Source: Bilabrum cf. latius (taxonomy: Eukaryota). From it: 64,000 nucleotides of DNA. The stretch covers positions 1,178,001-1,242,000 of the forward strand of contig OZ237739.1 of assembly GCA_965178125.1 (NCBI GenBank), written 5' to 3'. The notes beneath the pieces were generated by a model that was given only the letters and a program-made list of their open reading frames with translations, did no database searches and had not been told where the DNA came from. The position numbers were made by a program, and so were the translations under genes. This document shows, piece after piece, positions 1 to 64,000 of this stretch; positions within the stretch are counted from its first letter, which is position 1; each line of letters starts with the position of its first letter.

Positions 1-1282
1 AAATGAGGTGATTGACCTGGTGAGCAGTGATAGTGAAGGAGAATTTGAGGGAAACCCCGGCGGAAGCATGGGTGTAAGTGGTCGTGCAGAGGCATCATCT
101 GGAGTGCTGGGTGCCGTTGTATCACGGAGTGGGCGAGCTGGGCGAGGCAGCATGGCATTTGGTCCAGAGTTGTCGTCAGCATCAGGTTCAACAGCTGCAT
201 TGATGCCATTGGCTTCTGGGGTCTAGTCGACTGAAGGGGTGTCATCTAGTGCAACCAGTACAAGTGCCCGCTTGGGGCAGAAGAGAGTCCGTGAAGACTT
301 CCAGGCTGCTGCAGAAGGTGGCGATGCAGTGGATGAGCACGGTGCAAGCAACAAGAAGAAGAAGAGGAGGAGAAAGGAGCAGAGTACAGCGGCAGGGGAA
401 CTCACCGGCGATAGTAGCAAAGAATACGACTGCTCTGTGTGCGGCAAGCGCTTTGGGGAGGCAGACAATCTCACGACGCACATGAGGACTGTGCACCTTG
501 GGGAGCGCAATCACGAGTGCTCTGTGTGCAGCAAGCGCTTTGGGCAGGCAAGCAATCTCACGAAGCACATGAGGACTGTGCACTATGGGGAGCGCAATCA
601 CGAGTGCTCTGTGTGCGGCAAGCGCTTTGGATTGGCAAGCAATCTCACGAAGCACATGAGGACTGTGCACCTTGGGGAGCGCAATCACGAGTGCTCTGTG
701 TGCGGCAAGCGCTTTGGATTGGCAAGCAGTCTCACGACGCACATGAGGACTGTGCACCTTGGGGAGCGCAATCACGAGTGCTCTGTGTGCGGCAAGCGCT
801 TTGGGGAGGCAGGCCATCTCACGAAGCACATGAGGACTGTGCACCTTGGGGAGCGCAATCACGAGTGCTCTGTGTGCGGCAAGCGCTTTGGGCAGGCAAG
901 CCATCTCTCGACGCACATGAGGAGTGTGCACCTTGGGGAGCGCAATCACGAGTGCTCTGTGTGCGGCAAGCGCTTTGGGGAGGCAGGCCATCTCACGACG
1001 CACATGAGGACTGTGCACCTTGGGGAGCGCAATCACGAGTGCTCTGTGTGCGGCAAGCGCTTTGGGGAGGCAGGCCATCTCACGACGCACATGAGGACTG
1101 TGCACCTTGGGGAGCGCAATCACGAGTGCTCTGTGTGCGGCAAGCGCTTTGGATTGGCAAGCAGTCTCTCGACGCACATGAGGACTGTGCACCTCGGGGA
1201 GCGCAATCACGAGTGCTCTGTGTGTGGGAAGCGCTTTGGGGTGGCAGGCAATCTTAAGAAGCACATGAATGCGATGCACTGA
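1..1282 (+). CDS. SIM-NLS-C2H2 zinc-finger array protein, copy 1 (10 fingers, 5' end outside window; TAG=Gln)
   Basis: EVIDLVSSDSE, KKKKRRRK and 10 x 29-aa CSVCGKRFG..L..HMRTVH repeats. An in-frame TAG at 224-226 joins the two track ORFs. Stop is TGA. Confidence 0.9.
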
Positions 1283-1422
1283 TAGTCTTGGAAATGCACT
1301 GAGCATGACGTGTTCAGTAACCCATGCCTGCTGGCACCAGTGGGAAAGGCAATCCTGCCTTTCTGCTTCACTGCTGGTGCGGTCGTCTCTCTCGTGGGAA
1401 GGAAGAGCTGTGGTCAGTATCC

Positions 1423-1941
1423 TGTTATATGTACTCGGACATCAGGACTGAAGCAACGGGGAGCAGAGGCGAGACGGAAGAGGAGGTGGGCGCAGAAGGA
1501 CAGGAGGTGGAGAAGAATAGGGGGGCACCGGCACAGGCGGCGACAGTGCGGTGTCAACAGGGAGAACACAACGGGAGGAATGGGGGCTCCAGGTGCAAGG
1601 CACGAGGGAGACGCGAGTGGCAGCGGACTGCATGGCCAGCAGCACGCAGAGGGCCAACAGGTGGGTGGACAGATGGGGCGCACGGCAGGTCGGCCAGGAC
1701 CGGCGCGTGCAAGCTGAAAGGATAGGGCCAAGGTGGCAATGCAGGGAGCAAAGCACACGGTCCCTAGGGCGGGGAACAGGAACAGGAAGCCATGTGGCGA
1801 CGAGGCCAGTCGGGTGCATGGGGAAAGTGGTGTGTACATTCGTAGTGTCAGATGAATACCGCATTCAGGTGGACCGGTGAAGAACCAGTCGTTCGGGATG
1901 AAGCCCAGTGGGTCCGCGGGACCGGGGGCAGGAATTTTTCT
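1423..1941 (+). mobile_element. 519-bp non-coding mobile module (TGTTA...GGAATTTTTCT), copy in unit 1
   Basis: The same 519-bp block occurs at 6108-6626, 11039-37099 (split by the virophage), 41160-41678, 45710-46228 and inverted at 48359-48877, with differing flanks. Confidence 0.7.
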
Positions 1942-2194
1942 TTTTGGTAACTGCCAACCAGTGGGGATTGCAGCAGCCGTGAAGATGAGCCAATGGGTGT
2001 GGTTGAAGGAACAAATCTGATCTGTAGTCTAGGTTCAAGTTGCAAAGGCATTCCTGCATTTCTGCTGCATTGCTGGCGCGGTCTTCTCTCTCGTGGGAAG
2101 AAAGAGCTGCAGGCGAGGAATTCTGGGAGGTCACATCTGGACGTGAGCGGCAATCGAGTGGCGTGGACTCGAGCCACTGGAGTGGGCCCCCACT

Positions 2195-3541
2195 TTGGTG
2201 GGACTCGTGGGGCGGCACTGGCAGGCCGCGCTGGGTCGGTGGAGGAACGGGGCGAGCGGGAGGTACAGGCGGGCAGAGCTGCTGGCGCTGCGGGCGTGGG
2301 CCACGCTGGCGGAGGCAGTGGCGGGCGCAGGGACCGGGGCCCGCGGGTGGCTGCAGGCACCCATGGAGGCGGCAGCAGAGGTGGCGGCTGGATGCCGGTC
2401 AGCGCCCCAAGAGACAGGGGCGATCGGCTGGGGGGCAAGGCTCGACGGGGCTTCGGGTGCTGCAGATGCATCCGGGAGTAGCAGCAGCAGCAGCAGCAGC
2501 AACAGCAACAGCAGCGGTAGGCGAGCGGAGGCCATTCGCACTCGATTGGCAGCGAGAGCCGCTGCTGCCGGAGTGCTGGGCCCCGAGGACGCTGGCTTAG
2601 GCGGACTGGTGGCCGGACGTGCCGACCCGTGCGTGGTGTCCATCCGCTCGCACGCGCATGTTCCCTCGCGGCCCATCTCACGAGACCAGGAGGAGGGCGA
2701 TGAGGACGAGCGGTTGGAGCCACCGGCAGGGGCAGGGGCAGGGGCAGGGGCAGGGGCAGGGGCAGGGGCAGGGGCATCGGCAGGGCGAGGCGGTGAGCGC
2801 AGCAAGTAGGTTCCGGTCTTCGTGGCTTGGCCAGCCGCAAGTCCTGGTCCGTGCACGCACTTGGAATAGGAATGGGAGTCGGCCTCGCTCGGGGAACACG
2901 GCGGCGCCTCCGCCGCGCCCGCGCATCCGTCCGCTCGCGAGGTCAGCCAGGCCCTGGCGAGCTTCGAGAGCCACTGGACCCGGCCCCGCGGAGCCAACTG
3001 CGGGCCATGGGACGAGGCCGGCCTGGGGCTGGATGCGGGGCGGCTAGGCGCCCGGGGACTCGCGGCCGGGTCCGGGCATGGGGGGGACCCGACCCCCCTG
3101 TGCTGCCTTGTGCCCGCCGCCGGCTGGGTGAGACGGGCCGTAGTGCCTCAGCTGGTCTGGATGATGCAGGACGTGATGCATCGCATTGCGGCGTGGGCCA
3201 TGCCCCTGGTGCGGGGAGAGGCCGTCATGGGAGTGCCCCGGGGCGGCGAGGGAACAAGCGCGGAGACGAGCACGAAGCAGGTGCTCGAGCGCATGCTCGC
3301 TTTGGCTGGGGACCAGGGCTCCAGAGGGGCTGTCTCGGCGCTGCGCTGTGCCACTGGAGGTGCATGTGCATGTGCATGTGCATGTGCAGGTGGTGGCTCG
3401 TTGGGCTCGAGCTTGAATGCAGTGCACTGCAGCGACAGGGTGTGCGTCCTGCTGCGCCTCGCCATGCGGGTGGGATCGGCTGTGGCAGGCCCCCGACGGC
3501 ATCGGCACCGCAAGCGCTGCTTCCTCCTCCTCCTCGGGTAG
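2195..3541 (+). pseudogene. Degenerate Ala/Gly/Ser-rich host gene fragment carried in each array unit
   Basis: Track ORFs 2195-2809 and 3110-3541 share a frame and join through TAG. Other units show frameshifting indels and variable (AGC)n and (GGGGCA)n tracts. Confidence 0.35.
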
Positions 3542-4413
3542 CCCGAGTCCAGTGGCTGTGGGCTCCGTTGGAATCGGCTCAGGGGCCAGGAGGAGGAGGA
3601 ATAGGAAGAGGAATGGGAGGAGGAATAGGAGGAAGCAGGGGGTGTTGCGCCCGCCATCTGGGGGTGGGTCTGGCCTGGGCTCGGTGGACGAAGGGGCTGG
3701 GTCCGGGAGCGGGGAGGGGGCGGCGATGGTGTTCGGGGGCGGGGAGGGGGTAAGCGTGGGGGACCGTCAGGGCAAGGGGTGGGCGCTGGGTGTGCCGAGT
3801 GCGGGGGTACGGGAGTGCTTCACGTGGGAGTGTGGTCCCCGAGGGAAGGCGACGGAGAAGAGGGAGGTGAAGCGGCTGGCCACTGCCGTGGCCGAGTCGG
3901 CTCGTTTGCTTCTCGAGGTGCCGGGGCGGGGGGGGGTATCTGGAGGGGATGGTGTGATTGGAACTCGCCTTGGCATGGTCACAGGGCTTAGCCTGTGGGC
4001 GTCATGGGGATGCACATGCATGTGGGCTGGTCTATGCCAGCCTTGGTATCTGCGCAAACCCTGGATCGACTGCAGCAACAGACTGCGTGCTGGCAGCGCG
4101 CGGAGTCCACGTTCATTGCGGAACCTCGAGGCCAGGAAGGATTCACTCTTGGCTACTCATCGTGCCTATCGAATAGTACGAGAAGTGTCATCGTGCAAAT
4201 TCAATCTGTCTGTGTAGGCTTGTTCAAGTTGCCATCACTGTGGCGAGTTGGGTATCCAGACAAGGCCCCGATATCCCTGACGCAGTACTGGAGCAGACTC
4301 GAAGCCGTGGTGCAGCTCGACTAGTGTGAAATTCGTTTTGAGTCCGATCAACTTGAAGTGAAGACAAGCTTGTAAGACTGTTCAGGCTTTGCTTGCATCT
4401 TGGCGTGTTTTCC

Positions 4414-6051
4414 ATGGCAGGTCCAAATGAGGTGATTGACCTGGTGAGCAGTGATAGTGAAGAAGAGTTTGAGGGAAACCCCGGCGGAAGCATTGTTGTA
4501 AGTGGTCGTGCGGAGGCATCATCTGGAGTGCTGGGTGCCGTTGTATCACGGAGTGGGCGAGCTGGGCGAGGCAGCATGGCTGTTGGTCCAGAGTTGTCGT
4601 CAGCATCAGGTTCAACAGCTGCATTGCCATTGGCTTCTGGAGTCTAGTCGACTGAATCAGTGTCATCTAGTGCAACCAGCACAAGGGCCCGTTTGGGGCA
4701 GAAGAGAGTCCGTGAAGACTTCGAGGCTGCCGCAGAAGGTGGCGATGCAGTGGATGAGCACGGTGCAAGCAGCAAGAAGAAGAAGAGGAGGAGAAAGGAG
4801 CAGAGTCCAGCGGCAGGAGAACTCACCGGCGATAGTAGCAAGGGATACGATTGCTCTGTGTGCGGCAAGCGCTTTGGGCAGGCAGGCCATCTCACGACGC
4901 ACATGAGGACTGTGCACCTTGGGGAGCGCAATCACGAGTGCTCTGTGTGCGGCAAGCGCTTTGGGGAGGCAGGCAATCTCAAGACGCACATGAGGACTGT
5001 GCACCTCGGGGAGCGCAATCACGAGTGCTCTGTGTGCGGCAAGCGCTTTGGGGAGGCAGGCAGTCTCACGACGCACATGAGGACTGTGCACCTTGGGGAG
5101 CGCAATCACGAGTGCTCTGTGTGCGGCAAGCGCTTTGGGGTGGCAGGCAGTCTCAAGACGCACATGAGGACTGTGCACCTTGGGGAGCGCAATCACGAGT
5201 GCTCTGTGTGCGGCAAGCGCTTTGGGGTGGCAAGCAATCTCAAGACGCACATGAGGACTGTGCACCTTGGGGAGCGCAATCACGAGTGCTCTGTGTGCGG
5301 CAAGCGCTTTGGGGAGGCAGGCCATCTCACGACGCACATGAGGACTGTGCACCTTGGGGAGCGCAATCACGAGTGCTCTGTGTGCGGCAAGCGCTTTGGG
5401 CAGGCAAGCCATCTCACGAAGCACATGAGGACTGTGCACTATGGGGAGCGCAATCACGAGTGCTCTGTGTGCGGCAAGCGCTTTGGGGTGGCAAGCAGTC
5501 TCACAAAGCACATGAGCACTGTGCACCTTGGGGAGCGCAATCACGAGTGCTCTGTGTGCGGCAAGCGCTTTGGGCAGGCTGACAGTCTCAAGACGCACAT
5601 GAGGACTGTGCACCTTGGGGAGCGCAATCACGAGTGCTCTGTGTGCGGCAAGCGCTTTGGGCAGGCAAGCCATCTCACGAAGCACATGAGGACTGTGCAC
5701 TATGGGGAGCGCAATCACGAGTGCTCTGTGTGCGGCAAGCGCTTTGGGGTGGCAAGCAGTCTCAAGACGCACATGAGGACTGTGCACCATGGGGAGCGCA
5801 ATCACGAGTGCTCTGTGTGCGGCAAGCGCTTTGGGGAGGCAGGCAGTCTCACGAAGCACATGAGGACTGTGCACCTTGGGGAGCGCAATCACGAGTGCTC
5901 TGTGTGCGGCAAGCGCTTTGGGGTGGCAAGCAGTCTCACGAAGCACATGAGGACTGTGCACCTTGGGGAGCGCAATCACGAGTGCTCTGTGTGCGGCAAG
6001 CGCTTTGGGGTGGCAGGCAGTCTCACGAAGCACATTGTAGCAATGCACTGA
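4414..6051 (+). CDS. SIM-NLS-C2H2 zinc-finger array protein, copy 2 (14 fingers)
   Basis: ATG GCA GGT CCA at 4414, one internal TAG (4645-4647), 14 x 87-bp repeats, TGA stop. Confidence 0.92.
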
Positions 6052-6107
6052 TAGGCTTGGTAACGCACTGTGCATGACGTGTTGAGCAACCCATGCCTGC
6101 TGCCATC

Positions 6108-6626
6108 TGTTAAATATACTCGGACATCAGGATTGAAGCGACGGGGAGCAGAGGTGAGACGGAAGAGGAGGTGGGCGCAGAAGGACAGGAGGTGGAGAAG
6201 AATAGGGGGGCACCGGCACAGGCGACGACAGTGCGGTGTCAACAGGGAGAACACAACGGGAGGACTTGGGGCTCCAGGTGCAAGGCACGAGGGAGACGCG
6301 AGTGGCAGCGGACTGCATGGCCAGCAGCACGCAGAGGGCCAACAGGTGGGTGGACAGATGGGGCGCACGGCAGGTCGGCCAGGACCGGCGCGTGCAAGCT
6401 GAAAGGATAGGGCCAAGGTGGCAATGCAGGGAGCAAAGCACACGGTCCCTAGGGCGGGGAACAGGAACAGGAAGCCATGTGGCGACGAGGCCAGTCGGGT
6501 GCGTGGGGAAAGTGGCGTGTACATTCGTAGTGTCAGATGAATACCGCATTCAGGTGGACCGGTGAAGAACCAGTCGTTCGGGATGAAGCCCAGTGGGTCC
6601 GCGGGATCGGGGGCAGGAATTTTTCT
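6108..6626 (+). mobile_element. 519-bp module, unit 2
   Basis: Same ends and length as the other copies. Confidence 0.7.
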
Positions 6627-7163
6627 TTTTGGTAACTGCCAACCAGTGGGGATTGCAGCAGCCGTGAAGATGAGCCAATGGGTGTGGTTGAAGGAACAAA
6701 TCTGATCTGTAGTCTAGGTTCAAGTTGCAAAGGCATTCCTGCATTTCCGCTTCATTGCTGGCGCGGTCTTCTCTCTCGTGGGAAGAAAGAGCTGCAGGCG
6801 AGGAATTCTGGGAGGTCACATCTGGACGTGAGCGGCAATCGAGTGGCGTGGACTCGAGCCCCTGCAGAGGCCCCCACTTTGGTGGGACTCGCGGGGCGGC
6901 ACTGGCAGGCCGCGCTGGGTCGGTGGAGGGAGGGGGCGAGCGGGAGGTACAGGCGGGCAGAGCTGCTGGCGCTGCGGGCGTGGGCCACGCTGGCGGAGGC
7001 AGTGGCGGGCGCAGGGGCCGGGGCCCGCGGGTGGCTGCAGGCACCCATGGAGGCGGCAGCAGAGGTGGCGGCTGGATGCCGGTCAGCGCCCCAAGAGACA
7101 GGGGCGATCGGCTGGGGGGCAAGGCTCGACGGGGCTTTGGGTGCTGCAGATGCATCCGGGAGT

Positions 7164-7231
<68 letters not shown>

Positions 7232-9084
7232 CAACAGCAGCGGTAGGCGAGCGAAGGCCATTCGCACTCGATTGGCAGCGAGAGCCGCTGCTGCCGGAGT
7301 GCTGGGCCCCGAGGACGCTGGCTTAGGCGGACTGGTGGCCGGACGTGCCGACCCGTGCGTGGTGTCCATCCGCTCGCACGCGCATGTTCCCTCGCGGCCC
7401 ATCTCACGAGACCAGGGAGGGCGATGAGGACGAGCGGTTGGAGCCACCGGCAGGGGCAGGGGCAGGGGCAGGGGCAGGGGCAGGGGCAGGGGCATCGGCA
7501 GGGCGAGGCGGTGAGCGCAGCAAGTAGGTTCCGGTCTTCGTGGCTTGGCCAGCCGCAAGTCCTGGTCCGTGCACGCACTTGGAATAGGAATGGGAGTCAG
7601 CCTCGCTCGGGGAACACGGCGGCGCCTCCGCCGCGCCCGCGCATCCGTCCGCTCGCGAGGTCAGCCAGGCCCTGGCGAGCTTCGAGAGCCACTGGACCCG
7701 GCCCCGCGGAGCCAACTGCGGGCCATGGGACGAGGCCGGCCTGGGGCTGGATGCGGGGCGGCTAGGCGCCCGGGGACTCGCGCCCGGGTCCGGGCATGGG
7801 GGGGACCCGACCCCCCTGTGCTGCCTTGTGCCCGCCGCCGGCTGGGTGAGACGGGCCGTAGTGCCTCAGCTGGTGAGGTCTGGATGATGCAGGACGTGAT
7901 GCATCGCAGTGCGGCGTGGGCCATGCCCCTGGTGCGCGGAGAGGCCGTCATGGGAGTGCCCCGGGGCGGCGAGGGAACAAGCGCGGAGGCGAGCACGAAG
8001 CAGGTGCTCGAGCGCATGCTCGCTTTGGCTGGGGACCAGGGCTCCAGAGGGGCTGTCGCGGGGCTGCGCTGTGCCACTGGAGGTGCAGGTGCATGTGCAT
8101 GTGGTGGCTCGTTGGGCGCGAGCTTGAATGCAGTGCACTGCAGCGACAGGGTGTGCGTCCTGCTGCGCCTCGCCATGCGGGTGGGATGGGATGTGGCAGG
8201 CCCCGTCGGCATCGGCACCGCGAGCGCTGCTTCCTCCTCCTCCTCGGGTAGCCCGAGCCCAGTGGCTGTGGGCTCCGTTGGAATCGGCTCAGGGTCCAGG
8301 AAGAGGAGGAGGAATGGGAGGAGGAATGGGAGGAGGAGGCAGGGGGTGTTACGCCCGGTCTCTGGGGGTGGGTCTGGCCTGGGCTCGGTGGACAATGGGG
8401 CTGGGTCCGGGAACAGGGAGGGGGTAAGCGTGGGGGACCGTTAGGGCAAGGGGTGGGCGCTGGGTGTGCCGAGCGCGGGGGTGCGGGAGTGCTTCACGTG
8501 GGGGTGTGGTCCCCGAGGGAAGGCGACGGAGAAGAGGGAGGTGAAGCTGCCCACTGCCGTGGCCGAGTCGGCTCGTTTGCTTCTCGAGGTGCCGGGGCGG
8601 GGGGGGGTATCTGGAGGGGATGGTGTGATTGGAACTCGCCTTGGCGTGGTCACGGGGCTTAGCATGTGGGCGTCATGGGGATACACATCCATGTGGGCTG
8701 GTCTATGCCAGCCTTGGTATCTGTGCAAACCCTGGATCGACTGCAGCAACAGACTGCGTGCTGGCAGCGCGCGGAGTCCACGTTCATTGCGGAACCTCGA
8801 GGCCAGGAAGGGTTCACTCTTGACTACTCATCGTGCCTATCGAATAGTAGGAGAAGTGTCATCGTGCAACTTCAATCTGTCTGTGTAGGCTTCTTCGAGT
8901 TGCCATCACTGTGGCGAGTTGGGCTTCCAGACAAGGCCCCGATATCCCTGACCTAGCACTGGAGCAGACTCGAAGCCGTGGTGCAGCTCGACTAGTGTGA
9001 AATTCGTTTTGAGTCCGATCAACCTGAAGTGGAGACAAGCTTGTAAGACTGTCCAGGCTTTGCTTGCATCTTGGCGTGTTTTCC

Positions 9085-10896
9085 ATGGCAGGTCCAAATG
9101 AGGTGATTGACCTGGTGAGCAGTGATAGTGAAGGAGAGTTTGAGGGAAACCCCGGCGGAAGCATGGGTGTAAGTGGTCGTGCGGAGGCATCATCTGGAGT
9201 GCTAGGTGCCGTTGTATCACGGAGTGGGCGAGCTGGGCGAGGCAGCATGGCATTTGGTCCAGAGTTGTCGTCAGCATCAGGTTCAACAGCTGCATTGCCA
9301 TTGGCTTCTGGAGTCTAGTCAACTGAATCAGTGTCATCTAGTGCAACCAGCACAAGTGCCCGCTTGGGGCAGAAGAGAGTCCGTGAAGACTTCGAGGCTG
9401 CCGCAGAAGGTGGCGATGCAGTGGATGAGCACGGTGCAAGCAACAAGAAGAAGAAGAGGAGGAGAAAGGAGCAGAGTCCAGCGGCAGGAGAACTCACTGG
9501 CGATAGTAGCAAGGGATACGACTGCTCTGTGTGCGGCAAGCGCTTTGGGCAGAAAGGCAATCTCACGAAGCACATGAGGACTGTGCACCTTGGGGAGCGC
9601 AATCACGAGTGCTCTGTGTGCGGCAAGCGCTTTGGACGCCAAGACAGTCTCACAAAGCACATGAGGACTGTGCACCTTGGGGAGCGCAATCACGAGTGCT
9701 CTGTGTGCGGCAAGCGCTTTGGGGTGGCAGGCCATCTCACGAAGCACATGAGGACTGTGCACCTTGGGGAGCGCAATCACGAGTGCTCTGTGTGCGGCAA
9801 GCGCTTCGGGGAGGCAGGCAGTGTCACGAAGCACATGAGGACTGTGCACCTTGGGGAGCGCAATCACGAGTGCTCTGTGTGCGGCAAGCGCTTCGGGGAG
9901 GCAGGCAGTGTCACGACGCACATGAGGACTGTGCACCTTGGGGAGCGCAATCACGAGTGCTCTATGTGCGGCAAGCGCTTTGGACGCCAAGACACTTTCT
10001 CGACGCACATGAGGACTGTGCACCTTGGGGAGCGCAATCACGAGTGCTCTATGTGCGGCAAGCGCTTCGGGCAGGCAGGCCATCTCTCGACGCACATGAG
10101 GACTGTGCACCTTGGGGAGCGCAATCACGAGTGCTCTGTATGCGGCAAGCGCTTTGGATTGGCAGGCCATCTCACGACGCACATGAGGACTGTGCACCTT
10201 GGGGAGCGCAATCACGAGTGCTCTGTATGCGGCAAGCGCTTTGGGGACGCAGGCAGTCTTACTAAGCACATGAGGACTGTGCACCTTGGGGAGCGCAATC
10301 ACGAGTGCTCTGTGTGCGGCAAGCGCTTTGGGCAGGCAGGCAGTCTCACGACGCACATGAGGACTGTGCACCTTGGGGAGCGCAATCACGAGTGCTCTGT
10401 GTGCGGCAAGCGCTTCGGGGAGGCAAGCAGTCTCACAAAGCACATGAGGAGTGTGCACCTCGGGGAGCGCAATCACGAGTGCTCTGTGTGCGGCAATCGC
10501 TTTGGGCAGGCAAGCAATCTCACGACGCACATGAGGACTGTGCACTATGGGGAGCGCAATCACGAGTGCTCTGTGTGCGGCAAGCGCTTTGGGGTGGCAG
10601 GCCATCTCAAGACGCACATGAGGACTGTGCACCTTGGGGAGCGCAATCACGAGTGCTCTGTGTGCGGCAAGCGCTTCGGGGTGGCAAGCAGTCTCACGAA
10701 GCACATGAGGACTGTGCACTATGGGGAGCGCAATCACGAGTGCTCTGTGTGCGGCAAGCGCTTTGGGGTGGCAGGCCATCTCAAGACGCACATGAGGACT
10801 GTGCACCTTGGGGAGCGCAATCACGAGTGCTCTGTGTGCGGCAAGCGCTTTGGGGTGGCAGGCCATCTTAAGAAGCATTTGAAAGCGATGCACTGA
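9085..10896 (+). CDS. SIM-NLS-C2H2 zinc-finger array protein, copy 3 (16 fingers)
   Basis: Same architecture, internal TAG at 9316-9318, 16 fingers. Confidence 0.92.
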
Positions 10897-11475
10897 TAGG
10901 CTTGGATACGCTCTGTTCATGACGTGTTGAGCAACCCATGCCTGCTGGCACCAGTGGCAAAGGCATTCCTGCATTTCTGCTTCAACGCTGGGGCGGGTTT
11001 CGCTGTCATACGTAGATCTGGTGTTACTATCCGTATCCTGTTATATGTACCCGGACATCAGGATTGAAGCAACGGGGAGCAGAGGTGAGACGGAAGAGGA
11101 GGTGGGCGCAGAAGGACAGGAGGTGGAGAAGAAGAGGGGGGCACCGGCACAGGCGGCGACAGTGCGGTGTCAACAGGGAGAACACAACGGGAGGAATGGG
11201 GGCTCCAGGTGCCACGCACAAGGGAGACGCGAGTGGCAGCGGACTGCACGGCCAGCAGCACGCAGAAGGCCAACAGGCGGGTGGACAGATGGGGCGCACG
11301 GCAGGTCGGCCAGGACCGGCGCGTGCAAGCTGAAAGGATAGGGCCAAGGTGGCAATGCAGGGAGCAAAGCACACGGTCCCTAGGGCGGGGAACAGGAACA
11401 GGAAGCCATGTGGCGACGAGGCCAGTCGGGTGCATGGGGAAAGTGGCGTGTACATTCGTAGTGTCAGATGAATAC

Positions 11476-12267
11476 CCCCCCCGCTACGGTAATAAATAAA
11501 TTTATTCCCTTCGGTTAAGGAAACAAGTTTCAATAGTTCCAGTCCATCAGAGCTAAAGCTCTTCAGTCCATTCCACTCCTTTTGTCGCTAGTCGCTCCAA
11601 AAGTCAAGGAAACCTCTATAAAAGATATAGTACAAAAAATGCTATTTATATAGTATATTATAACATTTCTTGTACCGGGGCTTTTGTTAGAAGGTCAAAT
11701 GGGACTTTTGGTGTTTTAGTATAAAATAGTCCCTTCATTTTAGAAGGGTGATTATTTGACCTTCTAAAGTTCAATGTAAATTTATAAAATTAATTCAAGT
11801 TCAATCATTAATGAAGGTAAAGCAATAAAATTATATATTTAGAATGATTATCTAAGGGGTACCCCTTGAAATGGTAATTTAGGGCTAAATAGAATATTAA
11901 ATATGATAATAATGGGTCATAATAGTATTTAATTTAAAAGAATATATTGATAAATAATAAATATATGATATGAATGTATAAATATTAAAAAAAATGAAAA
12001 TGAATATTGAAGTTGAAGTTCAGTATATCTTAGGAAATGTTGGTCTTTAAAAGTATATGTATAAATAAAAATGAATGTGAATATTCAAGTTCAGTATTAA
12101 TTCTCATTACGTGGATTACTCAAGTTTGTGAAGGTGTTATGGGACTCTAGCCATTTTCTAGCCAAAAGTTCCATCACTTTATGGGACTCCATTATTCAAC
12201 CTTCTAAACTACCTTCATTATACCCCCTTATCCTCGCTTATACCTTCACAAATGGAACAAACGCGCT
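11476..12267 (+). repeat. Left terminal inverted repeat (792 bp)
   Basis: Reverse complement of 36221-37012; no mismatch noticed in the parts checked by eye. Confidence 0.97.
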
Positions 12268-12549
12268 ACAGCAACTCGCTACACTCGTCATCGTCAAAAT
12301 GAACCTGAACCTGAATATTGGAGTTCAGCATTTCTTAGGAAATATGATGGTCTAACCAACAGGATTTAATATTAAAGTTTAAACCTTTATTAAGGGTGTA
12401 TATGTTTTAAAGTATTAATCTATGCCTATACATCACATAACCCCCATCATAACCCTAGCCTATAGGCTAGGGATAACCCCCACATAACCCCCCCCCCCAC
12501 CTCTAAGCGTTTTTTTAAAACTCAAAAATTATAACTTAGTATTATAGAT

Positions 12550-13311
12550 ATGAACTTTAATAATTATGTCATTGAAAATCCCGTCCTAATGAAGCAGATT
12601 TATAAGGCTACAGACCATATTACGGATAGCACGCAGAAAATTTTAGAGACCATTACTACGTATGTAGATTTAGGTGGTAAGTTTTCCACGCCTAAATTAA
12701 TTAATAAAAATATAGTTAGTGATATTAAAGAGAAAAAAGCCGTGAAAAAACCCAAGAAAGAAGAGAAACAGAAGACACAACACGATAATAACGACCAGCT
12801 TGAAATTAAGCAAACATACATTCTAGATAAATTTAATGACTATAAACCACAGAATAATAAAACTTATAATGATGTAGATGATTTACAACCGCCAGAATTA
12901 ATTAGATAGACCGCAATAATTCACGAAGGTGTTGAAGATGATAGTGATGATAGTCAAAGTGTAAATACTGAACAGGACTAGATTGTGGCGGATAGTGATA
13001 ATGAGGAAGAAACAGAGAGCAAATTAGAACTAATAGGAGATTTAAAGAGGTTAGATGATGGAGATTATCGTTTTTAGGTTATAGTAAATGGGAATATAAT
13101 TAAATTTGGTGATTCACACTTACCAGACGTTGAATCGCTTAGAAATCGTTTTAGTTCAAGAAAAATTCAAATTATGATATCAAAAATCAAAAGAAATTTT
13201 AGTATTAACGATAATGACGATATACATACGGCTGACTTTTGGAATTATAATGTCTATTTGTCCTGTGATTACAAAAAGGAATATAATAGACTCAGAGAAA
13301 TTTATAATTAA
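12550..13311 (+). CDS. Virophage hypothetical protein, 253 aa (TAG=Gln)
   Basis: Open through 3 TAGs to TAA. The C-terminal IKFGD...TADFWN resembles the motif in the 17803-18510 protein. Confidence 0.75.
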
Positions 13312-13381
13312 AATTTTCGTTTTTAATAATTTTATCGTGGCTTAAAAATAAAATTATTATATATATTATAAAATATATAGT

Positions 13382-16141
13382 ATGTCATCAAAATAGTTAA
13401 TAACTTTTCCACTTAAACATAATCAGGATGTCCCCGATGTCAAGAATTGGAAATATGTAAATAAAGTTATCCCTTAGAAGTTTAAAAATTAGAATATAGG
13501 AATGATAACGGGAGAATAGAATAATATAACAATATTTGAGTTGGAGGTATAGAAATGGTCTAAAGAGCATTCATTTATTGAAGCATTTGGAAAGGATTAT
13601 ATAAAGAGATTCAATACAAGAACAATTAAGACAGCAAACGGGCAGTATCACTTATATTTTGAATATAATTAGAATATTCTTACAACCAAGAATAAGGATG
13701 TTCAAATCAAAATAAGAAATGACGGGGCATATGTTCCTATTCCTCCCAGCTCAATAAATTATGATAAATATGAAGTTATTAACGATTCTAAAATACAAGA
13801 ATGTCCCAAAGACTTATACGATTACTATAGTAATATAATTTTAAAATCATCCAAGGCATCAAATATAAATGAGGCATCAAAAAAGAACGAAGTAAATTAC
13901 AAGGATATGAATAACTGTATGTTAAGCTTCAACTTAGAAAATAAGGACTGGGTGATAATACTAAATAGACTTAATGATAAATATCTAGAAAACTTCAAAG
14001 ATTGGTATAAAGCTACAGTAGCAAGCAAATATTTAGGTTTCAAAAAAGAATGGAACGAGTGGAGTAAAAAGGGAAAAAAATATAATTACGTTGATAATAT
14101 GAAAGTTTGGAATTCAATCCATCATTTTGATAAACTAAAAACATTTAATACTGTTAATATGATTATCAAAAATGATGATAGCAGTGTAAAGTTTTATTTA
14201 AAAGACAAATATTATGGTAAATGTTTTTATAGACCTCATATAGAAAATGTAGATGGATTCATTGAAATTAATAAACCCAAATTAGATGATATTAACAAAC
14301 CTGAAAGATTTTTTAAGTATGACCATAATTACATTATAAAAAGTGATACAGGAACTGGAAAGACCACAGCATTCAAGAAGTATATACAATAGATAAAGAC
14401 GCCTTTTATCTCTATAGTTTCAAGGGTTTGTTTAGGGAGTGAATAGTATAGAAGTTTTAAAGATGAAGGGGTAGAATGTGAATTTTACTAGAATAAAAAA
14501 TTTGATTTTGGTTAGAGCCTTATTATTACACCCGAAAGCTTACCTTAGATTGTAAATTATGATTTTTCAAAATATGTAGTATTCTTAGATGAATTTAATA
14601 GTATTATAGAACACATTTTAAGTTCTTCAACAATGAATAATAACCGCGTGTTAGTTCTGTTTATGATACAGAAAATGATTAGAACTTGTAAATAGTTTAT
14701 TGCTGTAGATGCTGATATTAGCTAGGTTGCGATGAAGTTTGTGAAGAGTACAGGCGTTAAATACAGATATTATAAGAATATTTATAAACATTTCAATGGT
14801 GTAGATGTATATTTTGATAAAGATTAGTAGGAGTTTTATGATAAATTAAAAGCGGAAGATAAATTTATCCTCTCTTGTGATAGTAAGAAGAATGCGGATA
14901 CATTTCATAAAATGTTATGTAAAGATGGAATAGAAAATATAAAATTGATTACAAGCGATTTATTACCTAGTGAAGAAATTGATTTAGATAAATATGATAA
15001 GATAATCTTTAGCCCGAAGGTGATTTACGGGCTAGATAGCACTATGGAGAGACCAGTTTATGGTCTTTTCAAAGGTGAAACTATATTACCTACTCAAATG
15101 ATACAGTAGCTAGCAAGATGTAGAAACCCATCTTATATAAATATCTTTTTTGAATGCGTTCAATCTACATATCCTGAATATGAATCAATGAGTGATGCTT
15201 GTAGTAAATTATAGATGGAAATTAATGCTTCTTGTAAGATTTATAGAACATTAGAACAATACGAACAAAAATGCCTAAAAGAAAATGGATTAGAGTATGA
15301 TATTTTAAAAGATGATGATGATGATAGAATATTTAAATTAATGTATAATGCGAGCACTAAAATATATATTCCACTAAAACGATTATATAATTATAAAGTT
15401 GATACGTATAACACAAATAAATATATTCATTTATAGAAAATATTAAGAAATAGGGGATTTAATGTTATGGTCGATAGACAATTACCAACAAAAATTAAAG
15501 GTGGATAGATAGCATCAATCATTAAGGAGCTCAAGAATGAAAAGATTGAAAAATTTGAGTATGAGAATGAACACATCTAGAGAAGAATAAATATATTAGG
15601 AATTCCTAAAGAATCAATTGATGAAGAGCTAAAAGAGTTTCTCATTGATAATTATAGTTTGTAGAATTATTTTAATTATGCTAGCTTTAAAAGAAAAAAT
15701 AAATTTACTATTTTATCTGAATTGAAAGATAGGCGTGATTTTGAGGATGAAAAATTTAAAAGTGATAAAAATAAGATAGTTTTATTATTTGATATGTTAT
15801 AGATTTTAGGATTAAGTAAGTTTGAAATCAATTATAAACGTAAAAATGAAATATCTAATAAATATAGAAAAATAGGTAAAAGATATGTTGAAACGGTTGG
15901 AGCTAGAATGAAAAAACCTATTGAGACGGATATAGAATTACACGGAGCAATAATAAAATTATATAAATAGCTGTTTGGATGTATAAGCTCAAAATGGGGT
16001 AAGGCGAAAAAAGAGGATGTAAGATAGGTAAAGGTTAGTTTTACGAAAAAGAAAGACTTATTTGAAAGAGTGTATGAATTTTAGTATAACGATGATAATA
16101 TTAATCTTTATAAAACTGAAAATTTAAGATTAGATTAGTGA
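13382..16141 (+). CDS. Prim-Pol-like primase / PriCT-2 / origin-binding-protein-like SF2 helicase fusion, 919 aa (TAG=Gln)
   Basis: NIGMITG, KTANGQYHLYF, IRNDGAYVPIPPS; EWSKKGKKY; SDTGTGKT, FLDEFNS, DAD, SPKVIYGLD, Q*LARCR. Three track ORFs share one frame; ends TGA. Confidence 0.88.
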
Positions 16142-16230
16142 TTGTGTTGATAAATTTATATAATTTAATTTATATAATATATTGAGGCTTAAAAAATATC
16201 TTATAAATAATATATAGTATATAGACAAAA

Positions 16231-16494
16231 ATGAAATACATAATAGATATAAACGATACTGTATTAAAAGAGTTGAATATATCAATGGAACAATTAGAGA
16301 AGTATAAATATATAGGTAGAAGTAAGAAAGGAAGACTGACAACGACAGAAAAAAATAGGCGATATTATGAAAAGCATAAAGACAAAATAAAGGAAAAGAA
16401 CCTTTAGAAGGCTAAAGAATACTATTTGAATAATAGAGAAATGATTAATCAAAGAAGAAGAGAAAAATATAGAGAGTCTAAAAGGAATATTTAA
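16231..16494 (+). CDS. Small basic protein, 87 aa
   Basis: ATG after a promoter motif, KEYYLNNREMIN-type repeats, one TAG, TAA stop. Confidence 0.6.
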
Positions 16495-16552
16495 TACCTT
16501 TTTTATGTGTTTAAAATAACTTAAACATTATATATTTATATAATATATAGTG

Positions 16553-16855
16553 ATGAGCGATATTTAGAGTTCAAGCAATACAGAGGAGCAACCAAAAATT
16601 AATTATATGTAGGAATATTACAAAACAAACAAAGACAAATGGAATAAAAAATATTTAGCTAGAGGAAATGAAAAAGTTAAATGCGATGTGTGTGATTGTT
16701 ATTATAGAAGGAAGGACAGAACGAGACACGAACGAACGAAGAAACACCAAAAAAATCTCAAAGAACCAAAAAAGGATATACTAGAGGAATATATCAAAAA
16801 ACTTAATCAAACCCTGCTTAATAGCGGGATTAAACCACCGGAGATATCAATTTAA
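16553..16855 (+). CDS. Zinc-ribbon/C2H2 protein, 100 aa
   Basis: KVKCDVCDCYYRRKDRTRHERTKKH, two TAGs, TAA stop. Confidence 0.75.
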
Positions 16856-16895
16856 ATTTATCTATTTATTTATTTTTTATAAATAAAAAGATTTT

Positions 16896-17749
16896 TCAAC
16901 CTTTAATAACCATCCAATTAGCGGACCAATCATTAGAGGAATTACCACCCGTTAAATGAATCGTAAATCCATCGGTTCCTGCTACTACGTGGGAAAATTC
17001 AACCGGCTCACTGGCGGGGGTGATTGTAGTAATAAAAACCAAATCACTAGAAGTCATACCCGGAACACTAGCAAATTCAGTAGCACCTCCACCACTCCAA
17101 TTTACCCTTCCTTTATGCGCTACGGTGTTATTTGCTACTACTTCACCTTTTACGGTTAAATCACATTCGTGCCCGTCTTCATCAAAACTCATAACTAAAC
17201 CAGCAGATGCGGTATTGGCACCGAATCGTAAAGCTTCACCCGAAGTGATGTAAGAAATACCCTTACTGTCAAGATGTAATCCTGCGTTGCTAACAACTAC
17301 ATCACTACTATTCACAACAGCATTTACATATAGACCACTACTATCTAATCTACCAGTTGCGACATTCTTACATTGAATAGATATGATGCCAGAGTGTACG
17401 CGCAACCTAGTCTCGTTAACAATCAGACATGGCAAGACCTGACAAAGCTGTGCCTGTGCGCGACCCTTGACCGGACTGACCGGGGCTGGGAAGAGCACGT
17501 GCACTACTCCGCCGAGGAGGAGGGGGTTGGGAGGGTGGGCAAAAATTACCCAATCTCCGCCCCTCTCCTGAACACAGAGAGGGTATGCGCGTCATCGCAA
17601 GCAATCCGTTGGCTTGGTCGCACCTTCCCGGTCGCAACCGCCATCGGAACCCAACGAGACGTTCACGCGCTCCCACTCTGGCATCAACACCGAACCCCAT
17701 CCGGCGTTAGGATCATATCATTAGGTTGCGATAATCTTGCTAAGCTCAT
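16896..17749 (-). pseudogene. Putative fiber/structural protein (173 aa when repaired), interrupted by a GC-rich insertion
   Basis: Deleting 17385-17716 gives MSLARLSQPNDISIQCKNV...DGFTIHLTGG...ANWMVIKG in one frame; beta-rich, Gly/Ser/Val-rich. Confidence 0.7.
17385..17714. mobile_element. 330-bp GC-rich insertion inside the virophage
   Basis: Host-like GC content in AT-rich DNA, flanked by AT on both sides, with a 13-bp inverted repeat TGATGCCAGAGTG (17384-17396) / CACTCTGGCATCA (17674-17686). Confidence 0.75.
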
Positions 17750-17802
17750 TTTTTGTATATATAAATAAGAGAAAAACTAAAACTTATATCAAACCTATAA
17801 TA

Positions 17803-18510
17803 TTAAACTTTCATTAATTTTTTAGCTCTATCTACGGCGTCCATAAAGCTATCTTTTAATGTTGGTTCATTCCATAATACAAACCTAGACCAAAAAGCGG
17901 GGGATTTATAGTCTTTAAAGTCTTCATTTATTGAATGTCTTTTAATATAATTTTTCTTTTTACGGTTTGCTTCCTTCTCTCCATCTTTATTATAATATTG
18001 TATAAAGTCCATATAAGGGGTACCATCATTCTTAATTCCACCAAAATGAACAGTAAACAGAATATTATTACCTTGAACTACTTTAATCATATATTTTTTA
18101 TTTGATTTAGTTGATTTATATAAATTAAAAACTGGTTTAGGTCTAAATGATTTCACGTGTCCGTTATTAAATTTTTCCTTCATTGCTTCCTCTATTTCTT
18201 CCGTGTCTAATTCTCCAAAGGTTAAAGGGGTCTCTTTATTTATTCTTTTAGTGGGTCTATATATATCTCCTTTTTCCTAATATCCCTTTTCTCCCTTCTA
18301 ATTCTTCCAATCCTCTAATTTCCACCTTCTTAAATTTTTCTATGCTTCATTTAATTTAATTTTATCATATGTCCCCCCTAGTTTTTTATAACGAGCAAAA
18401 TATGCTAATGAACGATAAGCTGAAGGCTTTTTATACGTTCTATTTACTTCTTGGATTGCTTTTTTGTAAATTTTAGGATTATTAATATAACTAGGTATAT
18501 TATCATTCAT
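17803..18510 (-). CDS. Two-domain basic protein of giant-virus/virophage type (DUF5872-like plus DUF5754-like), 235 aa
   Basis: PSAYRS..YKKLGGTY..LRRWKLEDW..YRPTKRINKETP, then VHFGG..DFIQY..SPAFWSRFVLW. Family names are from motif recall only. Confidence 0.7.
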
Positions 18511-18704
18511 TTGTATAATTAATAAAATGATAATTTTTTAATAGCGTGAGCCGTTTTCTTTCTATATTCTTCATAGAGTCTTTTATTATTTGGATTCTTC
18601 ATTAATTTATTTTTTACCTTCTTTAATGCCTTCTTAATAGCATACTAAACAAAGATATTACTAATAATATTAATCATATATTATATAATAAATAAATATT
18701 TAAT

Positions 18705-20204
18705 TCAAAGCATTAAACCGCCTTTTTTTCCTTTCCTTGATATAATTTCTTCTTTTTCATTTACGACCATTAAATCATTCTATCCGTGGATAATTAATTT
18801 CTATCCTTCTTCATTAATCTATTCTTTTTTATATTCACCTAATTCTTTACCTACTTTAAAATTTAATCTTTTGTTAAATGTGATACTGTCGGTGTGAATT
18901 CGTATAATATGTTTAGCGTTGTTCTTATTCACTTTCTTCATCAATCGTTGTCTTCCATATGCCAGAATAAAAGGTTTCAATTTTCCCCAGCTATATTTAA
19001 AGGGTACTTTATGTTTCAAATGATAAATAAATTCTCCGTCATTATCCATTTCTACACGGTCAATATCAAATTTATCTATATTTATTTTTTTATCATCTTT
19101 TGATGTAATTGTCTTTTTAGAGGAACTACATAATTTACCCCATAATGAATTTAATATTTCTTTTGCTAGATATGATTTGCTTTTTAATTTGTAGAACATT
19201 GAGACATAGGATTTAAAAAGTGTTTCACCTTTGATATATTTATCATAGGTCATAAAATTAAATTCGTCGCTTGACATCTCTATCTCACACCCATATTTAA
19301 CAAACATATTCATATCAGTAAAGACATAATAAGTAAATTCATTTTCAAATACCTTCATCATTTGAAAGATATTCGGGTCGCATTTTCCACGGCTTACCTT
19401 ACATTTATAAATCCCTATTTCGTTTTTATTATTAATCTATTTATTATCAATTGTTTTATAAATAGGATTTCCATATGGTAGTAGTGAATTAGATGACATA
19501 ATGGCGGGGTAATGACTATTTATATCGTAGGTGATAAACTCCTCATATTGTCCCTTCTTGTGATATTGAATCCCGCCACGCGTTGAACCTTCAATAAATA
19601 CCGCTTCCTCTGGGGTTATATCTGGTGGGCTATCTATCATCATATTAAACATTGTAAAGAAATGAAGGGCTGTTTGTCTGATTCCATATTTCATTACATC
19701 TAATGATGGGTTCTCGTCGTGTAATTCATCACTTGCTATACTCAGCCTTAAGCTCCATTCTTTGATATCTTCATCCTCTGGGCATTCGTGAATGGTGTAA
19801 TGAAGATAATATTTCTTTGAATGATAATCGGTTAGGCTCTCAACTCTATATTTATCTTTTTCAATTATTTCGGCTTTATCGGTTAATTTAACAACCATAG
19901 ATTTATGGCACCGCACAAATAAAGGTTTCATCCTCTAGACGGCTTTAAATGAACCATCTTTATATTCTAAACAAACCCTTTTAAAACTCTTTTTTTTCCT
20001 ACTTAGATAATAGACCTTTATATCGTCTTTCTCTCTAATCTCTATATCCATTTTTAAACCTGAAACAAGTTTATAAAGGTTCTTTGTAGTTATGGGCTTA
20101 CCGTTAAATACCTTTTCTAGATACTTCACGGATTGAATGGGGTTATCATACTTTTTACCAAAGCATATATTTAATTGATTTAACACATTTTCGTAATTTA
20201 TCAT
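18705..20204 (-). CDS. polB: Protein-primed-type family B DNA polymerase, compact, 499 aa (TAG=Gln)
   Basis: STRGG, YDINSHYPAIM (motif A), KEILNSLWGKL (B), IHTDSI (C), LGEYKKE. Three track ORFs join in frame; TGA stop. Confidence 0.88.
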
Positions 20205-20282
20205 TTCCTATAGTATATTATATTTAATATATTTTTAAGCCATTTTAAACACATATTATAAAGTTTAAATTATAAAATGTAA

Positions 20283-20624
20283 TTATTGTTTCGGAGCAGT
20301 GAGGATTAATATAAATCTCTTCACTTGCTCATCACTTAAGAAGGTATAGCGAGAAGAAGGACTGAATAACATTACATCATCCTTTAATTTAAATGGTGAA
20401 CCAGTTCGCCAGCCTATGGGGTAGAGAGAACTAACATACGCATCATAATTTTTTAAATGGGGCTTTTGTTTTAATAACCTCTAGATATATTTTTTTAATA
20501 AAGTCTTCATTTCTAAATCATTATATCCATCATCTGGACGAGGAGGGAACACGAAATTATATACGGGCTTATTGTTTTTAACAAGTTGAGTTCTAACAAT
20601 TTGAATATCACTTAATTTAACCAT
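20283..20624 (-). CDS. Hypothetical protein, 113 aa
   Basis: ATG to TAA with one TAG; upstream GCTTAAA motif. Confidence 0.6.
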
Positions 20625-20671
20625 TTTTATATATATACTATAGATATTTTATTTTTAAGCCAAATACACGC

Positions 20672-20688
20672 GTTTAAAATGACTTAAA
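20672..20688 (+). promoter_or_regulatory. Recurrent viral upstream motif GTTTAAAATRRCTTAAA (representative copy)
   Basis: Full or partial copies lie about 30-45 nt upstream of the starts at 13382, 16231, 16553, 20204, 20624, 20717, 22136, 22743 and 36151. Confidence 0.75.
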
Positions 20689-20716
20689 GATTTTATTTTA
20701 TTATAATATATATAGA

Positions 20717-21262
20717 ATGTCAAAATTTGAGAGTTATGAACCAAGCGAATTAATGGAACTTTTAGAAGAGGGAGCCGTAAAGAAAGCCAAGAAATATATT
20801 AATCAATTCTTCTTTAAAACTTTTAAAGGGATATTTTTTAATAATACCGTAGAAGATAAATTTGAACTAGTGGATGAAGACGAATTAAATGGTTTGTATC
20901 TAACCCCTGATATGAAAACCGACAGTGCCAAAAATCCATTTGTTCCATACATTTATATGTTTTCTAGTGAGCCCCCGATTTATTATACAGGAAATTTTGA
21001 GAGTAAAGACCCCATAATGACAATTAAAAAGAAGGACAAACCCATCAAATATATTAATTTGTCATACGGTCAATTTATACCCGAGGAAGTAGAGGAACCA
21101 GAAGAAGAAGAAGAACCAATAAGACCCAAGAAAAAGACTAAGAAGAGGAATAAGAAGAAACAAAAACGTGATAATAATAGAAATGTTGATAAACCAGATG
21201 ATGAAGATGATGATGAAGAAACCTTTAGAGACCAACTAAACGAGGCATTAAAAGATTTCTAA
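20717..21262 (+). CDS. Hypothetical protein with acidic/basic tail, 181 aa
   Basis: Open ORF with the GTTTAAAATGACTTAAA motif upstream. Confidence 0.75.
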   Translation: MSKFESYEPSELMELLEEGAVKKAKKYINQFFFKTFKGIFFNNTVEDKFELVDEDELNGLYLTPDMKTDSAKNPFVPYIYMFSSEPPIYYTGNFESKDPIMTIKKKDKPIKYINLSYGQFIPEEVEEPEEEEEPIRPKKKTKKRNKKKQKRDNNRNVDKPDDEDDDEETFRDQLNEALKDF

Positions 21263-21321
21263 ATAATTTAATATTTATACTAATATTAAATATGATATCT
21301 TTATTAATAATTGAACACCTT

Positions 21322-21512
21322 GACCATCTAATAAAAGGGCTAGAATATTAAAATATATATGGTTATCTCTATAATAAAATCCATACGATGGCTATATCCA
21401 CAAATTGCGTATTAGTATATGTATTATTTAGCAAAACGTGGATGGATTAGTTTTATGAAGATGATTTGATTGATATCGTATTTCTAGCCCAAAAGTTCCA
21501 TCACTTTAGAAG
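21322..21512 (+). repeat. Internal inverted repeat, arm 1 (partner about 25841-26034)
   Basis: TAAAATCCATACGATGGCTATATCCACAAATTGCGTAT and flanking blocks recur as reverse complement. Confidence 0.85.
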
Positions 21513-21584
21513 GTTGTAATATAGCCCCTTCTAACTCCCATCATCACTATGTTAAATATTAATTTTATCATTAATATCTAATTA

Positions 21585-22136
21585 TTATTTACCAATATGA
21601 CATTTATAACAAATTGAATATTTCATATCTTTAATTCTAGACACTCCGCATTTTTTACACGCCTTTTTACCATATTTTGTAATCGTATAACAAGACTTAC
21701 AGGTTGTCCTCCAATCACTTCTAAGCATTTTACAAAGACACACATCACATCTTTTTTCATTCCTCTTTTTTTCCTCTAACTTTTTCTATTTCTTTTCTAA
21801 CTCAATATGTCTTATTCCTTCACAGTGCTTATTATATCGGTCTCTTGCGACATCCTTTTTACATATTCCACACCACTTATATAAACATTTTTTACGAATT
21901 TGATTTTCTTTATCCTTTATCATCTACTTTATACAACTAGAACCCACTTTAAAAACATATCCACTAGGGGTATGCTCTATTTCGTGCTCGGTTCGTATCT
22001 CGTGCCCACAAATACAATTACCCAATTTATCACCTTGAATAACGGTTGAGCCAATATGAATTAATTTCTTCTAAATGTCCATCCATTTTATATTACCGGT
22101 ATGTTCCTATATTTGTTCAATACACTTTTTACACAT
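21585..22136 (-). CDS. Cys-rich multi-zinc-finger protein, 183 aa
   Basis: CICGHEI...VGSSCI, CGIC..H..H, CDVC, CKSC, CKKC, CYKC; 4 TAGs; TAA stop. Confidence 0.8.
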
Positions 22137-22290
22137 TCTCTATATAATATCTATATAATATAATCTTTAAGTCATTTTAAACGCGTTATATTATAAAAAA
22201 GGGGCTTAAAAAATAGACACTATTGATATAGATGATTATATTAATTAATATTATTAAAATATTAATTAATTAGACCGGTTAAATAGTTCT

Positions 22291-22401
22291 TTGGAAAGTA
22301 TGAACCTACTTTGAAAAGTATGAACCAACTTCGGAAAGTATGAACCTACTTTGAAAAGTGTGAACCAACTTCGGAAAGTATGAACCTACTTTGGAAAGTA
22401 T
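22291..22401. repeat. Intergenic 20-bp tandem repeat x5.5 (TYGRAAAGTRTGAACCWACT)
   Basis: Exact 20-bp period with alternating variants. Confidence 0.95.
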
Positions 22402-22452
22402 CATTCACAGGTCATATATTTATTTAATATGTATAAATAAATAATAAAATGA

Positions 22453-22743
22453 TTATCTTGCCTTATATAATTGAATGGGTTTCTTTTCTAATAGACAAAC
22501 AGCCAAATAATGAAGTACAATGTCATCATCTCTATACTTATTCCTCGTCTAAATAATACATTTATAGGTTGAATATTTGAGATATAATAGCTTCTCTCTA
22601 CTGTCTTTTTTTAATTGATTGGTGATTTCTTTTACCTAATCACTGTTTGTAAAAATTACGGTCAAAACTCCATCAATTTCTGTCTGGATATAGACATCGT
22701 GTGTAGGCGGTAGATTCTCAATAATTTTATTTAACTTTTCCAT
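22453..22743 (-). CDS. Hypothetical protein, 96 aa
   Basis: ATG to TAA with 2 TAGs; promoter motif upstream. Confidence 0.55.
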
Positions 22744-22790
22744 TTGATATATATTAGTTAGTTAATATATATTTAAGTCATTTTAAACGT

Positions 22791-24680
22791 TTAAGATGTG
22801 CTTAAAAGGGCCTCAAGATCGTCTGTTTTCATTGCCGCACCTCCACGCATCGTAAGTTTTCCACCAAGTTTATTCAATTCTCCTCCACTATTTCCATATC
22901 CATAATGTGCCGCCGCTTTGCCAATAGCGCTATTGTCTCCTGTTAGACTTTTGAGTGGTCCTATATTCCTAATGGTTTTCGCTAGGTTTTTAGCCTAATC
23001 ACTTTTTGCCCAATCTTTAACCTTGTTCCATCCGTGTTTAAAGGCTCGTCCAATCTTAGACCAGAAACGACCTTTTCCACCCATAACATTAGCATAATTA
23101 TCTAAATCCTCAAATACAGGCTAGAAACCTTTAGAACCACTTTCAGCATCACCACGTTTAGCAAGTTCAGAAAGCACTTTAGAAGGCTCAATAAGGGCGC
23201 CAGCCTCAGTATAGACACCGTTATCATTCACAAGAACATTATCATAAAACATCCATACTTTTACCTCGTATTTATCCTCATACGCACCATCCGCATATTT
23301 ATTATAAGGGTTGAAGCACTAAAGATTAACTTTAAGATTAAATCCAGTATTTACATTAGATTGAACACCAGCAAGTGTAGCAACATCTGAAGGTTTTAAA
23401 ATCATATAGCAACCAGTACCGCGGTTTCCATCACTTCCATCAATTGATGAACCATAAAAGGATGAAGGAGGAAGAGCATATCCGTTCTTTCTACTAATTC
23501 TATATAATTCGTGTGGATTATCTACAGCCCCTAATTCCTCAGCGCTTCCATTGAGTGAGAAACCTATTCTTCTAATTGGTAAAGTTCTATTAGCCCAGTT
23601 AGGGTTATCATCACAACCAACAAGGCGGGCACATACCATAATAGCACTAGGGATACCATTCTCACGGGATAATTGATAATCAAAAGAAGTTAAAGAATTT
23701 TCAGTTGCGGATTTAGGTACAGGGACAGGCGCCTAAGACTAAAATTTAATTGTAGGCATATTATACATACAACGAGTCGGGGGGGCGTATCCACTCTAAA
23801 ATTCAACTTCATCAACAAGAAGGGTCGTATTTGTTTCTCCTATAATTGACTAACCCGTTATTTTGTTAATATCTCCGTTATCTTTTGTAAAACTAGCCTT
23901 ACACAGTCTTTGAATGGCATTTACGTGATAATCTAAATCAACCTGAAGGCTTCTCACACCGGTGAAATATTTAGCATTCACATCAACATCTGCTCCTTTT
24001 AGTGGTATAGCTTCTTGAAAATCAATAGTCCAATCAATTTGGTCTCTATTACCCGCAACGAAATCAGCACTTACAGTCGTAAAAGCATTCCCATATGCTC
24101 CACGATAACTAAAGCTATCACCGGCACTATATCCAACATCCTAACCCCAAGCTAAAGGATTTTTAAGGGTATCACTTACTTCACGATAATCACCAACAGT
24201 GTCAGGGCGTCCAACGGGTGAGATTGTGGATAAGGTTTCTTCACTGTTCATAACTTCAGTAGGTTCAGCCCATTCATAAACTTTTACTGTAAAAGGCTAT
24301 CCATTAATTGTTAAAACACCACCTTGAAGCATTTTAAAGGTAGGTAATGAATTAGTTCCAAACCTAGATTTAAGATAAGATTGAGCGGTAATAGCATCAC
24401 CTCCCGCAGTTTGAGCTGGTACTGCTTGCTCTAGTTGTAGCCTAACTGTCATACGATGACGAAGACGAATAAACCTTGATACGGTTTTACTAGTAGGATT
24501 AACGGGGAAAGAAAGGGGAAGAAGAGAATTAGATTGATTAGATGATGGTCTAATTTCTCGGCGGGTATATTTTTGAACACCTAGTTCTGTTCCTAAACTA
24601 GCATCTTCAGGGGTTATCATTTGAAGGCTTTTAGGAGCCTTAATGCTTACTGGTAAATTCTGAACCATTTGTTGAGCCAT
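22791..24680 (-). CDS. MCP: Virophage major capsid protein, 629 aa (TAG=Gln)
   Basis: Size, beta-rich body, adjacency to penton/protease/ATPase, and a Gly-rich C-terminal extension (MGGKGRFWSKIGRAFKHGW...GYGNSGG...RGG) typical of virophage MCPs. Confidence 0.88.
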
Positions 24681-24751
24681 TTTTTTATATATACACTATA
24701 GATATAAATTTTTTAATATCTAAACATATTTTATAATCTTCTATAATTTAT

Positions 24752-25705
24752 TTAAAAATCTAAACTTAAATTATCGGTTTGTTTTTTAAATACTTGTTTA
24801 ATGTGAGCTTCACCCCCGTTAAAATTCATTACGGGATACTTTTCATTTTGTTTATCAACCCAGTAGAACGCCATTGACACGCTCTTAAAGCTTCTATCCT
24901 TCATCATTGAATACCAGCGGTAAGGATTAGAAACATATAATATATTTTCTATTGGTGAGCTGTCATTAGGATTATACGGGTAGCTGGTTAATATAGGGGA
25001 TTTATTGACGGCTATAGAGCCACCAGTAGATGATTTTGTGGTCACCAATTCTTTATTCACTGGAATATCACTTTCTACGATAATAGATTTAACAGGGCAC
25101 CAAGAATTTAAATTCGTCTATCTAGCCATAAAAACATAATCACCACTAGCAGGGGAATTATTATATGAAAGTTTAGCAAATAAATCACTCGGTGTGGTTG
25201 TTATTCCTTCATATTCAAATTTATCAAATAAAGCAAAAGCTTCAAAATTAACAAATAAATAATAATTATCTCTAAAATCTTCAGTTGTTGATAAACTCCA
25301 TTTATTATTTTCAAATTTAAAGACTGGTTTATCACCACTTGGAAGGCTTACCAAATCACAAATTCGGCTTAACTCTTCATTAAATTCATTTACAATATCC
25401 TAATATGAATAATAAAATTTAGCTTTTTTACCTAGAACTATATAATCGCCTGCTCTGGCTCCTGATGTTTTATTCTCAAGAGTAAATTTTAAATAGGTTT
25501 TACCGCTGTCATCCTAATATTCAGGTTTAAACACCGGTAGCATAAATTTATTTAAATCCATCTCTTCAACAGCCGTTAAATAATTTTCACTTTGTTTTAA
25601 TATTAAGCCTTCACGGGTTTCATTCACTACCGCCTATCTCGTCTAATTGTGGGGGACAGATGAACTAACTAAATTCAATCTTACAAATTCATCGCTATAA
25701 CTCAT
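24752..25705 (-). CDS. Penton / minor capsid protein, 317 aa
   Basis: NETREGLILKQSENYLTAV..LPVFKP, WCPVKSIIVESDIPV, YRWYSM..FYWVDK; directly upstream of MCP. Confidence 0.85.
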
Positions 25706-25840
25706 TTTATTTATATATTAAAGCTATACAAATAAATATTTATTAATAAACCTTATCTAATATTTCATCTTGATTTTTACCCTTCACTTTTACCAATATA
25801 TTTAAAAGTTTGATTGAATTTAGATGGATGAAAAATTGCC

Positions 25841-26034
25841 CTTCTAAAACGATGGAACTTTTCTAAATAAAAGGGCTTATATCTTCATTTCACCTTCACA
25901 AGAGGCCCTACATCCACGTTTTGCTAGAAAACACTATAATATATACGCAATTTGTGGATATAGCCATCGTATGGATTTTATTTTAGAGATAATCATATTT
26001 TATTATTTTATTCTAGCCCTTTTATTAGATGGTC
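25841..26034 (-). repeat. Internal inverted repeat, arm 2
   Basis: Imperfect reverse complement of 21322-21512. Confidence 0.85.
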
Positions 26035-26041
26035 GGAGTAT

Positions 26042-26617
26042 TCAATGTAGAAGCAACGCCACTAACTAATCAGGACTAAGAGCCATAATTTTGGATATTC
26101 TAAACATTTCATTTACAAACTAATCATTTGATAAGAAAGAAAAAGCGTTTCTTAATAGAGCCCATCTTCCACACGTAGCGCTGTTGTTAGCATAACTCTA
26201 AATCGGTTTATGATTATAATCAATTTTCCAACCTTCCATTTTCTAATCAATTAAATACTTTACCAGCGTATTTTCTTCTCCTTCTCCTTGATACAATTGG
26301 TCTCTATTAATAAATGGTTTCTATTGGTCGGGTTTTTCTCCATAGCTATCAAAGAAGTATATTATTTTGCTTGATGGTTTTCTGGTCAATGAAATGAAAT
26401 GACCGTATGTGCTATTTAGTCCCGTCTTTTTATTAGGATAATAAATAATTACGCCGTCATAACCATCAAAAATATGTTCAATAGATGAGGTCTATTTAAT
26501 AATATCATCGTAAATAACTATTCTAGGTTTGTAATTCAAATGTGCTACACCTAATTTTTGAATTTCTAAAGGAGATAACGGTGTTTGGACTAGTCTATTT
26601 AAGTCGTTTATGTTCAT
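26042..26617 (-). CDS. Adenain-like maturation cysteine protease, 191 aa (absent from the ORF track)
   Basis: YGHF, FFDSYG, KPI*SYANNSATCGRW: the His-Asp-Gln-Cys set, with the Gln encoded by TAG (26198-26200). Confidence 0.92.
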
Positions 26618-26625
26618 TTATATAT

Positions 26626-27696
26626 TCAATAGAGAAATATTTTTTTTGTGCTAACTACATAATTATTATCAACATTAATAGCAACATAACCAAAGAGAGG
26701 GAGAGAATGAAGGGTTTTTTTAATTCGTTTTCTAGTAGGAGCGTCAAAACTTAAGACTGTTTCTAAAATATATTTTAAACTTTTAGCTGTAATTGTTTTA
26801 TAAATGATATGGGTTGTAATTTCGTTCATAATGGTTCGTGTCTTCATACCGTCGCTTATTTTGTGGGTGATGTCTAAAACGCTACTTGCTGTGTGCCTTC
26901 CTGTAGTTGCTAGGATTTCCAATAAAAAATAAGCCTTTGCTTTCTGGTTCCTTTTTTTAAAGCCTTCGTAATCATCCAGAATAAATAAATTAGGTTCAGC
27001 GGTCAATTTTTTAAAAAACTCAACATTTAATTTAAAACCTTTTTCTATTAAATCTTTCTCAGGTTTCAAATCCTCTATCTTTCTTTCAGCTTCAATAACA
27101 ACATCTAAAGGTTTAGATTTCATCAAAGAAGATTTTTTATATTTAAATTCTAATTTCATTTTTTTATAATAAGCCATTTTTTCCTTATATAAAGTGTTTT
27201 CATTCTCTTTAACCAAATCATCTATATCAATGAAGGTCGCGCCTTCTCTTTTATATTTAGGGTCTTGAATTGGTGATATAACATACATATTTTTATATTT
27301 TAATCCTCTATACATCCTTATATAATGTAAAGCTAAATGACTTTTCCCGCTTCCACTCTTACCAAATAATCGCACATATTCACGCCCCTATGGAAAGAGC
27401 ATAGGAAAAGGTAAATATTGACTATTATCTTTAATCGCAAATTCCTAAACTGACCGTATATATTCATCTTGTAATAGTTTATGTAATTGTTCCCTTTTCT
27501 TGTCCTTATCAACGTTATATCTTACTCGGCTTTCTCCGTAATAAGATTTTAAAACATCATCTGTTATCTCTTCCGCTTTGACGTGTTGAATATCTTTAGC
27601 GTTCGGGTCGTAATAAATAAACCGGTTCTATTGTGTTTTTTTATATTTTTGAATAGCTACAATATGGCTATTTTCCGTATATTGTAAAGATAGCAT
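26626..27696 (-). CDS. FtsK-HerA (A32-like) genome packaging ATPase, 356 aa
   Basis: Walker A GKSGSGKS, Walker B LFILDD, TTGRH; extended to the ATG at 27696 through TAGs. Confidence 0.92.
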
Positions 27697-27788
27697 TATA
27701 TATAATAATAAAATAAAATAAACCATTTATTCACACGGGTTTAAAATATTAAGTTGGTTCCTTCTTCTATCCTTCCTCACAAAAAAAG

Positions 27789-28604
27789 TTATAGAGACAT
27801 AATTATATTTTTAATTTCCGCCCGTGTTTTCCTATTTATGTATTGGTCAATCCACGATATTATCTTATTAATATTTGCTTTAGAATACTTTGAAAATTGT
27901 TTTATTATTTCCACATTTCCTAATGCTTTTCTCATTAGTCCTTTTAGGCTTTGAAATGATTTTGACTTCTCGCTTTGATGTCCTTTTATTCTTAGCATAC
28001 TTTCTAATCGCATTCTTATGGAATATAAATATCCTAATGCTTCCCTATCAATTAAATCATTGACTCTTTTTTCATTCCTCTTCTCACCTCTTAATTTAAA
28101 TAAATCCTTCAATCGTTTTAATACTTTAAAATTATTAGAACCAAAATATTTATCTACATCTCTTATTAATCCATCTTTTACCTCGTCCTAATCTATTTCA
28201 TAATCACTTATATGATAAATTATGCTTATTTCATCTATAAATTTTCCATCAAAAGCCCAAAAATCAATTTTTAAGTATGGTTTATCTCCGCTAAATATCT
28301 ATTTATAAATGGTTTTAACGGGTGTAGATATGAATGCTTTTATGGTCTTGTATTTTTTATTACCAGCTTTAACCTCAATAAAATTAACCTAACTTATAAA
28401 AACCTTTACAAATCTTATTAAACTATTTATAAATTCAGGCTCTACCCTCTAATATAAATCTATATCACTAGCAAACAAGGAATAATAAGGAATAGCATAC
28501 GAACCATTTAAAAATAAATTAGCCCCCTTCTTAAAATTCACCTCATCAAATATATCGTTCTCGTATTCATTAAAATAAGCTTGTGTCAATTCATTAATTT
28601 TCAT
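27789..28604 (-). CDS. Pol-beta-type nucleotidyltransferase-like protein (Sputnik V21-like), 271 aa
   Basis: LNGSY...ASDIDL, FIEVKAG, KIDF. Confidence 0.7.
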
Positions 28605-28661
28605 TATATATTATAAGTATGGATAAATAACAAATTATATATACCCAATATATACAATAAT

Positions 28662-29051
28662 ATGAGCGTTAAATAGAGCATAAATGATATGACAAATAAA
28701 AGCCTTCATCATCTTGGAATAAACAGAAATGATTATAAAAAAGAAATTGATAAAATGGTTGAAGATACCGCAAACCAAATATTAAACGCAACCACAAAAG
28801 GAAAGACAAAAGGGGGAGCTGTAAACTTTCTTGGTGGATAGCCGAACGTTCTCGCTGGAGGTCCCAATTATCTCGCTGGAGGAAAAAAGAAGGGTTCAAA
28901 GAAAGCCCCTAAAGCTAAAAAGCCCCGTAGTGCTAAATAGTTAAAGAGGGATAAATTAATGAAATGGTGCCGTCAAAAGGGAATGACAATGAAAGCCAGC
29001 AATGCTTTTATAAAGAAACACGACCTTATGAATAAGGATATTTCATTTTAA
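28662..29051 (+). CDS. Basic putative core protein with repeated xGG motifs, 129 aa
   Basis: KGG, LGG, AGG, AGG followed by a Lys-rich C-terminus; 3 TAGs; TAA stop. Confidence 0.7.
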
Positions 29052-29128
29052 AAGACAGCCTACCAATTGACAAATTATCTCTTAAGTTTATAAATTATTA
29101 ATTATATCATTAATAATATATATATACA

Positions 29129-31198
29129 ATGTCAAACAATACAATTAATGATTTACTGAAGGGTATTATGTAGAAACGGTCTAATCAACTTAGGATACAA
29201 AATGACCCACAAGTTAGATTAATGATATAGCAAGAAGAAGATGAAGCAGAAGCCAGAAGAAAAACCCTAAAAGATGATGCTTTTCTTCGTGCTAATTATG
29301 TTCCTATTGATGTTAGAATTGAAAGACAACAACAACAACAAGGAATTGAAAATATTATTAAAAATATTAAGACTATGAACGCTAAAAAAGAATTACCAAT
29401 TTATCAAATAGAAAATTTACAATCATTTATAAATAGAAATCCAGATTTACCGGATAAATTAAAAAGATAGGTTGTAGATACCATTAATAATATTAATGTA
29501 AGGTAGGTAGTAGGACCAGCAAGCGATAAGAAAAAGGTATTTGATGGAATTAAAAATATTAATATGAGATTATTCACAACCACCAAAGCACAACGGGACG
29601 CAGTATTAGAACAATTACCAAGCGATATGAGAGGATTAAAAGCAGTTCAAATACGAAACGCTTTACGACAAGCTGGAATCACGAAAACCCCCCAAGGATA
29701 GAATGTTTCACAATTAACAAAAGTTGATGACGCTGTTAATGCTTTATAGGATGTTTTAAATCCTCCTGAAGCCGTTCAACAATAGCAAAGAGATGACCCG
29801 CAACCTGATAGACCTGAACCAGATAACCCGCAACCGCCACCAGAACCAAGACCAAAACCCCCTCCAACACCACAAGAAGCATTAAGCCCAGAACTACAAG
29901 AACAAATTGAAGCACTTGAAAGAGTAGCAAACGCCAATCCTTCAAGTAGTAGAAAAGCACCAAAGAAAACCGAACTAGCATCAATACTTAGATAGTCAAA
30001 TGTTAAAGGTGTAAAAGGACGGTCTAAAGTTGATTTTATAAAAAGTGCTTAGAAGAAATTATCAGAACTTAAACAAAAAGCACAAGAACAAGAGGCATCA
30101 CAATCATCAGGACAAGAAGAAGAAGGGGAGAACGCCAGTAGAAATTTATCAGGCTAGTTTTCAAAAGTATCACCCGCACCAGTTCCACCTAGTGGATTCT
30201 TACAAGCATCACCAGCACCACAAGGACAATCACCAGAACAAGAACAAGGACAATCACCAGAACAACAACAAAGCACATTTGGTTCTTTAGGACAATCGGT
30301 TATGGATGGTATCAGTTATTTAACAGGAAAAACAGGCTCACAACCACAAGCACCCCCCGCAGGTCAAGACAGAGGAAAAGGTGAAGCGATGGCAGTAGAT
30401 GAAGATGGAGAACCTATTACAGATGAATTTGGAAGACAACTTACAGAAGTTCAATTCAGACAAAGACAAGCACAGGCAGAACGAGATGAAGCACAAAGAC
30501 AACAAGAAGAAAAAGAAAGACAAGCTAGAGAACGGAGGGGAGCCCCAGATGAAGAACCAAGAGATGGAGAAGCCGTAGAACAAGCACAACCAGCAGAACC
30601 AGCAGAACCACAAGAACCAGAAGAACCACAGAAAACAGATGATGAAATAGCCAAATCAATAGGACAATCAATAAATGTAAAAACAGGTTCAACTAAGGAA
30701 TAGATATTATCACAATTACAAAAAGCTGGAATAAATCCAGTAGAATCAAAAACCGCAACTACATTAAAATATATTGTACGAAGGCTTAAAGCCGGAGTAT
30801 TACAACCTAATCTACCACCTGAGAGAATCGCTGATTTAGTAGCCAGAGCAAATACAGAAGGAAGAGATACAAGAGCAGTTAGTAGACAAGCAAAAAGTAT
30901 TCTTACTGATAACGGTTATCAAATGGATGGAATACCTATATGGACATATTCACCACCAGCTCAAGGTTTCGGAAATAAAGACCCTTATAATATGTTAATG
31001 AAAGCTATTAATTTAATTATTGATTAGAAAATAAAAACATAGAACAGGGGCGGTAGTTGTGGATGTGGCAAGCATAAAGGAGGACAAATTGAACAAGAAT
31101 ATTTTAATGTAGCCGGTGGTAAAGGTAATCATAATGTGAAGGACAAGGTAAAACAAATCTTATATCAACACTTTGAAAAACTAAGATTATTAAAATAA
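29129..31198 (+). CDS. Large Gln/Glu/Pro-rich protein, 689 aa, possible virion core protein
   Basis: One frame with only TAG interruptions; CAA CAA TAG CAA run; C-terminal RGG, KGG, AGG. Confidence 0.8.
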
Positions 31199-31243
31199 TT
31201 AGTCTATAGGATAATAATATTTTGTTTTGTATAGATATATATA

Positions 31244-31861
31244 ATGGCAGAGTTAGTAGCAACAGCAAGCACGGTTGGTGGGGTGTTGGTTCCTCTAGGA
31301 TATGCGGGATGCTTCCTTTGGAACTTATGTTCCTCACTTGCGAATCGTAAAAAATTGTGTTTAGTCCTTCCACGAAAAGGAGGTAAAAGTTCACTTAACA
31401 AAAGTTTAACGTCTATAGACCCGAATATTCTATTAGTTGATTTAGATGAAGTCCTTAAAGTTAATGCTGACACCAAACAGGTCGTACATTTGAATGACGC
31501 CGAAGCTAGGGGCGACGTATCAACAGCCAAACTTTTAAAATTTGAGCTTATGAAAAAAAGCATTGAGAAAGTTAAATCAAATTGGTTATAGAAAGCAGAA
31601 CATAGAGCCGTCTTTCTTACTTCAGATTTTGACCTAGCAAAAGAAATATTCAAGCCCTCCAGCGTGTGTGTAGCAATACCAAGCGATAAACTATACAGCA
31701 ATATCTCTAAAGATTTAGACGAGAAGGATAAAGCAGTAGCTAGACATTCACGAGCTGAATTTTTGAAGAGCTTTAACCCTAATGAATATAGCGTATATAA
31801 TACCTTTGAAGGGCTTTCATAGATGGTGATGTCAGTGTATAATATGACGTATAGAGTTTAA
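31244..31861 (+). CDS. P-loop kinase-like protein with hydrophobic N-terminus, 205 aa
   Basis: LVLPRKGGKSSL, LLVDLD; 2 TAGs; TAA stop. Confidence 0.65.
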
Positions 31862-31959
31862 TTTTAAAAACTGATTTTCTTAGAATATACTTTAAGTATA
31901 AATAGAATAAAAAAGGCTTATACAGAAAACAACTATTAACAATATAAAACAAATATAAA

Positions 31960-32667
31960 ATGCCTGATTATTCAAAAGGGAAAATATACCGGCTGTATTC
32001 TTTAAAAGACCCATCATTACAATGCTATGGTTCAACCTGCTAGACATTGAGTTAGAGAAAAGGGGGACACATTAGAGCATATAAACAATACATTGAAGGG
32101 AAGCGACACTACCAGACATCATTTAAAATAGTTGAATTAGGCGATGTTAGAATTGAATTAGTTCAATGCGTAAATTGTAAGAATAAGGAAGAGTTGTTAA
32201 AAATTGAAGGTCAATATATTCGTGATAATGAGTGTGTTAATAAGCGTATAGAGGGAAGAACAAGAAAAGAGTATTATCAAGATAATAAGGAAAGAATAAA
32301 AGAATACTTAGAGAAGTATCGTAAAGACAATGAAGAAAGAATAAAAATTAAAGTGAAAAAATATAATAAGGAGAATGAAGAAAGAATTAAACAGATTAAG
32401 AAAGAATATAACCAAAAAAATAAAGAGAACATTAGTATGTAGTTGAAAGAGTATCGTAAAAATAATAGTGAAAGAATCAAAGCAATGGAGAAAAAATACC
32501 GTGAGGACAATAAAGAAGAACTTAAAGTAAAATCAAAAATCTATTATGAAAAGAATAAAGCCAGACTATGCGAGAAAATTAAGTGTGATATATGTGGATG
32601 TAGTGTATCAAGACAAGGAATGAGGCGCCACCAAAAAACGAAGAAATGTAAAGACTCTAGGGTCTAA
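31960..32667 (+). CDS. GIY-YIG endonuclease with C-terminal zinc ribbon, 235 aa
   Basis: YSKGKIYRL..CYGSTC*TLS*RKGGH..IELV..EELLKIEGQYIR..CVN; CDICG..RHQKTKKC. Confidence 0.9.
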
Positions 32668-32674
32668 TTATTTG

Positions 32675-32704
32675 AATATTATTAAATAATAAATTAATAA
32701 TATT
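32675..32704. terminator. AT-rich hairpin between convergent GIY-YIG and integrase genes
   Basis: AATATTATTAA / TTAATAATATT stem; a similar hairpin lies at 16865-16887 between convergent genes. Confidence 0.5.
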
Positions 32705-33861
32705 TATTTAGTCTTATTATTAAAATTATCCTTTAGAGTTTTTGATATATTTTTAGCCGGCTCCGTTGTTATCTTCCATTGAATTAAATATTCATCTTGT
32801 CCCTCTTTATTCTTTCTTCTCTTTATTATTTTACCTATATCATTCTAATATTTTCTTTTAGTAGCCTCATCAACATATGAATCTTTCCATTTAACCCTGT
32901 ATGTATTATTTTTATTCTTTCTTATCAATTTTTCAATTATAAATATATCTTGTGCTTTATTCTCGTATGGTTTAGATGCTAATAACAACTAATCTCTATT
33001 AAAGTATGTATAGGGTATGCCCTCAATTTTATATAATGGGGGGTTATCTGGTTTTATTATTACTCTTTCAATTTTATAAGGCTTTACGCTATATTTAATA
33101 TCTCCCGCCCTAAATGCTCCGGTTTCCTTTATCCCTTCTATACTTCTAGGATAATCTAATCCTATTCTTACCATTTCGCCCTCATTTAATACATCACATA
33201 CTTCACCCTAACATCTAGGCGGTATATATGGTAGATTCTCCCTTTTCTTATTCAACATTTCCTATCTTGTTTTATAACGCTCGTTTAATATCTCCCTCAA
33301 CTTTGGTATTAAATGTCTCCAGTTCGTAATAGTTGTCCCCGTTCTTATCTCCTATGAATTCAAATAATAAAATATAGCTCTCCCTATTTCCTCATTCAAT
33401 CTCTCCACCAAAGCCATCTACGATTTACGCTTCACTCTTGAAAATATATGCTCTATCTTATTCTTCTTTAGATATTCTTTAAATGATTCATTATCAAATT
33501 CTCCCCCTTTATCTGTTCGTATCATTTTAGGTTTCATTAAATAATTTCTTTTATAGATTTTTTGAAAAGCTTTTATCACATCCTCCGCCCCTCTATCCTT
33601 TAACTCTTCAAAATCTAACGCTAATCCGCTAGTATCTATCACAACTAATAAATATTTTGAATCGTTCTTGGTAGCGTAAGGGAGATACAATAAATCAGCC
33701 TATTGGATAAGCCCCTCTTTAGTAGGTTTATAATATTTAACATAATTCAATCCTTTCGGTTTCTTTATCGGCTTCATTAAATCGTTCGTGATAGACTTCG
33801 TATTAAATCCAAAACTTGATTCATTAATATCATTATCTTTTTTCTTTCCTCTCTTACTCAT
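32704..33861 (-). CDS. int: Retroviral-type (rve) DDE integrase with C-terminal chromodomain-like segments, 385 aa
   Basis: Q*ADL, YLLVVID, IRTDKGGEF, LVERLN; FIIEKLI..YRVKWKD and IIKRR..EYLIQWK..EPAKNI. Confidence 0.92.
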
Positions 33862-33901
33862 TATATATATTAATTGATTTTAATATTTATAAATTAATTA
33901 T

Positions 33902-34273
33902 TCACGAATTAAAAAGCCTATTAATAGCTTCATTCGTTTTAATGTGCTCCTTGGTGTCTCTTATCTCCTAATGGATATCAACCAGCTTTAATTTTTCTTT
34001 CTTAGTGAGTCCGTTCATCCTTCCTTTTAATGCTTTTAAAGTTTTCATATAAGGGGCTATAGCTTCTGCTTTCTTTTTGCTCACCTCTTTATATTCCACA
34101 TTAAGAGCGGTTAATTTACTATTCACTTTATTTTTTAATTCTGTCTCTTTTATTTTTAGTTGCTTTAACTTTTGTTCTAATTCACGATTGGTCTTCTTAA
34201 AGTCTTCTACAATATCAAGAAATTCATTCTTTAACTTTGAGCGGGTATTAATCACTTTTTGTAATTTATCCAT
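33902..34273 (-). CDS. Coiled-coil protein, 123 aa
   Basis: Track ORF extended through TAG to TGA. Confidence 0.65.
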
Positions 34274-34283
34274 TTATATATAA

Positions 34284-34613
34284 TTACTAGATATTTTTTT
34301 TATTTTTTTTAAACTTCATTTTAACTCTTTGTAATTCTCGTGCTATTTCTAATTCCATTAATCCCCTTATTATTCTGCCATCGTGATAATCCTAAACTGA
34401 ACAATGAATCAAATCATTCTAAACTGCCGGTAAAGGTATTCTATACATCAATTCATATTTAATAATCTCAAGCGTTATTCTGCCTGTTCTCTTCTTCAAA
34501 GCTACCCCTAATAAGAGCGGTATTTGTTTATCAGAAACTCTTTTGAATGTCCCTCTAACTATTTTTAATATTCTGCTTATACTCTAATCTGTATAAATTG
34601 CTCTAAAATCCAT
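34284..34613 (-). CDS. Hypothetical protein, 109 aa
   Basis: ATG to TAA with TAGs only. Confidence 0.5.
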
Positions 34614-34716
34614 CGGTATATACTAAACCTATATTTTTTTTATTTATTTTTTAAACTATAGAATTTTATAAAACGGGTTTAATAAATTAAAATAAAATAT
34701 TGGGCTACATTATAAT

Positions 34717-35133
34717 ATGTTCGTTAAGTTCCTGTTATCAAGTGTCAACGTTAAAAAGGTACTCAAGAATAAAAGCATCTCCACTTTTATGTCAATCGTA
34801 TATATTTATGTTGAGAAGCACAAACCATCAATGTTAAAGCATTTTCAACTTGATGACCTTCGTGTCCCTCCAGATTGTAATGAACGACTTAAAAAAAGAG
34901 TATTAAGTGAATTTGAAGAAATTGATTATATATCATATTTCGTTCAACCATTTAGAATAATACACAAGCTAAATGAAGAAAATGTTGAATGCCTAAGTGA
35001 AGACTTAAATGATACCGTAGCCATAGATTTATTGGTTAAAAAAGAGAAGGAAGCCATTGAGAAATCAATAAAGAAATAGAAGGATGACATCATCAAAAAG
35101 GCTATAGATGACTTTATCTTACCCAAGGATTAA
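34717..35133 (+). CDS. Hypothetical protein, 138 aa
   Basis: Track ORF extended through TAG to TAA. Confidence 0.65.
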
Positions 35134-35183
35134 ACTATATATTAATAATAATAATAATAATAGTATTATTAAAATTCAAAAAT

Positions 35184-35531
35184 TTATTCTAAAAACTCAA
35201 TATCAAACCATTCATTTGAATCATCATATTCTTCAGCATACATCAACGATAATTCTATATACTCTTCTAATTCACTATTAGTAAGGTTATCAATTTCTTC
35301 TTCTTTCAATAGTTTGAAATCGGTTCCGTTGTCATCATTAAAACTTTCAACTTGACCTTCTGCTTCCTTTTTATATTCTTCTTTCCAATTATCACTCCAT
35401 ACAACTCTCTTCGCTTGGTCTTTTAAAGTGTCAGTATAAAGCTTTTGTGCTTCTTCCTTATTATTAAACTTTTTAACCCAGTGTGTATGATAACATTCAC
35501 TACCCCACGCTAATGATACAATATAAACCAT
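35184..35531 (-). CDS. Acidic hypothetical protein, 115 aa
   Basis: Open ORF ending in TAA. Confidence 0.65.
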   Translation of the reverse strand: MVYIVSLAWGSECYHTHWVKKFNNKEEAQKLYTDTLKDQAKRVVWSDNWKEEYKKEAEGQVESFNDDNGTDFKLLKEEEIDNLTNSELEEYIELSLMYAEEYDDSNEWFDIEFLE

Positions 35532-35572
35532 ATCTATAATAATTAAAAGTAAAATAATTATTATAATAAAAC

Positions 35573-36151
35573 TTAATTAAAATTATCCTCTATCTCTTCT
35601 CGCTCCTCGTTATCCAATACCCATTTTAATCTTGAAGGGTGCCACGCTCTAGAAATTAATTCTTCTTTATATTTTTTTGTTGTCTCAATTATCTTATCTT
35701 TTCTATTTTTCCAATACCTGTTATCAGTTAGCGTATATATTATGTTCTCTGATATAGTCTCAAAACGTTTTACTTTCTGTTTATGGTTCTGGATTATTGC
35801 TTTAATCTCGGGAGAACGTGAAACCCGCTCATTTATTAAACTCTGAATACTCCTCCTATTTCCATAATATCTTAAATGTTCTATTTCACTATTAGTTAAT
35901 CGGTTTTCTTTTACTTTTCTCATTTTAGATATTGTATCCTATTTGATAATCCGTAATTTTATTTTCTAATACTTTTTTAATACAAGGTATAAAATCTACT
36001 CTATAGCTTCATCCTCATTATCATATAAATCACATAGATAATTATATCGTTCCCAATGGACTCGCTCAGCTTTTCTAAGAAATGTTTTAGACGGTCTAAG
36101 CTCCTTTCTCAAACTCATAGATTTTTTGGTTAATAGTTCTAAGAAATCCAT
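35573..36151 (-). CDS. Hypothetical protein, 192 aa, with C-terminal KEEL..AWHPSR motif
   Basis: Extended upstream through 3 TAGs to the ATG at 36151; promoter motif upstream. Confidence 0.7.
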
Positions 36152-36220
36152 TCTGTATATACCTATAATAAATATATTTTTTAAGTCAATTTAAACGCTC
36201 TATAACAATTTAAAAATAAA

Positions 36221-37012
36221 AGCGCGTTTGTTCCATTTGTGAAGGTATAAGCGAGGATAAGGGGGTATAATGAAGGTAGTTTAGAAGGTTGAATAATGGA
36301 GTCCCATAAAGTGATGGAACTTTTGGCTAGAAAATGGCTAGAGTCCCATAACACCTTCACAAACTTGAGTAATCCACGTAATGAGAATTAATACTGAACT
36401 TGAATATTCACATTCATTTTTATTTATACATATACTTTTAAAGACCAACATTTCCTAAGATATACTGAACTTCAACTTCAATATTCATTTTCATTTTTTT
36501 TAATATTTATACATTCATATCATATATTTATTATTTATCAATATATTCTTTTAAATTAAATACTATTATGACCCATTATTATCATATTTAATATTCTATT
36601 TAGCCCTAAATTACCATTTCAAGGGGTACCCCTTAGATAATCATTCTAAATATATAATTTTATTGCTTTACCTTCATTAATGATTGAACTTGAATTAATT
36701 TTATAAATTTACATTGAACTTTAGAAGGTCAAATAATCACCCTTCTAAAATGAAGGGACTATTTTATACTAAAACACCAAAAGTCCCATTTGACCTTCTA
36801 ACAAAAGCCCCGGTACAAGAAATGTTATAATATACTATATAAATAGCATTTTTTGTACTATATCTTTTATAGAGGTTTCCTTGACTTTTGGAGCGACTAG
36901 CGACAAAAGGAGTGGAATGGACTGAAGAGCTTTAGCTCTGATGGACTGGAACTATTGAAACTTGTTTCCTTAACCGAAGGGAATAAATTTATTTATTACC
37001 GTAGCGGGGGGG
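36221..37012 (-). repeat. Right terminal inverted repeat (792 bp)
   Basis: Reverse complement of 11476-12267. Confidence 0.97.
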
Positions 37013-39552
37013 AATACCGCATTCAAGTGGACCGGTGAAGAACCAGTCGTTCGGGATGAAGCCCAGTGGGTCCGCGGGACCGGGGGCAGGAATTTTTCTT
37101 TTTGGTAACTGCCAACCAGTGGGGATTGCAGCAGCCGTGAAGATGAGCCAATGGGTGTGGTTGAAGGAACAAATCTGATCTGTAGTCTAGGTTCAAGTTG
37201 CAAAGGCATTCCTGCATTTCTGCTGCATTGCTGGCGCGGTCTTCTCTCTCGTGGGAAGAAAGAGCTGCAGACGAGGAATTCTGGGAAGTCACGCCTGGAC
37301 TTGAGCGGCAATCGAGTGGCGTGGACTCGAGCCACTGGAGTGGGCCCCCACTTTGGTGGGACTCGTGGGGCGGCACTGGCAGGCCGCGCTGGGTCGGTGG
37401 AGGGAGGGGGCGAGCGGGAGGTACAGGCGGGCAGAGCTGCTGGCGCTGCGGGCGTGTGGCATGCTGGCGGAGGCAGTGGCGGGCGCAGGGACCGGGGCCC
37501 GCGGGTGGCTGCAGACACCCATGGAGGCGGCAGCAGAGGTGGCGGCTGGATGCCGGTCGGCGCCCCAAGAGACAGGGGCGATCGGCTGGGGGGCAAGGCT
37601 CGGCGGGGCTTCGGGTGCTGCAGATACATCCGGGACCAGCAACAGCAGCAACAGCAACAGCAGCAGCGGTAGGCGAGCGAAGGCCATTCGCACTCGATTG
37701 GCAGCGAGAGCCGCTGCTGCCGGAGTGCTGGGCCCCGAGGACGCTGGCTTGGGAGGACTGGAGCCGGGACGCGCCGACCTGTGCGTGCCGTCCATCCGTT
37801 CGCACGCGCATGTTCCCTCGCGGCCCATCTCACGAGACCAGGAGGAGGGCGATGAGGACGAGCGGTTGGAGGCATCGGCAGGGGCAGGGGCATCGGCAGG
37901 GGCAGGGGCAGGGGCAGGGGCAGGGGCAGGGGCAGGGGCATCGGCAGGGCGAGGCGGTGAGCGCAGCAAGGTGGCTCCGGTCTTCGTGGCTTGGCCAGCC
38001 GCAAGTCCTGGTCCGTGCTCGCACTCGGAAAAGGACTAGGAGTCGGCCTCGCTCGGGGAACACGGTGGCGCCTCCGCCGCGCCCGCGCATCCGTCCGCTC
38101 GCGAGGTCAGCCAGGCCCTGTCGAGCCTCGAGAGCGACTGGACCCGGCCCCGCGGAGCCAACTGCGGGCCATGGGACGAGGCCGGCCTGGGGCTGGATGC
38201 GGGGCCACTCGGCGCCCGGGGACTCGCGCCCGGGTCCGGGCATGGGGGGGACCCGACCCCCCTGTGCTGCCTTGTGCCCGCCGCCGGCTGGGTGAGACGG
38301 GCCGTGGTGCCTCAGTTGGTCTGGATGATGCAGGACGTGATGCATCGCAGTGCGGCGTGGGCCATGCCCCTGGTGCGGGGAGAGGCCGTCATGGGAGTGC
38401 CCCGGGGCGGCGAGGGAACAAGCGCGGAGGCGAGCACGAAGCAGGTGCTCGAGCGCATGCTCGCTTTGGCTGGGGACCAGGGCTCCAGAGGGGCTGTCTC
38501 GGCGCTGCGCTGTGCCACTGGAGGTGCAGGTGCAGGTGCAGGTGCAGGTGGTGGCTCGTTGGGCGCGAGCTTGAATGCAGTGCACTGCAGCGACAGGGTG
38601 TGCGTCCTGCTGCGCCTCGCCATGCGGGTGGGATCGGCTGTGGCAGGCCCCCGACGGCATCGGCACCGCGAGCGCTGCTTCCTCCTCCTCCTCGGGTAGC
38701 CCGAGCCCAGTGGCTGTGGGCTCCGTTTGAATCGGCTCAGGGGCCAGGAGGAGGAATAGGAGGAGGAATAGGAGGAGGAAGCAGGGGGTGTTGAGCCCGG
38801 TCTCTGAGGGTGGGTCTGGCATGGGCTCGGTGGACAATGGGGCTGGGTCCGGGAGCGGGGAGGGGGCGGCGATGATTTTCGGGGGCGGGGAGGGGGTAAG
38901 CGTGGGGGACCGTCAGGGCAAGGGGTGGGCGCTGGGTGTGCCGAGCGCGGGGGTGCGGGAGTACTTCACGTGGGAGTATGGTCCCCGAGGGAAGGCGACG
39001 GAGAAGAGAGAGGTGAAGCGACTGGCCACTGCCGTGGCCGAGTCGGCTCATTTGCTTCTCGACGTGCCGGGGGGGGGGAGGGTCTGGAGGGGATGGCGTG
39101 ATTGGAACTCGCCTTGGCATGGTCACGGGGCTTAGCATGTGGGCGTCATGGGGAAACAAATCCATGTGGTCTGTGCCAGCCTTGGTATCTGCGCAAGCCC
39201 TGGATCGACTGCAGCAACAGACTGCGTGCTGGCAGCGCGCGGAGTCCATGTTCATTGCGGAACCTCGAGGCCAGGAAGGGTTCACTCTTGGCTACTCATC
39301 GTGCCTATCGAATAGTACGAGAAGCGTCATCGTGGAAATTCAATCTGTCTGTCTAGGCTTCTTCAAGTTGCCATCACTGTGGCGAGTTGGGTATCCAGAC
39401 AAGGCCCCGATATCCCTGACCTAGTACTGGAGCAGACTCGAAGCCGTGGTGCAGCTCGACTAGTCTGAAATTCGTTTTGAGTCCGATCAACTTGAAGTGG
39501 AGACAAGCTTGTAAGACTGTCCAGGCTTTGCTTGCATCTTGGCGTGTTTTCC

Positions 39553-41103
39553 ATGGCAGGTCCAGATGAGGTGATTGACCTGGTGAGCAGTGATAGTGAA
39601 GAAGAGTTCGAGGGAAACCCCGGCGGAAGCATGGGTGTTAGTGTTCGTGCGGAGGCATCATCTGGACTGCTGGGAGCCGTTGTATCACGGAGTGGGCGAG
39701 CTGGGCGAGGCAGCATGGCTGTTGGTCCAGAGTTGTCGTCAGCACCAGGTTCAACAGCTGCATTGCCATTGGCTTCTGGAGTCGAGTCGACTGAATCAGT
39801 GTCATCTAGTGCAACCAGCACAAGGGCCCGTTTGGGGCAGAAGAGAGTCCGTGAAGACTTCGAGGCTGCCGTAGAAGGTGGCGATGCAGTGGATGAGCAC
39901 GGTGCAAGCAACAAGAAGAAGAAGAGGAGGAGAAAGGAGCAGAGTCCAGCGACAGGAGAACTCACCGGCGATAGGAGCAGGGGATACTATTGCTCTGTGT
40001 GCGGCAAGCGCTTTGGGCAGGCAGGCCATCTCACGAAGCACATGAGGACTGTGCACCTTGGGGAGCGCAATCACGAGTGCTCTGTGTGCGGCAAGCGCTT
40101 TGGGGAGGCAGGCCATCTCACGACGCACATGAGGACTGTGCACCATGGGGAGCGCAATCACGAGTGCTCTGTGTGCGGCAAGCGCTTTGGGGTGGCAGGC
40201 ACTCTCACAACGCACATGAGGACTGTGCACCTTGGGGAGCGCAATCACGAGTGCTCTGTGTGCGGCAAGCGCTTTGGGCAGGCAAGCAGTCTCACGAAGC
40301 ACATGAGGACTGTGCACCTTGGGAAGCGCAATCACGAGTGCTCTGTGTGCGGCAAGCGCTTCGGGGAGGCAGGCCATCTCACGAAGCACATGAGGACTGT
40401 GCACCTTGGGGAGCGCAATCACGAGTGCTCTGTGTGCGGCAAGCGCTTTGGGCAGGCAGACAGTCTCACGACGCACATGAGGACTGTGCACCTTGGGGAG
40501 CGCAATCACGAGTGCTCTGTGTGCGGGAAGCGCTTTGGGCAGGCAAGCCATCTCACAAAGCACATGAGGACTGTGCACCTTGGGGAGCGCAATCACGAGT
40601 GCTCTGTGTGCGGCAAGCGCTTCGGGGTGTCAGGCACTCTCACAACGCACATGAGGACTGTGCACCTCGGGGAGCGCAATCACGAGTGCTCTGTGTGCGG
40701 CAAGCGCTTTGGGCAGGCAGGCAGTCTCACGAAGCACATGAGGACTGTGCACCTCGGGGAGCGCAATCACGAGTGCTCTGTGTGCGGCAAGCGCTTTGGG
40801 TTGGCAAGCAGTCTCACGAAGCACATGAGGACTGTGCACCTTGGGGAGCGCAATCACGAGTGCTCTGTGTGCGGCAAGCGCTTTGGGGAGGCAGGCAGTC
40901 TCACGACGCACATGAGGACTGTGCACCTTGGGGAGCGCAATCACGAGTGCTCTGTGTGCGGGAAGCGCTTTGGGCTGGCAGGCACTCTCACGACGCACAT
41001 GAGGACTGTGCACCTTGGGGAGCGCAATCACGAGTGCTCTGTGTGCGGCAAGCGCTTTGGGGTGGCAGGCAGTCTCACGAAGCACATTGTAGCAATGCAC
41101 TGA
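39553..41103 (+). CDS. SIM-NLS-C2H2 zinc-finger array protein, copy 4 (13 fingers)
   Basis: Open even in the standard code: GAG stands where the other four copies have TAG, showing that the N-terminus and fingers are one ORF. Confidence 0.95.
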   Translation: MAGPDEVIDLVSSDSEEEFEGNPGGSMGVSVRAEASSGLLGAVVSRSGRAGRGSMAVGPELSSAPGSTAALPLASGVESTESVSSSATSTRARLGQKRVREDFEAAVEGGDAVDEHGASNKKKKRRRKEQSPATGELTGDRSRGYYCSVCGKRFGQAGHLTKHMRTVHLGERNHECSVCGKRFGEAGHLTTHMRTVHHGERNHECSVCGKRFGVAGTLTTHMRTVHLGERNHECSVCGKRFGQASSLTKHMRTVHLGKRNHECSVCGKRFGEAGHLTKHMRTVHLGERNHECSVCGKRFGQADSLTTHMRTVHLGERNHECSVCGKRFGQASHLTKHMRTVHLGERNHECSVCGKRFGVSGTLTTHMRTVHLGERNHECSVCGKRFGQAGSLTKHMRTVHLGERNHECSVCGKRFGLASSLTKHMRTVHLGERNHECSVCGKRFGEAGSLTTHMRTVHLGERNHECSVCGKRFGLAGTLTTHMRTVHLGERNHECSVCGKRFGVAGSLTKHIVAMH

Positions 41104-41159
41104 TAGGCTTGGTAACGCACTGTGCATGACGTGTTGAGCAACCCATGCCTGCTGCCATC

Positions 41160-41678
41160 TGTTAAATATACTCGGACATCAGGATTGAAGCAACGGAGAG
41201 CAGAGGTGAGACGGAAGACGAGGTGGGCGCAGGAGGACAGGAGGTGGAGAAGAAGAGGGGGGCACCGGCACAGGCGACGACAGTGCGGTGTCAACAGGGA
41301 GAACACAACGGGAGGAAGGGTGGCTCCAGGTGCAAGGCACGAGGGAGACGCGGGTGGCAGCGGACTGCATGGCCAGCAGCACGCAGAAGGCCAACAGGTG
41401 GGTGGACAGATGGGGCGCACGGCAGGTCGGCCAGGACCGGCGCGTGCAAGCTGAAAGGATAGGGCCAAGGTGGCAATGCAGGGAGCAAAGCACACGGTCC
41501 CTAGGGCGGGGAACAGGAACAGGAAGCCATGTGGCGACGAGGCCAGTCGGGTGCATGGGGAAAGTGGCGTGTACATTCGTAGTGTCAGATGAATACCGCA
41601 TTCAAGTGGACCGGTGAAGAACCAGTCGTTCGGGATGAAGCCCAGTGGGTCCGCGGGACCGGGGGCAGGAATTTTTCT
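41160..41678 (+). mobile_element. 519-bp module, unit 4
   Basis: Same ends and length as the other copies. Confidence 0.7.
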
Positions 41679-44103
41679 TTTTGGTAACTGCCAACCAGTG
41701 GGGATTGCAGCAGCCGTGAAGATGAGCCAATGGGTGTGGTTGAAGGAACAAATCTGATCTGTAGTCTAGGTTCAAGTTGCAAAGGCATTCCTGCATTTCT
41801 GCTTCATTGCTGGCGCGGTCTTCTCTCTCGTGGGAAGAAAGAGCTGCAGAGGAGGAATTCTGGGAAGTCACGTCTGGACTTGAGCGGCAATCGAGTGGCG
41901 TGGACTCGAGCCCCTGGAGAGGGCCCCCACTTTGGTGGGACTCGCGGGGCGGCACTGGCAGGCCGCGCTGGGTCGGTGGAGGGAGGGGGCGAGCGGGAGG
42001 TACAGGCGGGCAGAGCTGCTGGTGCTGCGGGCGTGGGTCACGCTGGCAGAGGCAGTGGCGGGCGCAGGGGCCGGGGCCCGCGGGTGGCTGCAGGCACCCA
42101 TGGAGGCGGCAGCATAGGTGGCGGCTGGATGCCGGTCGGCGCCCCAAGAGACAGGGGCGATCGGCTGGGGGGCAAGGCTCGACGGGGCTTCGGGTGCTGT
42201 GGATGCATCCGGGAGCAGTAGCAGCAGCAGCAGCAGCAGCAGCAACAGCAACAGCAGCGGTAGGCGAGCGAAGGCCATTCGCACTCAATTGGCAGCGAGA
42301 GCCGCTGCTGCCGGAGTGCTGGGCCCCGAGGACGCTGGGTTGGGAGGACTGGTGCTCGGACGTGCCGACCTGTGCGTGCCGTCCATCCGCTCGCACGCGC
42401 AGGTTCCCTCGCGGTCCATCTCACGAGACCAGGAGGAGGGCGATGAGGACGAGCGGATAGAAGCATCGGCAGGGGCAGGGGCAGGGGCAGGGGCATCGGC
42501 AGGGCGAGGCGGTGAGCGCAGCAAGTAGGTTCCGGTCTTCGTGTCTTGTCCAGCCGCAAGTCCTGGTCCGTGCACGCACTCGGAATAGGAATGGGAGTCG
42601 GACTCGCTCGGGGAACACGGCGGCGCCTCCGCCGCGCCCGCGCATCCGTCCGCTCGCGAGGTCAGCCAGGCCCTGGCGAGCCTCGAGAACGACTGGACCC
42701 GGCCCCGCGGAGCCAACTGCGGGCCATGGGACGAGGCCGGCCTGGGGCTGGATGCGGGGCGACTGGGCGCCCGGGGACTTGCGCCCGGGTCCGGGCATGG
42801 GGGGGACCCGACCCCCCTGTGCTGCCTTGTGCCCGCCGCCGGCTGGGTGAGACGGGCCGTAGTGCCTCAGCTGGTGAGGTCTGGATGATGCAGGACGTGA
42901 TGCATCGCAGTGCGGCGTGGGCCATGCCCCTGGTGCGCGGAGAGGCCGTCATGGGAGTGCCCCGGGGCGGCGAGGGAACAAGCGCGGAGGCGAGCACGAA
43001 GCAGGTGCTCGAGCGCATGCTCGCTTTGGCTGGGGACCAGGGCTCCAGAGGGGCTGTCTCGGCGCTGCGCTGTGCCACTGGAGGTGCAGGTGCATGTGCA
43101 GGTGGTGGCTCGTTGGGCGCGAGCTTGAATGCAGTGCACTGCAGCGACAGGGTATGCGTCCTGCTGCGCCTCGCCATGCGGGTGGGATGGGCTGTGGCAG
43201 GCCCCGACGGCATCGGCACCGCGAGCGCTGCTTCCTCCTCCTCGGGTAGCCCAAGCCCAGTGGCTGTGGGCTCCGTTTGAATCGGCTCAGGGTCCACGAA
43301 GAGGAGGAGAAGGAAGAGGAGGAGGAAGCAGGGGGTGTTGAGCCCGGTCTCTGAGGGTGGGTCTGGCATGGGCTCGGTGGACAAAGGGGCTGGGTCCGGG
43401 AGCGGGGAGGGGGCGGCGATGGTGTTCGGGGGCGGGGAGGGGGTAAGCGTGGGGGACCGTCAGGGCAAGGGGTGGGCGCTGGGTGTGCCGAGCGCGGGGG
43501 TGCGGGAGTGCTTCACGTGGAGGTGTGGTCCCCGAGGGAAGGCGACGGAGAAGAGGGAGGTGAAGCTGCCCACTGCCGTGGCCGAGTCGGCTCGTTTGCT
43601 TCTCGAGGTGCCGGGGCGGGGGGGGGTATCTGGAGGGGATGGTGTGATTGGAACTCGCCTTGGCGTGGTCACGGGGCTTAGCATGTGGGCGTCATGGGGA
43701 TGCACATGCATGTGGGCTGGTCTATGCCAGCCTTGGTATCTGTGCAAACCCTGGATCGACTGCAGCAACAGACTGCGTGCTGGCAGCGCGCGGAGTCCAC
43801 GTTCATTGCGGAACCTCGAGGCCAGGAAGGGTTCACTCTTGACTACTCATCGTGCCTATCGAATAGTACGAGAAGCGTCATCGTGCAAATTCAATCTGTC
43901 TGTCTAGGCTTCTTCAAGTTGCCATCACTGTGGCGAGTTGGGTATCCAGACAAGGCCCCGATATCCCTGACCTAGCACTGGAGCAGACTCGAAGCCGTGG
44001 TGCAGCTCGACTAGTGTGAAATTCGTTTTGAGTCCGATCAACCTGAAGTGGAGACAAGCTTGTAAGACAGTCCAGGCTTTGCTTGCATCTTGGCGTGTTT
44101 TCC

Positions 44104-45567
44104 ATGGCAGGTCCAAATGAGGTGATTGACCTGGTGAGCAGTGATAGTGAAGAAGAGTTTGAGGGAAATCCCGGCGGAAGCATGGGTGTAAGTGGTCGTG
44201 CGGAGGCATCATCTGGAGTGCTGGGTGCCGTTGTATCACGGAGTGGGCGAGCTGGGCGAGGCAGCATGGCTGTTGATCCAGAGTTGTCGTCAGCATCAGG
44301 TTCAACAGCTGCATTACCATTGGCTTCTGGAGTCTAGTCGACTGAAGGGGTGTCATCTAGTGCAACCAGTACAAGTGCCCGCTTGGGGCAGAAGAGAGTC
44401 CGTGAAGACTTCGAGGCTGCCGCAGAAGGTGGCGATGCAGTGGATGAGCACGGTGCAAGCAGCAAGAAGAAGAAGAGGAGGAGAAAGGAGCAGAGTACAG
44501 CAGCAGGAGAACTCACCGGCGATAGTAGCAAGGGATACGACTGCTCTGTGTGCGGCAAGCGCTTTGGGGTGGCTGACAATCTCACGAAGCACATGAGGAC
44601 TGTGCACCTTGGGGAGCGCAATCACGAGTGCTCTGTGTGCGGCAAGCGCTTTGGACGCCAAGACAGTCTCACAAAGCACATGAGGACTGTGCACCTTGGG
44701 GAGCGCAATCACGAGTGCTCTGTGTGCGGCAAGCGCTTTGGGGAGGCAGGCCATCTCACGAAGCACATGAGGACTGTGCACCTTGGGGAGCGCAATCACG
44801 AGTGCTCTGTGTGCGGCAAGCGCTTCGGGGAGGCAGGCAGTGTCACGAAGCACATGAGGACTGTGCACCTTGGGGAGCGCAATCACGAGTGCTCTGTGTG
44901 CGGCAAGCGCTTCGGGGAGGCAGGCAGTCTCACGACGCACATGAGGACTGTGCACCTTGGGGAGCGCAATCACGAGTGCTCTGTGTGCGGCAAGCGCTTT
45001 GGACGCCAAGACACTTTCTCGACGCACATGAGGACTGTGCACCTTGGGGAGCGCAATCACGAGTGCTCTGTGTGCGGCAAGCGCTTCGGGGTGGCAAGCA
45101 GTCTCACGACGCACATGAGGACTGTGCACCTTGGGGAGCGCAATCACGAGTGCTCTGTGTGCGGCAAGCGCTTCGGGGAGGCAAGCAGTCTCACGAAGCA
45201 CATGAGGACTGTGCACCTCGGGGAGCGCAATCACGAGTGCTCTGTGTGCGGCAAGCGCTTTGGGGAGCCAAGCAATCTCACGACGCACATGAGGACTGTG
45301 CACCTTGGGGAGCGCAATCACGAGTGCTCTGTGTGTGGGAAGCGCTTTGGGGTGGCAGGCCATCTCAAGACGCACATGAGGACTGTGCACCTTGGGGAGC
45401 GCAATCACGAGTGCTCTGTGTGCGGCAAGCGCTTCGGGGTGGCAAGCAGTCTCACGAAGCACATGAGGACTGTGCACCTTGGGGAGCGCAATCACGAGTG
45501 CTCTGTGTGCGGCAAGCGCTTTGGGGTGGCAGGCCATCTTAAGAAGCATTTGAAAGCGATGCACTGA
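44104..45567 (+). CDS. SIM-NLS-C2H2 zinc-finger array protein, copy 5 (12 fingers)
   Basis: Same architecture, internal TAG at 44335-44337. Confidence 0.92.
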
Positions 45568-45709
45568 TAGGCTTGGATACGCTCTGTTCATGACGTGTTG
45601 AGCAACCCATGCCTGCTGGCACCAGTGGCAAAGGCGTTCCTGCATTTCTGCTTCAACGCTGGGGCGGGTTTCGCTGTCATGCGTAGATCTGGTGTTACTA
45701 TCCGTATCC

Positions 45710-46228
45710 TGTTATATGTACCCGGACATCAGGATTGAAGCGACGGGGAGCAGAGGTGAGACGGAAGACGAGGTGGGCGCAGGAGGACAGAAGGTGGAGA
45801 AGAAGAGGGGGACACCGGCACAGGCGGCGACAGTGCGGTGTCAACAGGGAGAACACAACGGGAGGAATGGGGGCTCCAGGTGCAAGGCACGAGGGAGACG
45901 CGAGTGGCAGCGGACTGCATGGCCAGCAGCACGCAGAGGGCCAACAGGTGGGTGGACAGATGGGGCGCACGGCAGGTCGGCCAGGACTGGCGCGTGCAAG
46001 CTGAAAGGATAGGGCCAAGGTGGCAATGCAGGGAGCAAAGCACACGGTCCCTAGGGCGGGGAACAGGAACAGGAAGCCATGTGGCGACGAGGCCAGTCGG
46101 GTGCATGGGGAAAGTGGTGTGTACATTCGTAGTGTCAGATGAATACCGCATTCAGGTGGACCGGTGAAGAACCAGTCGTTCGGGGTGAAGCCCAGTGGGT
46201 CCGCGGGACCGGGGGCAGGAATTTTTCT
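45710..46228 (+). mobile_element. 519-bp module, unit 5; array homology stops at its 3' end
   Basis: Sequence diverges from the other units immediately after GGAATTTTTCT. Confidence 0.7.
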
Positions 46229-48355
46229 ATCAGTGTTCCTCGGAAGTCGGTGCATGAGGCTTCGAGCATGTCGTGCTGAAGCCATCTGCTTCACTCAGTG
46301 CTTCGCCGAGTCGACAAGTCGTGGAAGTGATGAAGTGGGGGGGCTGGGAGACGACTGGTCATGTTTGATATGTGGTACTATGCGGGTGTACCGGCGGATG
46401 TATCGGCAGGACGGCTGGTCCTTGTGACATTCGGGTTGGGGTGTAGGCGCGGACCAGATGTAATGCAGCGACTCTGGGTAGTTTGCAGTCAGCATCATGC
46501 AGAGCAAGAGGAGGGTGGGAGGGCGAGTGCAGTGACGGAGGTGACCGGCGGGATGATCTGGGTCCTTTTTTTAGGCCAGGCGGAGACCTGCCTGGCAGGT
46601 GGGCGGTGGTCTATTCCGGATCATGAGCGGCTCCGAATCGGCATAGGGTCGCCCGACCACATGCTGCAGACAAGGAATTCTAGGAATTCGCGCCTGGACT
46701 TGAGCGGCAATCGAGTGGCGTGGACTTGAGCCCCTGGAGAGGGCCCCCACTTTGGTGGGACTCGCGGGGCGGCACTGGCAGGCCGCGCTGGGTCGGTGGA
46801 GGGAGGGGGCGAGCGGGAAGCACAGGCGGGCAGAGCTGCTGGCGCTGCGGGCGTGTGGCATGCTGGCGGAGGCAGTGGCGGGCGCAGGGGCCGACAACAA
46901 CTCCGGCTCCCCGCGCCTCGAGCCACGATAATACGCGCCAACACGCAAGATCTCTCTTTGTTCACCATCAAATTTAACCCCCAACCAACTAATGTCCCGC
47001 TTATTATGGCCCACACGCTCTAATATGGCATACCCTGTCTCCTGGTATGGTGTGGGGCGCCGGCCCGGGTCCTCCCAACGGCTCCGCTACTTGGAGGCAT
47101 TCCTTCTCCTCCTCTTCGTGAAGAATAGGTGTACTACTAGTATCGAAGGGTGTATGCCACTGTAGGCGTTGAGCTAAGCTTCGGTCGGTACTCCAGCTGC
47201 ACGGTGACCATTGGTGCCACAGGCCTATAGCCTAGACCATTCCATGCACACTTTTTTCGCATTGGTGGACAAGAATTTCGATTTGGCAGCAACACTAATA
47301 GTCTATAACAGGATTGTTGCAAGACTTACATGGATAGGCGTGGAATGGAGGTATACTGGCCACCAAGAATTGACGCATCATTCTTGGTGAGAAGTAGTTG
47401 ACCAACCACAAGGTGTGCACGACTGAGCACCGCAAGTATACCTTAGCCATGTATGGTATCGACTGATCCACTCCGTATTGCAGAACCCTTTCGTGGAGGT
47501 TCGTGGGGGTCGACGAGATCATTACTCCTGGGGTACTCTAGCTGCCATCGAGTCGGGGTACTCCAATATTTCTCTACCCCCATATGATGTATTGCATCAT
47601 GATATCGCTGCATGCCTGCTAGATACCTTTCGACAGGATGGGGTCCGGCTGCGATCCGTTGGCTTAAAGGTGACTGCAATTGACGTAAAAGCTGGGAGTC
47701 TGCTGTGCTCAGCAGTTTGCTGCTCCACCGAGGACGGAAGCCCTAGCATTCAATGTTTACGCTTTCATGCGTGCAGATGGAAACCAGGGGGATTCGCGTC
47801 ACTGGCTCCTGCCCTACTGCACCAGAGCAGCACTCGTGGATTGTCTGCGCTGTGCATCACAGGGTCCACGGGGTCCACTAAACTTCCAAAAGGGGGTGTG
47901 CAGGCCTTGCATGATTCACTGGTGGATTCACGATGCAGCCTGGACGTGCTAAAGATGGGTGAGCTCCTCGGAGACCAGCCCGAGTTCCCGCACGAGGTGG
48001 AGGAGGTGTACCAAAGCAACCGTCTGATGGCTGATGCCATTCGGTGCAACAGGAGCTTGAGGCTGTGCTACTTGGGACCATGCACTGTGGATTGTGACGA
48101 GTTGCTTGCCTGGGCTGATGCGCTGAGCGTCAACAAGACACTGCGGCAGGTGTAGATCGCATGGCGGACAATCCCGAGGGTCAGCACCGATGCAGCCTAG
48201 TCGCTGATGGGCGAGTGCGGGGCCCGCATCGTGCGTGAGAATGAGGGCATCTGCTACCTAAAACTTTGCTACGACTTGGAAGGTCCATCGGATCCAACGA
48301 GCAGGCTGGATCAGCTGTGCGATGCGGTCAGGCGGAATCGGGCATTGCGATCGTT

Positions 48356-48877
48356 TTAAGAAAAATTCCTGCCCCCGGTCCCGCGGACCCACTGGGCTTC
48401 ACCCCGAACGACTGGTTCTTCACCGGTCCACCTGAATGCGGTATTCATCTGACACTACGAATGTACACACCACTTTCCCCATGCACCCGACTGGCCTCGT
48501 CGCCACATGGCTTCCTGTTCCTGTTCCCCGCCCTAGGGACCGTGTGCTTTGCTCCCAGCATTGCCACCTTGGCCCTATCCTTTCAGCCTGCACGCGCCGG
48601 TCCTGGCCGACCTGCCGTGCGCCCCATCTGTCCACCCACCTGTTGGCCTTCTGCGTGCTGCTGGCCATGCAGTCCGCTGCCACCCGTGTCTCCCTCGTGC
48701 CTTGCACCTGGAGCCCCCATTCCTCCCGTTGTGTTCTCCCTGTTGACACCGCACTGTCGTCGCCTGTGCCGGTGCCCCCCTCTTCTTCTCCACCTCCTGT
48801 CCTCCTGCGCCCACCTCGTCTTCCGTCTCACCTCTGCTCCCCGTTGCTTCAATCCTGATGTCCGAGTCCATATAACA
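48356..48877 (-). mobile_element. Inverted solo copy of the 519-bp module inserted in the LRR gene, no target-site duplication
   Basis: Removing 48356-48877 restores the frame ...RNRALRSF|EWDWQHEAV... Confidence 0.8.
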
Positions 48878-49003
48878 TGAGTGGGACTGGCAGCACGAGG
48901 CTGTCTGCCCACCTCACTATAGCCCCCCTGCCCACCTTACACCTAGTAAGAAGACCATTCAATTCGGCAGGATGCTGGATGCAGTGCTGGCCAACCCGTG
49001 CAT

Positions 49004-51025
49004 CCGTGACCCTGCCCTAAATCCGTACATACTTTTTATCTTCATATTCGCGTATTGACAAAATGAACCCACCACGAACGTTCATACCACGCAAGCGTAT
49101 GACAGTTTTAATACCAGATATAGGACGACTATACACTTTATTTGCCGTGACAAAGCGCGCAGAGCATAGTTATGTATATTAACTGAGCAGTGGGTGGTTG
49201 AAACGGAGGGTCTGCCGTCCCTGGGGGCCACGGCATCGATGTGACGATTGACGCCCATAAATCCGTACATAAACTTTGGATCACGTTATGGGCGGTCATA
49301 GTCAGGCATACTGCATTTAAATGAGAAATATATATAATGTAAGTAGTTATTATTCAATTTATCTGGTTAGTTTGGCAATTGAACTGCATGCCGCTCGTAA
49401 ATCTAGGCGCAGATCTTGGCCCCTTTCGCCCGACTGCCCACAGCCTTCTTAAGCTTCGATTTCATCTCCTTAGTGACCTCAAACGTGCATCACGCCCCGT
49501 ACATGGACGCGTTGTCACGTTTTTGTTGTAGTTTAGGATTTCCGCTCACACTTGGCAATCTTTGCAGCGGTTGTGGTTAGCCTACAGCATTAGCTAAATA
49601 TCGCTGCTTTCGCGCAGCTTGGCAACTGTGCCGCCCACGCCAAGTAATCGGACACGCTATCCCGTCGTCACCCCCTTACTGGTATTAACAGCTAGTGTGG
49701 CTCTCCTCGGCTGCTTTTCCGGGGATTATGCAGCTGCAGCGTACAGGCCAGTGGCCTTGCTTGCGGCTAAGCTAGCCTAGGTTAGCCGCCCTCGCTTCCC
49801 GGTACCCTGACTTGAGAGAAGCTTCCCCCGGAGAAGAGAAGCCCTGAATTCATCTTTTGTATCCTGGGTGGCTCTCAGCGCTATGGTCTGTTGGCACTGC
49901 TGCTCCAGCTGGAGCAGCAGTGCAGGCGTGGGGGGGGGGGGGTCTCGCCTCCACTGCTGGCAGCCGCACTGGCAGAGGAGCTTGAGCTTGATGAAGTGCG
50001 TGCCGTGGAACTGGAGCTTGCGGCTTCAGCTAATGTCGATGATAACCATGCTTGATGCGACCCCTTCAGTGCCTACAGGAATGTCTCCTACACTAGCTAC
50101 AACCGGAGCAAAGAGCTGTTCCAGGTTGGCCGTGCGAGTGCCGGATGTTTCGGATGACACGTAGTCTGCGTGAGGGAAATTGGTTTCAGGGGAGGGCGGG
50201 AACAAGCCATTGTCCCGAAAACCTTTCCTGATTTTGTCTTGCCCTATCAAAGCCCCTCGCATGACGCTTGCAACGAGCCCGGGGAGGGACTCCTCCCCCA
50301 GGGTGTGTCACCGAACCTACGCCTAGCAGCGGCTTGCTCCTCTTTCACGCCGCGGAGCTTGCCAGCCTTTGTCATCCTGCGAAGGAACGTTTGCGTCCAC
50401 TTCTTCAAGGCAAGTTGCGCATGCCCATTTCCTCGTTGCAGCTGAGCAAGGCGACATGCAAGTTCTCAGATAAATTTGACTGGCAGGGCATCGCGAGTAA
50501 GTCCACACTATACGATGGTTTCCACAAAAAATGATTCGGTAGCTGGTTACAGGAATAGTCTAGCATCCACATGTGGGCCTTGGTTTTGAATAGCTTTCCT
50601 TTTGGCCACCCAACTTTGAAATGTAGATCGGGCTACATGTCGACCGAAATGCTTTCGTGCGATCTGCTCCTGGTTCAACCCTCCATATGTGCCTTATTTA
50701 GCATCAATACGTCGGAGATACGATAAGTAATCATCTGCATGGTAGGTTTTCTTGACTTTGAATACCTTTGGCGTAACCATTACATAACTTCGGGCTGCCG
50801 TTTGCACACCCATTTTTGGCTGCAGCCTTTCGGTGCCAATCATGAGAGCTTCGTGTATTTGTGCTACCCACGGAATGAATATCTTATCTGTGCTCTCAAT
50901 CCAAGTCTCACTTTCCTCTAACTTCAATTAATTGCTGCTGATTGTACCTGTAAAGCTCGATGTACGGATTTGTATCCGACGTACTCGTCACATTTTGGAT
51001 GTACGGATTTAGGGCAGGGTCACGG
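49004..51025 (-). mobile_element. 2.0-kb TIR DNA transposon with decayed DDE (pogo-like?) transposase
   Basis: 27-bp perfect TIR CCGTGACCCTGCCCTAAATCCGTACAT, subterminal AAATCCGTACAT copies (49259, 50960), AT on both flanks, remnant IRKGFRDNGLFP. Confidence 0.8.
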
Positions 51026-51575
51026 ATCGTCTACTTCTGGTGGGAATCTATGTGGGGATATTGCAACCGGGAGCTAGCCATGCCTGCACTGCTGCCCCGC
51101 CTGCGGCCTTTCAACGACCGTCGCAAGCGCATTGGTGTTCTGGTGCAGCATCGCACGGCGTGGCAGGCCGAGCGGGATGCGGAGCTCGTGTGGCGGGCTG
51201 CAGCGGAGGGCAGGCCGCTGGAGCTGTCGAAGCGGCTGAGGTTGGGTGTAATGGCAGGAGGGGCTGAGAGGAAGGTGGACGTGGATGGCTCTATGCAAGA
51301 CGCGATGGAGGCAGCATTGTCGAATGGGCACGATGGGTGCGCGATGCTGGTGCGTCGGTCGATGGCTCGCGAGGTACGGAGGCGAGCGATATACCGTGTG
51401 GGTGAGGATGAAATCGGAAGGAAGTCTGAGGTTGGTGTACAGAATAGCGAAGATCGTGCGTCTGCTGTGGGCTAAGGGTCGACGGGAAATAAGGATATGT
51501 AAGCCATCTTCCGCCACCACCCACCAGGTCTCTCACAGCACTGCCGCCCCCTTGTGCTCGGGCAGGTACAGCCTC

Positions 51576-54500
51576 TTACAGCACTGCCGCCCCCTTGTGC
51601 TCGGGCAGGTACAGCCTCGCTCCTTCCTTGCCCACGATCCTCCCGACCGCGAACTCTAGCACGCCTAGGTGCATCTTCATGTGCCTGGGCAGGCTGTCAC
51701 AAGCGCCACCCTCACCTATTCCATCCCCGCTCCCAGGTACTGCGTCCTTCTCCTCCTGCAGCCACCTCGCCTCTGTGTCCACGCAGGACAGCAGCTTGGC
51801 TCTGCAGTTCTGCAGCAGCGCCACCGCCTCCATGTCGGAGCCAGACAGCTTCGGGGACGCGGGCGGGGGCTCAGGGATGCGTGGCTGCGCAGCGGACGAG
51901 TCTGAGTCATCATTGGTAGGGTCTGCGAGCTAGTGCCGCATTTGCTGCTGCTAGCGGTTGAATGCATCCACCACCTCGGCCGCCGCGGCCCCGTCCATCC
52001 CGCACTGCATCAGCAGGTCCTCGCCGCTCGTGGCCAGCCTGATGGCTCGTGACAGCCCGAACACCTGCCTCCGGACGGCCTCTTCCTCCCTTCGAAACCA
52101 TGCGAGGAAGGTGGGCGAGTGCAGGAAGCGCCAGTACAGCTCTCGCCAGTCGGCGCGCAGCTGCTGCACGATGGCGGGAGGCCCAATGGATTCCAACCTT
52201 TGCATGGCAGCAGCAGCCGAGAAGCGAGGCAGGACAGCCTCCACGATGGGATCGTATGGCCCGTACCCCTCTCTGCTGCTGGGGCTGCTGCTAACTGCAG
52301 TCGCAGCTCCCCCCGACCCGTTTCCATCAGCTGCGCTTCCCGCTGCAGCACTGGCCTCCGACTCGGCTGGCCCCCCGCTAGTTCCAGCGATAGACTCTCT
52401 GGTAACGTGCGCCTGGGCCAGCGTGAGGCCGGGGATCGGGCTGGGTGCCGGGGCCCTGGCCGGGGTGCGAAGGGCGGCGGGGACTGCCGGCCCGCGCAGG
52501 TCTGTGGTCACAAAGTGGCGGAACGGCTCCACCATCGCCGCGGACAGGGCCCGAAAGTGACCGCGCAGAATTGCGTCGTTGATCGCGGCACCAACGCAGG
52601 CCCCGCCGCCAGCAGAGCGACCACCAATGACGACATCTCCGTCCTCGTCATGGATCCCGCCCACCCTGGCTTGCACAACGATTGCTTCTGCCGCGGGCAC
52701 ATCAAGTAGAGCTCGCAGCGTGTCCTCGTGGGGCTGAACAAGCGGAGGCTGCTTCAGGAGCACCACCCCTGCGTTCGTTGGGCGCTGACCAGGCCTAGGG
52801 AGGTGCTTCGCCGTTGCCAAGCTCTCGCCCTCGTCCAGCACAACAGGGAGTGGCGGCGATGCATGGGGTCTCAAGCCCACGACGGAGCCCCGACTGTAGC
52901 TCGCTCGCGATGGTCTCGACCTATTTGACATGAGCCCGGTCGGCGAGGGCCGAAGCCCGCGGGGGCTGGCTTCACTGTTGGCGGCGGGACTAGCTGGGCT
53001 GTCCGGCCTGTCAGGGGATACTACATGGGCCGCCGCCGGCTAGCCCGCAACCGCTCTGGCAGCGCGCTTCATGGCGCCATCGGATGCCGAAAGCACAGCC
53101 AAGAGAGACTTCCTCTCCTCTGCGGCCCGCGCCGCCAGGGAGAGGGTGGAGGGCGACTCTGCGCGGGGTGGATGCGCGGCTGCATGCACCCCTGACCCTG
53201 ACCCTGACCCTGACACGCTCTGAACGTCGCTCTCCGTGGAAGCCCTCCAGTCCTCTGCTTCCTCGGGGGTCGGTGGCAACGCGTCGGGGTGGGCCTGGAT
53301 GGCCACGCAGCAGGGTGCGTCAGACCAGGCGTGGAAGAAGAAGGGGTTCGTTGTGCCCAGAACGAGAGGGACGCAGTCAGGCGAGGCAGGACGAGGACCC
53401 CCACGGTGCTTGCTGCTGCCTGAGGCAGCACCAGCCGGGGCAATGCCAGTCGCGGGGGTCCACGGTTTCTTGCCAGGCTCAAGCCCCGCCGACGAAGCTT
53501 GCATAGATCCAATGGCGACAAGTGGTTCAGTCGTTTGAGAGCCCGCGGGTGCAGAGTCGGGCAACAATGTCAGTGGGTGCGGCCGGCCCCTACCGACAGA
53601 CTGCCTCTGTCCGCCCGGTGCACTCGTGCCTGCCGGTAATTTGGTCGCCAGTGCGGATAGTGGGTCGGTGCTAGTCGGCCGACGGGTCGGTGTTGCACCC
53701 GATGCACCAGAGGCATCGGGTGTTGCTTCATCGGCGGCTCGCGGCCCCCTCGAGAGGCTCCCAGAGGTGCGGCCACCGCCAAGACTAGCCGCAGAAGGGC
53801 CAGCGCCTGCTGCGCCGTGCACCCCACCGGTGCCGGATGCCACCCAAGATGCCGGCCAGCCGACGGTCTCGGCGCCACCATCCCCCGGGGTGCACCCAGG
53901 AGGTGCTCTCATACCGGCACCACGCGGTGACCCTGCGAGACCGAGAAGGTCCGCAGAGCCGAGCGCTTTCCCGACCGCGGTCTGATCCCCCTCAAACATG
54001 GTGACGTACGGCCGGACGTCACCGCAGTACCGCAACGGAGCGACGAGACCGGCCACTCCGAGTACTGCCCTGCTGCAGAGCTCGGCCGAGGGCGCGAAGA
54101 TCACCACGGGCTTCGCCAGCAGGGCCCTCTCCCAAAGGGACCAAAGGCCAGGCACGAGCGGCCCGAACGTGGAGTACAGTCCCTGGCCTGTCTCCACGTC
54201 AAGCGCAAACGGTGCTCGGAGCAGCGGTGCAAGCACGTGTCCGTGCAGCGGGTGTTTGGGATCCGCAGTGGCCTCCTGCCGGCTGGCATCGCCATGCTCG
54301 TTTGGACGACCAACGCTCTACTCGAGTGCGAAATCACCGTGTACTGCAGTGTCAGACTTTTGCGGAGTCGATAAAGAGTCGGAGCCAGCCTGCGAGGGCT
54401 TCGGTGGTTCTCCAGACCCGGCGAGTCTAGGCGGAGAAGGCAGCGCGTGGGGCTTGCCTGGCGTGCTCTTGACACTACCATGAGACCCCGATGACTTGTG

Positions 54501-55817
54501 AATCTATTTGTGCTTGTAGAGAGTGTCAAGCCACCTTTCCCTCTTCTAAAGAGACCTCGCTGCCACCGACATGGGCACGCGGGGGTCGGCAAGGTCGCAC
54601 TGCCAAGCTGAGGAATGTGCCTTCAGCTGGGCTGCCTGAGGGGAATACCCCAGCACGCGCGACGGAGTGGTGGGTGCACTAGAGCCTGAGGGAGATGCTG
54701 TGCCATCTGTCTGACTGATGGCTCCGACGAGCGCAGGGCCAGAGCCTTTCAAGAGCTGCCCAGTGGCAGTGGCACCTGACCCTGTCGCTGCCCATTCACC
54801 CGATGCATGCCCACCTCCGATTGACCGGAGCTCGGTACCATACAGATGATCCGATTCACCCGTGTGTTCCCCAGCGTGTTCCCTCTCGTCCCTCGATCGC
54901 CTCCTCTACCTCGCCCGACTTCGCCGCAGACACGCGCTGATGGCCTGCTGCTGCCTATCCAGCGCAGAGCGCACCGCCCTGACAGCAAGGGCCTCTCCCG
55001 GTATACCGGTGTGCAGCCACAGGTCCACGGGAACTGCAACTCGGAGCCGCTGGCCCAGCAGTGGGAGCCGCATGCGCACTCCAGGGCGAGGGGGGTCCCA
55101 CCGCAGCAGCTGCTCCCATGCCGCCTGCAGGACGGCAAATGCTGCGGGGCCGAGGTCGGTAGAGGACCGTGGGCGGGATTTCGAGGTGATTGCGGCTGCA
55201 GAGTCGCCAGGGCTGCTGCTCCCAGGTGCCTCGGAGCCTCGGTGGGTAGTTGCGGCCCCTGCAGCTGCTGGGCTGGAATGCAGGCGTGCTACTGCCGTTG
55301 CGGCATCTTCTTGCATTGCGATTGACAACAGGGCGCGCCCAACCACCGCCACTACTTTTCGCAAGGCCTGCAAGCACGGCAGCCTGCTGACTGCGACGAC
55401 GGCCCGCTGAGCAAAACCACGCCGCTTCGTGTCGTCGCGCTACTGTCGGAAAAATGAAGCACCATATAAATAACTGTGATCACCCGGTGGACACGCAAAC
55501 AGCGGTGTCTCGTCACTGCGAGCGGTATCGGCAACGCATAAACCGAAAGGCAAGTACGATATTTTCTAGACTGTGACCACATGCTCAGAGACACTTGCTT
55601 ACGTTCGAGCTCTAAATACATACAAACTGTCGCCGGGGTGAGCAGCAGAGGCGTTCGAGTCAGGCAAAGCAATTGCAGCGATCTGGGACTGCTCTCGCGC
55701 AGATAGCGCTCCCTCTGGTGCAACCCTGCGCATGGTCTGTCCGTGATCAACATCAAATTCACAGACAGATAAGGCAGTAAACCACGAGCAGACGGGCGCG
55801 TCTCTAGCCCCGGCCAT
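51576..55817 (-). CDS. DENND6: DENND6-like Rab GEF (DENN domain), intron-containing, TAG=Gln
   Basis: VCEFDVDHGQ..ALPDSN, LWERALLAKPVVIFAPS..CS.AV..PLRYCGDVRPY, LGTTNPFF, LRGHF, LYWRFLHSPTFLAWF. Exon borders not resolved. Confidence 0.8.
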
Positions 55818-55925
55818 GTTGTGCGCCGCAGAATGCCGACGTCTTTGTGAAGCTCCGATCGGCAAATCGACGTGAGGCATACGACCGACATTTATTTTGG
55901 CCAGGAACACGGCCATCCAGCAAGA

Positions 55926-58900
55926 ATGGGAAATGAAACATCAAGTCAGAACAGTCTGCTGCATTCCAAAACTGACAACACACCCGTTGGCTCTCTTAAA
56001 CAGGGGAAAAATGTACTTGAGTCCAAGAAAGAGACGGTGTTTGCGTCGGACGGACGTCGCCTTGCTCCCGGCGAAGTCGAGTATCTAAGGCTCCTTCGAC
56101 CTGGGGAGCACGTCATTCCGAATAAATGCAAGCACATAGACTCGGAGATTCGCGGGCCATGGGACTGCAGACCAATGACTGGCGTCGTAGCGCAATCTAT
56201 CCGTCCGAGTCCTGCAGCTACAGTGATGTCGTGCCGTGGGAGTGCTGCTGATGGATCGTACATGGTGGCAACATCTTCAGATTATGTGGATCAATTTGCT
56301 GGCTTGCGCGTTGGAGTGAAGGTTTACCCCACAACGCCTGCAGATGAGGAAGCTCGTCGAACGGGTGAAGTATAGTTTGGCAATGTTGACGAGGCAGCAC
56401 CGGCTGAAGTGTGGACCCGAGAATCTACTAAGTGCCCCCCTGCAGCTGGTACACCAGCTGTATGCGAAAAAGCTGTGTGGGTCGTGAGGCAGCTCACGTC
56501 GGTGGGCGGTAAGCTAGCTGCAGGAGCATCGCGGGAGCTGGATCTTGCCGATGCTGACACCATCACGGCTCTACCGCTAGCCCTAGATATTATTGGCGCG
56601 ATTCGAATGGCTTGCAAATCGAGCGAATCGAAGCAGGCGCTGCGCTCTCTCGAGGAAGCCCTCGTGGAGCACCTGGTGCTAATGTGCGTCCGAGCCTCTG
56701 CAGAGGGATGGGACGGATGGGACGGCCATGGGACCGCGGGGCGGCCCCGCGGTGTGACGAGTGCGCTAGAGAGCCGCCGGTGGAGCAGTGCGCTGGCCAG
56801 GCGGGTGTCCGAATGGCCTGTGCTGGCGCGGGCTTGCGCCATCGAGGTGTGCATTGCGGCGCAGGAGCCCTACGAGGGGCAGCTGCCTAGCGCCACAGTG
56901 CTTGAGTGGAGCGATGAGAGGGAGCAGCAAGCGGCCGGAGGAGACAAAGGCGGCGGTACGGGAAGCGCTCGCACAGAAGGCACGGGGGGGCCTAAGCGGG
57001 TCACGACGAGGTATCTGGAGCGACTGAGCCTGGGCCTCTTCGGCGCCCTGCACCAGGTCATCGACACGAGGTGGGCCGCCACAGGGAGGTACTTGCTGGC
57101 GAGGATGCCCATGAGTCCAGCCGGTAGGGAGTGGGCGTTGCAGCAGGCGGAGAGCAGGGAATCGAAGCCAGCAGCTGGGGCGAGCGGTGCGGCGGCGGGT
57201 GAAAGTGATGCGGGTTTGGATGTGGATGTGGAGGCTGCAGACCCGGGGTCAGCTGGCTTGGATCTAGCTGCGGCAGAGCGTGTCGTGCCCCATCCGCCTG
57301 TCCTGGAGGAATAGGGAGCAGCTGCAAGCAGTGAATCCACGCACGGTAGACACGAATCAGTGGCACAGGTGTGGCCCCCGGATTACCCCAGCCCGGGTGT
57401 CCCCCCGTGGTGGTAGGAGCCCGGGGGCTTGCCCGGAGGCGAGCAAGACGTGCCGAAGCCTCCTCCCAACGCACGTCTCCCCTCAACGATGGCGTGGTTG
57501 GAAGCGTACACGCGCTGGAACGCCGCCACTGCCGGGCTGGCGAGGGTCTGGAACACGTGCATCGACCCCACTCTGCTGCTAGGTGGCCTTGCGAGCAGGC
57601 GCGGCAGTGATGTTCGGCGACTACGGCGCGAGCTGCTGCAGGCGTCTGTACTGCTGGGCAGCGCAGACTCGATCGAGAAAGAGGCCGTGGAAGCCGCATC
57701 GAGAGAAGCGGCCGAGGTGCACCGACATGCGAAGGAGAGAGAGGTAGCGGTCGAGGGCAGCCCGAGTGAGGCCAAAGGTGGCGAGGGCGAGCCCGCTGAT
57801 GACACGGAGCCGGGCCACGCCCCTGCTCCGAGCGCAGACTCCATCGAGTTTCACCGCAACCGCATGGTATCTGAGCTTGTGAACAAGCCCCTGCCGGAGC
57901 TCCAGGCCGCCTGCGCCGGCTTCCGAGCTGGCGAGATGTGGAACGCACTGCCAGAGGGTCTCACCGCCTGCCGGACACCGAGGGCAGCTCGCGATAAAAT
58001 GTTCGAGCTGCTCGAGCCCGTGGGTCCAAAGGAGGCGCCGTGGCAGTACTTCTGCGTGGCTGGCGGTCTGCCCCTCCGGGCAGCGTGCCCCTTGCCGGAC
58101 CCGCCGGAGCAGGAGATGCGCCCCGACATTGATCTGTGGCTCCTTGGCGATTCGGCGGAGCAAAGGACGGCCAGGGCGAGGATGTGCTTGGCTCATTTGG
58201 CCAAGCACATGCCGGACCACATCGCCGTGCTAAGCCGGGCCCTCGTCCGTCTGCAGCCCACCAAGCCCGGGCACGCAGAGGCCCAGCTGATGGTGCCAGA
58301 GGCGAGGCACAGCCGCGGTGTCACAGCCATGTTCGATGTGGACATGGTGCGCTGTGCCTTTGACGGGAAGCACTTCCAGGCTACCCCCGATGCATGCATG
58401 TCGTACGCCTGCCGTACCGTGCTGACCAGCCTTTGTCCAGTGCGTGCGAAGCGAGCTCTCAAGGCTCTCGCCAAAGGCTTCATCTTCGGCCCCGGCGTGC
58501 GATGGGAGTGCCCCGATCTCGAGGGAGCATACCTGTGCCTGGGCCTTCCCGAGGACCGGTGGCCCACCACGGAGCCTGTGAAAGCCAGGATCAACAAGAA
58601 GGGCGAGCTGGCCAGGGATAGGCCAAGCAGGGAGACGGATGCTAGCACCAGCAAGGTCAGCAAGGTCACGGCCGGTGCCAGCTCGCAAGCTGCATCCGAT
58701 GCAAGCCACTCATCGAGCAGCGCACTCGCCAAAGGCGAAGCATCGGCTGGGGCTGCCGATTCATCAAACCCTGCGGGCGTAGCGACAGAGCCAAGCGAGG
58801 CGGACCGCGAATCGAAAGCACCAGGCTCTGGTGCCGGAGAAAGCGCTGCACCGACAACCCCTGCACGGTAGGCAGCCGCACCTGCAGGTGCCGCCGACTC

Positions 58901-60398
58901 GGCTGGGAGGACTTCTGCCAGGTACATCAAGCGCGAGTTTACGTCGGTGCGTGAGGCGCTGCGCGCCGTCCCCGGAGCGGTGCTGGCGGCGAGACTGGGG
59001 GCTCGCGGGGCTGTTCTTCAGATCATGCGCGCGTTCGACCCTGCCCCCTTCGAGCGCTTGTCACCTGGGTGGCGCCTCGGCCCCGAGTTGCAGGCGCTGG
59101 TGCTGCAGGCGAGGGAAACGATGCAGGCTGCCATGGCGGCTCGAGCCGGGGTGCAGCCGAGCGTGACTGCGGGACAGTGGCGTCGCGGGGGTGGCATGTG
59201 GCTGCCTCGGCGCGGGCATGCCGAGCGTCGCAAGCACCGGCAGGCAATGCTGATGCGGCTGCACAAGGAGTTCGGAGGGGATTCCAAGACGTTGGACGGC
59301 GCTGGCAAGGGGACGGGAGGTGTCGGCACACGAGGCCGCGAGAGGGATGACTTTGACGATGATGGGGAAAGAGAAGACCAAGAGCCCAAGGGCAGGGCGG
59401 GAAGCGTCGAGGACGAGGAAAACGATGGAGGTGCAGAGGGCGGGGACGAAACTGCCGTTGTGCAGGTGTCCACGCACTCGGAGCTGAAGGACTACGAAGG
59501 GAGGATGGAGAAGCAGAGGGCCTTCATAAAGAGGCGGGGCAAGGGCAAGGGCGGAACGGGGGGAGACGACCAGATGGGACTGGACGTCGGAGACGAGATG
59601 ACAGGTTACGAGAACCAGGCTGTGCGCAGCCGGCGGCTGGACCCCGGGGGCGTGACAGGCTTTCCAGGCCGGGGCGACACCCGAGACGTCGCAAGGTGGC
59701 AGGCAAGGCGCCGCGTCATGCCTGTCCTGCTGCAGATCGTCAGGGTCTGGTACTAGCCGCCCACCGCTGGCTCATCAAAGGTGGTCAAAGACGGCGAACG
59801 CGTGCAAGCCAACGCGGATGGAGGCACACTCGTTCTATCGGCTCGTCGCAGCGAGCAGCGGGGCGCATTCGAGTGCATTTACTGGCTTCGGCAGTGCCTG
59901 GTGCTCATGGCAGGGCAAGAAGAAGCCGACGCTTGCGTGCCCGTGTGCCCTGCTGAGCTGGAGGAAGACGACGCGCTGCTGGCTGCCGACCAAGGCAGTG
60001 GCGATGGTGCACGCGCAGGCGCAGGCGCGGGAGAAGTGTCCAGTGCGGCGGGCGGTGCCAGTGCCGACGAGCCCGATCCAGCCCGCGCCATCCCACCACC
60101 TGCGTTCGACGAGGCAAGGGTGGTGGTGGATCCTGGCAGGAGCGGTTCCATGCTGGCAGTGGAGGCAGCGTCCCCGCACGCGTTCGTGAGTGGGACCAGC
60201 GGGCCAGTGAGACTGCCCAAGGGGAGGGGCCTGGAGTTCTTGCACGGCAAATGCGCCAGGGCTTTCGTGGTTGTTGTGCCTGGCCGCAAGGCGTTTTGCC
60301 TGAGGCTGCAGCTGCACAGTCCGCACGAGATCGACCTGAGACAGTCAGTCTACGGCATGGAGAAGCTGGTGAGATACGGGGCTGCTCTTCGAGAGTGA
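55926..60398 (+). CDS. 1490-aa host protein with nucleotidyltransferase-like domain and MG N-terminus (TAG=Gln)
   Basis: Five track ORFs lie in one frame separated only by TAG; VAGG...PDIDLW...FDVDMVRCAFDG; ends TGA. Confidence 0.8.
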
Positions 60399-60563
60399 AG
60401 GCCGTGTTGTTGTCACTGATAGTTCCGGTTGTGCGTCTTGTTGAACGCAGCCGGTACCTGGGAGCGCACAAAAAAAACATTGCAGTGCATCCGATGCAAA
60501 TCCATATGGATAGAGCGGATCCGATCATTGCTTAGACGCAGACATTCTAGCAGACCCGTAATT

Positions 60564-63494
60564 TCAGCCCCTTGATTCCCCCGAACCACCAGTCACATCC
60601 AAGTACCGCACCTCGAAGGAGCGCCCCCCAGCGATCCCTGTCCTGCGGCCCTCCGTCTCGTGCGTGGTCCAGAAGCTGGTTCCGCCTGTATCTGCTCCAC
60701 CGCGGATCGTGCTCACCCCGGACGATGCCGCCACTCGACCGGCCAAACTCACCCCCGAGGAGGACGACTGGATCAGCGCCCTCTGCATATGCTCTCCAGC
60801 GCCGCCTTCTTCATAGCTACCTTCACGGGCATCGTTTCCACTGCGACCATCGGCCTCACCACCTCCCTTCGACACAGGCGCCGGTCCCACCTGCCTGCCC
60901 ACCAATCCATCGTCTGTGTGCCCTTCAAACGGTCGCAAGCTCTCTGCAGCCCGGCCGCTCCGCAAGTTCTCCCGCAGCCGACTTGGAGTAGGCACCTACA
61001 CGACCCCGCCTGCGAGCATCACCGAGCCGCTCCCGCTTGCAGTCCCCGCAGCTGAGGCAACGTCCCACGGGCCCGGGATAGACGCGCCCGACTGCACGCT
61101 GGTCACACTAGATTCCTTCGACCTATTCGTCACACCGGCGTTCTTCTGCTGCTGCACGGCTCGATCGCGATCCCACTTACGCTTCGGTGGGGCCTGGCCA
61201 CTGCTGTGTGGATGCTAGTCGGCTTGGCTTGCCATTGCTTGACCGGCCTGCGGTGCATCGGCACCGTGTCTGAAATCGTCGCCGGCCCCGCCCAGCACGG
61301 CATATCCCGTCTCTGCGAGCTCAGCACGAGGCCGCTGCATTGATCTGTCGATCTATCCCGCCTTGCTTGTCTGCGGTCGCGTGGCCGTGCCAGTGTGCGC
61401 TGTGTTTGAGGAGAAGGCGACCGCGTGCACTGCATTGTGGCTCGGCGCACTGGAGGGGGCCTGGCCATCAGCGCCGCTTGAGCTCCGCAAACCAGTAGCA
61501 GTGTCGAATCGGTCGCCGTGGTTCTGGCGGTACCGCATGCCTAGCCCGCGCGATAGCGTGCTGCTTGGGTGATGCATGCCCGAACTGCTGGCAGTGTGGA
61601 GCTGGCCGGTGCTGTGGGCAGAGGAGGCCGCAAGTACCTGCACCTAGAGCGAAGCATCGTCATGCGCTGCGCTGCTGCCATTCAACTTTCGCAGGCTGCC
61701 ACCACTGGTAAGCGCCGACTCCGGCGCACCAGAGCCGCCTTCAACTGGGTGTACGCGCGCGGATAGACTCGCCCCTCTACTTCCTCGTACATAGGATACA
61801 CCACCACCACCGCCACCACCGCCACCACCACCGCCACCACCGCCACCACTCGTCACACCAGCACCACCACCAACAACAACCGCCCCGCTCAGGGCACCAC
61901 CACCCGCATCTTTCGAGACGTTTACCTGCGATTGCTGTGCTGTTCCCCAGCCCCAGGGCCACTAGGAGAACAAACCACGAGATGGCTTGGCACTTGTGAC
62001 TTCACCATGAGCAGCTTGTTCCCTGGATTGTTCCCTGGTGACTCCAGGTGGTTGCGCCTGTGCCCTCGGCCCTGCCATGCTGACGGCTCCCGCGCTGGAA
62101 CCCACTCTCCCAAAGACATGAGCCGCGCTCTCTCTCATCACAGCAACCGCACGGTGGCTCGTAGAGCTTTGCTATCTGGCCATCGTCTGCGGGTACACAC
62201 CCGGCCCGGTAGAAGGGGTGAAGGGATCATCACCTTCCATTTCATCGCCAGCAATGTGCCGTTCCTGATACCTAGGCGACAAGCTACCCTACAGGGCCGG
62301 TTGGAGACTGCCTTTGCGCACCACGGGTGATTGGTCCACCAGCTCCAATGAGCTTCCGCCGGTACCCGATGTAATCCCCGCTGTGCCTGACGTCACTCCC
62401 GCCGTCACTCCCGCATTTCCTGAAGTCACACCTCCAGCGCCCGCGCTACTGCCTGTCAGTGTGGCAGACTAACCCCCCGCTAGGAGCCGCGTTGGTCTGC
62501 CGCCCCGCTGCAGCGCACTGCCAGCGCCGATGGGCCGCGGTGCCGAAGAGCCGTCGTGGCTCCGCACACGGCCCAAAGTGAGCCGGGGGTGCGAATGCGC
62601 GGCGCCAGTGCCAGTTCCGCTCATGCTCAGCAACCCGGCGCTGCTGCTGCCCTCAGCCGTGGAAAGCTGCACCCTGAGCTCCTGCGCCTGCAGGGAATTG
62701 CGCGGCCGCCTCGCCGTAGCCTTCCCCATCCGCACGCCCGCGGGGTCCAGTCCCCTGCTCCATGAGATGAGCTGGTGCGACCAGTCCTTGGCTAGTGCCT
62801 CCCCCCTGTAGGCCCTGCTCCTGATCCGATCCCGCGCCCTGACGCGATCGTCACACCGAGCGTCGCTGCTCTCTAGCCCGTCAAGGGCCGACAGCGGCCG
62901 CGAGATGGCTGCCAGCTCCCCGCCCCGGGGCGAGCTCATCGTTCCGTCTCGGCCCGCGTCTGCCGGACAGGACGCAGCAGCCAGCGACCGGGCGGCGGTC
63001 GCTCCTTCGTACAATGCGGAACCAGCGCCTGATTCAGCGCTACTGCTAGTGATGATCGCACCCTTCCTGGCATTTGCAGCAGTGATTCCCTCGGGAATGC
63101 TACGTTCTGACACTGGGGAGTATCCCGTACGACGGCGCCTCGGGAGCACATCGAAGCGGGAAAACTTGTGCTTGCGGCGGCCGCGATGCGCTATGCTTTC
63201 ATTTTGTTTCATTGCAAAGTATCCCGGGTCTACATGGATGCCCTTGCCTGGTTCGCTTGCACCCAGTGCTTTCGCTTGGTCGTGACGTCGAGTTCGCTTA
63301 GGCGGTTCAGCGGCGGGCAGCGTCGTGCATGCTCCTCTCGCTTGGGCTGAGCAAGGCCTTGAGCCTACTGACTGTATAGCGTCAGTTTCTATCCCTGCGC
63401 GCGAGTTAGCGCTGCGCAGCTCGCCGTTTGTGCGACCGCCACCAAGCTGTCGCGGTCGCAGTGTCAATTCCACCTGCAAAACCGGTCGTACCAC
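60564..63494 (-). CDS. Low-complexity Gly/Ser/Ala-rich host protein (about 975 aa or more; 5' end uncertain)
   Basis: Track ORFs at 62469, 61644, 61353 and 60564 share a frame and join through TAG; ends TGA. Confidence 0.6.
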
Positions 63495-64000
63495 GAGCGC
63501 TGAACACTACATTGTGCATTTTAATGGGCTAAGCATTTTGGGTTCGGTATCGCACACAATGCACTGATGGGGAGCGGTAGCATCTACATTAAGGAGAGCC
63601 AACTGGAACGAGTAGGGAAGATCCCCCGAATCAAGGCTGTAGCCAACCCTTTTGGGCAGCGTGGGCTACAGCATTGATCCAAAATATATTCTCTCCGAAT
63701 CAGATGGCCCATAATCCCTTATCTAGCAAGACAGTGCTCTTCAAACGTCAGCGGTGACGTTTTGCCGAGGTTGGAAGCAGTCTCTTACCTGTGCATCCTC
63801 CGTAGCAGTGCTGCTGCCACAAGCACCCATTGAATGACGAATTAAGTTTTCACGACCAGCTCCATCAACGGTCCAAATCAAGACCTGCTGCGTGCATTCC
63901 GCAATCTGACCCGCCGGGGTTCGTACGGCGGCTAGTCGTAGCAGCGCTCGTCATCCTCCAATCTATCTCTAAATGCAGTAAACCCGCGCGCAAGCTACGC

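Follow-up and report, generated by a model that had tools for sequence, protein, structure and literature searches.

The window that we analyzed, a 64,000-nucleotide stretch of DNA from the GC-rich eukaryote Bilabrum cf. latius, carries five paralogous zinc finger (ZNF) genes, here called Z1 to Z5, in tandem on the plus strand (Table 1). Each gene and its spacer form a tandem unit of ~4.4 to 4.7 kb, and the spacers carry the microsatellites (GGCAGG)n and (AGC)26. A preliminary description of the locus had reported paralogs with 10, 14, 16, 13, and 12 fingers, built from 87-bp units. A six-frame scan of the window for C-x2-C-x12-H-x3-5-H reproduced each of these counts (65 matches, all on the plus strand and all within five arrays), and TRF found a period of 87 bp in all five arrays. 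Five is the count within the window but only a lower bound for the family, because the window start cuts Z1; likewise, the span of 1 to 45567 given for the family covers the five genes but also takes in an inserted element, virophage-like and 25.5 kb long, that does not belong to the family. A second gene in the spacer was rejected, as the variable sites of the four aligned spacers lack three-base periodicity in any 300-column bin, and no Rfam family or tRNA was found in the window.

Table 1. Positions of the ZNF genes, their parts, the spacers, and the inserted element within the window (SIM, SUMO-interacting motif)
Feature	Positions	Strand	SIM-like motif	TAG codon	Basic cluster	Fingers	TRF array	Remarks
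Z1	1-1282	+	8-49	224-226	353-376	10 (431-1279)	426-1268	5' end cut by window start; TGA stop
Z2	4414-6051	+	4432-4473	4645-4647	4774-4797	14 (4852-6048)	4847-6035	545 aa; TGA stop
Z3	9085-10896	+		9316-9318		16 (9523-10893)	9518-10877	603 aa; TGA stop
Z4	39553-41103	+	39571-39612		39913-39936	13 (39991-41100)	39991-41087	516 aa
Z5	44104-45567	+		44335-44337		12 (44542-45564)	44537-45531	487 aa
Spacer 1 of tandem unit	1283-4413							GC-rich, microsatellites, without coding periodicity
Equivalent spacers	6052-9084; 10897-11475 plus 37013-39552; 41104-44103							Equivalent to spacer 1
Virophage-like element	11476-37012							25,537 bp, low GC; inserted in a ZNF spacer, outside the ZNF family
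TIRs of the element	11476-12267; 36221-37012							792 nt, 100 % identical
Target duplication	11471-11475; 37013-37017							AATAC, 5 bp

In finger pattern and Pfam score, these are classical (Krueppel-type) C2H2 poly-zinc-finger genes. All 65 units fit C-x2-C-x12-H-x4-H, and codon 8 encodes F in 65/65 and codon 14 L in 60/65; a seven-residue linker brings the unit to 29 aa. Against Z4, the Pfam zf-C2H2 model (PF00096) scores 255.9 bits over 13 stretches (E = 9.5e-79; cut-off, 25.2 bits). In 53 of 60 units, the linker reads LGERNHE. Compared with the seven-residue TGEKP-type consensus linker between C2H2 fingers, it has kept the length and G-E-(K/R), with substitutions for Thr, Pro, and the aromatic residue. 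The zinc ligands and linker codons 24 and 26 to 29 are invariant across units. None of the five arrays is disrupted in frame, all five genes stop at TGA, and the last finger directly adjoins the stop codon, with zero residues between.

The genetic code and the inserted element

Under the standard code, only Z4 is an uninterrupted open reading frame (ORF); codon 78, which is GAG in Z4 alone, is an in-frame TAG in Z1, Z2, Z3, and Z5. Several observations argue that this TAG is read through. In-frame TAGs number 7, 5, and 10, about the off-frame rate, in three neighboring host ORFs (1246, 1490, and 1036 aa, respectively), and ORFs of the virophage-like element contain 0 to 26 each and end in TAA or TGA. 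Of the homologs aligned at three conserved columns, 36/40, 28/40, and 40/40 have Gln opposite TAG (7.4-fold enrichment). In the helicase alignment, Q is the commonest residue at six TAG columns, and three further TAG columns show a conserved Y, D, or R. By these comparisons, TAG reads as a sense codon while TAA and TGA remain stops, a rare code that host and element have in common. The assignment of TAG to Gln in both is only probable because of the three columns conserved for other residues. Since TAG is read as sense, the four genes with TAG at codon 78 are not truncated there, and all five ZNF genes are probably intact.

An intron offers a second way around the TAG. A GTAAGT...CTAG stretch of 150/153 nt in phase 0 is present in Z1, Z2, Z3, and Z5, and Z4, with GTTAGT and GAG, is the only copy to have lost both the TAG and the GTAAGT 150 nt upstream, a pattern that fits an intron in the other four. 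We consider this less likely than read-through: the stretch has a coding-like pN/pS of 0.47, and TAG is sense in the neighboring ORFs. In the contigs of four sequencing runs compared over 36500 to 40100, all probably DNA, no joint skips the candidate intron. These same contigs break within arrays, and the differences listed for them mostly mirror paralogs.

The inserted element is bounded by perfect TIRs and a target duplication, and four paralogous spacers retain empty sites. In-frame TAG codons are frequent in it, and it codes for a PrimPol-helicase, a major capsid protein (MCP), a penton, and an rve integrase. The MCP matches that of mavirus (6g45; E = 5.6e-8), as does the penton (6g41; E = 2.4e-24), and the integrase matches PF00665 above cut-off (4.5e-11, 43.3 bits). 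Neither packaging ATPase nor protease gave a Pfam match, the protease candidate gave no PDB match, the MCP had no homologs at E <= 1e-10, and a pattern search of viral contigs returned no relatives of the PrimPol-helicase. Judged by its capsid, penton, integrase, TIRs, and target-site duplication, the element appears to be a virophage or Maverick-Polinton-like integrating element. Its integration is very recent, and its position within the ZNF cluster may be coincidence.

Variation and turnover of the fingers

The preliminary description had placed the variation at helix positions -1, 2, 3, 5, and 6, and its residue lists agree exactly with our per-codon counts over the 65 fingers: V20/E19/Q15/L6/R4/D1 at -1, G36/S21/D8 at 2, S29/H21/N10/T5 at 3, T49/K11/S5 at 5, and T33/K32 at 6. 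Among the 60 non-terminal fingers, on which the variation statistics were computed, 16/21 nucleotide columns vary in the helix versus 14/66 elsewhere (Fisher p = 8.7e-6), the opposite of variation spread evenly over the repeat. The excess is nonsynonymous. We obtained a pN/pS of 2.99 over helix -1 to 6 and 2.80 at the five variable positions versus 0.18 in the other 22 codons, values to be read with the qualification that the helix pS comes from few synonymous sites (seven codons) and that gene conversion and recurrent mutation violate the assumptions of the measure. Variant-codon occurrences, which are not independent events, divide N:S as 173:11 in the helix and 15:32 elsewhere. Outside the helix, pS is 0.068, and it is on this value that the claim of units nearly identical at silent sites holds. 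Selection is read here only from the repeats and recent paralogs of one genome. R at -1 is paired with D at 2 in 4/4 cases, from two independent finger types (D at 2 occurs in 8/65 fingers). An Arg(-1)/Asp(2) buttress is typical of Zif268-type fingers, and the pairing, which by sequence corresponds to it, would favor DNA-recognition geometry.

Fingers are also gained and lost between paralogs and shuffled, the last as the preliminary description had proposed. There are 45 distinct helices among the 65 fingers, and all four gametes occur in 97/153 pairs of common variable sites, even those a few nucleotides apart. Z3 and Z5 are collinear save for four fingers. Between Z2 and Z4, the array ends correspond, and near-identical fingers occupy differing inner positions. 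Fingers differ as much within arrays (mean, 6.35) as between them (6.29). In total, these observations support the view that the arrays behave as coding minisatellites that vary mainly in the base-contacting helix, the evolutionary signature of PRDM9 and the KZFPs.

How far does the likeness go? Coding-minisatellite zinc finger arrays under diversifying selection are textbook knowledge for animal PRDM9 and KZFP genes. The proposed PRDM9/KRAB-ZNF-like logic stands with respect to the minisatellite array, the nonsynonymous excess in the helix, and the shuffling but finds no support with respect to membership, as no Pfam domain lies in the N terminus. The PRDM9 array of vertebrates and other animals is likewise built of near-identical C2H2 units as a coding minisatellite, with a nonsynonymous excess at -1, 3, and 6 and with unequal exchange that alters the number and order of fingers. 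In contrast, its unit has 28 aa rather than 29 aa with H-x4-H, and it is a single gene, whereas the Z family comprises at least five tandem, non-animal genes with TAG as sense and without PR/SET, KRAB, or SSXRD (Pfam, E <= 1, on the Z4 and Z2 N termini). KZFPs of tetrapods form tandem clusters and combine a short N-terminal effector with a long C-terminal array of fast-changing contact residues. The Z family shares the tandem clusters of recent duplicates and the short N-terminal part followed by the array but lacks the KRAB domain (PF01352), its fingers are far more alike within and between genes than those of typical KZFPs, and its link to mobile elements is putative. The ZAD zinc finger proteins of insects, in the excerpted accounts, are similarly lineage specific, rapidly evolving, and clustered, with an N-terminal module that does not bind DNA; the Z family has no ZAD domain, and its arrays are longer and more repetitive.

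Relatives outside the locus were sought at several levels, and these searches turned up neither an ortholog nor a paralog beyond the window. The 41-nt core of the finger unit had no exact match in metagenome contigs, and a protein-pattern scan of those contigs found no relative, only three irrelevant loci with weak generic matches (23-27 % identity); scans of viral contigs and prokaryote genome contigs found none either. Among 8000 candidates scored in the array search, the best matches were generic animal ZNFs (31-55 % identity), and a search of the ESM Atlas gave generic C2H2 clusters. Our literature search found no description of a coding-minisatellite ZNF array under diversifying selection in a protist.

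Possible roles of the family

We posit, as a reading that is probable if far from secure, that the genes form a tandem family of at least five members, specific to the lineage, and encode nuclear poly-zinc-finger proteins that bind DNA in a sequence-specific manner and whose arrays evolve as coding minisatellites. In this model, unequal exchange and gene conversion would keep the 87-bp units alike while altering the number and order of fingers, and diversifying selection would renew the base-reading residues at helix -1, 2, 3, 5, and 6. Each protein would consist of a short, domain-free, and probably disordered N terminus with a PIAS-like motif, a basic cluster resembling a nuclear localization signal, and 10 to 16 fingers. 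The most likely job of such proteins would be to recognize fast-changing genomic DNA, be it mobile elements, integrated viruses, or satellites, which would then be the selective agent, and the N terminus would bring a chromatin or transcription effector to the bound DNA.

The preliminary description went further and proposed KRAB-ZNF-like defense, in which the arrays recognize a transposon or integrated virophage and a SIM recruits SUMOylated silencing machinery, leading to heterochromatin. This full model is a special case of the explanation that we favor, and we think it unlikely as a whole. The clustering of fast-evolving poly-ZNF genes does parallel KZFP clusters, and a freshly integrated element lies inside the cluster, its integrase having a chromodomain match (Chromo, 23.0 bits, below the 25.1-bit cut-off). 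The N-terminal features also proved to be in place: VIDL and VSSDSE(E/G)EFE at residues 7 to 20 and KKKKRRRK at residues 121 to 128 are present in 5/5 copies. The N-terminal region has a pN/pS of 0.37 (variable sites, 10/9/23 by codon position), and codons 5 to 26, which span the SIM-like motif, have 0.20, a figure to which the recency of the paralogs lends little meaning.

ZNF451 has a multi-finger architecture. A hydrophobic V/I/L core and then an acidic or Ser stretch, N-terminal of C2H2 fingers, is the arrangement that the Z family shares with the ZNF451/PIAS proteins (PMC12751080, PMC4907222). As defined in one of these, a SIM is a four-residue V/I/L core with an acidic or phosphorylatable Ser stretch, a favored CK2 target (PMC12751080); in the other, the PIAS1 SIM core is VIDLT, equal to VIDL of the Z family save for the last residue (PMC4907222). 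The N-terminal motif corresponds to this definition and is PIAS-like, as a sequence-level match to what the field calls a "loose" motif (PMC12751080, excerpt), so that the match alone weighs little. ZNF451 has SIMs in tandem, the Z family a single motif; the Z family also lacks an SP-RING, and its SUMO binding is putative. No Pfam family was matched at E <= 1 by the 146-aa N terminus of either Z4 or Z2 (no PR/SET, KRAB, SCAN, or BTB and no other repressor domain), and none of 2844 candidates of 283 to 903 aa scored as a homolog. The defense model gained no support from a scan of both strands of the window with position weight matrices built from a crude recognition code, a weak method that says little: neither the virophage nor the microsatellites nor any other part of the window held predicted targets above control, with 16, 17, 69, 86, and 41 of 100 finger-order shuffles scoring at least as high as Z1 to Z5, respectively.

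A stronger statement, that a unicellular eukaryote independently evolved an adaptive KZFP/PRDM9-style repertoire against new virophages and retrotransposons, its minisatellite arrays under constant reshuffling and selected at their contact residues, with a phospho-regulated SIM as the link to SUMO-dependent heterochromatin, is in our estimate quite improbable. Were it true, the host could control when provirophages, its protection from giant viruses, stay latent and when they reactivate. To much the same low degree we credit the idea that the targets of the arrays are fast-evolving repeats (satellite, centromeric, or telomeric) or that the arrays have an architectural chromatin role, with repeat coevolution, and not mobile-element defense, driving helix turnover. 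Long arrays of very similar fingers would suit periodic targets, such as the spacer microsatellites, and some of the rapidly evolving insect ZAD-ZNFs bind heterochromatin according to the excerpted accounts; the target scan, microsatellites included, argues against it.

Could the family instead lack a function, its members being young duplicates or pseudogenes in decay that are cut short at TAG, with the helix variation arising from biased mutation or conversion and from relaxed constraint? The in-frame TAG in 4/5 copies under the standard code and the reliance of all inference on a single genome speak for this, but decay predicts frame disruptions and a pN/pS of ~1 everywhere, and what we see is 0.18 versus 2.99 and 0/65 fingers broken. 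Host ORFs nearby and the inserted element, moreover, use TAG as a sense codon, and N-terminal variation is biased to third codon positions, which makes decay very improbable. Least credible, and close to negligible, is a PRDM9-like specifier of meiotic recombination sites without its own methyltransferase domain, since a minisatellite array varying at contact positions is a PRDM9 hallmark (in the excerpted literature) but PR/SET, KRAB, and SSXRD are missing and there are at least five paralogs rather than one gene.

If the family that we favor as DNA binding is expressed and does bind DNA, the evolutionary logic of minisatellite ZNFs would have a convergent origin beyond animals, coupled to another effector module, and a simple unicellular system, of which about five genes are in view, would be at hand for studying what drives such arms races. 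The code also matters for genome annotation, as standard-code gene calling would truncate 4/5 ZNF genes and shatter the genes of the virophage.

Finger arrays and the recognition helix

The five tandem paralogs Z1 to Z5 encode C2H2 zinc fingers in arrays of an 87-bp unit, and a six-frame scan for C-x2-C-x12-H-x3-5-H placed 65 of 65 fingers on the plus strand within these arrays; the minus strand also carries long open frames, but the fingers are encoded by the plus strand only. The repeat and six-frame scans returned the same unit and finger counts as a preliminary description of the sequence. The unit encodes 29 residues, C-S-V-C-G-K-R-F-G-[-1]-A-[2]-[3]-L-[5]-[6]-H-M-R-T-V-H-L-G-E-R-N-H-E, a finger of the H-x4-H type with a seven-residue linker, and Z4 matches Pfam zf-C2H2 with 255.9 bits (E = 9.5e-79).

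Coordinates of the zinc-finger genes, their arrays (Tandem Repeats Finder, 87-bp unit), N-terminal features and the inserted element
Feature	Position	Strand	Details
Z1	5' end cut by window start	+	TAG codon 78 at 224-226
Z1 array	426-1268	+	10 fingers
Z2	4414-6051	+	545 aa with TAG=Gln; TAG codon 78 at 4645-4647
Z2 array	4847-6035	+	14 fingers
Z3	9085-10896	+	603 aa with TAG=Gln; TAG codon 78 at 9316-9318
Z3 array	9518-10877	+	16 fingers
Inserted element	11476-37012		25,537 bp, ~30 % GC; between Z3 and Z4, starting 580 bp past Z3 stop
Z4	39553-41103	+	516 aa; GAG at codon 78, 39784-39786; GTTAGT 39631-39636
Z4 array	39991-41087	+	13 fingers
Z5	44104-45567	+	487 aa with TAG=Gln; TAG codon 78 at 44335-44337
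Z5 array	44537-45531	+	12 fingers
SIM-like feature	residues 7-20		VIDL then VSSDSE(E/G)EFE; N-terminus
Basic feature	residues 97-101		KRVRE; N-terminus
Basic feature	residues 121-128		KKKKRRRK; N-terminus

Counted per codon over the 65 fingers, the DNA-reading helix positions hold V20, E19, Q15, L6, R4 and D1 at -1; G36, S21 and D8 at 2; S29, H21, N10 and T5 at 3; T49, K11 and S5 at 5; and T33 and K32 at 6, which reproduces the residue lists of the preliminary description. None of the four zinc ligands varies, nor do linker codons 24 and 26-29. Variation statistics were computed on 60 fingers, leaving out the five terminal ones, in which the linker is missing and the second half diverges. Variation is not spread evenly over the repeat: 16 of 21 nucleotide columns are variable in the helix versus 14 of 66 in the remainder (Fisher p = 8.7e-6). 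By the Nei-Gojobori method, pN/pS is 2.80 at positions -1, 2, 3, 5 and 6, and 2.99 over the whole helix from -1 to 6 (a range fixed in advance, from structure) versus 0.18 in the other 22 codons, ratios that describe repeats and recent paralogs of one genome, with few synonymous sites in the helix and a model that gene conversion breaks. Since pS is alike in both codon classes (0.090 in the helix, 0.068 elsewhere), the contrast is due to the nonsynonymous rate. The units are indeed near-identical even at silent sites outside the recognition helix, as had been claimed.

The 65 fingers carry 45 distinct seven-residue helices. All four allele combinations occur in 97 of 153 pairs of common variable sites, even a few nucleotides apart, and thus helix residues are combined almost freely. 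Arg at -1 is paired with Asp at 2 in four of four fingers (Asp at 2 being present in 8 of 65 overall), although these represent two independent finger types only; such pairing is familiar from Zif268-type DNA recognition.

The arrays also turn over. Z3 and Z5 are collinear, in that fingers 2-6 pair with fingers 2-6 at 0-1 differences and Z3 fingers 11, 13, 14 and 16 are the counterparts of Z5 fingers 8, 10, 11 and 12, with four fingers gained or lost. Z2 and Z4 agree at their ends (one difference in the first finger, none in the last), and near-identical fingers are displaced in the interior: Z2 finger 3 equals Z4 finger 11, finger 13 resembles finger 10, and finger 6 resembles finger 2. Mean finger-finger differences are 6.35 within arrays and 6.29 between them, an equality expected if both units and paralogs undergo unequal exchange and conversion.

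The N-terminal region and a reading of function

When aligned, the five upstream regions share their start codon context, and the N-terminal region, 146 residues long, evolves as coding sequence (pN/pS 0.37; 10, 9 and 23 variable sites at codon positions 1, 2 and 3). Residues 1-146 of Z4 and Z2 match no Pfam family at E <= 1, and hence lack a KRAB, PR/SET, SCAN, BTB or ZAD domain; no homolog of the N-terminus was found among the 283-903-aa proteins of a 5.8-billion-cluster collection. The region is of low complexity with three short features (see table), among them the VIDL, acidic Ser tract and KKKKRRRK already pointed out in the preliminary description. A SUMO-interacting motif (SIM) is currently defined as a core of four V/I/L residues next to a run of acidic or phospho-Ser residues prone to CK2 phosphorylation, and is explicitly described as "loose" (PMC12751080). 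VIDL with its acidic tract fits that definition and, as a lead, may be considered a candidate SIM; it also matches the PIAS1 SIM core, VIDLT (PMC4907222).

Do these genes follow the PRDM9/KRAB-ZNF-like logic proposed for them? The evolutionary signature, focused variation with array turnover, is real and strong, and the mode of evolution is that of PRDM9 and KRAB zinc-finger protein (KZFP) arrays. Family membership did not hold: the N-terminal domains that define PRDM9 and KZFPs were tested and are absent, so the Z genes lie outside both families. An array search (8000 candidates scored) returned generic animal poly-zinc-finger proteins at 31-55 % identity, and ESM Atlas matches were generic C2H2 clusters. 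Metagenome contigs contained no exact match to the 41-nt unit core, and scanning contigs from metagenomes, viruses and prokaryote genomes by protein pattern turned up no relative, only three irrelevant matches (23-27 %). A non-exhaustive keyword search of the literature yielded animal PRDM9, KZFP and ZAD cases and none from protists.

The likeliest role of these proteins is to bind fast-changing genomic DNA in a sequence-specific way and to recruit an effector there by means of the probably disordered N-terminus. SUMO-dependent silencing of mobile elements would be an attractive version of this reading, and we consider it improbable. A crude recognition-code scan found no target in the window that beat shuffled arrays, a weak method whose outcome is neutral for targeting.

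TAG as a sense codon

Under the standard code Z4 alone is open throughout; codon 78 is TAG in Z1, Z2, Z3 and Z5. In the virophage-like element between Z3 and Z4, the standard code allows frames of up to 253 aa, and reading through TAG opens others of 919, 689, 629, 499, 385, 366 and 317 aa, containing 3-26 in-frame TAGs (0-26 per ORF across the element). GC-rich host frames at 51576-63674 run to 1246, 1490 and 1036 aa; they include 7, 5 and 10 in-frame TAGs, respectively, a density close to that seen off-frame. TAA or TGA terminates all these frames and all five zinc-finger genes. Element and host DNA alike use TAG as sense, a finding that stands apart from the zinc-finger family. UAG-only reassignment is rare among nuclear codes (PMC5304391).

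What does TAG encode? The element's PrimPol-helicase (26 TAGs) was searched against 1.84 billion representatives, giving 1168 matches at E <= 1e-3 (top identity 47 %), and the best 40 of 150 listed matches were aligned. At the three best conserved TAG columns Gln is found in 36/40, 28/40 and 40/40 homologs; across TAG columns Gln is enriched 7.4-fold, followed by Arg at 2.6-fold. The protein has only 12 other Gln in 919 residues, and CAG is almost absent from element genes (0-6 per gene). Because three further TAG columns are conserved as Tyr (29/39), Asp (28/35) or Arg (35/40), we regard Gln as the probable, not certain, reading. In the element, CAG is almost replaced by TAG.

At codon 78, GTAAGT...CTAG (150/153 nt, phase 0) could instead delimit an intron in the four copies that carry TAG, exonised in Z4, which alone is changed at both signals, 150 nt apart (GTTAGT for GTAAGT, GAG for TAG). 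However, pN/pS is 0.47 in this stretch, and the length of the uninterrupted host frames points to a genome with few introns; we therefore favor TAG read-through, and the two changes in Z4 could be unrelated substitutions. Ten public sequencing runs contain all or part of a 2.5-kb query around Z4, one almost identical and the rest with many differences; 0/10 are recorded as RNA, and the arrays are beyond the resolution of short-read contigs.

The inserted element and the tandem unit

The virophage/Maverick-like element ends in 792-nt terminal inverted repeats that are 100 % identical and is flanked by a 5-bp target duplication, AATAC. Four paralogous spacers retain the uninterrupted, empty target; the insertion is thus recent, and it is clean; its place among the zinc-finger genes may be coincidental. 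Products of the element include a PrimPol-helicase, a major capsid protein like that of mavirus (PDB 6g45, E = 5.6e-8), a penton (PDB 6g41, E = 2.4e-24) and an rve integrase, whose chromodomain match is weak, under Pfam's own cut-off; a protein-primed polymerase is not recognisable. The element is similar to endogenous mavirus-like elements described in Cafeteria; by term search of a paper on these, "genetic code" and "TAG" are absent and "stop codon" occurs once, concerning assembly artefacts (PMC8547959). An intergenic 20-nt tandem repeat at 22289-22401 (5.7 copies, CTTTGGAAAGTATGAACCTA-like) may serve in regulation or as an origin.

By self-comparison, the tandem unit of ~4.4-4.7 kb comprises one gene and a ~3.0-3.1 kb GC-rich, microsatellite-bearing spacer, present five times at ~94-96 % identity. 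Variable sites across four spacers show no codon periodicity, and so no second gene is seen in the unit. Microsatellites (GGCAGG)10-12 and (AGC)26 at 2725-2785, 7164-7241 and 37877-37949 occupy homologous spacer sites and differ in length between units. An inverted copy (48358-48877, minus strand) of the 520-bp segment that trails each zinc-finger gene (e.g., 1423-1942) is 96.5-97.7 % identical, with no adjoining zinc-finger gene. Beside the insertion site, ~200 bp of spacer (36984-37225) has summed contig depth far above the remaining spacer in four of four runs (in run X2, ~38,000-50,000 in the first two bins versus ~50-2,200 in other spacer parts), which hints at many further copies of this segment elsewhere in the genome, depth not being equal to copy number.

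Follow-up and report, generated by a model that had tools for sequence, protein, structure and literature searches.

The window, the whole stretch of 64,000 nucleotides of DNA that was analyzed, very probably carries an endogenous mavirus-like virophage in which TAG encodes glutamine and which shares this reassignment with its host, the residue inserted in the host being assumed. Homologue columns and stop codon counts show TAG to be, at the level of predicted proteins, a glutamine codon in the element, with TAA and TGA as the only stops. The host genes beside the element read through TAG.

Boundaries and insertion site of the element

The element comprises 25,537 bp (window positions 11476-37012) with a GC content of ~30%, compared with ~62% in the host DNA. 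Its ends are the exact outer ends of a pair of 792-nt inverted repeats, bordered by a 5-bp duplication:

11476..12267, plus strand: left terminal inverted repeat, 792 nt, 100% complementary to 36221-37012
36221..37012, minus strand: right terminal inverted repeat, 792 nt, perfect partner of the left repeat
11471..11475, no strand: left copy of the target-site duplication, AATAC, read directly, with the same 5 bases after the right end
37013..37017, no strand: right copy of the target-site duplication, AATAC, read directly, with sister host repeats as reference

Five copies of the unoccupied target site were found in sister copies of the host repeat (0.00 expected), and these empty sites carry a single AATACC. 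Among the 32 contig pieces listed of ~1,470, none bridged the right junction (37012/37013), which therefore rests on the window itself together with the duplication and the empty sites. The element thus shows the traits of mavirus-like integrating virophages, namely an rve integrase, terminal inverted repeats and a short target-site duplication. An Rfam scan of the window found nothing, and tRNA genes were found neither in the element nor anywhere else in the window.

Capsid module

The genes that carry the assignment to the virophages (class Maveriviricetes) lie together on the minus strand:

22791..24680, minus strand: major capsid protein of divergent virophage type, 629 aa, 9 TAG, assigned with hhalign
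24752..25705, minus strand: penton (minor capsid) protein, 317 aa, 5 TAG, Pfam V18-19 (PF21507, Sputnik V18/19)
26042..26617, minus strand: cysteine protease, 191 aa, 6 TAG, with H73, D90, Q140 (a TAG codon) and C149
26626..27726, minus strand: P-loop ATPase in the position of a packaging ATPase, 366 aa, 3 TAG, P-loop GKSGSGKS
27789..28604, minus strand: ORF of 271 aa, 4 TAG, directly upstream of the ATPase gene and by position in the place of mavirus MV14

The penton protein scored above its Pfam cut-off (29.2 bits against 27). Its gene is directly upstream of the capsid gene, and six relatives were found beside capsid genes in metagenomic loci. The capsid protein had no match in a word-based homologue search and a weak direct Pfam match (MCP_V20_C, E 0.0036, 17.2 bits, under the cut-off of 27). 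When compared with a profile of five metagenomic capsid proteins, all of which match Pfam Sputnik_MCP_1st and MCP_V20_C, it gave an hhalign probability of 95.9% (E 5.5e-9, 441 columns). On this profile match it is predicted to be a virophage-type double-jelly-roll major capsid protein. The alignment to virophage capsid profiles proposed in the first-pass annotation was accordingly positive through hhalign, the direct Pfam score staying below the cut-off. An AlphaFold2 model of the capsid protein built from a 6-row alignment (mean pLDDT 43.4, pTM 0.32) was too poor for a fold search. Polintons/Mavericks combine capsid proteins of their own type with a full-length protein-primed polymerase. A Polinton-type capsid was considered and rejected, as both proteins match Sputnik-type families and not polinton ones.

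Residues H73, D90, Q140 and C149 of the protease, which is presumably adenain-like, are invariant in 7/7 aligned sequences; Pfam gave no match, and a PDB sequence search returned only chance-level matches. For the ATPase, a candidate packaging ATPase of the FtsK/HerA type, three loci of virophage size gave relatives (lowest E 1e-11), its Pfam AAA matches being sub-threshold. When the integrase and the ATPase were each used alone to scan viral contigs, neither gave a relative. For the 271-aa ORF, no homologue was detected by Pfam or in the 74 metagenomic virophage loci used for comparison. The order of the unknown ORF, ATPase, protease, penton and capsid protein is that of mavirus, as described in PMC8547959.

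Replication, integration and other genes

The remaining ORFs of the element, called with TAG as a sense codon, are as follows:

12550..13311, plus strand: ORF, 253 aa, 3 TAG, no Pfam match and no relative in the 74 loci
13382..16141, plus strand: primase-helicase, 919 aa, 26 TAG, Pfam Prim-Pol (35.8 bits) and PriCT_2 (23.5 bits), both over cut-off
16553..16855, plus strand: ORF, 100 aa, 2 TAG
16896..17192, minus strand: ORF, 98 aa, no TAG, no Pfam match
17803..18510, minus strand: DUF5872-family protein, 235 aa, 3 TAG, Pfam PF19197 (E 2.6e-22)
18705..20204, minus strand: candidate polymerase-like ORF, 499 aa, 5 TAG, motifs YDINSHYPA, KEILNSLWGK and IHTDSI
20283..20624, minus strand: ORF, 113 aa, 1 TAG
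20717..21262, plus strand: ORF, 181 aa, no TAG
21585..22136, minus strand: Cys-rich ORF, 183 aa, 4 TAG, no Pfam match
22453..22743, minus strand: ORF, 96 aa, 2 TAG
28662..29051, plus strand: basic ORF, 129 aa, 3 TAG
29129..31198, plus strand: Gln/Pro/Glu-rich ORF, 689 aa, 13 TAG and 65 CAA, including a CAA CAA TAG CAA run
31244..31861, plus strand: ORF, 205 aa, 2 TAG, no Pfam match
31960..32667, plus strand: GIY-YIG-type nuclease gene, 235 aa, 3 TAG, carried by some copies and lacking in others
32704..33861, minus strand: rve-family integrase with a chromodomain-like C-terminus, 385 aa, 7 TAG, Pfam rve
33902-34273 (minus), 34284-34613 (minus), 34717-35133 (plus), 35184-35531 (minus) and 35573-36151 (minus): five small ORFs, no relatives in the 74 loci

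The primase-helicase has 1176 homologues, the best of them 47% identical over the full length, and the DUF5872-family protein has 19 relatives among ORFs of the 74 loci. The integrase scored 45.6 bits against the rve cut-off of 32.6, and its Chromo match (23.2 bits) is under the cut-off for that family. The GIY-YIG protein matches L074:19681-20061 (phmmer E 1.6e-21), and the corresponding proteins of loci L074 and L050 pass Pfam GIY-YIG. The three motifs of the 499-aa ORF possibly represent the palm domain of a family-B DNA polymerase; this ORF had no Pfam match and no relative in the 74 loci.

A 17-nt promoter-like motif, GTTTAAAWTRRCTTAAA, was found six times in the window (0.02 expected), every time inside the element, co-oriented with a gene and ending 27-29 nt ahead of its ATG:

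16509..16525, plus strand: promoter-like motif
20234-20250, minus strand: promoter-like motif
20672-20688, plus strand: promoter-like motif
22166-22182, minus strand: promoter-like motif
22772-22788, minus strand: promoter-like motif
36180-36196, minus strand: promoter-like motif

Another candidate motif, WCTATAGW, was discarded as not enriched (six found against 2.4 expected, with 5/100 shuffles reaching six). A scan of the left end for sigma-70 promoters and terminators gave chance-level results and is not relevant to a eukaryotic virus.

Polintons/Mavericks are marked by an rve integrase, long terminal repeats, a short duplication and polymerase B. With its rve integrase, long terminal repeats, 5-bp duplication and possible polymerase-B-like ORF, the element might be a polinton-like virus or transposon that is autonomous, does without a giant virus and is functionally no virophage. 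We consider this unlikely, since the penton and capsid proteins belong to the Sputnik/virophage type, the genes are arranged as in mavirus, and six genes share the upstream motif at fixed spacing; in known virophages, according to PMC8547959, shared regulatory motifs match the promoters of the helper. The reading as an integrated virophage, put forward in the first-pass annotation, is upheld by the perfect terminal repeats, the duplication, the five empty paralogous sites, the penton and capsid protein matches and the gene order.

Stop codon use in the element

With TAG read as sense and a threshold of 90 aa or more, 25 ORFs with a total of 6771 codons cover 80% of the element. This code corresponds to NCBI table 15, in which TAG is glutamine and TAA and TGA are stops. 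The 25 ORFs contain 110 TAG, 0 TAA and 0 TGA in frame; counted in their two alternative frames, there are 790 TAA and 513 TGA. Their terminators are TAA (19 ORFs) and TGA (6 ORFs). These counts agree with the earlier claim that the viral genes are broken only by TAG and end in TAA or TGA, and in-frame TAA and TGA in numbers comparable to TAG, which had been named as contrary evidence, were absent. TAG is present in 22/25 ORFs and is spread over all gene modules, with late genes not singled out. It accounts for 1.6% of the codons of the element and 37% of its glutamine codons, CAG being largely replaced.

Under the standard code, the element has 10 stop-to-stop frames of at least 150 codons (1996 codons, longest 253). 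Reading TAG as sense gives 19 such frames with 6500 codons, the longest being 929. If TAA is read as sense instead, 29 frames are obtained with a total of 5687 codons and none above 309, and with TGA as sense the longest stop-to-stop frame is 284 codons. TAA and TGA are thus kept as terminators, with none in frame over 6771 viral and 3913 host codons. The prediction that the virophage would be missed by standard gene calling holds in part: the standard code splits its genes into fragments, but a full-length integrase of 385 aa (P0151) is already present in a public collection, 98% identical and with Gln at 7/7 TAG sites.

What TAG encodes

The residue at TAG was read by a log-odds test on aligned homologues of the helicase and the integrase, which are two independent gene families. 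For the helicase, the test used the 19/26 TAG columns in which at least 100 of the 150 homologues were aligned. Gln scored +17.9 bits and the next-best residue, Glu, -12.5, and 13/13 sense codons included as controls were decoded correctly. The pooled share of Gln was 0.17 in TAG columns and 0.16 in CAA and CAG columns, against a background of 0.03. For the integrase, 6/7 TAG columns were usable, with 12 homologues at 27-34% identity, and Gln scored +8.4 bits compared with -5.3 for the next-best residue, Met. The two families thus confirm independently that TAG stands for glutamine.

All five TAG sites singled out in the first-pass annotation were found at the positions given there. Three of these are Gln columns in homologues, as had been stated. 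At codon 140 of the protease (26198-26200), Gln is invariant in 7/7 aligned sequences, including that of the window, helicase codon 576 (15107) faces Gln in 146/148 homologues, and integrase codon 54 (33700-33702) faces Gln in 11/12 distant homologues. Integrase codons 148 and 291 likewise face Gln in 10/12 and 12/12 of these, though codon 148 corresponds to Tyr in 2/2 tblastn matches. The CAACAATAGCAA run (CAA CAA TAG CAA) is in frame at 29777-29788. The claim did not hold for the GIY-YIG gene, where codons 28 and 32 (32041 and 32053) are TAG and homologues have Gln in 2/7 and 0/7, with Arg in 4/7 at codon 32.

Several helicase TAG codons face other residues: Tyr in 99/139 homologues at codon 57, Arg in 99/140 at codon 901, and Asp in 90/150 at codon 448 and 70/140 at codon 378. 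Mismatched columns of this kind are expected, because even the best homologues are only 47% identical. They could also mean that TAG is ambiguous or non-Gln at part of the sites, either as a context-dependent stop or sense codon or by near-cognate read-through inserting Tyr, Lys or Glu. Ambiguous codes have been described for some ciliates and Blastocrithidia, and the helicase ORF ends in TAG-TGA, where TAG might terminate. Such ambiguity is unlikely, as Gln leads by ~30 bits in the helicase and ~14 bits in the integrase, the pooled Gln share at TAG equals that at CAA and CAG, and none of the 25 ORFs requires TAG as a terminator. None of the 74 metagenomic virophage loci has an in-frame TAG in the helicase, and the recoding by the element is therefore derived.

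Host flank and its code

Three GC-rich ORFs in the right flank of the element were taken as host genes:

51579..55598, minus strand: host ORF, 1340 codons, 9 in-frame TAG, no TAA or TGA inside, ends in TAA
55851..60395, plus strand: host ORF, 1515 codons, 5 in-frame TAG, ends in TGA
60567..63740, minus strand: host ORF, 1058 codons, 11 in-frame TAG, ends in TGA

Together they contain 25 TAG, 0 TAA and 0 TGA in frame over 3913 codons, and 127 TGA off frame. Their lengths with TAG as sense compare with a maximum of 550 codons in 200 Markov simulations, and with 484 codons under the standard code. TAG makes up 25/156 of their Gln-type codons. Searches of these ORFs for a Pfam family, a word-based homologue or a PDB relative were negative, so that Gln as the meaning of host TAG is assumed and not read. 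As the three long ORFs are open only when TAG is sense, the reassignment is common to host and virus, and the proposed adaptation of the element to the code of its host stands, with the host residue assumed to be Gln.

Some TAG-recoded phages bring their own suppressor tRNA, and the virus alone might be recoded in a standard-code host if the element or its giant virus supplied such a tRNA. The element does use TAG more densely (1.6% of its codons) than the three host ORFs (25/3913 codons). This explanation is very unlikely given that neither the element nor the rest of the window has a tRNA gene, that TAG occurs in all gene modules and not just in late genes, and that the three host ORFs themselves need TAG as sense.

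Copies of the element

The copy in the window carries an insertion:

17383..17714, no strand: GC-rich insertion, 332 bp, with 12-nt inverted ends, a patch of 60% GC in an intergenic spacer

The inverted ends are GATGCCAGAGTG and CACTCTGGCATC. The best-supported contigs of sequencing runs X1, X2 and X5 join 17382 to 17715, i.e., without the insertion, and in X1 the bin with the 332-bp insert has ~8x the depth of the rest. X1 contigs that skip 31832-32657 have a depth of 158, and the contig with the GIY-YIG gene a depth of 52. Contigs from independent runs are nearly identical to the element, with 7 differences in 4482 bases in X5. Run X8 (organism B, from another sample) contains next to none of the words of the element, in pieces of 37-41 nt only, which does not prove that the element is absent there. 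Of the listed inter-copy differences, 14/22 are synonymous in the called frames, as are 5/7 of those in the frame of the 499-aa ORF.

That the terminal repeats are perfect, the genes open and most inter-copy differences synonymous suggests a recent and functional element. Premature stops in endogenous virus genes of protists often reflect decay or assembly errors, as described in PMC10120064 and PMC8547959, but a pseudogenised element or error-ridden assembly whose stops are TAG by chance can be dismissed here, as 110/110 interruptions are TAG although the off frames are rich in TAA and TGA, no frameshift is required, TAG falls on invariant Gln columns, the 792-nt repeats are identical, the copies differ mostly at synonymous sites, and contigs from independent runs agree with few changes.

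Proposed life cycle and relation to known systems

The rve integrase placed this endogenous virophage in a repeat unit of the GC-rich chromosome of a eukaryote, leaving the 5-bp duplication. The element uses the translation system of the host, which presumably means a release factor that passes over UAG and a tRNA-Gln whose anticodon is CUA, neither of them lying in the window. If it behaves in analogy to mavirus and the Cafeteria elements, it may remain silent at its chromosomal site until the cell is infected by a giant virus. The transcription machinery of the giant virus would then recognize the shared upstream motifs, and the element would replicate, form capsids and perhaps re-integrate elsewhere. 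It is on this analogy that we infer a helper giant virus for the element; the window contains no giant-virus sequence, and the sole indirect hint of such a dependence is the upstream motif shared by six genes.

TAG-recoded bacteriophages include crAss-like and related phages; their hosts retain the standard code, and a suppressor tRNA is often encoded by the phage itself. The element resembles them in that its genes are unreadable unless TAG is Gln, but differs in lacking a tRNA and in lying beside host DNA that is likewise recoded. Such phages are mentioned in PMC11502894.

The EMALEs of Cafeteria burkhardae and mavirus use the standard code, according to PMC8547959. As far as they are described there, the present element resembles them as a low-GC virophage of ~20-25 kb in high-GC host DNA, in having terminal inverted repeats, short target-site duplications, an rve integrase and a primase/helicase, and in the order of ATPase, protease, penton and capsid protein. 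It also shares with the EMALEs of that account the presence of mobile elements of the host in virophage intergenic spacers and type-specific upstream motifs, although its motif is GTTTAAAWTRRCTTAAA and that of mavirus a TCTA motif (PMC8547959). Unlike EMALEs and mavirus, it has TAG as Gln in every gene module, a very divergent capsid protein without word-based homologue, and a GIY-YIG gene in only some copies.

An endogenous virus that follows an alternative host code is already known from Streblomastix strix, in which endogenous polinton-like virus elements use the TAA/TAG=Gln code of the host, as reported in PMC10120064. Both cases concern an integrated double-jelly-roll virus that follows the stop codon reassignment of its host. 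The Streblomastix code reassigns TAA as well as TAG, whereas TAA is the main terminator of the present element (19/25 ORFs), and the Streblomastix elements cluster with polinton-like Metamonada capsids, whereas the present one is Sputnik-type (comparison with the elements as described in PMC10120064). In Iotanema spirale, UAG is Gln with UAA and UGA as stops, and UAG makes up ~8% of Gln codons, as given in PMC5304391. The pattern here is the same with a higher UAG share, 37% in the virophage and 25/156 in the host ORFs. Some giant-virus metagenome genomes are reported to annotate better under alternative codes (PMC13524828). Our literature search found no paper on a virophage in a non-standard code, and the nearest precedents, as far as these sources describe them, are the Streblomastix elements (PMC10120064) and the alternative-code giant-virus metagenome genomes (PMC13524828).

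Implications

Virophages and giant viruses are translated on host ribosomes, so that a changed host code forces the viruses to follow. A wider and more tentative reading, to which we give slightly less than an even chance, is that the host belongs to a lineage so far unrecognized as using UAG alone as Gln, and that a whole nested set of parasites shifted along with it, namely the virophage, a putative giant virus whose promoters match, a small transposon of the host and a GIY-YIG gene that is mobile. The element offers a clean case, an apparently recent and intact virophage with TAG as a major Gln codon beside TAG-reading host genes, and it flags a eukaryote with a rare UAG-only reassignment and leads to the prediction of a giant virus that uses this code too. 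As standard-code gene calling fragments such elements, surveys of endogenous virophages can under-count them. If the proposed reading is true, a virophage with TAG at 37% of its Gln codons would not be expressible in standard-code cells, and the genetic code would act as a host-range barrier that isolates the triad of virophage, giant virus and host from the 74 standard-code relatives.

Reading frames and gene content of the virophage

Read in the standard code, the integrated mavirus-like virophage (11476-37012) holds 10 stop-to-stop frames of at least 150 codons, comprising 1996 codons with a longest frame of 253. Treating TAG as sense gives 19 such frames, 6500 codons in total and a longest frame of 929 codons. 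With TAA as sense there are 29 frames (5687 codons in total; none above 309 codons), and with TGA as sense the longest frame is 284 codons. When TAG is read as sense, 25 ATG-started ORFs of at least 90 aa cover 80% of the element, and in their 6771 codons TAG occurs in frame 110 times, TAA and TGA not at all. Nineteen of the ORFs end at TAA and six at TGA, TAG is present in 22 of them, and it is found in all modules (replication, capsid, and integration). In their two remaining frames, these stretches contain 790 TAA and 513 TGA. The first-pass annotation had described nearly all viral genes as interrupted by TAG only, with genes ending in TAA or TGA, and these counts bear it out; the 25 ORFs show no comparable numbers of in-frame TAA/TGA and require no frameshift. 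Gln is encoded by CAA (167), TAG (110, or 37%), and CAG (22). A C-to-T change from CAG to TAG would be silent under a TAG=Gln code, which in an AT-rich genome would account for TAG largely replacing CAG.

The genes assigned were as follows.

Genes assigned in the virophage, with the supporting evidence
13382-16141: primase-helicase; Pfam Prim-Pol and PriCT_2, each exceeding its cut-off
17803-18510: DUF5872 protein; Pfam DUF5872
22791-24680, minus strand: capsid protein; sole Pfam match weak (MCP_V20_C), profile-profile match
24752-25705, minus strand: penton; Pfam Sputnik V18/19, 29.2 bits (cut-off 27)
26042-26617, minus strand: protease; H73, D90, Q140, and C149 invariant in 7/7 aligned sequences
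26626-27726, minus strand: ATPase; P-loop; three relatives on contigs of virophage size
31960-32667: GIY-YIG nuclease; similar to ORFs that pass Pfam GIY-YIG in their own right
32704-33861: integrase; Pfam rve, 45.6 bits, chromodomain match sub-threshold

The helicase has 1176 homologues in a library of 1.84 billion proteins, the best being 47% identical over the full length, and 74 virophage-sized IMG/VR contigs were retrieved with an alignment of helicase homologues. In five of these contigs, the neighbour of the penton gene encodes a clear Sputnik-type capsid protein, each matching Pfam Sputnik_MCP_1st and MCP_V20_C (E down to 6e-75), and a profile of the five aligned with the 629-aa ORF of the element over 441 columns (95.9% probability, E 5.5e-9). 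A 499-aa ORF (18705-20204) carries motifs that we take to resemble the palm of family-B polymerases, making it a putative polymerase; it had no Pfam match and no relative among the 74 loci. A minus-strand block comprises, in order, an unknown ORF and the ATPase, protease, penton, and capsid genes, and this is the morphogenesis gene order described for mavirus (PMC8547959).

The amino acid encoded by TAG

Circularity was avoided by entering TAG as X or by excluding the query from the counts. In the helicase (26 TAG), aligned to 150 homologues, the pooled Gln share was 0.17 in TAG columns and 0.16 in columns of this gene's own CAA/CAG codons, compared with 0.03 in the background. When the 19 TAG columns with at least 100 homologues each were scored by Codetta-like log-odds, Gln obtained +17.9 bits and the next residue, Glu, -12.5 bits, and 13/13 control codons were decoded correctly. 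TAG codons 355, 576, and 438 stand opposite Gln in 139/149, 146/148, and 82/150 homologues, respectively. The integrase (7 TAG) was compared with 12 homologues of 27-34% identity, two public integrases (P0151 and P0152) being left out as too close. Its codons 54, 148, and 291 are opposite Gln in 11/12, 10/12, and 12/12 of these homologues, and the log-odds were +8.4 bits for Gln and -5.3 bits for the next residue, Met. Of the two excluded sequences, P0152 (74% identical) shows Arg at one of the seven TAG sites and Gln at the other six. All seven are Gln in P0151 (98% identical), which is not independent evidence, its value depending on the code of its source. Code inference on the helicase and integrase returned TAG=Gln, and the conserved Gln positions that had been proposed from the sequence held for helicase motif VI (codon 576), integrase codon 54, and the protease (Q140). 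The proposal failed for the GIY-YIG nuclease, where only 2/7 homologues have Gln opposite TAG codon 28 and 0/7 opposite TAG codon 32.

A context-dependent reading of TAG could also be accommodated by the data. At the end of the helicase ORF, TAG stands immediately before TGA (16139-16141), and a few other TAG codons stand opposite conserved non-Gln residues: in the helicase, codon 57 faces Tyr in 99/139 homologues, codon 901 Arg in 99/140, codon 448 Asp in 90/150, and codon 378 Asp in 70/140; integrase codon 148 faces Tyr in 2/2 tblastn matches. Such columns are expected for any codon at 25-47% identity, and they leave room for some ambiguity in the reading of TAG.

Host genes

Three GC-rich frames in the right flank (46-64 kb), 1515, 1340, and 1058 codons long, stay open only with TAG as sense, and the host therefore reads through TAG too. 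In the standard code the longest frame of this flank is 484 codons; when TAG was treated as sense, 200 first-order Markov simulations gave frames of at most 550 codons. The three frames contain 25 TAG and no TAA or TGA in frame, and 53 TAG, 17 TAA, and 127 TGA off frame, TAG being equally frequent in both. None of the three ORFs had a Pfam family, a word-based homologue, or a PDB relative, so the residue that the host inserts at TAG is inferred from the virophage. The earlier claim of adaptation to the host code stands for read-through. No tRNA genes were found within the 64-kb window.

Integration site

GC content falls from ~62% to ~30% between 11476 and 37012. A pair of inverted repeats, each 792 nt long and 100% complementary to the other (11476-12267 and 36221-37012), has its outer ends exactly at these two coordinates. 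AATAC lies immediately outside each terminal repeat. Joining the left flank, a single AATACC, and the right flank gives a 34-nt string that occurs five further times in the window (0.00 expected), once exactly and four times with one mismatch, and all five sites are located in sister copies of a ~4.5-kb host repeat; the window thus contains five empty versions of the insertion target. Insertion of the element produced a 5-bp duplication, like the 5-6 bp target duplications reported for the rve integrases of mavirus and Polintons (PMC8547959). The host DNA flanking the element (1-11475 and 37013-47000) is a higher-order repeat of ~4.5-4.7 kb per unit with GC skew near +0.2, and the element is inserted within one unit. 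Tandem repeats of 87 bp (29 codons) form an array in each unit, with ~63 copies in total and 90-97% identity. A further target-site copy, inverted, is present at 48425-48458.

Relatives and copies

In-frame TAG was found in the helicase of 0/74 related loci (two have a single TAA), and the recoding is therefore derived in the lineage of the element. The primase-helicase is common to at least 74 virophage-sized metagenomic contigs, whereas a recognisably related penton or protease is found in only ~6 of the 74 loci and a related integrase in only two, showing that replication and capsid modules are shuffled between lineages.

Contigs from sequencing runs of two organisms in two studies contain 0.86-0.94 of the sampled words of the element, and over 17300-37299 they show few differences, e.g., 7/4482 bases in run X5. 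Our analysis covers the 40 listed of 301 differences; 14 in one diverged block (18450-18471) and four beyond called ORFs (18511, 18513, 18690, and 21310) were dropped. All 22 that remain are in called ORFs; 14 of them are synonymous when read in the called frames, and no TAG is affected.

The best-supported contigs of runs X1, X2, and X5 lack a 332-bp GC-rich insert (17383-17714). This insert occupies a spacer between virophage genes and has ~60% GC and inverted ends of 12 nt; the bin containing it has ~8 times the virophage depth in X1, and no second copy was found within the window. It resembles a small host transposon of high copy number that inserted into this copy of the virophage. The stretch with the GIY-YIG gene (31832-32657) is missing from some contigs, which join 31831 to 32658 with 20 other letters between them, and depth in X1 is 158 without the gene versus 52 with it. 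Its presence in only some copies is consistent with a mobile gene of the homing type carried by the virophage. A ~205-nt inverted repeat of 79% identity (21310-21513 and 25840-26046), which may be a site of recombination or inversion, flanks two small ORFs together with the capsid and penton genes; each terminal repeat also contains a 28-nt piece of it (12155-12181 and 36307-36333).

Upstream motifs and proposed life cycle

The promoter-like motif GTTTAAAWTRRCTTAAA precedes six genes, ending 27-29 nt upstream of the ATG (0.02 matches expected), at the following sites.

16509-16525, 20234-20250, 20672-20688, 22166-22182, 22772-22788, 36180-36196: GTTTAAAWTRRCTTAAA

Its core, AAAATGA/AAATTGA, is presumably similar to the mimivirid early motif AAAATTGA. 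A TATATA box lies within 20 nt of the start codon in 17/25 ORFs; among ATGs of the element as a whole the figure is 6.8%. The genes with GTTTAAAWTRRCTTAAA are mostly on the replication side and those of the capsid module have only a TATATA box near the ATG, which suggests two promoter classes. Known virophages copy helper giant-virus promoters in their shared upstream motifs (PMC8547959), and by analogy the element is interpreted here as a dormant provirophage. It integrated by means of its own rve integrase; its genes would be translated by the TAG-decoding machinery of the host, and its activation would depend on a giant virus that must itself cope with a TAG-sense code.

Precedents and significance

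That viruses follow the code of their host is an expected principle. Low-GC integrated virophages are known in a high-GC flagellate (PMC8547959), and endogenous polinton-like viruses of Streblomastix strix use the host TAA/TAG=Gln code (PMC10120064). Iotanema has a UAG-only Gln code, in which UAG makes up ~8% of Gln codons (PMC5304391), below the share of 37% in the element, and giant-virus metagenome genomes are reported to annotate better with alternative codes (PMC13524828). A full-text literature search found no paper on a virophage with a non-standard code. What is new here is an apparently active virophage that uses a UAG-only code in a GC-rich host, and it provides a clean and useful case of a virus following the code of its host.

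Follow-up and report, generated by a model that had tools for sequence, protein, structure and literature searches.

A nuclear code reading UAG as glutamine, with UAA and UGA as stops, very probably shared by a GC-rich host and its integrated mavirus-like virophage

Reading TAG as glutamine while TAA and TGA still act as stops is a rare sort of genetic-code change. According to the available sections of PMC5304391 and PMC11687900, the nuclear code of Iotanema spirale (Fornicata) assigns UAG to Gln and retains UAA and UGA for termination; the former also postulates a tRNA-Gln(CUA) and, in the part available, gives UAA as the dominant stop. The same codon table (NCBI table 15) is ascribed in the accessible part of PMC11687900 to the phyllopharyngean ciliates Hartmannula sinica and Trochilia petrani and to Protocruzia tuzeti. 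In the excerpts available of PMC10120064, endogenous viral elements of polinton-like/virophage type in Streblomastix strix are written in the deviant code of their host, which reassigns both UAA and UAG to Gln. The EMALEs of Cafeteria burkhardae, as covered by the available text of PMC8547959 and PMC6972860, are low-GC elements in a high-GC host and possess TIRs, a short TSD, a primase/helicase, a pPolB-like gene, an rve integrase and the gene order ATPase–protease–penton–MCP; there the Cafeteria nuclear genome is put at about 70% GC, and a non-standard code is ascribed to the mitochondrion alone. Code-15 bacteriophages (crAss-like and Lak phages), in the partial accounts available, are viruses that read TAG as glutamine and deviate in this from a standard-code host.

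From the analysis of a 64-kb stretch of DNA (the window), we estimate with a probability of roughly 0.88 that the carrier organism reads nuclear UAG as glutamine, with UAA and UGA as terminators, and that an adjoining integrated mavirus-like virophage uses, and depends on, the same code. The code itself is already known and is of the NCBI table 15 type. As in I. spirale, a non-ciliate eukaryote would have UAG alone reassigned, to glutamine; whereas UAA dominates there, TGA ends 7 of 8 host CDS here (3 of 4 with paralogs counted once). The host has 62% GC. In contrast to the table 15 ciliates, whose class spans 27.4-53.6% GC in the available part of PMC11687900, the host flanks have 61.9% GC, and genes in tandem array and a 25.5-kb virophage insertion share a piece of chromosome no shorter than 64 kb; our impression is that nothing in it is ciliate-like. 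The GC-rich genome of the original prediction is borne out by the flanks, and the Phyllopharyngea range is the sole comparison for its remark that most stop reassignments are known from AT-rich genomes. No GC-rich (62%) non-ciliate carrier of a table 15-type code was found in the literature searched. Compared with S. strix, only UAG is reassigned, and the TAG share of Gln codons was measured in the element. The EMALE features listed above recur here (ATPase, protease and pPolB by motif reading, penton and MCP as candidates from matches below the Pfam cut-offs), but both the host and the element use TAG as a sense codon, unlike in Cafeteria. Unlike the code-15 phages, the virus follows the code of its host, whose own genes have TAG in frame.

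Table 1. Features of the window, with positions counted from its first letter.
Feature	Position	Strand	Remarks
Zinc-finger copy 1	2..1282	+	cut by window start; TAG 224-226; stop TGA
Zinc-finger copy 2	4414..6051	+	begins MAGPNEVIDL; 29-residue C2H2-like repeats; TAG 4645-4647; stop TGA
Zinc-finger copy 3	9085..10896	+	TAG 9316-9318; stop TGA
Integrated mavirus-like virophage element	11476..37012		25,537 bp; 30.6% GC vs 61.9% in host flanks
Left terminal inverted repeat	11476..12267		792 bp; 100% identical to 37012-36221
Virophage primase-helicase	13382..16141	+	919 sense codons, 26 TAGs; gene used to decode TAG
Zinc-finger copy 4	39553..41103	+	GAG 39784-39786 where the other four have TAG; stop TGA
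Zinc-finger copy 5	44104..45567	+	TAG 44335-44337; stop TGA
Gene A exon 2	51576..55515	-	1312 sense codons, 8 in-frame TAGs; stop TAA 51576-51578
Gene A TAGs 1-4	55440-55442, 54906-54908, 54546-54548, 54504-54506	-	coding, exon 2
Gene A TAGs 5-8	54318-54320, 53040-53042, 51951-51953, 51930-51932	-	coding, exon 2
Gene A intron	55516..55602	-	87 nt; GT..AG; long frame has one TAG here
Gene A exon 1, coding part	55603..55817	-	starts MAGARDAPVCSWF; probable start ATG 55815-55817
Gene B	55926..60398	+	1490 sense codons; starts MGNETSS; stop TGA
Gene B TAGs	56373-56375, 57312-57314, 57414-57416, 58869-58871, 59754-59756	+	5 in frame
Gene C exon 2	60564..63471	-	968 sense codons, 8 in-frame TAGs; stop TGA 60564-60566
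Gene C TAGs 1-4	62469-62471, 62289-62291, 62172-62174, 61962-61964	-	coding, exon 2
Gene C TAGs 5-8	61644-61646, 61353-61355, 61215-61217, 60996-60998	-	coding, exon 2
Gene C intron	63472..63786	-	315 nt; GT..AG; long frame has 3 TAGs here
Gene C exon 1, coding part	63787..63830	-	probably starts MGACGSSTATEDAQ, from spliced reading

Three host genes, A, B and C (51.6-63.8 kb), stay open for about 970-1490 codons only when TAG is read through. The original prediction had described the ORFs at 55872-60398 as lying in one frame parted only by TAG, and this holds for the gene B frame (55851-60398, plus strand), which contains 5 TAGs separating segments of 174, 312, 33, 484, 294 and 213 codons and ends at TGA. 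Four minus-strand ORFs had likewise been placed at 60564-63494. The frame there (60564-63740) is indeed cut only by TAG and ends at TGA, but the cuts number 11 and the segments more than four; the upper end at 63494 falls inside the gene C intron, as do 3 of the 11 TAGs, and 8 TAGs are coding. The long frame of gene A (51576-55598, minus strand) has 9 TAGs, 1 intronic and 8 coding, and the string CGC TAG CAG CAG CAA reported for this gene was recovered exactly as the reverse complement of 51942-51956. No intron was seen in gene B. The ATG of gene A, 3-5 nt past the end of an X5 contig (55812), is the probable start, and the start codon of gene C probably lies in its exon 1.

Across the 3770 in-frame sense codons of genes A-C, TAG occurs 21 times and TAA and TGA not at all. 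The other five frames (n = 18853 triplets; TAA 1.7, TAG 6.37 and TGA 12.41 per 1000) give expectations of 24.0 TAG, 6.4 TAA and 46.8 TGA, and the Poisson probability of a zero count is 1.6e-3 for TAA and 4.8e-21 for TGA. TAG, at 21 against 24.0 expected, is therefore not depleted at all, and the pattern exceeds chance; the proposed reassignment with TAA and TGA kept as stops is supported. For each TAG-bounded segment of at least 30 codons, including the last segment of each gene, a codon model was trained on the remaining segments, and 20 of the 21 segments had their highest score, among six frames, in the frame of the gene. Between the final TAG and the stop there are 118 codons in gene A, 214 in B and 144 in C (three genes only). 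The eight modeled host CDS terminate at TGA (7, five of them paralogs) or TAA (1). Host genes ending at TAG, which had been named as contrary evidence, were thus found in 0 of 8, a count that is partly circular because ORFs were closed at TAA or TGA and that includes 4 independent host stops.

This circularity leaves some room for an ambiguous code, in which UAG would specify glutamine within genes and also act as a stop near some 3' ends, as in Condylostoma and karyorelict ciliates; in such codes the reassigned codon would be expected to be scarce immediately 5' of genuine stops. TAG is the last codon before the stop in 2 of the 23 virophage ORFs (TAG TGA ends 13382-16141 and TAG TAA ends 34284-34613), and it directly follows TGA in all five zinc-finger genes. 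Nevertheless, TAGs occur throughout genes, up to 118-214 codons from the stop, at the neutral frequency given above, and the segments after them still score as coding. Moreover, the gene B ORF fills its contig bar about 97 nt only if it ends at TGA. An ambiguous code is accordingly regarded as unlikely.

Contigs from sequencing runs were compared with the window. Run contigs of four studies carry the same bases, no difference being listed between 51589 and 64000, and an X1 contig runs unbroken through 51589-61794. Contigs of X5 and X6 splice across 55516-55602 and 63472-63786, both GT..AG on the gene strand. X5 joins 55515 to 55603, so that the spliced reading ends in SLYVFRAR before the joint and continues with TDETPLF, while the joint of 63471 to 63787 is present in both X5 and X6, which are from two different studies. 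The run type was guessed by the tool, with X5 marked "probably DNA"; because their contigs skip the two introns, X5 and X6 are taken to be cDNA. For gene A exon 2, X5 covers 51589-55515 with 0 other letters. Gene B is contiguous, also with 0 other letters, in X5 (55908-60477) and X6 (55921-60485), whose contig ends agree to 8-13 nt on both sides, and its CDS read through TAG occupies 4473 of the 4570 nt of the X5 contig. Gene C exon 2 is covered by X5 contigs with 0 other letters except at 61795-61889. The latter stretch is a Gly-run repeat that was skipped by the alignment tool. Among the matches listed, every one of the 21 coding TAGs falls within an X5 contig piece that has 0 other letters; X6 pieces take in 16 of them. 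Since the TAGs are present in contigs from which the real introns have been removed, they are neither spliced out nor edited; host UAG is retained in transcripts, and removal by introns or editing, the other outcome held to count against the original prediction, affected none of the 21.

A diverged homolog of gene A was found on two metagenome contigs (L001 and L002), open only with TAG read through; in L001 the frame runs through 1062 codons, among which TAG appears 10 times and neither TAA nor TGA appears. It has TAG sites of its own, differing from those of gene A. L001 also has an intron (GTGAGC...) at the position matching the gene A intron and carries, on the opposite strand, the N-terminus of a gene B homolog. 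Identity to gene A is 555 of 962 aligned residues, and 52 of 56 in exon 1. Over the 962 codons pS was 0.743 and pN 0.314; in conserved blocks (421 codons) the values were 0.728 and 0.104. With pN far below pS, purifying selection acts downstream of the TAGs. Host genes that are expressed and under selective constraint thus contain UAG in frame as an ordinary codon, and a second, diverged organism shares the code.

These data bear on whether the TAGs might be untranslated, marking pseudogenes, errors of assembly, introns left unspliced or sites of editing. This idea has some support in that nonsense changes from CAG to TAG are common and in that the host proteins are of low complexity and without a Pfam family. 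It is contradicted by the agreement of bases among the four studies, by TAGs persisting where real introns are spliced out, by the zero counts of TGA and TAA against 46.8 and 6.4 expected, by the low pN after TAGs and by the different TAG sites of the diverged homolog. We consider it extremely unlikely.

The gene A pair was also used to read the residue. Fourteen TAG sites aligned to a codon; 3 of them have 16 or more identical residues among the 20 that flank them, and all 3 are opposite CAG. At a fourth well-conserved site, CAG 55737-55739 in exon 1 of gene A is TAG in L001 and L002, so that 4 of 4 conserved sites pair with CAG. The other 11 aligned sites lie in poorly conserved stretches, opposite Ala, Gly, Val, Leu or Pro codons. 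Synonymous positions nearby vary freely; TAG and CAG thus act as interchangeable codons, and the comparison of homologs indicates that host UAG is equivalent to Gln. This host-side decoding comes from one gene pair, and because CAG to TAG is the commonest nonsense mutation, the 4/4 pairing is less independent than it appears.

TAG could be decoded a second time, independently, from the virophage element, whose 23 ORFs of at least 100 codons (6577 codons) contain 108 in-frame TAGs, with at least one in 21 of the 23; the ORFs stop at TAA (18) or TGA (5). Off-frame TAA occurs at 46.6 per 1000 triplets, yet ORFs reach 919 codons. A 5-bp target-site duplication, AATAC, lies at both sides of the element, and paralogous units show the empty insertion site near 6539-6545, 1854 and 41591. 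Matches to rve (43.3 bits, Pfam cut-off 32.6) and Prim-Pol (32.5 bits, cut-off 22.8) were above their cut-offs, while MCP_V20_C (E = 0.0043, 16.9 bits) and Sputnik V18/19 (V18-19; E = 1.2e-5, 24.7 bits) fell below theirs (27 in both cases); a near-length search with the MCP gave no match at E ≤ 1e-3. The ATPase, protease and pPolB are putative, their labels being motif readings and not tool matches.

For the primase-helicase, an alignment was made with 150 homologs, the matches listed of 1168 with E ≤ 1e-3, and the 20 of 26 TAG sites with at least 75 occupied rows were scored. Within this set of 150 of 1168, the log-odds over the 20 sites were +12.9 for Gln and -11.2 for Glu, the next residue; Gln was present at TAG sites 355, 576 and 438 in 139/149, 146/148 and 81/150 homologs, while four TAG columns were dominated otherwise (Tyr 100/135, Arg 99/139, Asp 89/150 and Asp 71/135). 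As a control, 25 of 26 ordinary codons decoded to their standard residue. Helicase relatives on 80 IMG/VR loci showed no in-frame TAG: 78 had no stop triplet, 1 had TAA and 1 was read in the wrong frame.

Glutamate would be the most plausible residue if UAG were sense with another meaning. GAG does replace TAG in one zinc-finger paralog, and in the two closest helicase homologs among the matches listed Glu and Asp are next commonest opposite TAG (Q 6, E 5, D 4 in P0005; Q 6, D 5, E 4 in P0006). The helicase log-odds point the other way, however, as do the TAGs in three nearly invariant or dominant Gln columns and the 4 of 4 conserved host sites opposite CAG, none opposite GAG or GAA. A residue other than glutamine is thus very unlikely.

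Reading UAG as glutamine, the Gln-type codons number CAG 124, CAA 33 and TAG 25 in the host and CAA 165, TAG 108 and CAG 21 in the virophage (TAG 108/294, 37%), a usage that fits TAG as an equilibrated sense codon. By analogy with other lineages in which UAG became Gln, UAG but not UAA would be read by a tRNA-Gln whose anticodon, CUA, differs by one base from the normal CUG, and eRF1 would no longer terminate at UAG. ARAGORN and Rfam searches of the 64-kb window found no tRNA of any kind, and the eRF1 gene likewise falls outside it. We give about even odds to a broader picture: an undescribed GC-rich, intron-poor protist lineage with UAG as Gln and UAA and UGA as terminators, having at least two synonymously saturated members and a virophage that has used this code for so long that TAG has reached its 37% share of Gln codons, with the code as a lock. 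If so, the virophage, and by implication its giant virus, would be expressible only in hosts with this code, and viruses with genes ending in TAG would be mistranslated in such hosts. UAG would also have been captured in a genome whose composition favors stops containing G/C, an outcome not expected from simple AT-driven codon capture.

The label "DENND6-like" given originally to gene A was not confirmed, as it derives only from sub-threshold Pfam matches: a piece of exon 1 to Afi1 (E = 0.062, 14.2 bits, cut-off 25.5) and the start of exon 2 to Avl9 (E = 0.069, 12.2 bits, cut-off 22). No PDB sequence matched gene A at E ≤ 1, and the structure model of its core (mean pLDDT 35.5) was too poor for a structure search. 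The whole proteins of A, B and C matched no Pfam family even at E ≤ 10. All three are of low complexity.

The zinc-finger genes were correctly described as carrying an in-frame TAG that is GAG in one paralog: directly behind ASGV, four of the five copies have TAG and one has GAG (Glu). In 5 of 5 copies the triplet directly 3' of the TGA stop is TAG.

Three long host genes at 51.6–63.8 kb of the window, here called A, B and C, are open only if TAG is read through (see table). Under the standard code, TAG alone breaks up their frames, the pieces ranging from 5 to 484 codons. The gene models (3770 sense codons) contain 21 in-frame TAG codons and no TAA or TGA, against 6.4 TAA, 24.0 TAG and 46.8 TGA expected from the 18,853 triplets in the remaining five frames of this DNA. 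For TAA the Poisson probability of observing none is 1.6e-3, and for TGA it is 4.8e-21. Chance does not come near to explaining such a pattern: the frames have been cleared of TGA and TAA, while TAG occurs at its neutral frequency. These counts bear out the original prediction that TAG separates the long host frames while TAA and TGA stay stops, and the string that it quoted from gene A matches the sequence exactly. When codon usage was modeled from the remaining segments, the same frame came out best of six in 20 of the 21 TAG-bounded segments of at least 30 codons. The single exception was a 96-codon segment of gene C, and the final segment of every gene was in frame.

Positions of features in the window and contexts of the best-conserved TAG/CAG sites of gene A
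Feature	Position (nt)	Strand	Remark
Gene A, long frame with TAG read through	51576–55598	-	
Gene B, long frame with TAG read through	55851–60398	+	
Gene C, long frame with TAG read through	60564–63740	-	
GC-rich flanks	1–11475 and 37013–64000		61.9% GC together
AT-rich block (virophage insert)	11476–37012		25,537 bp, 30.6% GC
Tandem zinc-finger gene array	1–11475 and 37013–46300		units of about 4.67 kb, 92–98% identical
520-bp piece, array counterparts	1423–1942, 6108–6627, 41160–41679, 45710–46228		48358–48877 inverted relative to them
Window TAG, L001 CAG			FFRQ-x-RDD
L001 TAG, window CAG			GxGLYSTF
L001 TAG, window CAG			LPRPGx

Public sequencing runs from four studies contain this stretch, and contigs of four runs were aligned to 50001–64000. 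A contig of run X1 is unbroken across 51589–61794. In X5 and X6, from studies other than that of X1, contigs end at gene borders (gene B spans 55908–60477 in X5 and 55921–60485 in X6) and are joined across stretches that read GT..AG on the gene strand, at 55516–55602 in X5 and at 63472–63786 in both. As their contigs stop at gene borders and skip such stretches, we infer that X5 and X6 are cDNA-derived, although no run carrying the stretch is recorded as RNA, the recorded kinds of X5 and X6 are tool guesses and X5 is marked 'probably DNA'. The spliced N-termini are sensible (MAGARD...SLYVFRAR|TDETPLF for gene A, MGACGSS... for gene C), and the read-through ORF of gene B takes up 4473 nt of a 4570-nt contig.

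Splicing takes out one of the nine TAGs of the gene A frame and three of the 11 of gene C, leaving eight coding TAGs in A, five in B and eight in C. All 21 fall within listed pieces of X5 that show no other letter, and at least 16 within those of X6. The coding TAGs are thus retained through splicing and unaltered by editing, contrary to one of the outcomes named as refuting the original prediction. Neighboring gene contigs are closely spaced, with about 95 nt between the ends of the divergent genes A and B (window 55603–56400) and about 60 nt between the convergent B and C, so the genome looks very compact.

When the conserved core of gene A was used to query metagenomes, two contigs came back, each from a separate metagenome: L001 and L002, which carry a diverged homolog and are 99.96% identical across 2730 bp. 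In L001 the homolog is a 1062-codon open frame with 10 TAG, no TAA and no TGA, and its intron position is that of gene A. The start of a gene B homolog lies on the opposite strand (L001 1–1100), so the divergent head-to-head pair is conserved. Window gene A shares 555 of 962 aligned residues with L001, at a pS of 0.743 (synonymous sites saturated) and a pN of 0.314; the values for the conserved blocks (421 codons) are 0.728 and 0.104, and the picture is the same in the segments after five and six window TAGs. Low pN against saturated pS indicates that the frame is under purifying selection downstream of TAGs in two organisms that have them in different places. It is extremely improbable that the TAGs go untranslated, whether through pseudogenes, assembly errors, introns or editing, given this selection, the in-frame coding score of the segments, the purging of TAA and TGA, and the retention of TAGs in contigs that skip introns.

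One reading of the residue comes from gene A. Its pairwise alignment with L001 contains 17 TAG sites, eight in the window and nine in L001, three of which lie opposite gaps or the contig end. At the three aligned sites with at least 16 of 20 identical flanking residues, the partner is CAG each time (see table). A fourth site in exon 1, FDVDHG-x-TMRR, has TAG in L001 and L002 and CAG in the window, in a context with 52 identical residues out of 56 and with synonymous differences at most neighboring codons. The remaining 11 aligned sites are of low complexity and poorly conserved (at most 12 of 20 identical), with the partners GCT, GCA, GGC (twice), GTG (twice), TTA, CCG (twice), GCC and GGT.

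Decoding was also possible in the AT-rich insert, which is a mavirus-like virophage. It has perfect terminal inverted repeats of 792 bp and a 5-bp target-site duplication, AATAC, the empty site being visible in paralogous repeat units. Pfam matches to the rve integrase and the Prim-Pol primase-helicase are above cut-offs, those to a Sputnik-type capsid and penton are just below them, and the gene order ATPase–protease–penton–capsid is our own reading of the ORFs. A PDB sequence search with the integrase yielded matches to rve and chromodomain entries, all of them weak, with the TAG site at an ambiguous position of the motif before the catalytic Glu. The architecture is closest to that of the low-GC mavirus-like elements of Cafeteria burkhardae, as described in the accessible part of the source (PMC8547959). 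The element looks complete and sits in one unit of the tandem gene array; its perfect repeats suggest a recent insertion.

Its 23 ORFs of at least 100 codons contain 108 in-frame TAGs, with at least one in 21 of them. Off-frame TAA occurs at 46.6 per 1000 triplets, yet ORFs run up to 919 codons; they stop at TAA (18) or TGA (5). The primase-helicase, with 26 TAGs, has 1168 relatives at E <= 1e-3 and was aligned with 150 listed of these, 27–47% identical. Column log-odds were summed for each codon, and columns with fewer than 75 occupied rows were dropped, which left 20 of the 26 TAG sites. Across these 150 of 1168 relatives, TAG scored +12.9 for Gln and -11.2 for the next residue, Glu, and Gln occupied the three best-conserved TAG sites in 139 of 149, 146 of 148 and 81 of 150 sequences. 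Applied to ordinary codons as a control, the procedure recovered the standard residue for 25 of 26, GAG giving Asp before Glu; CAG was decoded as Gln at a score of -0.8. In the two closest homologs among those listed, TAG was paired with Gln more often than with any other residue (at 6 of 24 aligned sites in each). Nevertheless, four helicase TAG sites fall in columns where Tyr, Arg or Asp prevails.

Among the five zinc-finger paralogs of the tandem array, the codon after ASGV is TAG in four and GAG in one (39784–39786), a difference that had been described exactly. That single GAG copy is the whole of the case for UAG as a sense codon for Glu, which is very unlikely. The GC-rich long ORFs upstream of these genes (e.g. 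2147–4375) were excluded from decoding and not taken as genes because these regions are open in multiple frames and on either strand, and because the paralogs differ by frame shifts.

In 80 related IMG/VR loci no primase-helicase has an in-frame TAG (stop triplets are lacking in 78, a TAA occurs in one, and the remaining one was translated in the wrong frame), which indicates that the TAGs are specific to this element. These loci were reached only with the helicase alignment as query; single-protein scans of IMG/VR viral contigs with the MCP or the helicase gave no match. The virophage MCP (22791–24680, minus strand) had no relative at E <= 1e-3 among proteins of near length in a search of 5.8 billion proteins. 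Any relatives that use this code would escape such a search, since gene calling with the standard code would fragment them. No Rfam family was found within the 64-kb window, and a tRNA search that included Rfam found none encoded there. As far as the window shows, the element therefore has no suppressor of its own and must rely on the cell or a helper virus.

Glutamine is encoded in the host genes by 124 CAG, 33 CAA and 25 TAG, and in the element by 165 CAA, 108 TAG and 21 CAG. In both, TAG tracks the compositionally equivalent CAA, as expected of a long-established sense codon. Taken together, the data show that UAG is a sense codon corresponding to Gln and that UAA and UGA terminate. The GT..AG introns, the tandem array of C2H2-type genes and the integrated element with its target-site duplication place this code in a nuclear context. 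A context-dependent code, in which UAG is sense yet terminates some genes, is unlikely, as judged from four independent host stops; TAG is the last sense codon of two element ORFs (TAG TGA at 16136–16141, TAG TAA at 34284–34289), and TAG directly follows TGA in all five zinc-finger genes (1283, 6052, 10897, 41104, 45568). The terminal TAGs and TGA–TAG tandems may be remnants of earlier TAG terminators with a second stop behind them, or may have arisen by chance.

Nuclear code changes are rare, and the parting of UAG from UAA is rarer still. The codon table here is NCBI table 15, used, according to the available text of PMC11687900, by Iotanema spirale, Protocruzia tuzeti and two phyllopharyngean ciliate lineages; the same text gives UAG as Gln in Iotanema, Protocruzia and some phyllopharyngean ciliates, as Leu in a rhizarian and as Ser in Scotinosphaera. 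By analogy with other UAG = Gln lineages, as treated in the accessible part of PMC5304391, a tRNA-Gln(CUA), one mutation from tRNA-Gln(CUG), would read UAG but not UAA, alongside an eRF1 that would lack UAG recognition. Integrated viral elements follow the host code in Streblomastix strix too, but UAA and UAG are both Gln there (PMC10120064, available portion).

In searches of openly accessible full texts, no report was found of a GC-rich non-ciliate with UAG = Gln or of a virophage written in this code. There is a real chance that the host code is already known to its sequencers. Another carrier of UAG = Gln, this one GC-rich (62%), compact in genome and apparently already in culture or covered by transcriptomes, would be a tractable system, which could address how eRF1 drops UAG yet still reads UAA and UGA and test the need for compositional 'codon capture'. 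In the virophage, a eukaryotic virus has come to full equilibrium with the deviant code of its host, which bears on host range and on the idea of code changes as antiviral barriers. Standard-code annotation of this organism, its metagenome relatives or their viruses would leave most long genes in pieces; here this would affect 21 of the 23 ORFs of the virophage and each of the host genes A, B and C.

On comparison by description only, neither Cafeteria burkhardae (about 70% GC, with no change of the nuclear code noted in the accessible part of PMC6972860) nor Halocafeteria seosinensis (47% GC) fits as the host.

Searched whole, genes A, B and C gave no Pfam match at E <= 0.01 and none at E <= 10, and B and C are without a recognizable family. 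The matches of gene A to Afi1 (E = 0.062) and Avl9 (E = 0.069) are below threshold; these, together with motifs of the family, underlie the tentative name DENND6-like for gene A. A PDB sequence search with genes A and B gave nothing at E <= 1. Queried against longer proteins, 101 residues of the gene A core had no match at E <= 0.01. Among shorter proteins, the core matched just one, a fragment of 84 residues with 99% identity to gene A of the window itself. Predicted from a two-row alignment, the core structure had a mean pLDDT of 35.5.

Each array unit holds one gene with 12–16 C2H2-type fingers at a period of 87 bp (29 residues), the finger number varying by copy. A 520-bp piece of the unit recurs inverted just past the array end, 96.5–97.7% identical to its counterparts (see table). 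At 50935–51401, where the assemblies all break, contig depth is several-fold above the surroundings (59.5 versus 6.45 in X1, 116.7 versus about 15 in X5, 14 versus about 3 in X6). High depth in three runs, with many loose ends clustered at 51194–51247, marks it as a dispersed repeat. The N-termini of genes B (55926–55946, MGNETSS) and C (63810–63830, minus strand, MGACGSS) both start with Met-Gly, which we take to resemble N-myristoylation signals.
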